Source of the DNA: Pseudovirgaria hyperparasitica
Lineage: Eukaryota
Assembly (NCBI GenBank): GCA_010093815.1
Contig: ML996579.1
Strand: one strand, 5' to 3'
DNA: 64,000 nt
Of this stretch, positions 1-64,000 are shown piece by piece. The stretch's first letter is position 1; each line of letters begins with the position of its first letter. The notes under the pieces are model-generated. The model worked only from the letters and a program-made list of their open reading frames with translations. It ran no database searches and was not told where the DNA came from. The position numbers were made by a program, and so were the translations under genes.

Positions 1-1773
1 CCATATCTCCATGGGGCTCATACCCTTATCTGTGTTGTCAACCTCACGCAATTCGAACTTAGCTCCAAGCCCGGCGTCATGAACAAGCTCTGGCAAGGCA
101 TTCGACAGGCCACCAGCACCAACGTCATGTATCAGTCGAATAGGGTTGTTAGTCGCCATAGCCGTGCAAGTATTGATGACCTCCTGTGCTCTTCTTTGAA
201 CCTCCGCATTCCCTCTTTGCACACTGGCGAAATCTAGCTCTGCAGAGCCTTCTCCTGACGAGATACTAGAAGCAGCACCACCTCCAAGCCCGATCAACAT
301 TGCCGGGCCTCCAATGACGAAGATCTGCGCTCCAGGACCTACCAGCCCTTCTTCTTTGACAGCATACTGGGGTCTGACTGTACCAACACCTCCAGCAATC
401 ATGATGGGCTTGTGATATCCGCGAATCTCGGTGGTCTTGTCATCGATAGGGGCCTCTGTGGTAAGCGTGCGCCAATAGCCACTTGTGGCAGGGCGTCCAA
501 ACTCATTGTTGAAGGTAGCAGCTCCGATAGGCGCCTCAAGCATGATGTCCAGAGGGCTAGCAATATGCGACGGTTTGCCGACGTCAAGCTCCCAGGGCTG
601 GACAAAGCCAGGGATCAGGAGGTCCGAGACGCTGTAACCTGTGAGACCCGTCTTAGGCTTCGATCCACGTCCGACTGCACCTTCGTCTCTGATTTCACCA
701 CCAGAGCCTGTAGCCGCACCGGGATAAGGCGATACTGCTGTGGGATGATTGTGTGTCTCGACCTTGATAAGAATGTGAACTTGCTCCTTCGTGGACGTCC
801 ATACACCGCTGGCGTGGTCCGGAGCCCAGTAGCTCGCCTGCTCACCCTGCAGGACGGCAGCATTATCACTGTATGCGCTTACTACGAAACCAGGATGCTT
901 CTCATGTGTATTCCGGATCATCTTAAACAAGCTATGTGGTTTACGCATACCATCGATGGTCCAATCGGCGTTGAACTGCTTGTGCCTACAGTGCTCCGAG
1001 TTCACCTGAGCAAACATAAATAGTTCTACATCCACAGCATCTCTCTTGAGCTTGTTAGCATATGTGTCGACTAGGTATTCTATTTCGGAGGCGTCCAAAG
1101 CCAGTCCTAGCCTCCGATTTGCCTGTTGTGCAGCCGTAGCATCTGTCAGGGGGATCAGCTCTGCAGACTCTGGAATACCTTCGGCGAAGACGTCGTTGAG
1201 GTTGGGAGGTTCGCGGGTTATGTCTTGTGTCATGCGATCGTACAAGGTATCTCTAGAAGGAATTTCTGACTTGTCGATAGCCGTCTCGAATCTGGCCGCG
1301 ATGACCAAGCCACGCTCAATTCTTCTTACGCTGTTCCGTAGGCCGCATACATAGGATATGTTCGTGGCCTGCGAACTCCATGGTGAAATTGTACCCTTTC
1401 GTGGGACGATGTAAAACAGGGCGGTATGCGGGTCCAAGGGTTCTGCTTGACGATGGACGGCGTCAAGCAAAGTGGCAGATAGCCTATCTTCTGACGACGG
1501 GGAGTCGCCATATCGCAGGATGTCGGTCAACTTGAGTCTTTCTTCCTCTTGAAGTGCCTGTTTCGCGTCGACCAGATGAATCCATACGGCGCGAGCTTCA
1601 ACTGCTCCTATGTTCTTGGCTAGCTGTTGAAGGCGAAAGTCTGAGGACGCCAAAGAGCCCGGAATGATGAGGTAGGGGCCCTGCTGAGAAGTCATGTTGG
1701 GCTCAGAGCGTGGAATCCCACCTGTAGTGGTGGTGAATGGCGACGCGCTGGATAAAAGCTCGTGGTGGGGCAT
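1..1773 (-). CDS. ADE6: Phosphoribosylformylglycinamidine (FGAM) synthase, 5' part; runs off the window edge
   Basis: The minus-strand frame from ATG 1773 (alternative ATG 1695) contains the PurL motifs [14 protein letters not shown] and [26 protein letters not shown]. It is missing from the ORF track, consistent with its stop lying outside the window. Confidence 0.95.
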
Positions 1774-1887
1774 AAATTATTCACTCTCACCCCACCAAAA
1801 AGCTTGCCAGGCGCCTGAAACTGCTTCCACATTATCAGCCAATCCGAGAGCTGCATGGAGGTCCCAACCCGGTTAGCTGAGAACCTA

Positions 1888-1906
1888 TAACCCTAACCCT
1901 AACCCT
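1888..1906 (+). repeat. Short interstitial telomere-type repeat (TAACCC)3
   Basis: Sequence taaccctaaccctaaccct, about 115 bp upstream of the first ADE6 ATG. Confidence 0.8.
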
Positions 1907-2087
1907 GATATACGAGATGCTCCCTCAGAGTGTGACGCAGCGTGACGCAGACATTCAACGAGGGCCTAACTGCAAAATTACCCCATCTATCCCAAAGGGG
2001 CCCAATCACGCTTCACGCTTACAATGTGTATGGATAACAGTACAACAGGTACATCATGTCACAAGCATCAGCCGCCCTCAGATACAT

Positions 2088-3510
2088 TTATGCGCCTGAC
2101 TTCTTAGGTTGACATTCCCGATCTCTCACCGGCACATTCCTCCACGCTTCCTCGAACCCAACATTCCATATCCACTTACTCCCTGGTAACTGCAGACTAT
2201 ACACAACCATCTGCACCATCTTAATAAATGCCATCTCATCCATACAGAAGCCCTGTTCCGGCAATGGTCCGTTCGCGGTCTTCTCTCCTGTAGCCTTACG
2301 AGATGCCTCCTTCGCCACCACGATCGCCCTTACTAACTTTGCTGCATGTCCGTCATCGCTAGGCATTCTGTTCACCGCATCCATCCACTCATACCACCCT
2401 GGGTCAACCTCCTAGGCGCCCGGGGTAAACCCTACTACTTCTTCGATCCTGAGCTCTAGAAACCCGCATGAACCATACAGCGTCAGATCTGTCCGTGCCT
2501 TCCACTCTAACAGGCGAATCTTCGCCGCATCCGGGATATACTCCACCTCCATGATTTTAGGGAAGAAGATGGCACTGTTGATGCTATTCATGTAGAATAT
2601 ATCAATTCTAGGTTCGTATGGGGGTGGTTGGGCTGCTGCAGTGAAGAAAGCCGCGAAATTCATCATCTCAGCTGTTTTCAACGGAAGGGACAACATGGAC
2701 CGTACGATGTATTGTGCGGCGAGAGAAATCATATCGGTTGATGCACGTGCCAGAATGCCATCGCGGATCTTGTTTTTGTCGTTCCATTGTACGAATGAAG
2801 TGAGGGTGGTGTTATAGAGCATTTCTGTACGAATGCATTCCAGTTGTTTTCCAGGCTGTCCACGATGGGAAGCAGCCTTCTCAGCACCAAGAAGCAGAGG
2901 GGCCATCTAGGTATCGTGTACCGCCGTCAGGGCGAGAGCTTTTGCAACAATGGCAGGTTGCGCGAATTCTAGCCCAAAGCCGAGGTGAATGAAGGGGTGT
3001 AAGAAGCCAGTGTACAGGCGCACTAGCATATCGTCTGCTTTCGGTGTGCCAGCGAAGAGGTATTCGTTCATCACAGCAGCAAGACCTTTATGTTCGAGCT
3101 CGAGCGTAAACAATTCAAGATAGTTGACGTAGTGGTCCTTAATGCCCAGATAGGATGTGAAAGCTGAAGGGTCCTTGAGCAGTTTCTGGACTTGAAAGTC
3201 ATCTGGTCGCTAGAGGGGAACCTGGTAGAGTGCATTCCGATCCAATGAGCGTTGTATTTGGTTTGGTGGCGATCCGAGAGCGTATACAGTCAGGAGGTGG
3301 GAACAATATGGTTCTGCAAGGAATTAGAGCTGGGAATTTAGGATCTGAAACAGCTGTGGAATGGTGGTCTACATGCAAAGCTGATTTGTTGGAAAAGATA
3401 TTGTAACAATCGTGATTTTTCTGTAGCACTTCTGACGCTTTCTGCGCCGATTCATAGTCAAGCTTGTCGCGACCATAAATCAGTTTCTGTATCTTGCGCG
3501 GGGTTGCCAT
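2088..3510 (-). pseudogene. Questin oxidase / AflY (HypA)-like oxidoreductase pseudogene
   Basis: Motifs HNHIVxHLLTVYALG, GFLHPFIHLGFGLEFAQPAIVA and DDGHAAKLVRA are present. In-frame TAG stops lie at 3210-3212, 2907-2909 and 2412-2414, with a 1-nt frameshift at about 3300. There is one intron at about 3314-3372. Confidence 0.85.
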
Positions 3511-4014
3511 GGTAGACGCTGTTATACAGTCCTCCGGCACTTTCAATAAGAGTAGCAAATAACTACGTCGCTATGTAGACACCTTTGTGCGAGAAGATAT
3601 CTTGTATGCACAGCGGGCTGTAAATCCGGGCCAACTAAACTGCCAGTCATGTAGTCTGATGTTCTGACTATTGTCTTCACCCTCGTAGTCAATTAGCCAG
3701 CCATACAAGGGTAGATGACGTTGATCCTAAGCAGGACGCTTCGGCCTTTCGGTAGTGCGAATTCCACTTGGCTCTCGGTAGAGTTATACTACAGATCAAT
3801 CACTCCATTGTAAGCAGGAACTTGTTCAACATCGCTTAGCTTTGTGCGTCATACCAAGATTCAGGAAGTATGTAGTACTTTTCTAGTAGTCTTCGACCGA
3901 TCACAATATGTACGACGGATGACGGCTTTGAGTCTATATTCTATTTTAGATAAGGAGTGGATTTCTGAGTTACAATAGAAACAAGGGAAATCTCCCTGCA
4001 TACATGTATCATAT

Positions 4015-5634
4015 CTACCTGTCACCGTCCAGTTCAAAATGAAAGCCGATCTGATCCAGTGTCGTGATATTCCTCCTTTTATCTCCCTGAGCTCCAAATG
4101 CTTTCCTCATCTCCGGGAATCTAGGCCTACACCACTTCTCCCATTCATTCCATCTTGGTGGAATTTTTCCTGCTCCATCATTCTCTAGTCCCGCTCTACT
4201 CTCAGCCTTCGCGCTCCAATCATGCAGTATATTGATGTATTCTGCGTCTTTCGGAAAATGCAAGACATGGAATTCACCTCCATCACCTTGTTTCGAACGC
4301 ACTGCCTCTTCCCACCTCTTCATTTCGTCTTGGGAAGGCAGCTCCAGGCGACCAGAATAGATGCGTGCCAAGAATGCGGATTGAACTTCGGAGACTTGAA
4401 ACGGGATGACTCTTTGGGGTAAAGCAAGCAAAGCAAGAGTCGGATGTTGTCGATATATGAGATGTTGATAAGTGTTGACAACGTGGGTCCCATCTTCGAT
4501 TAGGGGTGGCTGTATGGAGCCGTGTAGAAAGGGATAGGAGTAGAAATACCCTGTGCAAAACACAATACTGTCCACATCACTTTCGATATGACCATTTGAG
4601 AAAATTACCGTACGTCCATTAGGATCAAGTGCTGAGATGGTTGGGAGGTCAAGCTTATTGGACATTGGTGTCGCTGGTGTCAGATACGATTCTGATCTGG
4701 ACGAGATTATCAGGGACCCTTTGCACACAGTGGCGATCTGTGAGCCGATATCTATCCCGGACGCAGAATTGCCAACGATTATAACTTTCTGTCTGATTAT
4801 CAGCAGCAAAGACTCTGGAAGTTTAACATAAGAGACGCAGTACGTACCTTTCCAGCAAATTCGTCCGGACGGCGGAAGTATTTGGAGTGGGATATAGAGC
4901 CGGGCAGACTCCTATTCCAATTTTTTATACCGTGTATATCAGGTATATAAGGAAGATTATAGTGACCGTTTGCAACCACCACAGCATCGAAAACGTTCGT
5001 CATTTGCTGCTTTGTCTTCACGTTTCTCACCGTAATGCTCCACTGATCATGTGTATGTTGGCTCGTTGCTGGAACCAAGGCTATATTCAGTACTTGCGTA
5101 TCGAAATGTATCAGGTGACGTATATCATCTGCATACTCCTCCAAGTACTGTAGTACAGTTTCATGTCTCGGAAACAGTTGTGTATCTTTCGAGAATGGTT
5201 TATCGGAATACTGCATCAATGTATGAGGGATGTTTGTCTCCAGCGTTTCATATATCGGCGCAATAAACATAGGAACGTTGTCGTGACGCGATTCAGGAGT
5301 CACGCCATTGACTGTGTCAACCTTCCAACCACCCTTGCTACCACTCTTGAGCCATACAGGCTTCTCGACCTTACCCTTCGGGCTCGTCTGTGGTATCCCG
5401 AATGTCTCATCCGGCTCATTGTTGGGCGTGTAGTTCCATACGCCACCTACAACGCTACGCTGTTCGAATATCCTGATTGTATTGAAACTTTTCTCTGCTA
5501 GAAGGTATCTTGGTCAACCTAGATGAATTCAGGGTCCATTGCCAGCTGTTCGTGAATCTTACTCACTTCGCAGCCGCCAGACCAGCTGGACCAGCTCCTA
5601 TTATGGCAACGTTTGAGATCTTGAGAGGCGGCAT
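4015..5634 (-). CDS. Flavin-containing monooxygenase (thiol-specific FMO1-like), 2 introns
   Basis: FAD motif VAIIGAGPAG, then FEQRSVVGGVWNY, VVVANGHY, the FMO signature HSKYFR, the NADPH motif VGNSASGIDI, and FCTGY. Confidence 0.92.
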
Positions 5635-5880
5635 TGATTGATAGTCCCGTCATACGAAAAGGACTGAAGCTTTTGATTAATTCCGCGAAACAACTCAGTC
5701 ATTATTTGATCGCGTCATCGGGGCCCCGGGAGCGTCCGCCCGGTGCCCCGCCACTCATGCATGGTTCTAAAAGCCGCGGCCGGAATTCACTGGTCACAAG
5801 TTTCAAGCTTGAGTTTTCTGTCATGCACTATAAATTTCCTACTTAGCATGCTAGGGCGAACAGCACGAGCAATCAGTACA

Positions 5881-6854
5881 ATGTCTAAACCGCTGAGGAT
5901 CGGCTACGTGCCAGGCAAGACCTCAGAGTTGGTGTTTTGGTCTCCAACTAACGGGTATCGCAGAACATTTTTCAACCCCTCTCCACTTTGCGCAAAAGTA
6001 CTACAACCTGAATGCCTCACTCGTGCCGTTCCCGTCTGGCACTGGTCATATGATCCAGTCACTTAGAGCCGCGGAAATTGACGTGGGCGTTGGCCTCACA
6101 GAGGGCTGGGTTGCTGGTCTTGCAAAGCCAGAGAAAGGTTATAAGCTTGTTGGTACTTATGTTGAGACCCCACTCTGCTGGGCAATCAGTACAGGACCGA
6201 AGAGAAACATAGATGGAGTGCAGGGACTGAGAAATGGCAAAATCGGTGTCAGCCGAATTGGAAGGTTTGTTTATAATATTTTTACAGAGAGCACGATAAT
6301 GACCTAGGACTCGCATGTGTAGTGGATCCTATGTAATGGGATTTGTCCTGGCCGACCAGAACGGTTGGCTGAAGAGCCCAGGAGAGGCCCCTTTTGATGT
6401 TGTGCCTCTCGATACCTTTGCCAAACTTAGGGAGGGTGTGAAAGATGGCGTGGCAGACTTCTTTATGTGGGAGCACTTTACATCTAAGCGCTATTACGAC
6501 AACGGCGAGATCAAGAGGATAGGAGAGATATACACGCCATGGAGTAGCTGGAAGATCGTTGCAAGAGAGTCCGATGATTCCAGGCTAGATGATATGTTCA
6601 AAAGTATCAACCAGGGTGTTGCTCATTTCAACGACAACAAGGACGAAGCGGTTGAATACATCAGCACGGAGCTGGACTATTCGAAGGAGGACGCGATCGA
6701 ATGGTTGACAACAGTCAAATTCGCGCATGACACCCAGGGTGTTGATGAGAAGGTTATCGACAAGACAATCGATATACTGGCCAAGGCTGGAGTTGTAGAC
6801 CTGGCGTCCTGTAGCAGCAGCAGCGAGATGATAAGTCGCAAGCGGGCATACTAA
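5881..6854 (+). CDS. Type II periplasmic-binding-fold protein, Ca3427/NMT1-like; 2 introns, the first GC-AG
   Basis: The spliced frame reads LRIGYVPEHFSTPL, PSGTGHM, GLTEGWVAG, PLCWAISTG, GVSRIGSGSYVM and FMWEHFTSK. Confidence 0.85.
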
Positions 6855-6909
6855 GATAACCTTTTCGCGTGACGGATCCATTCTGCTGTAATCATGGCGG
6901 GGCTCAAGC

Positions 6910-7713
6910 TCAAGCCTTAGACGTAGACAGCTTCTTGCCTCCCTTTGAGATCAAGTCGAGGAAACTTTTCTTACTCATCTCTGAAGCCATTTCATCTCTC
7001 TTGTCCATACCAACCACATTTGCCTTTCTTGCCTCTCTCACGGCTTCTTCGCCCTTGACTTGTGCAGCACGAACAGCATTGAAGAGTTTCACCACACCCC
7101 TCTGCGCCATTTTCTTCAACTTCTTCTCCTCTTCAACAACACGAGCTGTAGACTCGTCAGCGTTGTCTAAGGCCAGCACATCTTTCACACGGCCCTTTTC
7201 CAAAGCTGCCCTTTTATCTTCTCGCATCTTGTTCTTTGCCTTCGCTTCCAGCTTTCCTTCTGCCATTTCTTTAATTGCAGTGGCGGCATCCTTGCTTCGT
7301 GACAGCACGGGATCCGCACGTTTCGACGTCGACAATTTGGAGCTTAGAATCCTTGATATAGAGTTTGCGAAGACCTCTGGGTCCTGTCGCTTCTTCTTTG
7401 ATTTGTTGAAGGTTGTCGAGGTCTCTGAACCTTCTGAGTCTGCTTCTGATTCCTCTGAAGCATTGGCAGCCTCTAGATCCTCTGCGTCAAAGCCATCTCG
7501 AGCTTCATTATCCGAGCCATCCTGTGGGACTGTTTCTGATACCTCTACATCCAACTCTTGCTCTGATTGGTCGGCCCCAGATTCCTCCTCACTAGAACTG
7601 TGGTATGCTCTCCGCTCTTTGGAGATCTGTTTTTGAGAGACGCGAATCTTTTTCTTCGGCTGACCTCGCATTGATTCACCGGGTCGTGGTCGTTTCTGGA
7701 CCTTTGAAGGCAT
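6910..7713 (-). CDS. RRP15: 60S ribosome biogenesis factor Rrp15
   Basis: Acidic N-terminus followed by ADPVLSRS, EKKLKKMAQRGVVKLFNAVRAAQ and SKKSFLDLI. Confidence 0.92.
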   Translation of the reverse strand: MPSKVQKRPRPGESMRGQPKKKIRVSQKQISKERRAYHSSSEEESGADQSEQELDVEVSETVPQDGSDNEARDGFDAEDLEAANASEESEADSEGSETSTTFNKSKKKRQDPEVFANSISRILSSKLSTSKRADPVLSRSKDAATAIKEMAEGKLEAKAKNKMREDKRAALEKGRVKDVLALDNADESTARVVEEEKKLKKMAQRGVVKLFNAVRAAQVKGEEAVREARKANVVGMDKRDEMASEMSKKSFLDLISKGGKKLSTSKA

Positions 7714-8012
7714 TTTGTGGAACTTGCTTTGGAAGATTAAGTATGCGCTCACACAAATGAACTGAGAGACTGAATTGGAGGCTGCCTGAATTTTTTTGGG
7801 TAGGTCGGCGGTTGCCGGCTGATAACTCCGACCCCACTATCCATCCATGGATGGATTCCGATATGTGTCCCGCTACAAATCACATATATTTGCATCTTGA
7901 ACACGTACACATTGTACATTTGATTTAAGTTTACACGGGCGAGAAGAAACGACTAGGCCGCCATACGACACTCTCCTCATCTTGCGTCCCGCAAAATCAG
8001 GGTCAGGACGCC

Positions 8013-9682
8013 ATGGTGCTTCAGGATTTGGGTCGGCGCATCAATGCCGCTGTCTCTGACCTCACAAGGTCTCAAAATCTCGACGAAAAGGTATGCTGCG
8101 TATTCAGATATCATAATGTCACTGATTGATAGTTAAGGCTTTCGATGATATGGTCAAAGAGATTGGAAACGCCCTAGTACAAGCAGATGTCAATGTTAAA
8201 CTGGTCGCTGGCCTACGATTATCCATAAAACGGAGTGTCAACTTCAAAGAGCTCGGAGCAGGCGTCAACAAGAAACGAGTGATACAAAAGGCGGTCTTTG
8301 ACGAGCTGGTGAAGCTTGTGGATCCCCACAACGAGCCATACAAGCCAAAGAAGGGAAAGGCCAATGTGATAATGTTCGTAGGTCTCCAGGGTGCAGGTAA
8401 AACAACCACGTGTACGAAGCTTGCTAGGTGGTATCAAGCTCGAGGATTCAAGACCTGCCTGGTATGTGCTGACACATTCCGCGCTGGAGCCTTCGATCAA
8501 TTGAAGCAAAATGCAACAAAAGCGAAGATTCCGTACTATGGATCGCATACACAGACCGATCCAGTGGTCGTTGCGCGGGAGGGTGTAGAAAAGTTCAAGA
8601 AAGAACGGTTCGAAATTATAATCGTCGATACTTCTGGCAGACATCGCCAAGAGCAGGATCTCTTCGATGAAATGGTACAAATTCAGAGAGCAGTCACGCC
8701 AGATCAGACTATTATGGTACTCGATGCATCGATAGGCCAGCAAGCTGAAGCACAATCGCGAGCATTCAAAGAGACAGCAGATTTCGGGGCCATAATCATT
8801 ACAAAAACCGACGGAGCAGCAGCTGGAGGTGGTGCCATTTCTGCTGTTGCAGCAACACATACCCCTATCGTCTTCATTGGTACTGGTGAGCATATGCTCG
8901 ACCTCGAACGCTTTAGCCCACAGCCTTTTGTTTCCAAACTTCTTGGTATGGGAGACATGGCTGGTCTTGTGGAACACGTACAATCGTTGAAACTAGACCA
9001 GAAGGATACGATGAAGCACCTTGCGGAGGGTGTATTTACTGTCCGGGATCTACGAGATCAATTATCCAACATTATGAAAATGGGGCCGCTGTCCAAGATG
9101 GCTGGCATGATACCTGGACTTTCAAATATGATGGGTGGGATGGATGACGAGGAAGGCAGTCTCAAGCTACGCCGCATGATCTACATATGCGACAGTATGA
9201 CCAACGCGGAACTGGATTCTGACGGCAAGGTTTTCGTCAGTCAGCCTTCACGCATGACCCGAATAGCTTGCGGATCAGGTACAAGCGTTCGAGAGGTCGA
9301 AGAGTTGCTTACACAACACAAGATGATGGCGGGCGTCGCAAAGAAGATGGGAGGAGGTATGAAGAACATGCAGAAAGCGCAAGGTGCTATGGGTGGTGGA
9401 AACAAACAGCAACAGATGGCCGCCATGCAGAAACGATTACAAAGTATGGGCGGCGCAGGCGCTGGGAGAGGGGGCATGCCTGGAATGCCTGGGATGCCAG
9501 ATATGGGCGCGCTTATGAATATGATGCAAGGCGGTCGAGGCGGCGGAGGTGGCGGGATGCCAAACATGGGCGGAATGGACATGCAATCACTGATGAATAT
9601 GATGGGCGGTATGGGTGGCATGGGCGGTATGCCAGGAATGGGCGGTGGAATGACCGGGGGAGGAAGAGGACAACGAAGGTAA
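8013..9682 (+). CDS. SRP54: Signal recognition particle 54 kDa subunit; 1 intron (8091-8137)
   Basis: Starts [10 protein letters not shown]. GTPase motifs [22 protein letters not shown] and TKTDG are present, followed by the M domain and a Gly/Met-rich tail. Confidence 0.98.
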
Positions 9683-10746
9683 AAAGATGATACTTTGCGT
9701 AAAATACGATGCTCAACTTGAGGCACTGCAAATCGTTGGTGGTGATAGGCGTCCTTGTCCGGCTTTGCATATATGGCGTTGGACAGTGCAATGTGGTAAG
9801 GTCATCAGTGTGCTGTTGTTATTGAGATGTACAGTACACTTTCTGATAACTTTGATATCCAGACTATAGTCATCCAAATCAGTATCTAATTCTCATCGTA
9901 TTCATTAACAAGAGGGTTTTGGGTAATGAGATCAGACAAATATTGCCTTTCTGTCCGCATGCCCGACCAGAAGAATGGAGCTCGGTTGGGTCCTTGGTTT
10001 ACCAGAAATGATTGTAACATCATGACGTATCATAGGTAGTAAGGAAAGTACGAACCGGTTGGATTGCAGGCTCATACAAGATTATCATGGATGGAGTGAA
10101 TTTTTTTGTTACACTTATCAGGTGGTCACCGTATCATGGAAGCACGCCCGAAGGGGCCCTCGCGGCAACTGTTTTAAAAGTGGATGAATTCTTCTGGACA
10201 GCATTTAGCATGATGCCAGCTGAGGTGATGTTGTGACTCGTGCTGGCTGCAAATCAGAGCTGCTGACGTTGGTTGTAGAGAAGAAAAAGTTAGACGAAGT
10301 TTGTCGGCTACAAACGTTTGGAGGGCCGCCAAGCCCAAAGCGCTAACGTTAGCTGGGACCTCCAAATGGATGGAATCACCTAACTGCGCAATGGCCGTGC
10401 CCAGCAAAAGAAACTCACACTTTCTCTCCACCTCCATTGCTCAAGACACTCCAGCCAGACTAATAGAGCGACACTTGAACGACCCACTATCTCACCATTC
10501 GACCTCTTAAATCTACTGCGACATCTGACAATCTATTAATCTACCGCTACATTCTCCGATACTTAAAATATCTCGACCGACCTGCTCGACCGCCGTGCTC
10601 CGCCCAAAGCCCATCTGTTCTTCCCATCTATACCCGACCAGCTTTACCTTCCTTCTTCGTAGCTTGTTCGCTCTTTTACACACACCAAGCTCGAAGACTC
10701 TCTTCTGATACCTTTGCTGTACTTTGTATTATATTATCTGATTCCA

Positions 10747-11941
10747 ATGGATTCCAAGAATGACTTGTGGACTCGCCGATCGAAGTGAGTTCCCCACTTG
10801 AACGACTGTTACGCTTGAGAACTGACTGGCCTGCACCAAAGCTCTAGCAAGCTATCACTATCCACGAGTGACCGCGACAACAAGAATGATACTACAACAC
10901 GTAATTTTCCCTCGAAGCGCTTCGGAGGGGAAGTCTCCTCGCACGGAGGTCGCTCAAACCCGTTCAATACAATGTCACCTCTGACTACCTCAAGTACAGC
11001 ATCACCAACTACAAAGTCATCCGCTTCTTTTGGACTGGGCTCAGGCGCGTTCGCAAGCTTTGGGTCGGCCAGCAAAACCCCCAAAACCCCGGGCACGGCA
11101 TTTGAGGTAGGTAAAGGCTCAAGTGCTGCACCTACACCACCACCACCGGCAGACAAGAAGGATCGAGAGAAAGAGAAGCCCACATCTAGGGCTGTTTCTC
11201 GCACAATGGGCGGATCATCAGCCACTTTACACTCTGACCATGACCGCGATACGGATCAATCCAATCCCGAGGATGCTCATAGCTCGCCGGCATATCCTCT
11301 GAAATATTCCTGGACTGTTTGGTACCGCCCTCCTACCTCGAAAAACTCCGATTACGAGAAGTCGATCAGGCCGATGTGCCGCATGAGCAGCGTCACTGGG
11401 TTTTGGAAGGTCTACACCCACTTGATCCATCCTTCGGCTCTACCCACTGTCTCAGACTACCATTTCTTCAAAGAGGGGATTCGACCGGTCTGGGAAGACG
11501 AGGAAAACAAGAAAGGTGGGAAATGGATCATGAGACTTAAGAAAGGGGTGGCAGACAGGTACTGGGAAGACCTCCTGCTCGCGTTGATCGGTGACCAGTT
11601 CGCTGAAGCTGGCGAGGAGGTATGTGGCGCGGTCGTTAGTGTCAGGAGTGGCGAAGATGTCTTCAGTATCTGGACCAAGAATGATGGGGGACGGAACGTG
11701 AAGATACGGTAAGCGACATGCAAACTCCTTTTACAGACGTCTAACAATGCACAGAGAAACAATCAAGCGTGTACTCAATCTACCGGCGGACACTATCATT
11801 CAGTGGAAGTCTCACGATGACAGCATCTCTCATCGCACTGCTATTGACCAGGCTCGGCAGGAGAAGACTACTCAAAATGCTACAGACAAGCGTAGAGGTA
11901 CCTTGAGCGGAGACGGCAACGCAGCTAGCAAGGACAAGTAG
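10747..11941 (+). CDS. Cap-binding protein of eIF4E class II (4EHP-like), 2 introns
   Basis: YPLKYSWTVWY, DYEKSI (Tyr at the Trp56-equivalent position), FKEGIRPVWEDEENKKGGKW, WEDLLLALIG, and a long Ser/Thr-rich N-terminus. Confidence 0.9.
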
Positions 11942-12445
11942 GCTATCGCCATGTCGTGCCATGTCGTAACATGTCACGTCAAGTGTCCTAGATCATTCAT
12001 GCCGATATTTGTTTGCATTAAGGTTTCAAGGGTTCTTGCATTTTTTTATTAGCGTTGTCTGGACGATTGGACATATTGGGACGGATGTATTGTGCGACTG
12101 CATCTGACATTAAAAGCGTCTTTGCGAGCTGCCTTTTGTATTTTTACCTCTGTACTTCCAGTAACGGCGCGACGGTTTGTCACTAGTCGGCATAGGAATA
12201 CTGGAATCCTCGACGATTTGACGAGCTTGCATTGTCTATCATAAGGCAGGTGCAGGCCATAGCTCAATAAACAATGAATTCACTTGACAGATGCAACGCT
12301 ATACTAGTTTACATAATAATATACCAAATAAGAGACGCAGTATTGCCTTTTCTGATTACAGATCTGGCATGATCTTCTGGCAGAATTTCTCTGAGCTGAA
12401 CTGGACACTTTTTTTGGCCCAACCAACCTCGGGAAGTTCGTGAAG

Positions 12446-15400
12446 ATGAAGTACCCACCAGGTGGGCGAACTCAACGTCACACCCTAGAATCAGAGCTCC
12501 CGCGTTACCTGCACTACAAATGCCGTTCACGAAGTACATATCCCTCGGCCCCAACTCATAACTCTCAAGAGTGTGAATATGAGGACGGGTATGACCGGCG
12601 ACCAAGTTTGCGAAGAAGCTCCAAAGTCTCAGCGGGGCGCCCACAGAACAACTACCGTCGCAGATCAGACCCTCTCTCGGCCCACGAACAACAACAAGAA
12701 AGCAGGTACATGACTACGGACAGCATACTGCTTCAACAAGCTTGTGAAAATATTCAAAGGCCTGCCTCAGAGATTGTGAAATTCCAGACATTCGCCGAGA
12801 AACAAGTGGACGATAGTGCGCGGCAGGCGGGTGACTTCGACGAGGTGAGTTCTCAAGCCATGAACACTCCCCGTACGACCGATCATGAGAGGAAGTAAAT
12901 GCTGATGTGTTAATGCAGAGCTCAGGAAATAAACAAGTTCGGCATAACACAGCTGCTCGCCGTGGCTCAGATTCTCGAGATCGTCGTCTTGCGGGAAACG
13001 GACGGTGTGTAAGAGGCCTTTGTGAGGATTCAAGGAGGATGCTGATAGATGACATAGCGACTCCGATACAAGATACGAGATTTCACAAGGTGCATGTGTC
13101 TCTAAGTCAGTCTTACTGCGACACAATTGGACTCGGTCACTGATTCATATGACAGAACGCCAAAAGATGGTCTCTTCCACTCGCATCTCAAATCTCCTCC
13201 TCAATACATCCAGGTAGCTCCGACCACCAACATGAAAAGGCAGAAGGTGCGTGAAATCCATTTGGAATTAGGCGTGAGCTAATAGACCCAGCCTGGCGGA
13301 GCTGGAAAAGTTCATCCTCGCAATGATCTAAACCGCCAATATGACCGTCACACCCTTGATACCCACAGTTCGAGAGGAAATAATGTTACAAGACTTTCTC
13401 GCTTCCCCAATCAAGATCAGGACAACATGGTCCAGCCAAACACGGGGAGACCCAGGATGGAAGACAATGATGATGGCGAGTTAGATCTACTCAAAGTCAG
13501 GACAAGGATGAGAACAGAATGGTCGTCTGAGCCAATGGACGAGTTCAGAGGGTCTAGGTCAAGGAAGCGATCGCAGGGTGAAGGGCAACTGTCGCCATTC
13601 TTCACAAGTCCAAGAGTACAACGCAAGTCACTACTTCAAGGTACCGGGCATCAAACGGAATATCGCGCAGTAGAGAACCGTATGAGAGTTTCGAAATCTT
13701 ACTTGCAAAAGGGCTATGATTCGCGGGCACGGCTTCTGTCAACGTCACCACACGCACGTGGAATTACACCCGAGGACCCCCAAAGACCAGAAATAAACGC
13801 AACCGGGCTGAAAGACTTGAATTCATTGAAGAGAAATAGCCCGCATGTAACAGACAAGCTTATTGCGGTGCTGCTCACCAGTGAATATGAGAATATCACG
13901 TCAAAGAAAAGAGTTCAGAACGGGCATGAATCTGTTGCAAGCACGATGGCGAGATTAGACTCCCTTTGTTCGAGTCCAACACCTCAGTCGAACCTTCTGT
14001 CGGTATCACAACAGGATCCTAATATTAACAAGAAAAGATCTGTCCAAGAGAATGACACAGAGCCACAAGCCAAAAGACGCAAAGCCGATCATTCAACAGA
14101 GGAAGAGGACGATGAGCAGGATGAGCTCCAGATGGATAATCGGAAATTCGACGACCCAACGACGAAGACGAACCGTCGAGCGATTCATCTCTCACGTGAC
14201 GAGATATCTGATATGGTTCAAAGTAACGAATCAATCAGAGTGCCTCTTATCCCTCCCAATTCGCTAGTAAAGACAAGTTCTAAACAACTCGAATATCATC
14301 CACCAACTCGAGATAGCAATGAGCATCTTACAGATCACGCGAGCCGGACACAGCCCAGCAGTGACACGTCATGGCCCTTGTCGTATTATATGACAAGCGA
14401 GATGCGTGAACCCATCACAAATGAAAATTGCGGGCTCATGATCGGACTGGACGGGCAAGAAGAATCTATCATTATCTCGATCGATAAGGAGAATGGGTCG
14501 AATTATGAAATTGGATCAATATCATTTCGTGAACTAAGATTACTCTCATTGTCGACTGGTGAGGACTGCAATATCAAACTGCACCTTCTGAATGGTAAAG
14601 ATCTCAGGAAGCGTTGGTGTAATCTCACCTTCTTGAAGGCCTCAGAGTGTGAAACATTCTCCTCATATTTCAAATTACAACCTGGCGTCAAAATGAAGCA
14701 AACGTGAGCTCATCTTTATATCATACGCAATCCTACCGCATGTTGCTGATCCCTCCCTTGTAGAAAATCTCTCAATATCGAGAGAGGAAAGGACGAAGAA
14801 GAAGGCCGTGTTGGAGTACACCGAAAACAACCATCTGAACTAGAGGGTACTCGAGAAACTTCCAGTCACAAAGCTACACGCAAAGGAGGAGCTATTCACC
14901 AAGGAATGACAAGGACACTATGTACTACGTCACAGATGCGGAACGAAAAAGTAGATGGCCATGATAATAGCTCTCACAATAGGAAGTCGAACAAGTGTAA
15001 CGCGCCAGAAAGCATCCAGGATAAGGTACCGGCTTCGCTAAGAGCGACTCGATCAAGCAATCGTGTCAACAAGCGACCGCCTGTGTCGTATGAAGAGAAG
15101 TCGCCCTCACTCAAGAAATTCTCGAAGAAGCACGGGCTAGGAACGCCATGGGACCAGTATGCCTATCCCATACGAAAATCAGCTCAATCTTACTAATAAT
15201 TTGTAGCCCTGCCTACTTTCCACCGACCGGTCGTCCGCAGGCGTCTGTTCGGTTTGACGACCTCCCGAAGCTTGATGAAGGTGAATGCCTTAACGATAGC
15301 CTGATTGAATTTTACATGACGTACTGCCATGAGGAAGCCAAAAGGGAAAAACGTGTGCTTCCGGATTCCGTCTATATCTTCAACAGCTTCTTCTACACTT

Positions 15401-17225
15401 CTTTGACTCAAACGAGGAACTCTAAAGACAAAATCAATTACGACGCCGTTGCCCGCTGGACTCGGAAAGTCGATCTTTTTACGTATGAATACGTTGTGAT
15501 CCCCATTAATGAGGAGTGAGTAACTATTCTTCTCGTGTCGCAAGACTGCTAACAAGAGCAGCTATCATTGGTATCTAGCGATTATATGCAACCTTCCGAA
15601 GATGAGCCGTAATCTGAACGAGGCTACAAAAGAACCGAGTCCTGCTGATGCGAAGACACCTGAGATGATGAATGAGTTGAAGGACAGAACTTCGAATATG
15701 CATCTGGATGATGATGTAGACAATACTACGGAAGATGCTGGCGAAGACCAAGGGGAATGGCCGGACCCCGAAGAGAACATACCGGCATACGTAACGTCCC
15801 CATTCAAGGGACTTGTATCAGAAGTAGCCGAAGGGCAAGCACGGAGCATACCAAGAGGCGTCTCTATCGGAGGCCTGGCAACATCAACTACCAAAAGGAA
15901 GTCTGTCAAGACTAAGAGAGGCCGTATAAAGTGTCTCTCTGAATCCGACGCAGCTGAGTTAGTTAGTTTCTCGCGGACCATTTTTGAAACTAACAAGCAA
16001 TAGACCTGTCATCTTGACACTAGACTCACTGGGCTCGGCTCATCCAGACACTGTCATGAAACTCAAAGAGTATATCGCCCAAGAGGGAAAGACAAAACGG
16101 TCTATGGTCTCGAAGATACACAGATCTACGTCGGGCACAGCAGAAGCGATCCCCATGCAACGGAACTTTGTCGATTGCGGCATTTATGCCCTGGAATATT
16201 TCAAAAAGTTCATTAACGACCCGAAGGAGTTCACACGGAAATTACTTATGGGCCGCATGGACGCTCAAGAAGATTGGCCTGAGCTAGATTCTTCTTTGTT
16301 GCGAAGAGAGTTGAGAGAACTGTGCCAAAAACTCTATAAAGAACAAGAGGAGGTCAGGGCAGAACAAAGACGCCTTAAACTTGGAGCAAGGTCGAAGGTC
16401 GCTGGTCATTCGAAGAAGCCGGAACAGGCAGTGTCGTCCACCAGGGACAAAGACGTATCGCCGGTAGCAGTTGAGAATACACTTGACGATGATGGCACAG
16501 CGCACAAATACCCCAGCGGAACCGCGGAAGCCGTTACTAAGCAGACTGTTGCTGATCGTATTGGGACGCGGCAGAGTGCTTCTCCATGCACGCCGCTACT
16601 CCTCGCCAATGAATCGGGATCAGCTGCATCAGTTGAGCGTTCAGACCCGCAAGATGACGAGGATATCTCAAAACCCAACCTTTTAGTCGCTCCTGATGCA
16701 CTTCAAGGCATCCCGGAAGCTTCCGAGGCACTAAACGAGAAGCAGCCCGAGAAGTCTTCCTTTACGCACAAGCCATCGGATGTGCTTGATAAAGCATCCC
16801 CTGAGGTTGCAGCATTGGATGCGGCGAGTCTAACAGAGGGGAAGACATCGGGCTTTGGATCTATCGATCCAGTCTTCGTCAACTCACAAGATAGTGGTAC
16901 TCTCTTCGATGATGATAATAAGAAGGATGAATTTCACGTTCGTCATCATCATTCGTCTCCAGCTGCGGCAATAGACGAGACTCCAACCCCTGAGCGACAG
17001 CTCGGTTCTGATCACCCCGAACTCGAGAACAGGACAATCTTCGAGGATCTGAACAGATTGTCAGCCGCTACAGATACCCCAAAACCTCAACCTGCAAAGG
17101 TACGTTTAAAATCAAACAGCCCTACTGCAATTAGAACACCACGGCCATCGGGCAGGAAGAGACGCGGGGGCATGCCCCCGAAGCAGGTGCCTGGACCGGA
17201 TGATAGCATCATTGAGATTGACTAG
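12446..17225 (+). CDS. Ulp1-family (C48) SUMO protease, Ulp2-like; multi-exon, 5' exons uncertain
   Basis: CLNDSLIEFYM, FNSFFY, VARWTRKVDLF, HWYLAIICNL, LDSLG and QRNFVDCGIY give the His/Asp/Cys triad. GT..AG introns with CTAA/CTGA branch sites link the ORFs at 12440, 13427, 14906, 15148, 15602 and 15984. Confidence 0.82.
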
Positions 17226-17712
17226 ATCGGGTTGAACTGTCTCGTCGGATCACGACTTCTTTTCAGATAATTCGGCTGGTGTCTGGCGTTCCATGGTTTT
17301 TGAACCTCGATTTCATTTTTCTGTCTTCTCAAATCTGCATTGCCAAGGGAGTGCGGTGCATACGGGTCATTGATAGGAGCAGATTCCGAACCCCCTGCGA
17401 AGCGATTGAACTAAAAGCATGGCGTCTTGATTTGCGTAGTCACCGTCATATGAACTGTAAAAAGTAGCGACTCTATATCTGGTGAATGGATGTAACTAGC
17501 TGGGGCAACAAAGGGTGAAATAAGCACACCAAAACCAAAAGCGTAAAATACATTCAAACAAATTCAGAAAGCTGACTCTAATATACTGGCGATGCGTCTT
17601 GACACGTGTCGTCTACAGAAATATGAAAATAGTCGAGACAGCCTCATGCCTTGTATACTCTTCACTCCCGTTTCTACACGCTCACACCGCCTCCAACGCC
17701 GCCCTGACACAC

Positions 17713-19641
17713 TCACTGAAACTCCTTGTCCACCTCCTCGAAATGATCCAAAAAACCCTGAAACATCTTCACACCCAACCCAGGATCCAGCGCTCCGGTC
17801 GTCGCTCTTATACTATGCATACTTAATTGCGGTAGCCCTGCGTCAATTGCTCGTATCCCAGTCGCCGCACTCAGCATCGGTCCCACCGTGCCACCACTGC
17901 GCGAATCGTTTCTGATCTGGAAGACCTGCAGCACACAGCCACACTTATCGGCGCAGCGCTGCAGAACCGCTGTCGACACGGCGTCTGTGGTCATATGTCC
18001 GTTCGAGTCCGCCGCAACCACAAGCCCGACGTTTAAGCGCGGTGCGTGATTTTCAAGGTACGCGCCGAGGAAGTTTGGGTTTACGGCGTGGGTGACGTCC
18101 GAGGAGACGATGAAGGAGTTTGCATAGGTGCGGGACAGAAGCGATACGGATGTGCCGTGGGTGGTGAAGGCGTCGACAATGCGGGACATGATGCTGGGGA
18201 GGAAGTTAGAATGGGCGCCTTGGCGCGAGAGGGAGCCGATTTCTTCGTTGTCGAAGAGGCCGACGATTTTGAGCAGAGAGGGGGAGGCGGAGGGAGGGGA
18301 TTGCAGGAGTGCTTGGATGGCGGCCCATGAGCAGAGTTTGTCGTCGATGCGTCCGGCAAAGATGAATTCTTTGTCGAGGCCGCCGAGAGTGGCTGGCTGG
18401 GTATCGAAGAGTTCGAGTTCCCAGTTGATGATGGAAGAGGCTGAGGCGATGGTTAGCATATCGGCTTTGTGTAAGGTAGAAGAAGGGGGCTCACGTTCGA
18501 CGCCGAGCTGCTTAGAGATGACCTTCATGAGACGGTGGGGCTGAGTAGAGGCGAAAGTCTTGAAGGCTTCACCCCCGAGGATTGGGCCTTCGCTCGAAAA
18601 TCTGTCGTCATCCTTGTGGAGTGAAACACCAAGGTCACTGTTGTCGATAGCAATAATGGGTACCATCTGCGTCTCTTTGTTGAACGGCCCCTGAGACGCT
18701 GCTCCAAAGTGTGGAGCGAGTGTCGGGATTCTCGCGACTGAAACATTTAGCTGTGCTGGTGTGATATAAGCCCAGATAGCACGTACCTGGATAGTCAAGC
18801 TTTACCAGCCTGGAAACTATCTTGCCAGAAGCCTCCTTGACCAGTACGCGACCACCGATCCCGAGGTCACGGTCCCACCATGTATCGCCGAGACCGCCAG
18901 CGTATTGGGCAACTCCGAGCTGTACATAGCCTGCCTTGTTGCTCAATTTCGAGATTGGTTTCACTAATCAGTATCAGTGCTGTATCGCAGAAAGGGTTTC
19001 GAGCGGTTACATTTGGCAGTCAGTGCATCAATGTGCCCAGCAAGAATCGCGGCACCGTTCCCAGCTTCGTATTTGTCACCAACGACAAAAGCGACCAGAC
19101 TGCTGCCATTGCGCTCGACAAAGTACCTTCCACCTCTTTCGAGCTTCCACGCATCCCGTTCCGAAAGCTTCTTGTAGCCCTGAGACTCCAAGTCTTTCCC
19201 CACGGCAGTAACAGCATGGAAGACTGTAGGGTTGTCTGACAAAAACTCGCAGAAAGGTTTGGCGTAGTTAATGGGGTCTAGTTGTTTGCGCGTCTGTGCT
19301 GAATGGGTCGAGCACGATTCGACATGCTGTGTTGTCGGTTCTGAATACCCGACGCCCTGTTGACCCGTTTCAATATGACCCCGGCTCTTGGAGACCTTCA
19401 CGGCTGCTTCTTGGTTTTCAACAGTCTGCTCCTTCACAGTTGCGTCATGAGCGAGCGCCAGTTTGCGCACGGAGGCATTGGTAGTGGCATGCATCTGCGC
19501 AGGGCGTTCGAAGGGCAGATTGAGCGCCATAGTCCTGGGAGCCTGGAGACCTGTTGCTTGCACTGGTGAACGTTCATGTTGTTCGCCATAGCGCTGTGAG
19601 ATGCCGATAGTAGAGGCTGCTTTGCGGACGTTTCGAGTCAT
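17713..19641 (-). CDS. M18-family (aspartyl / vacuolar Ape1-Lap4-like) aminopeptidase, 2 introns
   Basis: NPTVFHAV, RNGSSLVAF, GHIDAL, WWDRDLG, GRIDDKLC, FDNEEIGS, SDVTHAVNPN and QLSMHSIR. Confidence 0.93.
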
Positions 19642-19978
19642 CTCGAGGTGGCTATTATCAAGGAGATGAGGGAACACAGGTGACGTCTCGTTCACTTGAT
19701 GTACATGCCGAGCGAGCTACAGAACCCATCCCGACATGACTACAGTATGCATGGTCGCGATGATCATCGGCATATCTTCAGCCTCAGGTGTCGATCACGT
19801 GGAGGAGTCAAGAAACCCACGTCCAAGACTCACTTGATATGCATGCAATGCGCTGCTGCGCATCCTCATAATCAACGTCACTCCCAACAAAACGCGTGCC
19901 ATTTACGCAGATTGGCTCCGCTCTATCTGGATCGTATCCCTTTCCACGGTCGAAAACTTGGTGACCTCGTCCTTCGCC

Positions 19979-20482
19979 ATGGCTTCCCCCTCGGGACGCA
20001 ACCTCTCAGACTCCTCCTATACGTTGCCGTCCGACAGCGAGAACTACGAGGCCAACAATGAGCTTCTACCCTCGCCCCCATCCTCCTCCAGCTCTCCTCT
20101 GATCCTGTACTCTCCGCCTACGGTGTGGGGCCTGGTACGCGGGGCTGCAATCAACCTGATACTTCCATTTGTGAATGGCTTGATGCTTGGGTTTGGGGAG
20201 CTCTTTGCTCACGAGTTGGCATTCAGGCTGGGATGGTCGGGTACAAAGGTAGGGGAGGCGCGTGGTCTCGAGGTCCAATTTGTCGTTCCTCGGGCTATTT
20301 TCCTTTCCCTGGGTCTCGCCGCATTCTCCTGTCACGATGCTAACTTTGGGCACAACTAGATATTTCCCACACACCGAGTCGCGTCGAGAAGTGTTGGTCC
20401 GGGTGTTGAGATGGTAGATGACCCTATTGAACGACGACGAAGAAATGGGCGGGAGATGGAGGCGTACACGAGTCTGGAGTAG
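19979..20482 (+). CDS. MIM1: Mitochondrial outer-membrane import protein Mim1/Tom13; 1 intron (20249-20359)
   Basis: Signature AAINLILPFVNGLMLGFGELFAHEL. Exon 2 reads IFPTHR...YTSLE*. Confidence 0.92.
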
Positions 20483-20945
20483 TAGCTTTTGAAAGTGACA
20501 AGACGCTTCTGCAAATGTCACGGGAGTGAATATAGGCACTGGCTTCGGGAATACATATGCGTGCTTTGGTCGCCTGTAAATACATGGATTGATCGGTGAC
20601 GGCTGTACAGCAGACGTCGCGTTTGAAAGGAACAATAAGAGGAAGCATCTCTAGACCCGCAAACCTCCACCACACTATTTAGCTCCCAAATTTGGACATG
20701 GACTTGATCCTCGTTGCACGATCTAGGTATAATTGATATGATGAGCGAAAGCTATGCAAGCAAAAAGCCCGCATTAACGTGAACATGTTGGTTGCGGCAA
20801 GCAGCACGAGGATCGATTCAGTTGATACATGATGCAAGCTCGGACCACCTCTCGACTGAATTTACTACCTACATCGACCTCCGCTTGACACCACCAAGCT
20901 TTCTCCTCCGCCTCTGTTGCTACATACGCGAGACGCGACATGACA

Positions 20946-22571
20946 ATGCTTCCAAGCAGAGGGTTAAGACCCGTGTTGACACACGCGCGATTGCAATTGA
21001 GATCTTCCGTGATACGTCAAAAAAAGGTACGTTCCGCACTGCACCAAGCCGAACTCGTCGTCGAACCTTTGGCGACCATCTGACTTGTAACTTGACTTTT
21101 ACTGATGGCCACTGTTGTAGTTTTCAACCTCTCCCTCAATATCTTCTCCCGTCCCGCGATGGCGCTCCCCGCAATCCTTTTCACGAATCTACGCGCAGAC
21201 GAGACCTAGCCTGGCCTGCTCTTCGGTCACAGCATCGCTACATGCACCGCGCTTCTACTCGTCCGAAGCACCACTGGACCCTTCCACGACCGCATCTGCA
21301 AATACTGCCGCAACGGGCGCTCCGACCTCGATTCCGTACGACTCGGCGCTGCCTCAATATGAAGAGCTTAAGAATCTGGACTTTGCATTCGGTGCCAACG
21401 AGCAGAACATGGGCTACTTGAAGGACTTGGGCCTGGACTTTGGGTGGGGACCGACGTCGGTGATGCAGTATCTGCTTGAGGTGTGCCACACCGGCATGAA
21501 CGGTCTGATGCCGATGCCATCATGGTGGGTGGCCATTGCCATGGTCGCAGTGATTGTGCGCGTGGGCATAACACCGCTGTACAAGTCGACGGTAAACCAG
21601 GCGGCGCGAATGAGGGCGCTAGTTCCGGTCACGGCGCCCCTCCGGGAAGAGATGCAAGCAGCGTCCAACGCAGGCGAAATGGCGAGATACAGGCAGCTCG
21701 CTGCGCAGCTTAGCGACGTCTACAAACGTTCCGGGGCGCTGCCCAGTCCCGCCTCGTTCCTGCCAGTATTCATCCAGGGCGTCTGTGGCTATGGCATGTG
21801 GAAGCTGCTGCGCAACATGGCCCAGCTGCCCGTGCCGAGCATGCTTGACGGCGGCTTCGGATGGATCTCCAACCTGGCCGTCGCCGACCCGTACTTTATC
21901 CTCCCCATCGCAACATCCCTGATCATGCACGTGTCCGCAAAGGTGAGTCGCCCTGGATTCCACACACTCTCTGCCTTTGCAATCTGACAGCAGCCACACA
22001 GCGCGGCAACGACAGCGGCCAGCCCCCGCCCGAGGGCTGGCAACGGAACCTCATGCTCTACTGGCTGCCCGGCCTCTCCGCCGTCATCACCTCCTTTCTC
22101 CCCGCCGGCGCCCAGCTGTACTTTGCCATCAACACGATCCTGATGCGCGTGCAGGGCGAACTGCTCCGCTTCAACGGCTTCCGCAGAATGCTTGGCGTCG
22201 AACCCTTGTACGACCTCCCGCCGCCCCCTGCGTCGTCATCATCATCATCGCCCAAACCCTCAGATAGCACTGCCGGCAGCATGAGATACCAGAAACCAAA
22301 CCGCACAATCGACACCAAGCTCACAACCACCAAGCTCGGCAAGACCGCCGCCCCCGTCCAAAAGGACGAGCCGGAGGCGAAGAAGTGGTATAAGCCCTGG
22401 ACGTACGATAATTTTCAGAGCAGCAGGGCGTCTTCGGCCGCGGCGGACGGCGAGGATGCTGAGGAGAGGTATCGGGCGCGAGCGCGGGCGTATGAGACGC
22501 AGCGGCAGGCGGATGTTAAGGCGAGGAAGGAGGAGGCGAGGGCGGAGAGGGAGAGGAGGTTGAGGGGGTAG
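20946..22571 (+). CDS. OXA1: Mitochondrial inner-membrane insertase Oxa1 (YidC/Oxa1 family), 2 introns
   Basis: Basic presequence MLPSRGLR, then GYLKDLGLDFGWGPTS, WWVAIA..IVR, GGFGWISNLAVADPYFILP and PAGAQLYF, with a basic C-terminal tail. Confidence 0.9.
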
Positions 22572-22727
22572 ATGGGGGTGGGATGTGTCTTTTGAGAGAC
22601 TTGGGGAGGGGGGAGATGGGGGGTGGATGTATCTTTTGAGAGACTTGGGGAGGGGGGTTGTGTAATTGTGTGTGTATGTATGTATGTATATATTGAAAGA
22701 GGTTGCGCTGTGCTGTCATGTAAACTC

Positions 22728-22730
<3 letters not shown>

Positions 22731-22786
<56 letters not shown>
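22731..22786. repeat. (GT)28 microsatellite
   Basis: Perfect dinucleotide run read directly from the sequence. Confidence 0.97.
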
Positions 22787-22788
<2 letters not shown>

Positions 22789-22805
22789 CGTACCGTATCG
22801 TATCG

Positions 22806-22983
22806 CATCTAGCATCCAGCATCCAGCATCTATCATCCAATCTAACATCTAGCATCTAATCTAGCATCTAATCTAGCATCTAATCTAGCATCTAATCTAG
22901 CATCTAGCATCTAATCTAGCATTTAATCCAGCATCTAATCCAGCATCGAATCCAGCATCTAATCCAGCATCTAATCTAGCATC
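22806..22983. repeat. Minisatellite of 12-bp ATCTAATCTAGC units mixed with 7-bp ATC(T/C)AGC units
   Basis: About ten tandem 12-mers with variants are visible directly. Confidence 0.92.
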
Positions 22984-23119
22984 AAGTCCCATCATACACC
23001 ACCAAACAGGCAAACACATTCAAGAAAGCCCATCCATGCACACACCTCTCCCTCTCCCCCTCCCTACCCCCCTCTACAAAATCCCCCAACCAACCCAACC
23101 CAACCCTCCAAACAAACAA

Positions 23120-24755
23120 TCACACATCACCCCACCGCCCATCAACCCCACAATCCCCATCCCCATCCCTCTCACCCACACCAACCCCAACACCCCTCTG
23201 CACCCGCAACCTCCCATCCCCATGCTCATACATGCCCAACTCCAACACATCCCCGCGCGGATCCCACGTGCGTCTGATATCCATCTCCATCTCCCTTGCC
23301 CTCCCCCTGTCCCTCCCTCCAGTCCCCTGACCACTACCAGTATACGCAGCACGCCCCGCACCCCAATCCCCAACATCAACAAAATCAAGACTAAGCACGG
23401 CATTTTCGACGCCTGCGTAGAGGGATAGCGGGGATGATAAGGATGAGGACGAGGAAGGGGAGGAAAAGGAGGACGAGGAGGAAAAGGATGAGGGCAGACA
23501 GAGGGCGTAGACGGGAGAGTCGCGTGTGCGGCGGTGGCGGGGGGTGCGGTTTGTTGTGCGGTGTGTGTTTGTGCGGTGTGTGTTTGGGGAGTATGTGGTG
23601 GTGGTGGTGGTGTTGTTGTTGTTCCGGGGATTGGCGAAGAGGGTGTATGGTTTACTTCCAAACTCACTCCCACTTGCATACCCACTGCTAGACCCACCCG
23701 CAGAAGCAGAAGCAGACCCAGCATCCCCATCCCCATCCCCGCCAGACCCAGAAGCACCCGCAGAAGCAGCAGCAGAGAGATAAGAATACGCCCGCCCGCC
23801 CGACACCCGTAGATCGAAAAACCTAAGCATGGAGTGGCGCGCACAGCCCGCGACGAGGCGAGGGCGTAGACGGGGGAGGAGTCGTGCGGGTCGGTGTAGG
23901 TTGATACGTGTTGGTGTGGGGAGCGGGTGTCGTGGAGGCTGTTTTTGGGGGGTTAGATGGTTGTTAAAAGGGGGGGAGGGGGGATGGGGGAACGAACCGA
24001 ACCACCCCATCATAGCACCCAGAAAGAAACACCTCACCAGCCACAGCATGCCCCGCAGCGCAGGACATACCAGGAAGCGGAATAACAGGATACACAGACG
24101 TTGCTTTACCTCTACTATAGAGCAGCACAGAGGAGGCATCATCCTCATCCCCGTCAGCATGAAAGGCATATTTGCGCAGGGGCACAGGGTGGAAACCAGT
24201 AGGCGTGACGGCGTAGATATGCAGGGGCTCCGTCGAGACACCGAGGCCGACGGCAACGCGGGTAGGCGAGAGGAAGGTTGACGACCAGATGCGGCGGTTG
24301 CGGGTGTTTGGCGGGAGGATGTCGAGGGTGTGGTTGGGGGGGATTGGGTGGGGTGTGCTGTTGTTGCTGCTGTTGCTGTTGTTGTTCGGAAGCGGGTACA
24401 GAGCGAGGCAGGAGTCGGATAGACCAGCGACGACAAGCTCGTTTGATATATCGGAGCTCCGGACATGACGGGCTCGGGTCTCGAAGAGTGCGTCCTGCCG
24501 GACTTGGATCCGGATCCGGGGTTCGCTGGGTGTCGTGCGCAGCAGGCTGAGATACCCCTGTGGTGTGCCGATGAGGATTCTGTCCTCGGCAGACACCTCC
24601 AACGACCTAACAACCTTCAACGTCGTAATGTCGTCTCTGCCCTCCTGACTTCCCTCCCGCCGCCACGTAAACCAATTCACTTTACGCCCGTACACGTCAA
24701 CCTCCCCTTCCTCTTCCTCTTCACCACCACCACAACCACCACAACCACCCCCCCC

Positions 24756-24799
<44 letters not shown>

Positions 24800-25265
24800 A
24801 CCCACAAACCCATCCACACAAGGCCGAAACCCCATCGTCTGTTCGCCCACCCTCCCCGTCACACCACCATCCACACCACCACCACCCCCCCCCAACCGGC
24901 CGAACATACCTAGCCACAAACGCCCGTCGGTCCCAACACCGCGACAAACCAGTCAGACAGCGCGCTGCTGCCTCGGCGTCGCACGGAGACAGCGGTTCGA
25001 CAGCAAGCGAGGGAAAGCGCGCCCGCAAAAAGACGCGCCACCCTTCTTCGCGGGCGAAGGTGTGGAGGGTGGAGCAGGTTTGGGATAGGCGGGCGAGGGC
25101 TTGGGCGGTGGGGAGGTGGGTGGTGATTTGGATGAGGAGTTCGGGGGGGAGGGAATGGAGGGAGGGGGGTGTGGGTGGTGCTGTGGGTGGTGCTGTGGGT
25201 GGTGCTGCTGTGGGATTGGGCTTTCTGGGGGGTGGTGGTGGTGGTTGGGGGTCTTTGGGTTGCAT
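23120..25265 (-). CDS. F-box protein with probable C-terminal beta-propeller/WD40-like region; frame uncertain across homopolymer tracts
   Basis: F-box LHSLPPELLIQITTHLPTAQALARLSQTC, followed by WDRRAFVAR, GRDDITTL, FLSGCYDGVVR, an intron near 23990, LRFFDLR and LYAGVENAVL. Confidence 0.75.
24758..24799. repeat. Poly-C tract of about 42 nt (poly-G on the coding strand)
   Basis: Homopolymer read directly; it lies inside the F-box gene. Confidence 0.95.
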
Positions 25266-26171
25266 TTTTGGGATTTGTTGTGGTGTTGTGGGTTTCTTAT
25301 CACTTACGGGGGGGGGGGGGGTTGGTCTTATAGAAGGTTTTATAGAGTTTGGGGGAAAGATGTCGGTGGGTTGTGGAATGACGTCGCTCCGAGTCCCGAT
25401 GGGTGGAGGCTGAGTCATATATGCGCGCACAAGCCTTGGAGAGTTATAGTCTTGAATATTCGAGTCATACATACATCCTACGTGCAAGTGACAAAGTGAC
25501 TCAACATGCGTTGTTCGATTAGGCTGTTGAGAAATCTCGGCTCTCGAGTCAGCGCCGCATGTGTACCTGGTGCAGATCATGAGCTTGTTGTCAGCAAATC
25601 CACCAGATCCCGGGTAGAACGTAGAGCAGGTCAGAGTCGTCATATCTATTACAATCGCACGTCTACTACAATCGCCCAACAACCAATACCTCTATGCAAA
25701 AAAGCCCCGAGTCTTCACTCTGTCCAGGCCCCCCATCATACATGACTAGACATGTGTGGCATACAACAAGCTGCTGCTGCAACTCCTCTCTCCGCCGTTC
25801 GTTCGTTCGGGACAAGTTCCAGCTCCGTCTTCATTACTGTATACTCTCTCAAGCAACTTTTGTTGGTACAACAGGCGTGATAAATCGCCGTGACAATGAG
25901 CGCCATCGTCGACGAGGATGACGACGACGAGCCTCGGGGTATATGAACATGGGCTTTCCGCTCTCCCCCCTTCTGCCATTCAAATCCGTGCGATGCAACC
26001 GGTCATTTGGAACAAACGAAAGAGAGACAGACGATGCGGCGATGTCAAAACGCCTTGAAACTGCTGCTGACAGAGACGCCCAAGAACAACAAGCAAAAAC
26101 AAAGCGCCACGCTCACTATACAAACATGAGAAAAGTCCCGAGATCGAAAAAAAAAAAAAAAAAAAAGAGAA

Positions 26172-29105
26172 TCAGACCCTCCCCTTCTTTGCACTGCCGC
26201 CCAAGTCATAGTCTCTCCATCCGCCCAGGCTGCCCCACGCCGCAAGCACGTCCTCGCTCACGCTACACCGCGTGTCTACGGTCGGGGCCAGACTTTCGCG
26301 GTTCACGTTGCGGAACATCTTGCTCTCGCGCCGCACACTCGACCGGCTGCCCGCGCTCCTTCCACTAAGCGTGGATGCGTTTGTGCGCCGCGAGGCCGTG
26401 CGGACGGGGATGGCATGGAGATCGAGGGCATGGTCCAGTGAGCACTCGCGCAAAGCTGTTGGAGGTGCTCCTCCGCCTCCTCCGCCTCCTCCGCCTCCGC
26501 GACCTGGCATGCCGAGGGTGGACTGGCTGCCTTTCTCGGAAAGGCCAACCAGGGAGACGCGGTTGGTGCTGGAGACAGGAGATATAAAATCGACGACGGA
26601 ATGGGCGGGAATGACGCTGTCGTCATCGCCGCTGAGACTGGGCTCGCTGTTGGCAACTTTGACGCGAAGATCGTCGTCGTCCGTGGTGCCAGGGGTGGCG
26701 GGCGAAGGGAGTGGCGAGGGGGCAGAGATGCTCGCCGAGGCAATGCTTCCAGTGTTGGACGGGGATGGGAGGGGTTGGTGGTGGTGGTGGTGGTCGAGTT
26801 GGGCGGCATAAGACGGGGCAGTAGCCGGGCGGGCGTCGCTGGTGACGGCGTCTCGCCAGGTGTGGGAGCAGTTCTTGGGGCCGCCACTGGAGGCAACAGG
26901 GACGGGGTTTTGGCCAAGTGCGCCACTACGAAGAATGTCGGAGCTACTGACCCTACTCGAGGTTATGATGCGCGATGGGCGATGCTTATCGGTCTGCGGT
27001 AGGGGCACTCGATCACGAGGGGGCGATGGAGTGGCAGCGTCGGAGAAGAAGGTGGATGTTATGGGTGTAGGGGCAGCTGGGAAGGCGTTGATCATCTCAG
27101 TCGAAGGAGAGACTGCTTGAGAAACGGCAGAGGTACCGGTGGTATCAGTCGTCTTATCAGCGAGTAGTTGTTGTTCGTCTGTCGGCTTGTCATCCGAGGC
27201 GTCTTGTCGAGAATATCTGCCCATGCCAATCGCCGTTTGGAAGCCTTGACTGAAGCTCTGCTTGGCCATTGCAGCTCGCTTCTGGCGCATCATTTCGAGC
27301 AAAGCCTCTTCTTCTTCGGTGACAGCCATCAACTTGTGGCCATCACGTGATCGTGTTTCACTCTTTGCCGATTTGCTGCTACGGATACTTTCTGACTCTG
27401 CACGCAGTCCTTCCGTCTCGGTCGTCATGTCAAGTCCCGAGGTTCGAGGACGGGCCCTGTCGTCGCGGGTGGAAGAGGATTCGTGCCGCGAGACACTCCT
27501 GCTTCTTGATGGGAGGAGGTCAGCGCGGCGTGAGGAGGCATGGTCGGTTTGCGGTAGCGGCAGCGATGGTGCCGGCGCGTACACCATCTGTATCGTACCA
27601 GCTTTACTGGAAGACGTAGTCCGAGCACTGACGTTGCTCCGGTTTGAAGGGTGTCTCAAAGCACCGGGTGTCACCTCATAAGCATGCGCTTTCCCTATGA
27701 TGATCTCGCCTTCAGCACTGGACATGAGACTTTCCCTGACCGGAATCTGCACAGGGGTCGGAAGAGGAACGGCAGCGGACGCGGTGTCTTCTCCGTTGTC
27801 GCCTTCTGATGATGACATGGACAGGGCGCTTGTCGTTCTCAAGTCCAGTTGGGCCATGCGGCTTTCTTTGGTCCTGGCAGAAGCAGCTTCAGTCAGATTA
27901 CTAGTGACCGAATAGGCGCTCGACTTGCGAGAGGGATATGCGGGTCTCTGCTGCTGAGTGGGAGAGATGATGTCTGAAGGAGCCGGCTCTTTCCGCGCAA
28001 GATCTTGGTTACCAGACATTTGATACTTTTCCCACTGCAAGGCTTGACCATTGACCAAGACTTTGCCCAAAGAGCTCTTGCGCCTCGGCAGCTTGATCGG
28101 CACTTGTTCGGTAGGGGTTGGTGTGTCGGCAGTGTCGTCTTCGTCACTCGACAGGGCGTCGAACCAGTGCTGGACGCCCTTGGGAGGTCTCCTGACATTT
28201 GTCTTGGCACGCTCCAGTGGATCTGCCGAGCGAATGTTTGGTGATGGTTGGCGGAGAGAGCTGTCGGTCGAGGCTTGGCTTCGAATGGATTTGGTGTATT
28301 GATTTTGGCCCCGAGCAAAGTATTCGGACGAGAGGGAGATTTGTGAGGGAGAGTTTACAAACTTGTTCGGTGAGAGGAGACCATTGTGGTCATGCTGATG
28401 GGCCCTGGGTCTGGGAAAGAGCTTGGACAGGTCCAGCCTGGATGGCTTGCGTGACGACTTTTCTTTCCGTGATTTTGATGCTGTAGAAGCAGATGTTGTT
28501 GATTTCGAGTCCTCATCCGCGGTCGAGATGTGCACAGGGGTATATCCTTTCCTCAGGGCCATGTCTCTCACAGCCGAGTTGGACGTCTGCTGCGAAACGG
28601 AGAGGGGTATCCGTTTGGAGTCGTAGTAGGAACGGATTGTCGAAGAGGAGTTCTTGTGCGAGACATGATGGAGGGTGGAAGTAGTGACTGAGGATATGGC
28701 AGAGTAGTCTTCGATACCAAGGGCATTGGAGGAAGCGCGAGAGCCAGTCGGGGGACGCAGACTGCCGAGTTGAGGGGGCAGAACCAGTCGTTCGGTCGAG
28801 TCGTAGGGTGTTGCTTCGGGCTCATACGAGAGGTCGGCAGTGGTGGCAGGTATAGGTAGGTTGGGTGCAAGTCGTCTGCTGTTGTTGTGGTGGTGGTGGT
28901 GGTGTGAGGGTGTGGCGGTGTGCAATGGAGCCGGCGAGGAAGTTGGAGTGGTGACGGGCAGACGTGCATGACCCAGCAGCCTCTCTGCCTTTGAATTGCT
29001 TATGGAGCCATCTATCCGCACGATTGGGACCCTCTCTTCGGTGACGAGATTGGATGAAGCATTGCTCTTGCGCCGAGTGAAACCGAATCTTGAGCTTCGT
29101 CCCAT
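26172..29105 (-). CDS. Ser/Pro-rich, probably largely disordered protein of unknown function (977 aa, single exon)
   Basis: Uninterrupted 2.9-kb ORF with short ordered-looking islands (RLDLSKLF, KGVQHWFD, HKLMAVTEEEEALLEMMRQKR, SVSEDVLAAWGSLGG). Confidence 0.85.
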   Translation of the reverse strand: MGRSSRFGFTRRKSNASSNLVTEERVPIVRIDGSISNSKAERLLGHARLPVTTPTSSPAPLHTATPSHHHHHHNNSRRLAPNLPIPATTADLSYEPEATPYDSTERLVLPPQLGSLRPPTGSRASSNALGIEDYSAISSVTTSTLHHVSHKNSSSTIRSYYDSKRIPLSVSQQTSNSAVRDMALRKGYTPVHISTADEDSKSTTSASTASKSRKEKSSRKPSRLDLSKLFPRPRAHQHDHNGLLSPNKFVNSPSQISLSSEYFARGQNQYTKSIRSQASTDSSLRQPSPNIRSADPLERAKTNVRRPPKGVQHWFDALSSDEDDTADTPTPTEQVPIKLPRRKSSLGKVLVNGQALQWEKYQMSGNQDLARKEPAPSDIISPTQQQRPAYPSRKSSAYSVTSNLTEAASARTKESRMAQLDLRTTSALSMSSSEGDNGEDTASAAVPLPTPVQIPVRESLMSSAEGEIIIGKAHAYEVTPGALRHPSNRSNVSARTTSSSKAGTIQMVYAPAPSLPLPQTDHASSRRADLLPSRSRSVSRHESSSTRDDRARPRTSGLDMTTETEGLRAESESIRSSKSAKSETRSRDGHKLMAVTEEEEALLEMMRQKRAAMAKQSFSQGFQTAIGMGRYSRQDASDDKPTDEQQLLADKTTDTTGTSAVSQAVSPSTEMINAFPAAPTPITSTFFSDAATPSPPRDRVPLPQTDKHRPSRIITSSRVSSSDILRSGALGQNPVPVASSGGPKNCSHTWRDAVTSDARPATAPSYAAQLDHHHHHQPLPSPSNTGSIASASISAPSPLPSPATPGTTDDDDLRVKVANSEPSLSGDDDSVIPAHSVVDFISPVSSTNRVSLVGLSEKGSQSTLGMPGRGGGGGGGGGGAPPTALRECSLDHALDLHAIPVRTASRRTNASTLSGRSAGSRSSVRRESKMFRNVNRESLAPTVDTRCSVSEDVLAAWGSLGGWRDYDLGGSAKKGRV

Positions 29106-29639
29106 TGTAGGTGCATGTCAAGACGACCCACAGGCGGGTATGTAGGCGTCGGTCGGAGGATTGATGTGACAAGAGGGAGTTTGGAGGAGTGGTCTCGTTT
29201 CGCGGAGGTGCTGGCTGCAGGGACGAAGAGTCGGCAGGTCGAGAGGGTATGGAGGAATTGAAAGTGGAAGATCTAGAGGCCAGCTCGCATGATGGAAGAA
29301 GGGTAATGGTAAGTAGGAGAGGGAAGCGAGGTATTACAGAAGAGGCGAGACCGCAGGGAGGATGGAGGGGTGGAGGAATGACGGTCCCAGAGGAGTAGTC
29401 GAGCGCACATCCAAAGTCCGGTAGGGGTGGTGGAGCGAAGAAGGGGATTTACGGCGAGATATGAGGCGACAGGGGGAGACCACGGCCGCGGAGGGGGGAG
29501 GAGAGGGATTATACAGGGAGTTGTAGGAGCGGTAGTAGTAGTAGAAGAAGAAGAAGGGAATAGAATGTGGGGAGGAGGTTGTAGATGTAGATGCAGTTGG
29601 CTGTAGTAGCTATAGGAGGAGGAGTAGTATTAGTGGTAG

Positions 29640-29640
<1 letters not shown>

Positions 29641-29689
<49 letters not shown>

Positions 29690-29703
29690 AGTAGTAGTAG
29701 TAG
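29641..29703. repeat. (AGT)n microsatellite
   Basis: About 20 units with one interruption. Confidence 0.95.
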
Positions 29704-29968
29704 AGAGAAGGGCGTCAGGAAGTCAAGGGTGTGGTGGCGTAGTTTTGACAGGTCAGGACCGACAGACAGGTCAATGGACAGCGAGCAATTGGCATGGGAT
29801 TATAATATTAGAAAAAGCGACAGGACGAAGGATGCAAGAGAAGGAAAGGAAGTGATGGAATTGAGTGAAAGAGTAATTATGGGATGTATGGTGGGTGGTA
29901 TGCTGCCTGTTCCCTGTCGGACTCTTGACTCTTGGCCAGCAGCGTAGGTGAAGGGGGGGGCCTAGCTG

Positions 29969-29995
29969 GCAGCAGCAGCAGCAGCAGCAGCAGCA
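29969..29995. repeat. (GCA)9 microsatellite
   Basis: Read directly. Confidence 0.9.
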
Positions 29996-30919
29996 CAGTC
30001 CAGCGTGCGGCCAGGCTATCAATCCTCCCGCCAAAAGCAGAGGAAGAAGAAAGACAGTAACTAATTATTAGAATCATGTTCGATTATGATGATGGTTGTT
30101 GTTGTTGTCTTGGTTGTGTGTAGGGCGTCAGGGAGGGGAATGACATGCAGCAAGCTAATAGAAGTGTAGAGCAGTCTGTCCGTCGGGTGTGACTCCGGTG
30201 CGTGTGTGTGCCTGTCCTGTGCCTCGACTACATGCTACATGCTACTACTGTAGGCTGTCTGCACGATGCAGGTTGCATGCACTGCCATGCAGCAGCACGG
30301 AGAGTATCAGGCATTCATTAATTGATCAATCAATCAAGAAGAAGACAAGCCAGACGAGAGAGAGAGACACACACACACACACACAGACAGACAGAAAGGA
30401 ATGGGAATTGGGATGTGCGACTAGGTTTGTTAGGGAGGGGGGGGACACGGGCACTGGCGAGGCTCCTGTTCAGTGATAGTGATCAGTGATGTGTGTGTGT
30501 GTGTGCGTCAGTCATCCTGGAGTTGTGGTGGTGGTGACAGTGACAGTGACGGCTATTAAGCCGACTATTGAGGTGGAGTCAGGGCAAGTCAGGGCAAGTC
30601 AGGGCAACGTGGGCGGTCGACGGCGCGAGAATGGGCGGGTGGGTCAGCAAGAATAGGCTGCTGCTTGGCTGCTGCTTGGCTGCTACTAGGCTGCCACTAC
30701 CGGATCTGTCCCCCTAAGCTCAAGGTCGAGGCTCAGAGCTAAGAAAAAGGCTTAAAGAAGGGCCTGCACCCCTCCCCTAGAAAACACAGACGAGTTTGGC
30801 TCTCTCTCCAGTCTCCAGGGCTGACAATGTGTCATGGTCCACCGCCAATTCTGTAGGGGGCCATCCATGCTGCTAATTACATACACTATACATCCATGCT
30901 GACCACAAACTTGTCGACG

Positions 30920-30921
<2 letters not shown>

Positions 30922-30956
<35 letters not shown>
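30922..30956. repeat. (GA)n microsatellite
   Basis: Read directly. Confidence 0.95.
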
Positions 30957-30959
<3 letters not shown>

Positions 30960-33118
30960 CTGAGAAAGAGGTATTGCTTCCTGTGCGCAAGTCCAAGACT
31001 GCGCGATGAGACACAGGAAAACTCCGTTGTGTGGAGATTAGACTGCAGAATCGAGCAATCCAGCGTCACACGATTCTCCATCTTCACTTTACTCACTCAA
31101 TCAGCCTTGCGCCATCCATCAATCCACATGGCCATGGACAGAGCAACAGGAGAGACAGACAGCCAGACAGCCAGACAGACAGCCTACAGGGATCCCGCTG
31201 AGCCCGCAGCCCTAACCAACCCTCCCTACCTACACTACTACATGCCACACACAACGCCAATAATTATGTGCATGAACCCAACAACCTAATCAATCTCTCA
31301 ACTCTCTAAACTGATACTGTCATACCTTCTTAAAACTTGCACTTCTCCTCCGAATTAATCAATCGCCTTTTTGTTTGCCCTTCTTCGCTAATTACCTGCC
31401 TCGGTCTGCGTGCATAGGTAGGGGGGTCTACAGTACTGATCTCTCTCATTTCAACCGTGGGCGCGTGCGTATATACCACTATCACTACACCACCGACAAC
31501 CCAGCATCTCAATCCATCGCCCGTCCCTCTAGCTTCACCCAGCACCACCTAATAATTACCTACTCCGCCAGTTCTACAAATCAGGCAAAAAAGAAAAACA
31601 ATAAAATAAAATAAAAACCGGGGAGGGGTCCTCTAGATCTCCTGAACCATCTGATCTTTCGCGAGAGATCAGGGTCAAGACTCTCAAGACGCCCATCCCT
31701 GGCTTCTGCTTTTCTTCGCGTGTGTCGGTGCTCTATCTTAGATGATGATGGGACGATGGAAGATCCACCAGGCCAAAAGTCGCCGATGAACTCCTTGAAA
31801 GGTAAAATAGAATATTCATCGTCGTTGGTATTAATTGGTGACAAGTCTTGGTCCTTTGCTTAATCATAGTAGCGTCGAAACTTGGTCCCAGGAATAATTA
31901 ATCGTAGACTCCACGCACACTGCACACCTCCTATCCTATCATGTCCGAATCCGGTTGGTCTACGGGTCCTGCCCCTTACCTACTTACCACCTCGCTCCGC
32001 CATCTCCACGCCACCCGTCCGTCAAACAACTACAATACACGGCACCTCTCCCTTAATACGTCCTGCGCGTTTCAATAGGAAATAGTGCTGGCTGGACACT
32101 AAGATCAGATTCTAGATTCACCCCCTCTTCGGCACTAATTAAATCAGCTACAGCTTAGGCTACCTGGGTTGTTGGTTAGTAGTAGGCTCAGGCTCAGGCT
32201 CAGGCTCCGGCACCACGCATTATTGACAGACCCGCCCGGCTGCATGCTGTCGCGTGCGCAAGCCTCCCTCGCCGGCACGCGATGAATACACTTTGCTCTC
32301 TTTGCACGACACACTCTTGCACGACACTCTCTTGCACGACAATGCTCGGTTGAAACGTGCGTGTCTTGCATGCAATTTCGCTGCCTCAACACGTTTCGCG
32401 AGTTGGTTGGATTTGGTTAGAGCATCACCTTACTGTCTTCAAGCCGCACGTCCCCATTGGCATGTTTGCTGCTGTATGCAGGTGATTGCTGACCCATACA
32501 GACAGCCCTGTCGTCGGAAACATGCAACACCGCATCAAGCAAAAAGCATTTCAATCCTCAACGGGTGCTGCTTGTGCTACTATTTCGAGCTCGCCGTCTC
32601 TATATTTGGCTGTGCTTACTTAACTCGTCCTATGCATGAACGGACCCCAACGATCGACCGCCAGCCAGCAACATGGAGCTGTTGAGCAGCCCACAGCAGT
32701 CAACCTCAATCAGAGTCCCGTACACCGTATCCTCCGGCAGATCGTGTCGTCGTATCTATATTTTTCGTAATTGCTGCCTCGACTTCAGCGCGAAGGATCG
32801 CACGTGTGATGGGACCTGGGGCGGGCTGCCAGACAGAGGTATCAGTCCTACGCAGCCCAGTCGTTGAGGTACCGCTATTTCTGTCCCCACCGCGGATCTG
32901 CGCGTGACGTCGTGCTGAATCCTTCGCAACTGTTGCAACCACCAAACTTTGGTAGCAACTCACTTCAATACACTTTGCCACGCCCACGCCTGAACCCATC
33001 TCCCTATGCCTTCTTCACTTGCCGACTTCTCTTACAACAAACAAACCCAATTGTCGTCTCGATACTGCCACCTGGTACACCTTTCCTTCCCCCGGCCTTC
33101 TCCAATCCAACCGCAAGC

Positions 33119-34634
33119 ATGGAAGCACTACACCCGTCCCGCGAATCAATGGAGCTCGCGGAGCCACCGAAGCCTTCTCCGTTCTTGGCACTCCCGGGCG
33201 AGATTCGAAACTCCATCTACGATTACGCGGCCGACTGGAACGACGTTGGACGAACCATTGAACGCATCCATCGTCAGGTACAGCAGAAACTCAACCATCG
33301 GACCCCCAAAGGTCCCGCCATCTACGACAAGGAAGTGTGGGATGCCGTCGTTGCCCAGGCGTCGCCAAAGCGGACTCCAACCATCTTCTTGCTGAACCGT
33401 CGGACTTATGCCGAAGCACGTGCTCGACTGGAGAAGAAGCCATTGCTGTTGCCTGCCTTGCTGCCCAGGTGTGTCGTTCTCCTGTGGAGGAGCAATCGTC
33501 GTGGGAACGGCCAGGACTATCAGAATACAAAATGGTGCCTCGAGAATCTGATCTCGACCGCGACGCTGCAGTCCGTTCCTGATCTTACCGTCACGGTACA
33601 GCCGTTCATCGACTTTTTGATTCCGTCGGGATATCTGCCATGGCCGGAGCGGTCATGGCACTGGCCACTCGCTCCGTTCAGCAACATCAATGAGGACAAT
33701 CTGCTGGCGTGGGAGACCAGACACTTGACAGTCGTGTTCCCAAGAGCGTATCCGGTCAACTACTTGCAGAGCACTATTCGTGAGGTGGGTCTTTTTATTT
33801 TCAGGTTCGGTCACGATTGAATGATGGAAGCCTACTCGAACATCACACATCCGAGACCCGAGACTCGGTCGAGACGCCTTTGATATCTCAACATGCTGAT
33901 ACCCAGACCAGATCGAGCGAACTCTTCTCCCTTCAGCCCGGCTCACGATATGCCTCTCTCTCCCCGACACAACCGGATGGTCAATCCTGCCACGGTCTTC
34001 AATCCCGATCAATTCCCGTTCACACTCCCACCTAGGCCTCCCCTCGAGCGCCCAAAAGCGTGCCCTCGCAATGCCACCGCCAGTCCCCCGACCCTACGTC
34101 TCCCCCCTCCGCATCGCCCTCACAACGGCCGCATTCTACCTCCTCCCCCTCGTCCTAGTCGCCGCCCTCACCGCCATCCTCCCACCCTCAATCCGCAGCT
34201 CGCTCTCCCCCAGTCTGCAAACCTGGTCCCTCGCCTTCACCGCACGCATCTCCTTCCGCCTCTTCCTCTACGACCTCATGACCACCTTTGACATCCTCCT
34301 CTCGCCGCACCCGCACCCGCACGCCCCGCTCTGGTCCTGGTCCGCCCTGACCCGCGCCCAGCTCAGCCCGCTGTACTATCCCCTGCTGTACGCCTCCCAA
34401 CTCGTCCGCCCGTTCCGCGTCAGTCCCGTGAGCAAGATGGCCCTGGGCGTGGTGTTTTTGTACGGTGGTACCTGGCACACGCCGGGGGATTGGCAGCAGG
34501 GTGTGGCGTTTGTGAGTGGCGGGTGGACGTTTTGGGCGTGTACGCTGGCGAGCTTTGGATGGCGCTATTGGCAGGAGAGTGTGCTGGACTTGGGCGCGTT
34601 CTTTCCGGGGAGGAGGCTGTGGATTGGGATTTGA
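33119..34634 (+). CDS. Hypothetical protein with N-terminal F-box-like motif and C-terminal hydrophobic (membrane) segments; 1 predicted intron at about 33785-33911
   Basis: SPFLALPGEIRNSIYDYA and PTIFLLNRRTYAEA are present. Splicing gtgggt...gctgatacccagaccag joins this ORF in frame to ORF 34071-34634, which has stretches such as IALTTAAFYLLPLVLVAALTAIL. Confidence 0.65.
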
Positions 34635-34930
34635 CCTGATGCGGGGGGGGATGCATCACTGTAGAAGAATGGGAACGAGAGCGTGGAGATGGGAAGGGAG
34701 ATGGACATGTACATGTATATGTAGCCGACCTATCGTGCACAGCAGATAGATTAAACAAAACGCCACACTCTTGTAGCGTGAGCCATGCTACGTGCACTAG
34801 TATCACTCAGAACACACGAACCAAGTGTCTGCCAGCTCTCCGTCTACCCAAATGCATCTCATCTCTCAACTCCCTCTCCAACATGCACGCACGTCCGGGA
34901 TCAGCGAGTATTTTGTTCCGCGGGACGAAA

Positions 34931-34968
34931 AAGAAGAAGAAGAAGAAGAAGAAGAAGAAGAAGAAGAA
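34931..34968. repeat. (AAG)12 microsatellite
   Basis: Read directly. Confidence 0.93.
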
Positions 34969-35415
34969 TGTTACTCTTTTTGCTATGGAAAGAAGATAGG
35001 ACTATTCACTATTCTTATACCGTTTCTTCCTTGTAGCGTCTTATATATAAACTACAAGTAGCTATATATGTTTAATGTAAGCGTGTGAGTTATTATAGGT
35101 TGCTAGGAAAGAAAGAGATGGTACACGTCCGAGGGGTCCATCGATAGGGAGGCACTAAGACTGCCTAGCTTTAGGCAACCAGCGGATCCATCTTACCATC
35201 GGATGGAATAGGAGTACTACCGCCGTTTCCCCGGTGTTGTGCTGTGCCAGATGGATCTCGGATGGCTCTGAGTCCGGGCGCACCGCTACGGTAACTAACG
35301 TCACTTCACAAGCACAAGTGCTACATGAACGTTTACTAAAGACGGCGCTCATCATGAATCCCCTCACAGCCCTCCCAAGTTCCCTCCATCTCCAGCATCC
35401 CAAAAATCACAAGAT

Positions 35416-37210
35416 ATGGATACTGTCAAGACGTGGGCCGCGACCGACGGCTCCGTGAAAGCTGCCGTGCTCGTCGCTCTCATCCTACTCTCCACACTAG
35501 CAACATATCTACTCCAGCAACCAGGCTTCCCGGAGAATGCTCCGAAACTCCATCATGAGGACCGCTGGGTGGTCGGCACGCGGGCGTACTTTAGCAAGCG
35601 CTGGGACTTTTTCAGAGACGCGGCGGCCCGGAGCGCCACGGGGATGTGGTCCTTCCATGTTGGCCGGCTTCCCATCATCGGGCTCAGCGGTCCCGAGGGC
35701 CGGAAGGTGTTTTTCGAGAGCAAGCAGCTGGACATGAGCAAAGGGTGCGTATCATATCACCCCGACAGTAAATCCTGAACTCATCTTTTGACAACCTCCA
35801 CCCCCCAGATACGCCGTCCTCTTCGGCCAATCCCCCGACGTCGACCCCATGGCCCCCGACGACAAAGACCCAAGCAAACAATCAAACTACATCCTCACCA
35901 CCCTAACCCGCCTCCTCAAGCGCGAAAACATGCCCTCCCTCCTCGCCCGCATCCTCAAAGACGTCCGCGCCAACCTCTCCACCCTCGCCACCACCACCCC
36001 CTCTTCATCCCCCCAAACAATCGACCCCTTCGCCACCATCTACGCCCACATCGCCCAACTCACAACCCGCACCTTCGCCTGCGACGCCCTCGCCGACAAC
36101 CCCACCAACCTCGCCTCCATCCTCTCCAACTTCGCCGCAATCGACAAATCCGCCACCCCTCTCACAATGATGTACCCGCGCATCCCCACCCGCGCCTCCA
36201 TCTCCCGCTTCCTCGCCGGCATCCGCCTCTACAGACTCATCGACGCCGTCGCCCGCGCCCGCATCGCCTCCTCCGGCCTCCGCCCCAACGACCCCCTCCA
36301 ATCCCTCCTCGACCAGGGCCACACAGCAGATAAAATCGTCGGCTTCGTCGTCAGCGCCCTCTTCGCGGGGATGGTTAATACGGGGCTTAATACCGCCTGG
36401 ACGCTCTGCTATCTTGCCTTGGATCCGGTCTGGTTGGCTCGTGCGCGCGAGGAAGTGCGCGGTGCGCTTGATAGGCATGTTCCGGAGGCGGAGGTGCCGG
36501 GGCGGAGACAGAGGACGCTGGACAGGATATGCGGGGTTCCGCTTCAGGCTTGGGAGGCGGAGTTTCCGGTCTTGGAGTGGTGTGTTCGGGATACGATGCG
36601 GATTCATATGCAGGGTGCGGCGCTGAGGGCGAATTTCTCGGGCAGGGAGGTGGGGTTGGGGAGGGGGGAGGTGGTGCCTGATCGGACGTTTGTGGTGAGT
36701 TTTGTCTTGTCGTGTTGGCATGTTGGACGGGGTATCAGGCGAGGGGAAGGGAAGGGAAAGGAGAGGAAGAAAGGAAGACGTGCTAAACGGTCTACTAGGT
36801 CTACCATACAGCCGACATCCACCTCGACGAATCCGTATACCCGGACCCGCTCCGCTGGGACCCGGGACGCTATATGCCTGAGCGTGCCGAGGACAGGGGT
36901 GCGCATCTTGCGTTTTTGGGCTGGGGCGCGGCGCGGCATCCGTGTTTGGGGAAGGCGGTATGTGTATACTCCCCAGATCCACCTATTCACAAACCACGAA
37001 CACAAACTAATAACAAAACAACAGTTCGCAAAACTCGAAATGACAACCACCCTCGCTGCCTTCATCACGCTGTTCGACTTTTCCCTCGTGGATTTGAAAG
37101 GGGAGCCGTTGGCACGTTTGCCGGCGCCGGATCGCAATCAGTGGCAGATTGAGGGGCCGCGGGGGCCGGTGCGGATGAGGGTTGGGCGGAGGGAGGGGGT
37201 TGTTTTTTAG
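35416..37210 (+). CDS. Cytochrome P450, 3 introns
   Basis: N-terminal membrane anchor, I-helix ALFAGMVNTG, K-helix CVRDTMR, YPDPLRWDPGRY and the heme motif FLGWGAARHPCLG. Confidence 0.9.
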
Positions 37211-37860
37211 GGTGCGTTTAGGGTTGGGGTTTGGGAGGGGGGTTTGGGGAGGAGGAGGAGAGGAGGAGAAGAGAGAGGGGATGGGATGGGGAAGATTAGG
37301 GGGATGGGGAAGATTAGGGGGGAGGACGATCACGCATCGCAGACCGTGGCAGGATATCATGAATACATCAACACCCAACACTCAGCTCCATATAGTAACT
37401 CAGATACGAGATCGATGAATGGACGGTAGTTATGTAGGTACAAGAATAACACAAAAAGAAAACAAAAAAAAACCGGAACTTTCGCATCTCCACAGCCCCG
37501 GATCTCCACTCCATCCCGGTGCGCGGCATACGTCACACGTCATACGGATATACATTATATCACACACCCCAGCCCCAACCACCCAATCCACCTTCCGGGA
37601 AATCTCCAATCACGCCAGCCTCTCTTGAGGTACTGTACTGTATACTGTCTGTCGTTGCAATGGATAGATACTGCCCCCGTGCGTGTGTGTACGTAGCACG
37701 GTATAATTAACTGGCTGCGAGGAATCGCCATGGCACACACAGCATGATAACTTTATGATACTGCGCCCCTGGCTACGGGACAGGAGTGGCTTGGCGAAGT
37801 AGAGTGTAGTATAGTAGGGAAGAGTGTGGGATGGGATGGGATGGGGTGTGTTGAGAGGGT

Positions 37861-37990
37861 ATGGAGTGTATTGAGAGGGAATGGAATGTATTAAGATGGA
37901 ATGGAATGTATTAAGATGGAATGGAATATATTGAGCGAGAATGGAATGTATCGAAATAGAATGGAATAGGATGGAATGTATTGAAAGGCA
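37861..37990. repeat. 20-bp period minisatellite (ATGGAATGTATTAAGATGGA consensus)
   Basis: About six degenerate copies are visible directly. Confidence 0.85.
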
Positions 37991-38819
37991 ATGGCACGGC
38001 ACGAAATGGATCCCCACCCTCAATTCCCCATCCCGCACCCCCCCCATAAACTCCGAATTCCGCATTCCGCAATTCCGAACCCAATCCGTCCGCCACCCGA
38101 CCAACCAACCAACCACCTTGCTAATTGACCGATTGCGCGCGAGGAAATCTGATACTCCGTTGGTTATTCACATTCATTTGCTCGATGATCTGGCTTGAGG
38201 GTGATTCTAGAGTGTCTGGTGGGGATGTGGATGTGATGGGGATGGATGGATGTATGTATGTATGCTTGGGGAGTTGTGTGAGGTGTTGATTGAGTGAGTG
38301 GCTGGGTTAATTATGGGCGTGTGTGGTGTGGTTTGTGGTAATGGAATAGTATAGATGACGTCCCTTCTTCGGGGGAAACGGGATTATATGTAACATGACG
38401 TGTTTGTATTATTCTTTATTCGCCTGATGATATGGTGTTGCGGCGTTGTCTATATCCCGGTGTTGTTATGTTGTTGTGTTTATATCGTCCTGCTTTCATC
38501 CTACACCCGCCCTCTATTCTCCTCTATTGCCATCATGTCTCCCTCCATGCCCGTCGTTCGTCTCGGAGATATATCCCGGAGACAGAGGGGGCTGGAGTAC
38601 ATGGCTCCATGCATGACGCATGAGAAGAGGCGGGTTCGGGTGTTTTGCAGAGAGAGAGAGGGAGAGAGACGCCGTGTGGGCTCGTATATAGCCTTCCTGG
38701 ATCCTGCGTGGGTATTGTTTCTGTATCTACTACATCTTCTGTTCATACACACATACAACCACCACCACAACACTCACCAACCACCAACCAACAAACCCAG
38801 AAAACCCAACAAACCCAAA

Positions 38820-39905
38820 ATGAAATCCCCCTCCCCACTCCCATCCCTCCTCACCCTCACCATCTCCCTCACCCTCACCACCATCCCCCTCGCCACCGCA
38901 GACAAAGACTGGACCTGGACCGAATCCTGCGCCGTAAGTCCCTCTTTTCCTCCTCACTCCCACCCTTATCCCTTCCCCGCTCCTCCCCCCCCATTTCCCC
39001 TCCCCCTTTCCCTCCCCTCATCCCCCCCCTCAACACAATCTAACACCCCCCAAGTCCCCCTGCGCCCCCGACTTCTCCCAAACCAACATCCGCGCCCTCT
39101 GCGCCGACCCCCCCGCCCTCTCCTCCGTCTCCGCCTGCATCGCCAGCGCCCCCGCATGCGCCAGTCCCACCGACGCGCGCGACAAGGTCCGTCAGAGCGT
39201 CGCGTCGCTTTGTGGTGATGTTACGGCTACGTCTGTCTCTACTGCCAAGCCGTCTAGTACTCAACCTGGCGAAGATGGTGATGATGGTGATGGTGATGGT
39301 GATAATGGTGATGATGGTGAAAGCTGGGGCAACAACGGGCCCTGGACAGGCAAAGACGGGCCGCACATGACGGCGGGTGGAGGAGGGCCGTTTGGCGGTG
39401 GGTGGGGGCCGTGGGCGCATTCGGGGGCGGGGTGGATGAGTGATGGGGCAGCTCAGGGAGCGTGGACGCGGTGGTGGGAGAATGGGGATTGTCCTGCTTC
39501 GGAGTGGGCGGGGTGGACGAGTGGGAGTTGGAGTCGGGAGGCTGTGAGTATTTTACTTTTTTTTGCCTTTCTTTTGTTCGCTTTGGGTTTGCTCACTTCC
39601 CCCTTTGTTCTGTGTGTCATGGAAGGTGTTGGTACTGACAGCCACAGGACTGGACGACGTGGAGCGGGTGTAGTGCGACGACGACGGCGACGGTGGTGAC
39701 TACCACGGTGAGCGGGACGGAGAGCGTGTATACGAGTCTGGAGACGCGGGTTGCGCAGGTGACGGGCGGGGCGGTGCAGACTGGTGGTGGTGATGGGAGT
39801 GCGCCGGGTTCTGGGGCTGGGAGCGTGGGGACGGCGATTAGTAGGGAGATGGTTGGGTTTGGGGTGGCTTTTGCTGCTGTGTTTGGTATTATGGTTGCGC
39901 TTTGA
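38820..39905 (+). CDS. Secreted, probably GPI-anchored cell-surface protein (Cys-rich N-domain, GD-repeat linker, Trp-rich domain); 2 introns
   Basis: Signal peptide MKSPSPLPSLLTLTISLTLTTIPLATA. Introns at about 38934-39054 and 39544-39647 give a continuous frame. A Thr-rich stalk precedes the hydrophobic C-terminus VGFGVAFAAVFGIMVAL*. Confidence 0.8.
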
Positions 39906-40144
39906 TGGGTGATTGGGTGATTGATATATGTATGATGCTGAGTCGGATTGGGGATCTCTCCGACGTCTTCAATGAGGAATTTGTGACTGCGATTGTAGAA
40001 TAGTGGAACGGTGGACCGCGAAGTTGTTCGGCTGTTGAAAGGATTCGTCATTCGAAGATGGTTGACTGGTTCTATTGTGTGCTTCGAGGCAACGGATATT
40101 TAGATAATGTACAACATCCAACCACTCACAATCCCCACCAATCG

Positions 40145-41004
40145 CTACGTAAATACAGATCGTTGTGACGGACTGCCTCTGCCCCTTTCGTACAGCCACT
40201 TGTTGTTCAGGCCCACGCTCGCGGGCTTACTGGCCGACGCTGGTGTCGGCGTGGGTGGAGTGCTCCCGCCAAAGCTCGTGGTCGAGTCCATAAAGTGACT
40301 AACCGCCAGTGGGCTTTGTGATCCGTAGCTCAGTCTTCGGGTTGCGTCCTCGCCAGTCCGACGCTTCAACAAAGGACTGGAATCCCGCTTGAGCGGCGAT
40401 GGAGAGAAAGAGTTGCTCTCTTGCCCACGGCCTGCGAGGGGCGACGAGTTCGCCGACCGCGCAGTGCCAGGCTGAGCCCTGACGCTGCTCCCAAGGCTAG
40501 ACGCGCTTCGAGGTGTCGATCTAGCGTATCGTGGTGGAGTTATGTATTGCGAGCCCGGCGTCAAAGGTGCGTTCGAAGGAGGAAGTCCGAGCAGGGCGCG
40601 CTGGGACGGAGTGAGCGGTATGTCGGAGAGGTCGTCGGCCTTTGTGTAGAGCGGCTTCAACGCATAGATAGCATTGCCTAGAAACACAGCTCTGACCGCC
40701 CAATACAAGTAGCCAAGCTTGGTGCTGGACGCAGGGAAAAGGTTGAATCTAGGCGCCTGTCAATACTCGTGCTGGCAGAAAGCAGCTCTTGGACATCGTA
40801 CATGAACGGTATGAAGCGATACAAGATGTGTGGAACGACAAAGGTCGAGATGAAGGCGAGAGCATTCCACACAATGGCGTGTACGTTCTGTTCGTTGAAC
40901 GTCTTTGCGCCGATGCGCTTGTTGATCTCGTCAAGCCGGGGATGCCGCCATGCTCCCGTAGGTGTAGCCGAGGCGGCTTTCGGGGTTGCAGGTGCAGAAG
41001 CCAT
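40145..41004 (-). CDS. POM34: Nuclear pore membrane protein, Pom34/NPCC family; 1 intron
   Basis: TPTGAWRHPRLDEI, two hydrophobic segments, DDLSDIPLTPSQRALLGL and NNKWLYE. Confidence 0.82.
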
Positions 41005-41470
41005 GACCGAGCTTGGGGAGAGCTACATGATGTTTAGTCGTCTTCAATCGAAAAGGTCGCGATGCTGGCGGTGGACATACCTCTTCAACGAGAATTCTCT
41101 AGAGTTGATCCTAGACCTGCCGTTAGTAAGTTAGTTGGTGAGCTGGGGAGCAATCGCGGGTTAGTCCATAGTGCAATTGTCCAACTGTCGTGACGTTGAG
41201 ATTGAAGTGAAGCAGCTCCAAAGACGGTGGATCCCAGACACAACAGGTGGAGTGGGATTGTTTGGGCAACGGCCCTGGAGCGCGCTAAGGGGTTACGCTA
41301 GCACGTGATGTCAAGCCGCCACATCTTGCGCCACAACGGGGAATCATCAGTTCAGGTGGAGTGACGTTGGACCATCGGGCTATCTTTTATGCTCCGCGCC
41401 TGGCAAGCTTCAATCAGGCTCTCTCTCTCTCTCTCTCTCTCAACCCTCCTCTTCACACCATCTTACAATC

Positions 41471-43327
41471 ATGGCTGGCATAGTGGAACAAATCGACAAC
41501 CTCCTGGCTGACCTCTTTGCCGGTTGGAACAGCTATTCCACCGGTCTTGTCGCAGTCATTGTCCTCTTCGTCGTTTGGGTCATCACCGAATCCAAAGATC
41601 CCGATACCCATCCCCTCCTCCTCGCTCGACAGTCGCAAGCTTCATATGTCCGCCAGCCTGGCGAGTCAGCCGTCTACAGGTCTCCGGAAGTACCATACGG
41701 ATGTGTGTATCTCAAACACCCCCACGTACCATGCGTTTAAACAACAGCGCTGACACTGTCCAGACCCTCTCCGCTCCGGTCTCAACGTACGCGCTCCCGG
41801 AGCCCCGATATACGCTGCCGGTAAAGATGGAGATCTGCGAGACATATGGAAAAGAGTTACCGGCGAGCTGCCCATCGACAAAGACGAAAGCGGACAGCCG
41901 GGCAAGATCTTGACCGTCTATGGTAAAGAAGACATTGATGATCACAACATCGCGGACTTGTCCAAGGAGATTGCCATAATCGGGAAGCACTTGACTAGCA
42001 ATGGCGCAAACAGGGTTGCAGTGTATATGCCAAACTCCGTCGAGCTTCTTCTCGTTCTCTTCGGTTTGTACAGAGTCAATACACGGTTGCACGCAGATGC
42101 TAACTCTCAGTAGCTGGAGCTTTCTATGGGTTTACAGTTATTCTGCTGCCATACAACCAATCGCATCCGAATCTTGCGGGTCTTCTGAATACTACAGGCG
42201 CCGATGCTCTCGTCGCCGCTGCTGGATCATTCCCCCTAGAAGATATCAGCAGACAAGCCATTTCGCTGAAGCAGGTCATCTGGAGTGTTGAGAAGACCAG
42301 TAGGCATGTTGGCTGGAGCGAGGTCCCCGCGGGCATTGGCGGAAAGGTCGATGTGTCCGTTCTGCATGAGCTTGTAAAAGACGGCAAAGCCAGTGCAGAA
42401 TTGCCAAACGACTCCACCACTGAGCCTGGGAATGTCGTCTTCGTTTGGCAAGACACTGAAGGCAAAGGCGGCGAAGTCATTGAATTTACCCAAAAGGTCA
42501 GCTTTCTAGCAGCAAAGCACAATGCGCATTGATTGACTTCAATCTAGAACATCGTCGCAGCAGTAGCCGCTCTCGGTTCAGCACTCCCCCCGCAACAGCG
42601 ATTCACCAAGTCCGACATGTTTCTTCCTGCCGAGTCTCTGACGCACAGCTATCCCTTGGCCCTCACTCTGTCTGCTCTATTCACCAGGACAAATGTTGCG
42701 CTTACCTCTGTAGCTGGAACCGGTGTTGACCTGGGTATGGCCATTCGTAGCGTAGCCCCAACAATCCTAGTCGCATCTGCCGAAAGTGCTGCCAAACTCC
42801 ACAAGTCAGCCACAACATCCCTTACCGATGCAATGAAGAAGCTTGGTCACTACATGGCGACACGCACTTTGGCGGCTGGACGCATGCCAGCCGGTTCCCT
42901 GGCTGCTGCCGTGGACAACAAGGATCCAGCTGCTGCCTCTCCTGGTAAATTGCGCCTCATCTTCATCTCTGAGCGCATCGGTGCCAATACTCCACCTCTG
43001 ACCTCCAATGATCTCTCCGACCTCCGCATCTTCACCAAAGCGCGCGTTGTATACGCTCTCACGTCCGCGAAAGTAGCCGGAGCCATATCTCAAACCAACG
43101 TGTATGACTACCGTCGTGGCATAGGTGAATCAGAAAATAAGCACTCGCACTTTGGTGTACCCGTGAGCTCAGTCGAGATCAAGATGACAGACACTGCAAC
43201 CCACAGAACGTCAGACGATCAAGTTTCTGGCGAGATCACTGTGACTGGACCTGCTGTCGCCGGTGGACAGGTGTCGCTGGGCGTCAACGGCACATTTAGA
43301 GATGACAACACATTGGCCTACGCTTAA
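41471..43327 (+). CDS. AMP-binding (acyl-CoA synthetase-like) fold protein with N-terminal membrane anchor, 3 introns
   Basis: TM segment followed by DPDTHPLLLARQ, RVAVYMPNSVEL, EFTQKNIVAAVAA, HFGVPVSSVEIK, GEITVTGPAV and GTFRDDNTL. Confidence 0.78.
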
Positions 43328-43608
43328 ACACGTCTTGTCTGGGATCTAGTTATATCAGTCTATCACCGATTAGCGGGCTTTGGATATTTATGTATGAATG
43401 AATGAAAATGAGCCAACATGAAACGAGCCTTCAATCCACTGGTACCAATGCATAAGTACTGCAATTGAGATGCATGCCCGCGTTCCACGAGCATCCGACG
43501 TCCATAAACGCCAAGCCCGCAGCCGCATTTGGATGCCGGGATCATCGACCACGCACGATGCGCGCATAAACTACTCCACTCTCTCCCATCAACCACCTCA
43601 ACTTCAAG

Positions 43609-44385
43609 ATGCGTGGCAAGCTAATCGTTTTCGAAGGTCTCGACAAAGCTGGAAAATCAACGCAATGCTCCAAACTCGTCGAGGCTATGCGTGCACAGGG
43701 GAAGGATGTGAAACAGATGCGGTTTCCAGGTTCGTCCATCTTGTCCGAAACACACCGGGATCATGATCTTCAAGGGATAGCATTAGGCTAATAATATGTA
43801 GACAGGACGACACCGATTGGTCAGATGATAAATAATTATTTGACCGGAGACAGCGAACAGGAAGATCATGTGATTCATCTATTGTTCAGTGCGAATCGAT
43901 GGGAGGCAGCGTATGTTCCCACATTCGAACCTTCTCTCGGGCTCGCCGAAAACGGCTAACATCCTAACAGCGCATCTATACAAAAAGACATAGCCGCTGG
44001 AAAGACTGTCATCGTCGACCGCTACTACTACTCTGGCATCGTCTACTCCGCTGCAAAACGCAACCCAGCCTTATCGCTCCTCTGGGCACGCCATCCCGAA
44101 GTCGGACTACCGCGCCCTGACATCTGTATCTTCCTGGACATTTCGCCCGAGGATGCTGCGAAGCGAGGCGATTTTGGCAGCGAGAGGTATGAGAGTACTG
44201 AGATGCAGGACCGGGTTAGGGAGTTGTTTGGAGTGTTGAGGGAGGGCCAGGAGAAGGCCGACTTTGTACGGATTGACGCGGGAGGGGAGTTGGAGGAAGT
44301 GCATAGGCTGGTGAGGGAGGCGGTTGACAGGGTTTGTGAGGGTATAGACTTGACGGGGTTGCCTCTGCGGTTTGTACAGCCGTGA
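43609..44385 (+). CDS. CDC8: Thymidylate kinase, 2 introns
   Basis: [19 protein letters not shown]-loop, [33 protein letters not shown] and ERYE. Confidence 0.96.
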
Positions 44386-44390
44386 TGACC

Positions 44391-45628
44391 TCACGGAGGG
44401 TGTGATAGGTGGCCCAGGTTGTGTCGTTTGAGTGCTGCTGGCTTCAAAGGGCTTGGATCGCCCTCGCTGTCATCGTCCGATGAAATGAGGACGTAACTGT
44501 CTCCTAGCATAGAGCCTGCGACGAATGGTTCGGGCGCCTCGACAGCTTCTTCGTTTCCGGAATCAAGCTCTCCGTCCAAACCCTCGTCTAACACGTCGTC
44601 GGCCTCCATCTCCTCGACGACACGCTTGCGCTTTTTCTTGAGGAGTTGAATGATTTCCTTCTCGCCTCTCTCGCGTAGTGTCAATTCCTGGACCAGAGTT
44701 CTCCACTCCAGCTTGGTTTGGCACAAAGGGCACTTGCCAGACTTTGGTATGAGTGCATTGGTCTCTGGGTTCTCTGCTAGAAAGCGTTTTGAAAGACATA
44801 CAAGATGCGAAACTGACTCGCATTTTCCTTGAGGGCAGACTAGGACCATAGATTCTTTTGGATTGATGCGTGTTCGACACACTTCGCAATGAGGGGGTCT
44901 ATCGCGATTGAGCAAGTCGAGACTCTTCTCATAGTGAGCCTTCACATCTTCATATGCAACATTTAACGCGTACAGTCCTCTTGCTGATTCCGGTAATTGT
45001 CCTTGCAACTTTGGTGGGAGACTTGGTTGACCGGCGATCGAATGCACCACAATCCTGGTATCTAGTGGCTTGCCGAGTGTCTTCTCAATCTGCTTATCAA
45101 AAACCCTCCATCGACCATGCACTCCCTCATCGAAGAACTCAAGTGTTAGTGGCCATCGTGAGAAACTCTGCGCGCGCAGTAGGAGATTCAAGTGTTTCAA
45201 GCCTTTTGGAAGAGTCACCGCAGGTCGTCTCTGTTTTGACGGACTCTTTACTTCTGCAGCAATGTGACGTGTCTTGTGTGCATGCTGCCATGCCCATCTA
45301 AGTAGTTCTCAGCGACCATGCAGGACGTAGACGTTCGACCGCACGTGACGGGGCAGTCAGAGCAGTATGTGTCTATTACTCACTCGAATTGCAGCGCTGC
45401 AATTTTGGAAGGGAATCCAGTGACGAGCAAGCACATCTCCCATGGTCTCTTTGTGCCATTACCGTTCTCCGACGCTGTGCGCCACGCTCCCCCCTTGGTG
45501 ATGCCATTGTGCTGTTTAATGCGACGGACCGGGTTTGGCGTGGAGCCAATGTACAGACTGGCTTTTGGCTGGACGGTGGAGCGCAGCAGGTAGCAGCAGT
45601 AGAATGCAGGTATCGGTTTGTCCATCAT
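44391..45628 (-). CDS. SLX1: Structure-specific endonuclease subunit Slx1 (GIY-YIG + RING/PHD-like), 1 intron
   Basis: [47 protein letters not shown] and a C-terminal CxxC..C..C..HxxC..CxxC. Confidence 0.96.
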
Positions 45629-46443
45629 GTTGGGTGTTGCTGCCGTGACACCTATATAGTTCGAGCAATGAAGTGTGGTAAATAATACACTTGATGCACA
45701 AGGCTACTAGCGCTGATGCATTGACCACCCTAGTCCGACACATGGAATCATGGACGGAAGAACGGCCTGAGCGCAGCCTGACCCACGCCGCCGCCGCCCC
45801 AAGAACTTAGAAAGACAATGGAATGTCGGACATTTGGCGTTGTATTATTTTGTAGGTAGAAGTAATATGGACGAGGTGAAGTACTTCTCCATCAGTGCTC
45901 CCAATATTTGCGCGTGCAAGATATAGAGAATAGACAGTGACAGCCATATAAGCACAGTATGAGGTGATGATCTTGGCCGCACAGAAACGAGGACGAGCGA
46001 CTTTGGTGGTCTATCAGGTCAACGTTGTCTGATTGGGCCTAGAGATCGCTAGTGTAGACCTGTCGCTCGTACTTGCCCTTTGCACTTGCACGGCTTCTTC
46101 TACGTCCCATCCCATCCTCCTCATAACCTCATATCCCTTCCAACCCGCCTCCGCTGCCGCTGACATGCGACAAACCTCTCTCCGACGACATCACCGCCCT
46201 TTTCGCTCTCCGAATACTCCTTAATTGCTGCTGCCGGCACCCAATATCACGTCTTATTGCCTCCACCAGCAATTAGCCTGCATTGCCATATGCCCCCCGG
46301 TAATCTGCCTAAGATAATCCGTTCGACTTCCTTTTCCGTACAGTTCGTACTCGCCTAAGCTCGACAGAAGCTCATAACGACCTGTCGGCCGATCTGACGA
46401 AGCGTACACCATACAGAGGGTTGAGGAGGAATATCGAGGACGG

Positions 46444-49400
46444 ATGGTTGTCCCTCCGGCTGTCCAGGGAGGCAATGCGCTCGCCCATAGCGCAACGGCC
46501 ACCTTTCGAGTGAGCCCTGCGAACAGCGGGTCCGTTGCTGCTGCACAAGCACAGCAAGCACAACAAGCACAGAAGATTAGGATGGCAGCGAGCGCAACAC
46601 CCACAAATCATGGCCCACAAACGAACGGACATGTCATACCTTTCAGTGCGCGCAAATCTGCTGCGTTGGACCTGTCTACCGTGGAGCGACGTGGAGAACC
46701 CTCAGCTGTTCCGAACATACGCAAAACGTCGCGGCCCTTTGGACTGGAAGAGGCGCCGACGTATTACCCTACGGAGAAAGAATGGGAGGATCCACTGGCA
46801 TACGTTATGAGCGTAGCCCCAGAGGCGTCAAAGTATGGCATCATGAAAGTCATCCCTCCGGACACTTGGCTCCCAGATCTGGCGATTGATACTGAGGTAC
46901 GTCATGATATATTCCACTCAGCACACATCTTACCTCGTAGTCTTGCGCGGCATTTTTGGCCACTTCACCTAGTCATAACCACCGGTTTTCAGTACGAAAT
47001 TCTGACAAAGAAACAGAAATTCCACTTCAAAACTCGCCGACAAGCACTAAACTCTGTTGAGGGTGGTGGGTTTAACTGTCTTTCAATGTTGCGTTGAATT
47101 TGCTAATGAGTTTGCAGGAACACGTGCGAACGGTAACTATCTGGACCAACTTCAAAAATTCCACCGAAATCACGGGACAAACTTGAACCGCTTCCCTAGT
47201 GTAGACAAGCGTCCGCTTGACCTGTACAAGCTTAAAAAGGCCGTCGAATGTCGTGGCGGCTTCGAAAAGGTCTGTAAGGGCAAGAAATGGGCCGAGATTG
47301 GTCGCGACCTAGGCTACAGTGGCAAGATCATGTCATCCTTGTCAACCTCACTGAAAAACTCATACAGCAAATGGCTGCTCCCTTATGAAGAATGGCTGAA
47401 GCATTCGAAGCCTGGTGTCCAGAGACAGATGGAATTCGAGAATGGTGGTCCATACACACCTTCACCATCGCCCATGAAAAAGATGTCACAACATGCAACT
47501 CCTACGCCTGGGTTTCAGGACGACTCGCCAGCGATGAAGGCTTCATCGGCACTACAGACATCCCTACAGAATGCACATGTTCCAACGAGCGCTCCGGAAC
47601 CACGCCTTTCGTCAGGTTTCACCGCAGTCAACGCTGGGGGATTCACGGCAGTGAACGCTCATGTCGCTCCTGTGAATGCCACAAGCTCTTTCTCGGCGAT
47701 CAATTCTCCAGCAAACGGTCCTATTCGCGATAGCGAGCAATCTACGCCGATGCGATGTATCGAGAGCCCCAGGACATCCGCGAACACTCCCGATATGCGA
47801 CCATCAGTATTTGGTACATCGACCCCCCTTTCGAACGGGCACGGTAACTCGAAACGGCCATTTTCCTCTATGGAAGACGACACCCTTGATCCCGACAGCG
47901 CAGATCGGCGGAGCAAGCGTATAAAAAAAGGTAAGCTGGTAATAATAAGGAGCTGTGCGCTCCTTAGAATTCCTGCTACCCGCTACCCTGATTTCACCCA
48001 TGCAATGGAGCACCTTATGTTCTTGGTATCACAATTGCAGCTGCACCTCTCCGGCTTGGCACCGCTAACTTGTACATTATTAGAAGCTGCCCCTACCATA
48101 ACTGGCTCTCACATGACGCAGCCTCGTACGCAAACGCCACGGTTTTTCAATCCGCGTGATCGATCAAAACACAGGCCAGGCGATGTAGGACCCCTTGGAT
48201 TCGTATCACTCCAACATCAACACTCTGTAAAACAGATGCTAATTGTGCTGCAGAACTGCGAGATATGCGATATTAACGAGGTAGCTGGAGATATGGTTCT
48301 CTGTGATGACTGCGAGGGTGGCTATCACATCAAGTGTCTGGATCCTCCCCTATCTGCTGTGCCTACGACTGAGTCTTGGTTTTGCGCAAAATGCCTTGTG
48401 GGAACAGGCGAATTCGGTTTCGAAGACGGTGGCATATATTCACTGAAGCAATTTCAGGAAAAAGCCAGAAACTTCAAGGACAATCACTTCGCCTCGAAGC
48501 AGCATTTCGACCCTATACTTAACCAGAGGCGGCAGGTGTCAGAGGATGAAGTTGAACGGGAGTTCTGGAGACTTGTAGATGATGTCCAGGAGCAGATCGA
48601 GGTGGAATACGGTGCCGATATTGGGTCCGCAACACACGGAAGCGGTTTTCCAACTGTTGAAAAACATCCGCGAGACAAGTATGCAAGAGATCCTTGGAAC
48701 TTGAATCGACTACCGTTTGTGCCGGATTCGCTCTTCAGGTATATCAAAAGTAATATCTCAGGCATGACACAGCCTTGGTTGTACGTTGGCATGGTCTTCT
48801 CCACATTCTGTTGGCATGCCGAAGATCACTACACATATTCTGCCAATTACCAGCACTTCGGTGCAACGAAGACTTGGTATGGCATTCCCGCTGATGACGC
48901 TGAAAAGTTCGAGGAGGCAATGAAAGCAGCTGTGCCGGAACTTTTCGAAAGTCAACCAGATTTACTTTTCCAGTTGGTCACCCTTCTGACGCCGGACCAT
49001 CTCCGCAAAGCAGGTGTAAGAGTTTATGCACTCGACCAACGAGCTGGACAGCTCGTAATCACTTTCCCTCAAGCATATCACTCTGGGTTCAATCACGGGT
49101 TTAATATGAACGAAGCTGTCAATTTTGCTCCCTCTGATTGGGAGCCTTATGGCGAGGCTGGTGCTCTACGACTTCAAGACTTTCGCAGAGATGCATGTTT
49201 CTCCCATGACGAGCTTCTCATGAATGCCGCATCCCAAAAGGATATCACGATCAAAACAGCCAAGTGGCTGGCACCTGCTCTGCAAAGATTACTGGACCGT
49301 GAGCTCAAGATTCGCCACGATTTCACCACCAAACACCACGAGAAGTGGAACCAAAGAGTGGTTCACCTCAATGGTACTGGAGTCACCAGCAGCGTCGAAA

Positions 49401-51966
49401 GCGAACCCTGCCGAGTACCTGTCGAGCTTAGGGAGGACGAGGTCTTCGATGGGGAGAGCCCTTCTTGCGCGTATTGCCACACGTATACATATCTATCCCG
49501 CATGCACTGTCTAAGAAGCGAGAGTCTTAATAAGGACAAGAAAGACCCGGACTACAAGCCTACCTACGTCTGTCTCATACACGCGGGAGCATATGAATGT
49601 TGCGACATGAAAGAGGAGGAACGCTTCCTTGGTATTCAACATGCGATCATCCACCGCTCAACAAACGAATCGCTACAGTCCGTCGTGGATAAGGTCACAG
49701 AGAAGGCTCATTTGCCAGAAGCATGGGCCGAGAAACTCGACAAGTTTGTCGAAGATGAACCGAAACCCTCATTGAAGGGTCTGAAATCGCTACTTGCAGA
49801 AGGCGAGAAGATCCAATGGGACCTTGAACCGCGGCTTTCTGACTTACGCAGATCTGTCGATCGATATAACGAATGGGTCGAAGAAGCCATGGGATATATT
49901 ACCCGGCGACAGCAAAACCGCCGCAAGAACGACCGCGTCTGGCGTAAAGGCAACTCCTCCAAAGCTGCCGAAGAAGAACGAGAACGCGAGCGCGACTATC
50001 GAAATATCAAAAACATTACCCGGCTTCTGGAGCAAGCAGAAGAACTCTCATTCGAGTGTCCTGAAATCACAACCCTCAAAGAGCGGGCAGAAAGTATCGC
50101 TGAGTTCCAAGTTAAGGCAAAGATTGCGCTGACTCAGCAGATGAGCCACAGCGGTGCACACTCACTCGATGAATTAGAAGAGCTCGTAGAGTTGGGAAGA
50201 GGCTTCAACGTCGATATCCCTGAGGTCGAAATGCTGGATAATCTTGTACAACAGTTCAAATGGGATAAAGAAGCACGAGAGAAGCATGAAATGCCCTTGA
50301 CTATGCAGCAAGTCGTCGATTTTCTGGTAGCAGGTCGCGAACTTGGAATACCTGAGACCAACGAGCACTACAGCTTTTACGAAGAGCAAAAACGTCAAGG
50401 AGAAATGTGGAACGCAAAAGCTCTAGAGCTCATCGAAGTCGAAACTGTTCACTACCAACAACTAGACGCCCTTGCCAAGCAAGCAAGGAATATACCAGTC
50501 ATCCCCGAGACGTTCAACAAAATCGATGCAATACTCAAGAAACAGCGCGAAGCACAGGAGCAGATCATTACGCTATACGAAAAAACAAGGAGTTCCGACG
50601 TCGCAGATCGTCCTACATATAAAGAGGTTTGCGAGGTCATGAGTGCTCTGAGTGAATTGAACAGCAAACCTCCCGGGACACTTGATTTGGAGAAGGAGCA
50701 GAAGCGCCACGAGGACTGGATGCGACGTGGCAAAAAGCTTTTCGGTAAAGCTAACGCGCCTTTGCACATCTTGCATTCCCACATGAAACTTGTTGAGGAG
50801 AAAAACCGAGCTTGCTTCGACATCGAAGACCAGCCTCGCGGCCCCGTTGAGCCTGCTTCCCGAGAGCAAACCCCTGTTGACGATCGAGACGAAGAAAGAG
50901 ATATTCGAGATGTGTTCTGCATCTGTCGGAAGTCGGAAGCCGGAATGATGATCGAGTGTGAATTATGTCATGAATGGTGAGTCTGATCACTCCCAGACGA
51001 TCGTGGATTCAGCTAACATATGCAAGGTATCATGGCAAGTGCCTCAAGATTGCACGAGGTAAGGTCAAAGAAGACGACAAGTATACTTGTCCCATCTGCG
51101 ACCACCGTGTGAAGATTCCACGTGATGCTGCGCGGCCTAAGCTGGAGGATCTCCAGCAATGGCAAGACGACATAGAGAATCTTCCGTTCCAGCCTGACGA
51201 GGAAGAAACCTTGGAAGCAATCATACAGCACGGCCAGAACTTCCGAAATTACGTGCAGAGGTATACCAATCCTACGGCGTTTACCTGGGATGAAGGTACA
51301 ATTTTGAGGTTTTACCTCAGGAAGCTCGAAGGCGCCGACATATTACTTGCTAGTGAGACAAATTACTTCCGCCAAGAGCTTCACAAGTTCTGTCCGGTTG
51401 CAGACAGGCCACCACCCATGATCGAAGTGTCTCTGTCTACTCGCAAACCACGACCAACAAAGCAGCAGAAGCTCATGGCCGAATATGGAGTCAACAGTCT
51501 TGAAGAATTGCCAGCACACGTCCGCCCCAAGGGTTCACAGCTCAAGCGAAAGCATAGTGATAGCTCAGGTTTTCGACAACATATGGAACCCGCAGAACCA
51601 TCGACGACGCCTCCCGGCATGCCACCGTCAATGGAAGCCAACACAACCAGCTATTTTGAAAATAGCCACAACCCCGCGGCGTCATCCTTTCACAATTCCC
51701 CTATCTTCACCTCAGCCTCGACTTTTAACGTGACATCTCCCGGTCCTTTCTCTGCCTCCAGGACTCTCCAAGGCGAGTCTGCCACTATGTTTGACAGCCC
51801 AAACGTTCCGTTCGGCAGCTCTGGCTCCGGTGGCCTCGAGAATATCTTCAACGACGACACTCACACTCAGATCGCCGATTCCACCACGTTGCAATTCGGC
51901 AGCGAGATGGACACCGTGGAGCGGACCAACGATGTAGACGAGTTCCTAGCCACTGGTGGGGACTGA
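46444..51966 (+). CDS. JARID1/KDM5 H3K4 demethylase (JmjN, ARID, PHD, JmjC, C5HC2, PLU-1, PHD; Lid2/KdmB-like), 5 introns
   Basis: JmjN APTYYPTEKEWEDPL, ARID PLDLYKLKKAV, PHD CEIC..CDDCEGGYHIKC, JmjC VEYGADI / FCWHAEDH / AYHSGFNHG, and a second PHD CICR..CELCHEWYHGKC. Confidence 0.96.
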
Positions 51967-52833
51967 GCAAATCCAACCCTATCCCCTGATCTCCTTCCAA
52001 CCCCGATCGCTGCTTTATGACTAATGCGCTTCTCTCTTCTTATAGTTGAACACGGCTATTATATGCCCTGACCCGATCAACCGCTGCTCCATTCTTTCGC
52101 TTCTATGTCATCATATATTACCAGCATGCAGCGCCATCACATGTAATGGCCGGCGCCAGCCAGGCGTATCAAACCTGCCAAGATTCTCACGATCGAGAGT
52201 GGTTCTCCATAAGGCGTTTTCTAGGGTTTCCTTTCTTTTTTTCCGCGAGATTACAACTCTGCTCTCTCTCGCTTTGTCTGTATCGGCGCCTGCTGCTTCT
52301 CGCATGGTTCGGCGTGGAACTCATTCACCACCCCGCTTTGCATGAAGTGTGGGCTGGGCGGCTTTTCGTGTGCTTCTATAGCTTGCTTTCCTTTCTAGTA
52401 CTTCTGCTTTAATCGAGCGGGAGGCACTGTGTATGGGGTTTATCTTGAGAAGAAGAAAAGCATAGAAATGGTGCTACTTTCGCCTCTTTTGCTTGAACGG
52501 TGTGTGTATATTGTATTCTATTGTATGAGTCTGATGGCTGGTAATGCACGTTTTGATGTGAATAGGCAGGTTTGTCAAAAGTCGTGATCGGGTCGTGACC
52601 GGTTGTATGTATGAAATAGAGTTTTTTTTTCCCCATACATTTCAACAAACACGGGCGTCCTTTGCTGTCATACTACGTGCTGCTAAGCTAAATTATACTG
52701 ATCGACACCACATTTCAATCATCCTTTTGAACATCTTATCGTTCTCGTTTGCAGATATGATGAGATGTATGGCCTTACATTCATTACAACATCCTCATAC
52801 GTATCCTCATCCCAACTCCCTTCTCTGTCTGCT

Positions 52834-55676
52834 TCATAGCTCATCCTGCGTCTCTGCGACCGACACGGCAGACATGGCCGACATGGGCGAGATGCTGCCG
52901 ACATCGATCAGCTTCTCCGTCGTCGAGCTCTTGAGTCGCTTGCGCATGGGCGTCTTGAACGGCAGCTCGGCGATCCGCGCACTGCGCTTCCGCGTCGGTG
53001 TCTGGGCAACCTCGACGGGATGAGGCGTCTGTGAGCTTCGCAGCGATCCGCGCCCTGCGAGTTGTCGCACTGGCAAGGGCTGCTTCATCATTGAAGCTGG
53101 TGGTGGTGGTGGCGGATGCATGGCGATATGTGCCTGGGCCGAGGCTTCTGCTCCTGCTTCTGCTGTTGTCGATATTGGCGCTACTGGTACCTCCTGTGAG
53201 GTGGTCTCGGTATCTTGGGTCTCGGGAGGATGAAGATGAGGAGGGATTGATGGCTCGAACAGCGCCTGTTGCGCGGCTTTCTGGTCCACGGGGAGCTGTG
53301 TTGTGAGAAACGAGGCTTGGGCCGCTGTGTTTGGGGGTGGAGGGAGCTGGGTGGTATCTGTGATTGTTGGTATTTCTGCGTTGTTGTTGTGTGGCGGCAG
53401 GAGGTCGTACTGGGGGCAGCATCAGTGACCGGCTTATCTCGTGAAGGTAGTAACGAAAATGTGTGAACTTACATAGTGTGCGATTTTGGCGAGCGGGTCG
53501 AAGTACTGCTTAAGCATCCGCGACCGGGCGGGTTCTCGATCCACAATCATCATCTTGGGTTTGCCTGTTGCTGCGAAGCCGCGAGAGTGGCTGCCTGGGG
53601 TGTCGATGAAATAGCCCTCTCTGCGTAGGTGTTTCGTGACATGGCCGGTGGTTTGTAGGTCACAGTCTGGCGTTGGTTGTCAGCGTGGAATCTAACACAA
53701 AATCACTTGCGCTCGGCGTGGGACTTACTAAGGAGCTCGGAGAAGCTTTTGTCGTTCTGGTAGCCGAATTCTTCGACTAGAGCGAGAGCGCGTCGGAGTA
53801 ACGTTGTGTTTTTGAGATCTTGTAGTAGTGGTCCATCCCGGTCTTGAAGTAGGCATTGGTAGCAGACGTGGATCTTTGGTAATGTGGCGACGTCGCGGTG
53901 GCCGTAGCAAGATATGTGCTGCCATGTGTTGCAGAATTCGCAGTGTACCTGCGATTGTCAGCGATATGGTAATTCGGATTTCTTTTCACTGACCATCTCC
54001 CCTTGTTCCTTGTCCAGACCGCATTCGCAGCGAGCAACATCCTCACTCAAGTCTACCAGGGGAGATGAAGCGCTGTTCTGATGAGCCAATCGATCAGGCT
54101 GTGGCTTCTGTCGCTGCCTTAGAAAGTCCACTACGCCTTGTGATAGCTCATACTCAACTGCTTTCGCTATTGGAGCTGTATGAATCTTCCTGGGCGTGTT
54201 TGGAAGAGGTATATCGATTGGCTGTGTTTTATTAGTACCTTGGGACTGATCCACAGGATTAAGCTGTTCAATATATCGTCAGTGGACGAGCAGAGAGTCT
54301 TTAGTGATAGACCTACGATGCGATTGAAGTATCTCTTGGCCTCTAGAACACCTTGAGTGGCACTTTGCGTGTCCTCTTCTGGGATATGATCTTGTGCTCT
54401 GCCTAGATTTGGAAAAGAATCAGGAGCAACCTCGACTTGGTGTGGTCCTTCTGGATTCACTAGAGTGTCGGAGGTGACAACAGCAGACTCCGGGACGATC
54501 CGCTGATTCGCCTCCTCTGTGGATTGGTATAGACTGTCGACGAAAACAGTCGGTTCAGTCAGCGCGTCCGCACGAGAAACCTCGTAAGTATATGCTAGAC
54601 CAGTCGGGATCTTGTCCTCCGTCGAATTCCGGTCTTCATTTTCAGGATCCGAGACTCGGATGAGGTGCTTTACTTTGAGGTTAAGCCTGGAAGCACAGAG
54701 TATCAATAATGTCCGTCCTAAGATTGTGTCTAAATGACTCACGAGTAAAAGCCCACATCCAGAGACCCACAGTTTGAAACTTGTAATTTCCATTGCTCGC
54801 TCTCAGGGAAGCTCACAGTGTCTTTCGGTGACGGAACAAAGCCCGGCGGCTCATACTCTGGATCGCACTGCTCATTGTAGAATAAGTGCATTGTCAAGAA
54901 GCGTTGGCTTGGAAGGTTCGGTAGGGTGCCACAAAGTGCGACAAGCTGGCGAATGAGCTGTTGTAAGCCAGTCCTGGCACTCTTCACTGTGACAGGCTGA
55001 CCACGAGGTCCTTGAATCTCTAGGCCCGCGACGATCACTCCTTCGGAGGCAGACTCGATGTATTGAACCGTGAAGGTGTAAGTCTCGAGGGCCTTGGACG
55101 GATCATCTTGGTTTTCGAACACGTTCAATTGCATGCCTTTGAGGACACCAAGTCTCAGTGCATCAAACACGCCATGCTCCTGGTAGTAATGTGAATTAAA
55201 GCTTTGTATATGTGGAACATGAAGACCTACGAGCCACTCTAGAAGCTTATTCGCACCCTGATTTCGTCCTCGCTGTAAGACTTTCATGGAAGTTCCCCTG
55301 GAGCCTCTGCTTTTTGCCAGTACTGTCGGATCAGGTACAGAGCCGTCAGCAAAGGCACGATAGGAGAGGTATCTTGTGCGGTCATCGAATCGGTCATCAA
55401 AGCAGTCTTCAGTGAAGAAGCCGCGTAGATACGCAAGACAGCTGACCTAGAGGCGAAAATAAGTCAGCAACTGAATAGTAACTGAAGGAGCAAACATACT
55501 GAGCCAAGGAGTAGAGTCTGTACGGTCTCGGTGCTCTGCTCCTGTCGGATAATTTGCTCAACACTCGTCTGCGCTTCAGTATGAGTCTGAACAACAGGAC
55601 GATTTCTCGTCACAGTGGTAGTGTTTGTCTGTTTAGGTGCTGCGTTCTTACGCTTAGAGTAAGTCTTCGGTGGCAT
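52834..55676 (-). CDS. HOP1: Meiotic HORMA-domain axis protein Hop1 (HORMA + PHD + C-terminal region), multi-exon
   Basis: HORMA motifs VSCLAYLRGFFTEDCF, LLEWLEHGVFDAL, LETYTFT, LPNLPSQRFLTMHLFY and YEPPGF. The spliced PHD reads CECG..CEFCNTWQHISCYG..HVCYQC. Confidence 0.9.
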
Positions 55677-56296
55677 GGCAAGATATGGAGAAAGGAGAAA
55701 AACAGAGATTTAAAAGTGAACAAGGTAGAAATTGCAGACGAACAATGTAGCACCTTCAGAGCTAGTGGAAGGAAGAGCTCACACGTAGCTCACACGTTAT
55801 CACGTGAGGCTACTTTCGTATGCCTACGCTGGAAAGATTCGACCCGCATTGTACGAGACGATGCTCCAGGGATATGTACTCGAAACCGTCGTCTTGAAAG
55901 TTCGAATGTCCTGCTTGACACTATTGTAGGTTAGTCTGTATATTCTTGTGCTATGCGTGCTCATGAGCTCCAAACATCGTACTGACTCCTGAGGCACATT
56001 ACAGCCCATGCTAGCGATTGTGATACAGACATGTCGGGGCATACTTCAGAAGACACGTGTAAGTCTACTATGTGGCTGAAGATTTCAAAGAACTTCTCAC
56101 CAGTGTCAGACTCCAAAAGACAACATCGTTGATACTATGCCAAGGCGCGAAGTGATTTTACATAAGCAAGCCAAGGTGGAGAGTTCCAACTCCGCTCCGC
56201 TCTACCTAAAATTGTGCTATCGAACGACGAGATACGACTCTGCGTCTCACCGTAGAAGTACTTCGATTGCATGGGTATCGCGGACCTACTGCTACC

Positions 56297-58252
56297 ATGG
56301 CAGGCTACACATATTCCCCATTGCAAGACCCGAAGACGCAGATCAGGCTCCTCACATTGTTTCCTGGAGACTTCTCTGACCCAATCATCTTGAGTCTACA
56401 TACTGTATCTCTGACATTGACGAATAAGAACCACTATGAAGCTCTTTCATACGTATGGGGGTCGTCCACAGAGACGAGGACAATCTTTCTGAGGCTGTCA
56501 GACGAGTCACAAGACTCAGCTGAACCCAACATGGATTCTGCACCCTTTGAAGCTACGCTAAACCTTGAATCGGCATTGAAGCACCTCAGACAGATGAAAC
56601 AGCCACGGAAGCTATGGGTGGATGCTTTGTGTATCAATCAGAAGGACGATGTCGAGAAGGGTTATCAGGTAGCTATAATGGCTGATATTTATCGCGATGC
56701 GAAAGTTGTGCTCTGGCTTGGTCCTGAGGAAAATGACAGCAAACATGCGATGAGCCTGATGGCAAACATGGGAGAGCAGATCAAAGTAGACTGGCACACT
56801 TGTCTTCCTGAAGAGGACTCTTTGGCAAGAGTAAACCTCTCATGGACAGATGATAAGTCATCCGGCCCCCATTGTGAGCGGGACTTCCTCGCCATCCACC
56901 ACTTACTGACTCGGCCGTATTTCAACCGGCTGTGGATAAGACAAGAAGTCTTTCTATCCGGTCCCCAGTCAATTTTAGTCTGTGGCCATGATGCATTGTC
57001 CTGGGACTGCTATGGCGCAGCAACGATCGTCATGAGGGTAAAGTTCAAGCACGCACTAGAGCAAGGTGAATTTTTTCCGGAAGCTTTACAAGATCCATGT
57101 TGGCAAAGTATCGCCATCTGCAACAGACTCGAGTATGATTCCATGGATTTGGCTTTGGAAGACGCTCAGACGGCTAATTGTTATGACCCACGAGATCGCA
57201 TCTACGCCAACTTCTTCGCAAGTGCGGATCTGCGCAGGATCATCAATCCTGACTACACAAAGACTATGGAAGAGGTGTATATAGATGCTACTCGGCGTAT
57301 GATAGCTCTATACGGCGATTTTAGAATACTGTCTCATTGTGATTCGAGATATCACCGATCCGGGCTGCCTAGCTGGGCTCGAAATTGGCAACATGGATAT
57401 GGCGTACATTCAAGTAGGATTGGACAATGTCCAAATTGGGCCGGTGGAGTGACTCGAGCTGAGGCATGGTATGCGTCGGACCAAGAATGCTATGGTATGA
57501 GCACACATAGTGTTTTCGCAGAAACGGTATGTCATGTTTGGCCTGTGGTGAGGAACGACAGTCATTCGAGTGTCACCTTCTCAGGTCTACCATCGATTGG
57601 TTTTCTGTTATCAAAAGCCGCAGAGTCGGGTCGCTCGTACACTGTGGAACAATTATTGGTATCGCTTTGTTGTGTGCTTTTCAGCAACAAGTTCGGTGAG
57701 CGCTTTCAGCCACCGTTGTCACATTTCGCAAGCTTCACGGAGACCACAGAAGCTTTCGTACGATCCTGGTCGAAGAACCTTAACAAGCCGTTGGTCTTCA
57801 ACGACACCTCGATTCCTGTCTTGGGAAGTATACCGCTTGTGTCCACTCGATGTTTGTTTATGAATTCGTCCGGTAATTTGGGTCTGGGGCCACTGGAGAC
57901 TAAACAAGGCGATTCAGTAGCCGTGCTTGTCGGAGGGGCCACACCATTCGTCGTCAGACCTAGGAACCACTTCTGGATATTGATCGGAGAGTGTTTCGTT
58001 GACGGTTTAATGTACGGCGAGGTCCTCTTCGGACCCATTCCTTCCTCAATTGAGCCTGTACTGACAGGTAACACATTTCAGAACCCTTCGTACAGAGACA
58101 TGATTACAGGAAGGATAGTGGAAGATCCTAGAGTATCCATGCTGTTAGAAAAGCTGCCCGTCGAAGAGAGAAAACAAATAGAAGGGCAGAAGCTCTCCGC
58201 AGATGTCCTGAAAAGGATGGGCGTTCAGTTACAGAAGATCACATTAGCGTGA
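56297..58252 (+). CDS. Heterokaryon incompatibility (HET-domain, het-6-like) protein, intronless
   Basis: IRLLTLFPG, YEALSYVWG, LWVDALCINQ, QVAIMADIY, YFNRLWIRQEV, DPRDRIYA, LPSW and IGECFVDGLMYGE. Confidence 0.93.
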   Translation: MAGYTYSPLQDPKTQIRLLTLFPGDFSDPIILSLHTVSLTLTNKNHYEALSYVWGSSTETRTIFLRLSDESQDSAEPNMDSAPFEATLNLESALKHLRQMKQPRKLWVDALCINQKDDVEKGYQVAIMADIYRDAKVVLWLGPEENDSKHAMSLMANMGEQIKVDWHTCLPEEDSLARVNLSWTDDKSSGPHCERDFLAIHHLLTRPYFNRLWIRQEVFLSGPQSILVCGHDALSWDCYGAATIVMRVKFKHALEQGEFFPEALQDPCWQSIAICNRLEYDSMDLALEDAQTANCYDPRDRIYANFFASADLRRIINPDYTKTMEEVYIDATRRMIALYGDFRILSHCDSRYHRSGLPSWARNWQHGYGVHSSRIGQCPNWAGGVTRAEAWYASDQECYGMSTHSVFAETVCHVWPVVRNDSHSSVTFSGLPSIGFLLSKAAESGRSYTVEQLLVSLCCVLFSNKFGERFQPPLSHFASFTETTEAFVRSWSKNLNKPLVFNDTSIPVLGSIPLVSTRCLFMNSSGNLGLGPLETKQGDSVAVLVGGATPFVVRPRNHFWILIGECFVDGLMYGEVLFGPIPSSIEPVLTGNTFQNPSYRDMITGRIVEDPRVSMLLEKLPVEERKQIEGQKLSADVLKRMGVQLQKITLA

Positions 58253-58435
58253 AGTCCTTTCGAAAATGAAATGGGCTCTCTGCTTTTTAGCATCAAGGAT
58301 CCGGGATTCTACCATCTTGATATGATAGAAACTTGCAGTCTGAATACTCGTTGTTATTCCATGAATCAACCATAACCAACGCCGCGCAATGCCTAGATAT
58401 AGCCTTATATCCTATCCAAAGGTAGAGCAAGTACT

Positions 58436-60404
58436 CTATTCCTCGTCAGTATCGACCATCATACTTTCCCCACCCATCATACTTTCCCCACCCATCATGC
58501 TTGTAGAATCCCCAAAGTCCGTCCGTGACTGGCGGCGGTCTCGGAAGCCTATGCTGCTAGTTGAATCGCGGGGGGCTTTACCCTTCACTTTCCTCCGCCT
58601 CTGTAAATCAAGTTTCCGCTGGCCTAGTCGCTGCTCATATGCTTCCTCTTCAGATTCGCCCATGATGGACGATTGCTCATTAGCTTCTAGAGCCTTACTT
58701 AGAAGCTCTGTCGCAATGGGATCCTGTGGACTAATCGCGAGTGCTTCATGAAATGCGATGACAGCTTCCCAGGGCTCGTTCATCTCTAAGAGAACAAGAC
58801 CTTTCGCACAGAAAACACCTGCATCTTTCCCGCCTTGTCGTAGCACCTCTTCAAACTGAATGAGAGCTTCGTTGAGTTCGCCTAGTCGCCGGTATGCGTG
58901 TCCAAGGTTCGCTCGAGTCGCCACCCATGCGCGAGGATCAGAGTCTATGTCTGCTGCTGTCGTTAAAGCCAGCGTGAATATTTGAACGGCCTCTGCTAGA
59001 TGTTCTTTGTGATAGAATACCACACCCATCTCATTCAGCAAAAGTGGATCGGTCTTACAAAGACTATAGGCAGTGTTGAGATATTCATGGGCGAGAGGCA
59101 TGTTATTAAGCTGGAGATTTTGCATTCCAAGATACAGTTGAGGAAGGTGGGTGCCCTGGAACAATCTCGCAGCAGTCGAGTAGGCTGATATAGCCTGGTC
59201 GTGTTCTCCCTCAGCTGCGAATGTGTGCGCAAATCCAATCCAAGCCGGCCCAAAATGAGGATCCATCATTGACGCCTTCGAGAAGAAGCGTCGCGCCTCT
59301 GCAATGCGATTAATTGTAAGGTAGTAAACTCCAACCGCAAGCCAAGCGCATGGCTCTTCTGGGTGGTTATCTGCCAGATCGTGAGACAGTAGAAACAGTG
59401 TGTTCTTTTCGTTCAATTCGTGCAAACATGCCAGATGTACGGGGTAAGTCTTGAAGTTATAGCGGTCCCGTTCGAGAATCACCTCTGTAAGAGCCAGCGC
59501 ATCCTTGAAACGACATTGTGTAAAGAGTAGCTCTGCCTTAGCGAGCAAGATATCCGGATTGGCAGACAGATTATAGTGCGTGGACAAAGTTTCGGTCGCA
59601 GCCGAGAAGTCATCTGCATGCTCGTATTTCGACAGCCTTGTCGTGTATAACATCTTGGTGAACTCTGCAGCTTCTTGCGACACAGAAGCACTATCTCCTA
59701 CAACGGCCTCGAAGTTCAGTGATTCCAAAAACTTCCATTCTTCGTCTGGGGACATCAGTGAGTTCTTCATCAACTGATCGAAAGCTTCAAAACACTGAAC
59801 ATCTATGCGGACAGCATCCTTGTAACATTCCTTCGCTCGGTCGAAGGCGTTCTGCTTCGCATAGCAGACTCCTCTAAGATAACACATCGCCGCTTCGAAG
59901 CGTATTTTGGTCATATCCTCCTTGTCCCTGTCTTCACTTCGATCGATTCGATCGGGGAGCCGTGAGGCGTATTTGTGACCTTTAGAAAGCATAGACCTCG
60001 CGTTGCCGTCAACATGCTGCAACTTCCGGCGTGCGCTATCTGGCGTCTTGATAAGATGTGTAGGATTCTTCTCGCCCAGTATGGCCAAAGCATCCTCGAA
60101 TTTACCCTGCTTGACGTGGCAATGGGCTGCTAGGTATTGACATGAAGGGTTGCTGGTGATGAGATTGCCCCGAGAGAGGAAGTTTTGAGCCCTTGTATAG
60201 TTCCCGGTCTGAAAATGTACTTGCGCAAGCCAGAAAGCATCGGTGTCGTTGTCTATAGGCTTTGTCAGTCAGTTGGTGAGGCAGCGACGTGCTTGTGGTA
60301 TATGTACTGGTCAATGCAAGGAGTTTGTCGCCAATAAATATGGCAGACTCGTATTGATGCTTGTCGAGAGCATCTTTCCTCCAGTCTCGCAAGAACCTCT
60401 CCAT
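58436..60404 (-). CDS. CDC16: Anaphase-promoting complex TPR subunit Cdc16/Cut9/Apc6, 1 intron
   Basis: WRKDALDKHQYESAIFIGDK, DVQCFEAF, AWIGFAHTFAAEGEHDQAISAYSTAARLFQGTHLP and TPR repeats. Confidence 0.96.
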
Positions 60405-60842
60405 TCTCATACTCCGGAATTTGGGCACTTAAAAGGTCAAGTAGAAAGACGAAGGTATTGGAAGAGGAATTTGGAGAAATTCCAGGCCATCACTGTGGTT
60501 CTAGTGCGGCCAGGTCATGGTATAGAAGCGATAAGTGACCTAGACCGTAAAGAGCGACGTTGTTAGTACATCAATGATGGCGCATCGTTCTTGAGACATG
60601 TAAACAGACAGGATGGGCGCACGCGATTTGACGTGTGTGCTAGCGTACTAAGTGTGGCGCGCCAGAGTGGCGGCGGGGCAGGGATGCACTCGGGATACAT
60701 GGGATCTGATGCTACCTACTAATTAGGCTTACACTTCAAAGTTCGCCTTCTCAACTTCTTAACTTCCACCACACCCTCGCCACTATTACCTCCAGCACTC
60801 CTAAACACAAAAAAAAGAACATTCCGCCCATTAGCATTTATC

Positions 60843-61646
60843 ATGTCGGAACGTAAGGTGCTCTCTAAGTACTACCCTCCAGATTTCGATCCTTCTCAAA
60901 TCACGCGGTCGAAGAAACCTAAGGATGCTGGCCCAAAAGTACAAACTGTACGCCTCATGGCCCCATTCTCCATGAAATGTACATCTTGCGGCGAATTTAT
61001 CTACAAAGGTCGAAAGTTCAACGCGCGGAAAGAGACCACAGACGAGAAATACTATGCCATTACTATATTTCGTTTCTATATCCGATGTACAAGATGTAGC
61101 TCCGAGATCACATTCAAAACAGACCCCAAGAACATGGACTATACCTGCGAGAAGGGTGCTAAGAGGAACTTCGAGCCTTGGAGAGAGGCTAAACTCAATG
61201 AAGAGACCGAGGAAGAAAGGCTGGACCGTTTAGAGAGGGAAGAAGCCGAAAAAGATGCTATGGCAGAGCTGGAATTGAAGACCATCGATGCGAAGACTGA
61301 GATGGCTATCGCCGATGCGCTCGACGAGATTAGGACACGGAACGCGCGACTAGAGAGAGCAGACAAGGATGGAGAGGCCACGGTACAGCAAGATCCAGAG
61401 AGCGAGAAATTAGAAGCGCAAGAAAGGGAAGATGCAGAAATCGCACGGAGGGCATTCGAGAAGCGTATTGAAGAAGAAATATCGACCGAGGTCGGTGTCG
61501 GCGGAGCACATTCATCTACCACCACAGCTCAAGCAGACAGCGCTGCTATGCCACCGCCACCGCCGCCAACTTTCAAACGCGCTCCGAAGAAGAAGAAAGA
61601 TTTCGGGGCCGCATTGGGCATCAAGCGCAAACCTGGGTTGGTCTAA
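60843..61646 (+). CDS. YJU2: Splicing factor Yju2/Cwc16
   Basis: MSERKVLSKYYPPDFDPS, VRLMAPFSMKCTSCGEFIYKGRKFNARKE and CTRC..FKTDPKN. Confidence 0.97.
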   Translation: MSERKVLSKYYPPDFDPSQITRSKKPKDAGPKVQTVRLMAPFSMKCTSCGEFIYKGRKFNARKETTDEKYYAITIFRFYIRCTRCSSEITFKTDPKNMDYTCEKGAKRNFEPWREAKLNEETEEERLDRLEREEAEKDAMAELELKTIDAKTEMAIADALDEIRTRNARLERADKDGEATVQQDPESEKLEAQEREDAEIARRAFEKRIEEEISTEVGVGGAHSSTTTAQADSAAMPPPPPPTFKRAPKKKKDFGAALGIKRKPGLV

Positions 61647-62141
61647 GAGTTGAGATCCTTTATTTTATGTATATTAGCCAGCGCCTTGTTCAAGATACCA
61701 TTTCCGTTTCAATGTTCCGACTCCAGAGTAACGGCCTCCGTTAGGAGTATAGCCATAAAGGATACAATAGATCAAGCAATTCCGAGAGAATCAGACGGTC
61801 GACCCAGTCAGTGCATGGCACCTCCTATAGGTCATCACGACCATCCAGTGTGAAACGGATGTTGATATGGCTACACTATTTCCACAAAAAAGTAGACCGG
61901 CGACCCTTCGGACCGGCTTACAGAAGTACCCGGGCGGAATAGCAATTGGCGTATATCTCGATAGCATTCAAGGCGAACACAACGTTAAGACTTCAAAAGC
62001 ACCTACCAATATTATCCAATTTAGAACGAGCCTAAATCGAACAATATGCTAGTAAGACAATCCATTGCGACCTACTCACTATCGATCATCATAGCCTTAG
62101 CTGAAGCCTTCAACTACCAACATTCAGGGGTATCACAATCA

Positions 62142-63949
62142 TCACTGCCGCAAATCTACCGCCACCTGCCCGAAATATTCACACATCCCCCTCTCGTCAT
62201 TCGCCACTGTCCTCATCGTCGTTTTGTTCGTCTCGAACACTAATCTGCTGCCTTGTCCCCACTGCTCCCAAACTGGCGTACCCCGCGCCCTCTCACGATT
62301 CGGATCCAGATGTCGCACGAAACTGGTCCAGTATCCCTGCACCACCGGAATCACACCATCATTTACACCTCCTGGCAAATAACTCTGCGGCCAAAAGCTT
62401 TTCGTTCCTGCGGCCCCGGGTGACCATATAGCATTGATTTCAGCGGTGTGGAACACGCCTAGTCCACTGGCTTCACTGCGGGGATCTTTGACGGACCAGA
62501 GGTAGGTGTATACAGGTATGGAGTGCGAAGCATAGATGGAGGACAGAGTGAGTCCTGGGCAGAGGTAGCGGATGGAGCCATAGGCGTTGGCGCATTGGCG
62601 CCAGAAGTCTGTGGATTTTGGGAAGCGTTCAGGTGTCCGTGGGAAATACTTAGATACGGCGTCGGCGTGACTCGAGTTCAGATGAGGGAATTGATTGCTG
62701 AGCCATTTCGTGGACGTTTCCATGTTGGCGATATTGCGCGGGCAGAACGTCGTGCCTTCATTGAGGACATTGCTGGGCTTGTTAGATGACACTCCGGAGA
62801 AAGGTGAAAGGGTATACACACCCGTAGATAGCAGGGAGCTTCACAAAATTGCCATCCTGGAACTCCTTCATCGTCACCGCACGTACGAAATCGCTGTCGA
62901 TGACTGGACTGTACATGAACAGTGGCTCCCAGTGCTTGCGTGGATAAGGGACGTTGACAGCAGCTTTCTGATATGAACCGATGTCCATACCGCGCAAGCA
63001 CGCAAGCGTGTCAGACTTGCCCTTGCACCCACTATTTGCGACCAGCGCATCGTATTGATACTGCGATTCCTCGATCGTCAGCACAGGCCCAAACGACTGC
63101 GACTCTGCAGCCGTGCCATGGAACAACCCATCATCGCGCCCACCATACGCAGCAAGGTGTAATGTGATACTCGCGGCTCCAGCGCTATCGCCACCGAGAA
63201 CGACATGCTTGGGATTGCCGCCAAACTGTACCGAGCATGTTAGCCCTGCCAAGTGTGCACGGATCGGATTCAAACAAATGTCAACACGAAACGGTGACAT
63301 GCAAAGCGTTTCGAACTTCCAGCGCACGTACCTTTGCGATGTTGTCCTGGACCCACATCATGGCCTTCCTTTGATCCTTCAGCCCATTGTTCACACTGCC
63401 ACGCATCTCCTTGCTTGCCAGAAATCCGAGCGATGCGACGCGGTAATTGAAAGTGACAACGAGCATCTGCTTGTCCGCGGCGAGTAGCAGCGCTGAGCCA
63501 TTGTAATTTGCATTGGAGTCGGTGTTGAAGCCGCCGCCTGGGATGAAGAAATAGACGGGCAGTTGAGAGTCCGCGGTCGCACCTGTGGGCGCGTAGACGT
63601 TGATGAAAAGGCAATCCTCGGAAAGCGCGGGGGTGGGTGTTTGGGACAGGCCGATGCAACGGGCGCCGTGCTATTGACATGTAAACATCAGAGCATTTCT
63701 GGAGGAGAAATAAGATGATAAAGAACATACAACAGTTGCATTCTGGACATATTGCATACGTTCCGGATCCTGGGGTGGAGCAAAACGAAGGTTACCCGTT
63801 GGAGGAGCGGCGTAGCGCATTCCGAGCCATTGTGAGATCCCGTTTGAGAGGGCGTGGCCGTGATATGTCGCGTAGTCGAGGTGAACGGTTGTGCCTACGG
63901 CGTTGACGATGCTCTGCGCCAAGAAGGCGCTTATGAGGAGAAGACGCAT
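62142..63949 (-). CDS. Secreted type-B carboxylesterase / lipase, 3 introns
   Basis: Signal peptide, WLGMRYAAPPTGNLRF, SEDCLFINVYAP, PGGGF, nucleophile motif GDSAG and catalytic His in FHTAE. Confidence 0.92.
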
Positions 63950-64000
63950 CGCATCAAAGAGTAGTTGGGTGCAGAGCTTGACAACCGAGTGGATAGATGT

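Follow-up and report, generated by a model that had tools for sequence, protein, structure and literature searches.

Between about 22.2 and 40.0 kb of a 64,000-nucleotide stretch of contig ML996579.1 of Pseudovirgaria hyperparasitica (GenBank assembly GCA_010093815.1; the whole stretch is called the window below), the plus strand carries blocks of 64–615 bp that are each strongly C/A-rich or G/T-rich. Some blocks are nearly without G and their neighbours nearly without C, also within conserved exons. Our analyses show that this skew is the product of mutation or biased conversion and not of selection on proteins or codon translation and, as judged from homologous proteins, that it is derived in the lineage of P. 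hyperparasitica. On the sense strand, C prevails at the 5' ends of genes and after introns, and G toward the 3' ends. We propose, with a probability of roughly 45%, that the domain represents an extreme, block-wise and local case of the gene-polar strand asymmetry of fungi, a mutation bias that is known but poorly understood.

Extent and composition of the skewed domain

Blocks were called with a three-state HMM whose emissions were preset by the analyst. They delimit the following feature:

22214..39953, no strand: whole skew-mosaic domain, with 33 HMM blocks and raised GC, holding 22 of the 24 tandem-repeat arrays found in the window

Inside 21990–39920, 7,612 of 17,445 bases fell in skewed blocks, compared with 1,156 of 42,370 outside the domain, where six weaker, lone blocks were called (9444–9669, 17658–17781, 18067–18323, 44149–44361, 46106–46220 and 53196–53416). 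The absolute GC skew exceeded 0.5 in 21.6% of the 200-bp windows of the domain and in 0.17% and 0.66% of those in the two flanks; the remark in the preliminary description that the flanks are more balanced is thus borne out (<1% versus 22%). No 200-bp window exceeded this value in 50 shuffles of the region. The six block pairs named in that description had the composition ascribed to them, with GC skews of −0.30 to −0.76 in C/A blocks and +0.44 to +0.79 in G/T blocks. Eleven of the 12 blocks surpassed the largest absolute GC skew of the flanks (0.37–0.46 in about 2000 same-length flank windows), the sole exception being 21990–22360 (−0.30). It had also been stressed that C/A is followed by G/T whatever the gene orientation; the compositions hold, but a C/A-then-G/T pair is its own reverse complement, so the part about orientation carries no information.

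The asymmetry is chiefly one of C versus G, and its A/T component is weaker; GC and AT skew were correlated with r = −0.31 inside the domain (89 windows) and +0.05 outside (231 windows). GC content is higher in the domain (0.558 versus 0.503), and GC3 increases gradually toward it (0.46, 0.48, 0.64, 0.54, 0.72). All 30 G-quadruplex motifs found in the window lie within the domain; runs of at least three G were under-represented (409 observed versus 462 in shuffles, sd 12). The direct-repeat families consist of skewed triplet-like motifs. Public DNA contigs (run X1) and spliced RNA contigs (runs X3 and X4, from another sample) showed no letter differences and no listed indels, and contigs broke at homopolymer and microsatellite tracts; given this agreement, the mosaic is not an assembly artefact, those tracts excepted.

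Site classes and the cytochrome P450 gene

The change of sign can be followed within a single exon of a cytochrome P450 gene, whose product is 100% identical to P0001:

35416..37210, + strand: cytochrome P450 gene; exons 35416–35745, 35810–36694, 36799–36957 and 37025–37207, all three introns backed by spliced contigs
35792..36314, + strand: C/A block in exon 2 (HMM)
36365, + strand: step-like third-position switch in exon 2, at codon 185 of the exon
36427..36766, + strand: G/T block, remainder of exon 2 and most of intron 2 (HMM)
36896–36965, + strand: short G/T block (HMM)
36966–37087, + strand: C/A block, intron 3 and start of exon 4 (HMM)
37088–37325, + strand: G/T block, exon 4 and 3' flank (HMM)

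Third positions in the first half of exon 2 comprised 121 C and 6 G. A step fitted to third positions alone gave a G/T fraction of 0.05 before codon 185 and 0.85 after it, and a linear gradient was 40 log-likelihood units worse; the fitted position agrees with the mid-exon codon flip noticed earlier at about 36367.

Across the domain, four-fold sites showed the strongest bias within codons. In counts conditioned on blocks that were partly called from the same third positions, sense-C/A blocks had C 0.66, A 0.13, G 0.11 and T 0.10 at four-fold sites (655 codons), with two-fold pyrimidine sites 0.90 C and purine sites 0.58 A; sense-G/T blocks had G 0.65, T 0.19, C 0.11 and A 0.04 (355 codons), with two-fold pyrimidine sites 0.78 T and purine sites 0.92 G. 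The step fits and the per-exon trend test on C3 and G3 described below are independent of the HMM. The skew also extended to introns and intergenic DNA, and non-coding blocks were skewed even more (−0.77 and +0.72), with blocks covering 52% of coding and 34% of non-coding DNA.

The encoded protein was affected as well. The amino-acid index of the P450 C/A block was −0.26, compared with −0.04 (sd 0.08) in 33 homologues, and that of the G/T block +0.29, compared with +0.01 (sd 0.11). Relative to the closest homologue, the G/T block had 27 changes from A/C to G/T and 6 in reverse (p = 3e-4; 25 to G, 2 from G), and the C/A block had 32 to C and 10 from C. Together, the bias at four-fold sites, the step-like flips within exons and the shift in amino acids argue for a lineage-specific mutation or conversion pressure instead of protein or codon selection. 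The view of the preliminary description that a local strand-asymmetric process is at work is therefore upheld, the skew persisting at synonymous sites and changing sign along the transcribed strand.

Polarity along genes

The remaining genes and spacers of the domain are arranged as follows:

21121..22571, + strand: Oxa1-type insertase gene (Pfam 60KD_IMP), intron 21943–22001 from spliced contigs
22214..22359, + strand: C/A block in Oxa1 exon 2 (HMM)
22442..22785, + strand: G/T block, Oxa1 coding end and 3' flank, with (TG)28 (HMM, repeat scan)
23120..25272, ends approximate, − strand: gene B, an F-box gene with eight alternating blocks, intron 23939–23997 from spliced contigs
22988–23413, 23654–23759, 23991–24054 and 24594–24950, + strand composition: C/A blocks of gene B (HMM)
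23414–23653, 23855–23990, 24260–24418 and 25052–25376, + strand composition: G/T blocks of gene B (HMM)
26172..29117, − strand: gene E, a long serine-rich ORF in one contig with no joint
26683–26880, 27017–27090 and 28599–28958, + strand: G/T blocks in gene E (HMM)
29133–29747 and 30398–30643, + strand: G/T blocks in the gene E 5' flank, left half of the divergent spacer (HMM)
31203–31311, 31476–31569, 31968–32052 and 32956–33140, + strand: C/A blocks preceding gene C and within its 5' part; right side of the divergent spacer (HMM)
32408..34919, + strand: gene C, one transcript contig, intron 33785–33911 joining ORFs 32810–33820 and 33900–34634
33922..34427, + strand: C/A block, start of gene C exon 2 (HMM)
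34428..34704, + strand: G/T block, from the last part of gene C exon 2 into the beginning of its 3' flank (HMM)
37561–37624 (C/A), 37777–37994 (G/T), 37995–38117 (C/A) and 38192–38344 (G/T), + strand: spacer from the P450 gene to gene D, with four blocks in alternation (HMM)
38821..39905, + strand: gene D, signal-peptide-like start, intron 38934–39054 from spliced contigs
38744..39171, + strand: C/A block covering the 5' flank of gene D, its exon 1 and intron 1, and the beginning of exon 2 (HMM)
39268–39548 and 39659–39953, + strand: G/T blocks, remainder of gene D (HMM)
22785–22988, 30643–31203, 34704–35792 and 38344–38744: spacers with a neutral centre (HMM)

By HMM blocks, five of the six genes open with a sense-C/A block and close with sense-G/T. 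Read along the sense strand, third positions shift from C toward G in nine of 12 exons, and in eight of these the shift is significant for the exon taken singly; no exon shows a significant shift the other way. The first 90 nt downstream of RNA-supported introns in the domain were C-biased in 7/7 cases, as were, in the sense direction, five of the seven introns themselves. Switches from C/A to G/T lay mostly within coding exons (9/11), whereas those from G/T to C/A (n = 10) comprised seven in intergenic DNA or introns, one mixed and two coding (Fisher p = 0.009–0.03). The flip in Oxa1 exon 2, from C3 to G3/T3, lies at about 22368; exon 1 of this gene has a GC3 of 0.72 without skew. The fit put the gene D switch at 39181 and its width at about three codons; the switch in gene C exon 2, fitted at 34398, is broader. 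A Pfam search assigned gene D to no family, and a putative second intron at about 39546–39639 is suggested by its GT..AG ends.

There are exceptions to this polarity. Gene E, a single 2.9-kb exon, is C-biased on the sense strand over most of its length, is not monotonic and has no clear 3' flip. Gene B has a sense G-to-C switch within continuous coding sequence, and its blocks coincide with low-complexity segments that a Phyllosticta homologue lacks. The 37561..38344 spacer, which contains a 20-bp minisatellite, alternates through four blocks. Housekeeping ORFs in the flanks showed no significant polarity (12/20 rise, Wilcoxon p = 0.20) and had balanced third positions with a GC3 of about 0.46–0.64.

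Origin of the asymmetry

In most unicellular fungi, the coding strand is reported to favour C near the 5' end and G near the 3' end; four-fold sites and amino-acid usage both show the bias, which extends into promoters and 3' UTRs and is read as mutational (McLean and Tirosh, 2011, BMC Genomics 12:638, PMC3315797). A C-skew around transcription starts has been described for both plants and fungi by Fujimori et al. (2005, PMC555766). The domain shares these features of the former pattern and is of this known kind; its extremeness, block structure and confinement to one domain are what differ. The effect described by McLean and Tirosh is modest, gradual and a genome-wide gene average, whereas here C:G reaches 121:6 at third positions and flips in a step, restarts after introns and can alternate repeatedly in one gene. 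GC is here raised, not lowered, and only 18 kb are involved, with flank genes near balanced. The gradual course of the published pattern, and an AT skew that is described as uniform and positively correlated with GC skew, stand against our explanation, given the steps and the r of −0.31 in the domain.

Under the gene-polar reading, changes of the types C>G, A>G and C>T would have depleted one DNA strand of each block in C and A and enriched it in G and, to some degree, in T. Such a spectrum could arise when a single strand lies exposed and is damaged, and translesion synthesis subsequently copies it. Toward the 3' ends of genes and ahead of introns the exposed strand would be the sense strand, near promoters and behind introns the template; since it varies with the part of the gene, exposure may be linked to the stage that transcription and RNA processing have reached. 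We know of no transcription-linked process that exposes the template strand at 5' ends. The flank housekeeping genes are transcribed yet balanced, so transcription alone would not suffice, and some regional influence, whose signs are the high GC3 and the wealth of tandem repeats, may amplify the asymmetry across the 18 kb.

The preliminary description had instead suggested recurrent (meiotic) double-strand breaks at accessible non-coding sites (promoters, terminators and introns), which we consider unlikely. Resection from 5' to 3' would expose the 3'-ended strand, plus to the left of the break and minus to the right, which would lose C and A via damage and error-prone fill-in, and biased gene conversion would lift GC. 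At human meiotic hotspots, C>N and A>N mutations are reported on the single-stranded strand, with C>G and A>G ascribed to translesion synthesis and off-centre peaks 700–800 bp from the break (Hinch et al., 2023, Science, PMC7615360). The loss of C and A, the G/T-left and C/A-right polarity and the offset by hundreds of base pairs are alike here, and the implied spectrum agrees; in that report, however, the signal is a decaying excess of rare mutations reaching 1–2 kb or more, compared with a saturated composition in blocks of 64–615 bp with step borders, many in exons. Breaks are not needed to account for the polarity, which the coding-strand skew of fungal genes has too. Several spacers, neutral mid-way, have G/T blocks 100–800 bp to the left and C/A blocks equally far to the right, and the seven intergenic or intronic G/T-to-C/A switches belong to the classes reported to be cut by Arabidopsis SPO11-1 (PMC5880243). 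Raised GC3 and the abundance of tandem repeats could also suit a recombination-hot, break-prone region. Against breaks, opposed decays would give a gradual crossing and not full-amplitude steps within exons; the 64–160-bp alternations of the gene B exons and the 37561–38344 spacer are far shorter than known resection lengths; the sense-C blocks of gene E at 26683–27090 have no non-coding site within 1 kb rightward; and the C/A block at 33922–34427 would require a break within a 127-bp intron. There was no AT-rich dip at switch sites (mean −0.033 versus −0.042, p = 0.86), and genes are more strongly affected than untranscribed spacers. In 2012, Roberts et al. reportedly found clusters of mutations that switch strand around breaks in yeast and tumours. 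Candida albicans is not known to have a regular meiosis. Gene polarity is reported to reach its maximum in that species and to be weak in S. cerevisiae (PMC3315797), whereas meiotic breaks would predict the opposite, and P. hyperparasitica itself has been termed a hyphomycete, an asexual form.

Somewhat less probable still is a skew that reinforces itself, with G-rich RNA (sense or antisense) forming R-loops or G-quadruplexes that keep the G-rich strand single-stranded, so that it loses more C and A. Small seeds, such as C-rich 5' leaders, pyrimidine-rich intron ends and skewed microsatellites, would grow into saturated, sharp-walled blocks. This would account for the steps, the saturation, the repeated alternation within one exon or spacer, the higher coverage of transcribed DNA, the C/A blocks starting at 3' ends of the mostly C-biased introns, the tandem-repeat excess and the confinement of G-quadruplex motifs to the domain. 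The scarcity of G runs relative to shuffles indicates, however, that G-clusters as such are not favoured; the immunity of the flanks is left unexplained, and our literature search found no such runaway in fungi. Selection on a property of the nucleic acid (unstructured, G-poor 5' RNA, C-avoidance for polymerase speed or R-loop-assisted termination at G-rich 3' ends) appears improbable. The pattern does track transcription units, and adaptive C-avoidance has been proposed by McLean and Tirosh (PMC3315797), but blocks also occur in spacers with scant or no transcript cover, and the G-rich, termination-like block of the P450 gene sits two exons ahead of the gene end. Moreover, P450 exon 2 RNA is no more folded than its shuffled versions (z = +1.37, with folding at least as good in 17 of 20), conserved amino acids are replaced at a cost with no visible gain, and neighbouring genes lack the pattern.

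Slippage expanding skewed short motifs in weakly constrained, disordered segments and spacers, with block sign accidental, is very improbable as the sole cause. It fits the tandem-repeat arrays, the low-complexity insertions of gene B and the triplet-like direct repeats, but in the P450 gene, Oxa1 and gene C the blocks consist of coding sequence that is not repetitive and where the flip concerns synonymous codons only, G runs are under-represented and block signs are non-random relative to gene anatomy; the synonymous-site flips in conserved P450 sequence largely refute it. We give hardly any credence to a foreign or introgressed segment from a genome with such composition as a rule. The domain is contiguous, with a GC3 unlike that of its flanks, but its left border lies in or at the essential Oxa1 gene, whose exon 1 is already GC3-rich and unskewed, GC3 rises gradually toward it, and weaker blocks of like kind are present in flank housekeeping genes; we know of no donor with this composition.

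Ginno et al. reportedly described GC skew and R-loops at mammalian CpG-island promoters and gene ends in 2012 and 2013. The domain resembles such genes in its sharp skew switches tied to transcription units and its G-rich non-template strand at 3' ends; unlike at those promoters, the 5' sign is opposite (sense C-rich), and blocks lie in coding exons. RIP of ascomycetes gives strand-coordinated transition tracts with switches of the mutated strand and yields AT-rich, TpA-rich repeats. The domain differs from this in a GC of 0.58–0.60, TpA/ApT of 0.52–0.77, (CpA+TpG)/(ApC+GpT) of 1.09–1.14 and genes that are single-copy in the window. In animal mitochondrial DNA, the keto/amino (G+T versus A+C) asymmetry is ascribed to replication, during which one strand stays single-stranded and is deaminated. 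The domain is like it in C>T and A>G changes on the exposed strand that override codon usage and amino-acid composition, but mitochondrial DNA carries one sign genome-wide, whereas here the sign changes every few hundred bases and a strong C<>G transversion pressure would be needed in addition.

Composition, gene content and support of the skewed domain

Analysis of GC skew along the window revealed a mosaic between about 22.2 and 40.0 kb, in which skew ranges from -0.82 to +0.73 (300-bp windows). Absolute GC skew exceeded 0.5 in 21.6% of 200-bp windows in 21990-39920, compared with 0.17% and 0.66% in the two flanks and none in 50 shuffles. A three-state hidden Markov model (HMM), with emissions that we chose rather than fitted, called 33 skewed blocks of 64-615 bp, either C/A-rich or G/T-rich on the + strand, spanning 22214-39953 and covering 7.6 of 17.4 kb; outside the domain it called six blocks (1.2 of 42.4 kb). 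The six pairs of neighbouring C/A-rich and G/T-rich blocks singled out in the preliminary description all have the composition reported there, and 11 of these 12 blocks lie beyond the most extreme flank window of the same length. Blocks cover 52% of coding and 34% of non-coding DNA, and those in non-coding DNA are more extreme yet, with GC skews of -0.77 and +0.72 and the rare base at 3-7%. AT skew and GC skew are negatively correlated across the domain (r = -0.31, p = 0.003, 89 windows).

The domain holds six genes, and the P450 product is 100% identical to a P. hyperparasitica protein at NCBI (Dothideomycetes, Acrospermales). The flanks carry housekeeping genes, including those for FGAR amidotransferase, Rrp15, SRP54, eIF4E, aminopeptidase I, a KDM5-type demethylase, a HORMA protein and Yju2, among others.

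Genes of the domain (window positions)
21121-22571, + strand, Oxa1-type insertase, of which the second exon lies in the domain
23120-25272, - strand, gene B, F-box
26172-29117, - strand, gene E, serine-rich open reading frame of 2.9 kb
32408-34919, + strand, gene C, two exons, without Pfam family
35416-37210, + strand, P450
38821-39905, + strand, gene D, small, with a signal-peptide-like start

Seven introns inside the domain were confirmed by spliced contigs from the public runs X3 and X4; among these, a 127-bp GT..AG intron joins the open reading frames 32810-33820 and 33900-34634 as exons of gene C, the second of which resembles a multi-pass membrane segment. An assembly artefact was ruled out, as contigs from the DNA run X1 and the spliced contigs of X3 and X4 on 21050-41000 show no differing letters and no indels are listed. 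This agreement holds where contigs cover the domain; they break at repeats such as a poly-C tract, so that tract lengths are provisional. Because X1 may be the source sample, independent support comes from X3 and X4 alone, whose run kind is listed as '?' and whose contigs carry GT..AG joints.

Overall GC content is 0.558 in the domain and 0.503 outside. GC content at third codon positions (GC3) climbs toward the domain ahead of the skew, with successive left-flank values of 0.46, 0.48, 0.64, 0.54 and 0.72 in genes including 17713-18801 and 21121-21942, the last value being that of Oxa1 exon 1 (21121-21942), from which skew is absent. On the right, GC3 is about 0.6 in the nucleoporin gene at 40145-41022 and about 0.5 in the genes beyond. 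This rise in the left flank, together with the skew-free Oxa1 exon 1, makes a foreign origin of the domain very unlikely. Tandem Repeats Finder placed 33 of its 35 rows in the domain (22 of 24 distinct arrays by our own count), all within 22562-39320, and G-quadruplex motifs numbered 30 inside and 0 outside.

Selected tandem repeats of the domain
22730-22786, (TG)28
22805-22983, 12-bp minisatellite
29603-29703, (GTA)33
30922-30956, (GA)17
34927-34968, (GAA)14
37835-37967, 20-bp minisatellite

Codon-level switches and their effect on proteins

The flip in codon usage within a P450 exon, earlier noticed at about 36367, proved to be a step at 36365, where the share of G/T at third positions passes from 0.05 to 0.85. 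Third positions in exon 2 are nearly all C, with some A, over codons 1-185, and nearly all G or T from codon 186 onwards. The fit worsens by 6 log-likelihood units when a logistic switch is given a width of at least 20 codons, and by 40 with a linear gradient. A step was better than a linear gradient in all four exons fitted, by 5.7 to 40 log-likelihood units, with a width of at most about 12 codons in three of them.

Switch points in the other three genes (window positions, + strand)
22368, Oxa1
34398, gene C, broader
39181, gene D, width about 3 codons

The same reversal is seen in all three classes of synonymous site counted. These site-class counts, taken over all supported coding segments, depend on block calls that drew in part on those very bases; the step fits and the counts in exon halves are independent of the HMM block calls.

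Base shares at synonymous sites (blocks read on the coding strand)
Four-fold sites: C 0.66 and G 0.11 in sense-C/A blocks; G 0.65 and C 0.11 in sense-G/T blocks
Two-fold pyrimidine sites: C 0.90 in sense-C/A blocks; T 0.78 in sense-G/T blocks
Two-fold purine sites: A 0.58 in sense-C/A blocks; G 0.92 in sense-G/T blocks

The skew is not the result of selection on protein or on translation. Simple-sequence expansion as its sole cause is largely refuted by the third-position flip in P450 exon 2 and the site-class counts. The preliminary description had attributed the pattern to a local strand-asymmetric mutational process, a view that is supported by the flips at synonymous sites and by comparison with homologues.

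Judged from that comparison, the skew pressure acted in the P. hyperparasitica lineage and shifted the P450 protein itself. Relative to 33 full-length homologues of at most 41% identity, the amino-acid index of the P450 C/A block is displaced toward C/A-type codons (-0.26 vs -0.04, sd 0.08) and that of its G/T blocks toward G/T-type codons (+0.29 vs +0.01, sd 0.11; +0.20 vs -0.35, sd 0.21). Between the G/T block and the closest homologue, P0002 (56-58% identity), inferred differences at first and second codon positions run 27:6 toward G/T (p = 3e-4), G being gained 25 times and lost twice. In the same comparison the C/A block gained C 32 times and lost it 10 times, and its keto/amino count of 23 to 28 is not significant. 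At majority-consensus columns, keto-to-amino changes prevail in the C/A block (15 vs 4) and the G/T block is balanced (7 vs 7).

Blocks in gene B fall on low-complexity stretches standing in place of ordinary sequence in its one homologue match, a Phyllosticta F-box protein of 26% identity, each stretch being made of amino acids permitted by the local bias. The sense-G-rich segment 24600-24950, which is in frame, has no stop and replaces about 86 ordinary residues of that homologue, may be either exon or intron, the RNA contigs of gene B ending at 24692. At 24748-24803 it includes a tract of about 56 consecutive C, read as G on the sense strand and likewise in frame and stop-free, at which the public contigs break. 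The product of gene D, which matches no Pfam family, begins with the signal-peptide-like start and continues with a segment containing Cys, a middle rich in Gly, Trp and Asp, and a hydrophobic end. This product could be a wall protein, secreted or anchored, and the abundance of Gly and Trp could be nothing more than local G/T bias.

Arrangement of the blocks along genes

C/A-rich blocks had been described as giving way to G/T-rich blocks on the + strand whatever the orientation of the gene. Such pairs are indeed present, but the point about orientation is automatic, since reverse-complementing a C/A-G/T pair gives a C/A-G/T pair again; what matters is the position of the switches. As an alternating series is bound to contain G/T-to-C/A switches, their location alone is informative. 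Of the 11 C/A-to-G/T switches called by the HMM, 9 fall in coding exons, whereas the ten G/T-to-C/A switches comprise five that are intergenic, two in introns, one mixed and two within gene B exons (Fisher p = 0.009 to 0.03, according to how the mixed switch is treated).

Five of the six genes open with a sense-C/A block in the HMM calls, and in five of the six (Oxa1, gene B, gene C, P450 and gene D) a terminal sense-G/T block runs past the stop codon. Gene E has a sense-C bias throughout, turning only weakly toward its 3' end; its 5' flank is also sense-C-rich, and P450 exon 1 is weakly biased. Third positions move from C to G in the 5' to 3' direction in 9 of 12 exons, eight of them individually significant and none significantly reversed. 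The first 90 nt past the intron are C-biased for all seven introns, and several C/A-G/T cycles occur inside P450 and inside gene B. Among flank genes, a 5'-to-3' rise was seen in 12 of 20 open reading frames, which is not significant.

Candidate origins of the skew

In most unicellular fungi, according to McLean and Tirosh (2011; PMC3315797), coding strands carry an excess of C toward the 5' end and of G toward the 3' end, a skew of most genes of a genome that is found at four-fold sites and in amino-acid usage, extends to promoters and UTRs, and runs gradually through intermediate values in mid-gene, one cycle per gene, with a uniform AT skew positively correlated with GC skew. The domain shares the 5' C bias, the 3' G bias often reaching into the 3' UTR, and the signal at four-fold sites and in amino acids. 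It differs from the published skew in its greater amplitude, its step-like rather than gradual borders, its restarts after introns and additional alternations, its negative rather than positive relation between GC and AT skew, and its confinement to one domain (PMC3315797). These five differences make it a variant rather than a plain member, and the most fitting view of it is as the known fungal-gene skew in a strikingly strong and locally amplified form. No description of block-wise skew in filamentous fungi or P. hyperparasitica was found in the literature searched; 'GC skew' in a 2026 Top3 preprint refers to a cleavage-site preference and is irrelevant to the domain. We tentatively favour single-strand exposure linked to transcription units as the driver, with a probability of roughly 0.45.

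Beside human meiotic breaks, the single-stranded strand acquires C>N and A>N changes, of which C>G and A>G are ascribed to translesion synthesis by Hinch et al. (2023; PMC7615360). The base composition of two-fold and four-fold sites is consistent with this spectrum, as are the inferred substitutions that change amino acids, all unpolarised by an outgroup. Purines make up 0.24 of four-fold sites in C/A blocks and 0.69 in G/T blocks, a change for which transitions alone are insufficient. In the simplest description, G would be gained from C and A, and T from C, on one strand of each block, with C/A and G/T blocks as rough mirror images. Rev1 inserting C opposite abasic sites would give a C>N and A>N spectrum as well.

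The preliminary description had suggested that the blocks may be mutational scars of resected, recurrent double-strand breaks, which should leave G/T to the left and C/A to the right of the break on the + strand. Ten such switches exist, seven of them intergenic or in introns, and most fall in the classes cut by SPO11 in Arabidopsis, namely promoters, terminators and introns (PMC5880243). The documented spectrum (Hinch et al., 2023; PMC7615360) would also fit, the off-centre maxima expected of resection compare with the neutral centres of several spacers here, and raised GC3 and many tandem repeats would suit a recombination-hot domain. However, resection should spread over hundreds of bp to 2 kb and fade, whereas the borders are steps of full amplitude, blocks of 64-160 bp exist, alternation occurs within gene B exons and within a spacer, and some blocks have no non-coding site nearby. 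Nor was the AT-rich dip of a nucleosome-free break site found at G/T-to-C/A switches (p = 0.86 between the two switch types), and the general fungal skew is pronounced in Candida albicans but slight in baker's yeast (PMC3315797). Break resection is thus possible but improbable as the cause, and a self-reinforcing R-loop or G-rich-strand process seems slightly less probable again. A wider reading, doubtful but more plausible than either, is that strand-switching, single-strand-type hypermutation has rewritten this 18-kb gene-dense domain, either running away on the skewed strand through R-loop/G-rich-strand feedback or anchored at break sites in introns and spacers; on that reading it would have prevailed over codon usage, substituted conserved residues and left borders of one to a few codons in width.

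Several other processes do not fit. RIP is expected to leave repeated DNA AT-rich, with TpA/ApT raised and (CpA+TpG)/(ApC+GpT) lowered, a signature that the domain does not show, and a replication origin should give one upward skew jump per replicon in domains of tens of kb, against 11 upward switches found in 18 kb. Fold-back duplication or a degenerate palindrome is contradicted by 13 of 16 C/A-G/T block pairs lying within z +/-1.6 of composition-matched shuffles, the remaining three reaching z of about 3 as reverse complements from short motif matches. Growth of homopolymers or G clusters by slippage does not agree with 409 G runs of at least 3, compared with 462 (sd 12) in 300 shuffles, nor does an RNA hairpin between C/A and G/U exon halves agree with the folding energy of P450 exon 2 (-311 kcal/mol vs -321, sd 7, in 20 shuffles; z = +1.37).

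Averaged over fungal genes the skew is slight, and its mechanism is accordingly difficult to test. At this locus the fungal polarity is saturated, and borders can be placed within a few codons in single-copy expressed genes with known homologues, giving exact reference points for experiments on strand-specific transcription, R-loops, breaks and mutation accumulation. The locus also shows how far local mutation bias can push protein sequence against purifying selection. Were the hypermutation reading true, this fungus would carry a kataegis-like mosaic of natural, germ-line origin, which would offer a magnified view of the process behind the 5'-C/3'-G skew; blocks that are break scars, or that arise from a self-reinforcing process, would represent a new route to fine-scale compositional structure in eukaryotic genomes.

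At the right border, a single RNA contig (39648-40748) connects the end of gene D (+) with the nucleoporin-complex gene (-), reflecting either overlapping 3' ends or two joined transcripts. Farther into the right flank, a HET-domain (heterokaryon incompatibility) open reading frame at 56210-58252 has ordinary composition. Isolated flank blocks at 9444-9669, 17658-17781, 18067-18323 and 53196-53416 have the same polarity as those in the domain: SRP54 has a sense-G block at its 3' end, aminopeptidase I has a sense-C block upstream and a sense-G block at its 3' end, and the open reading frame 52841-53509 has a sense-C block. Further flank blocks lie at 44149-44361 and 46106-46220.
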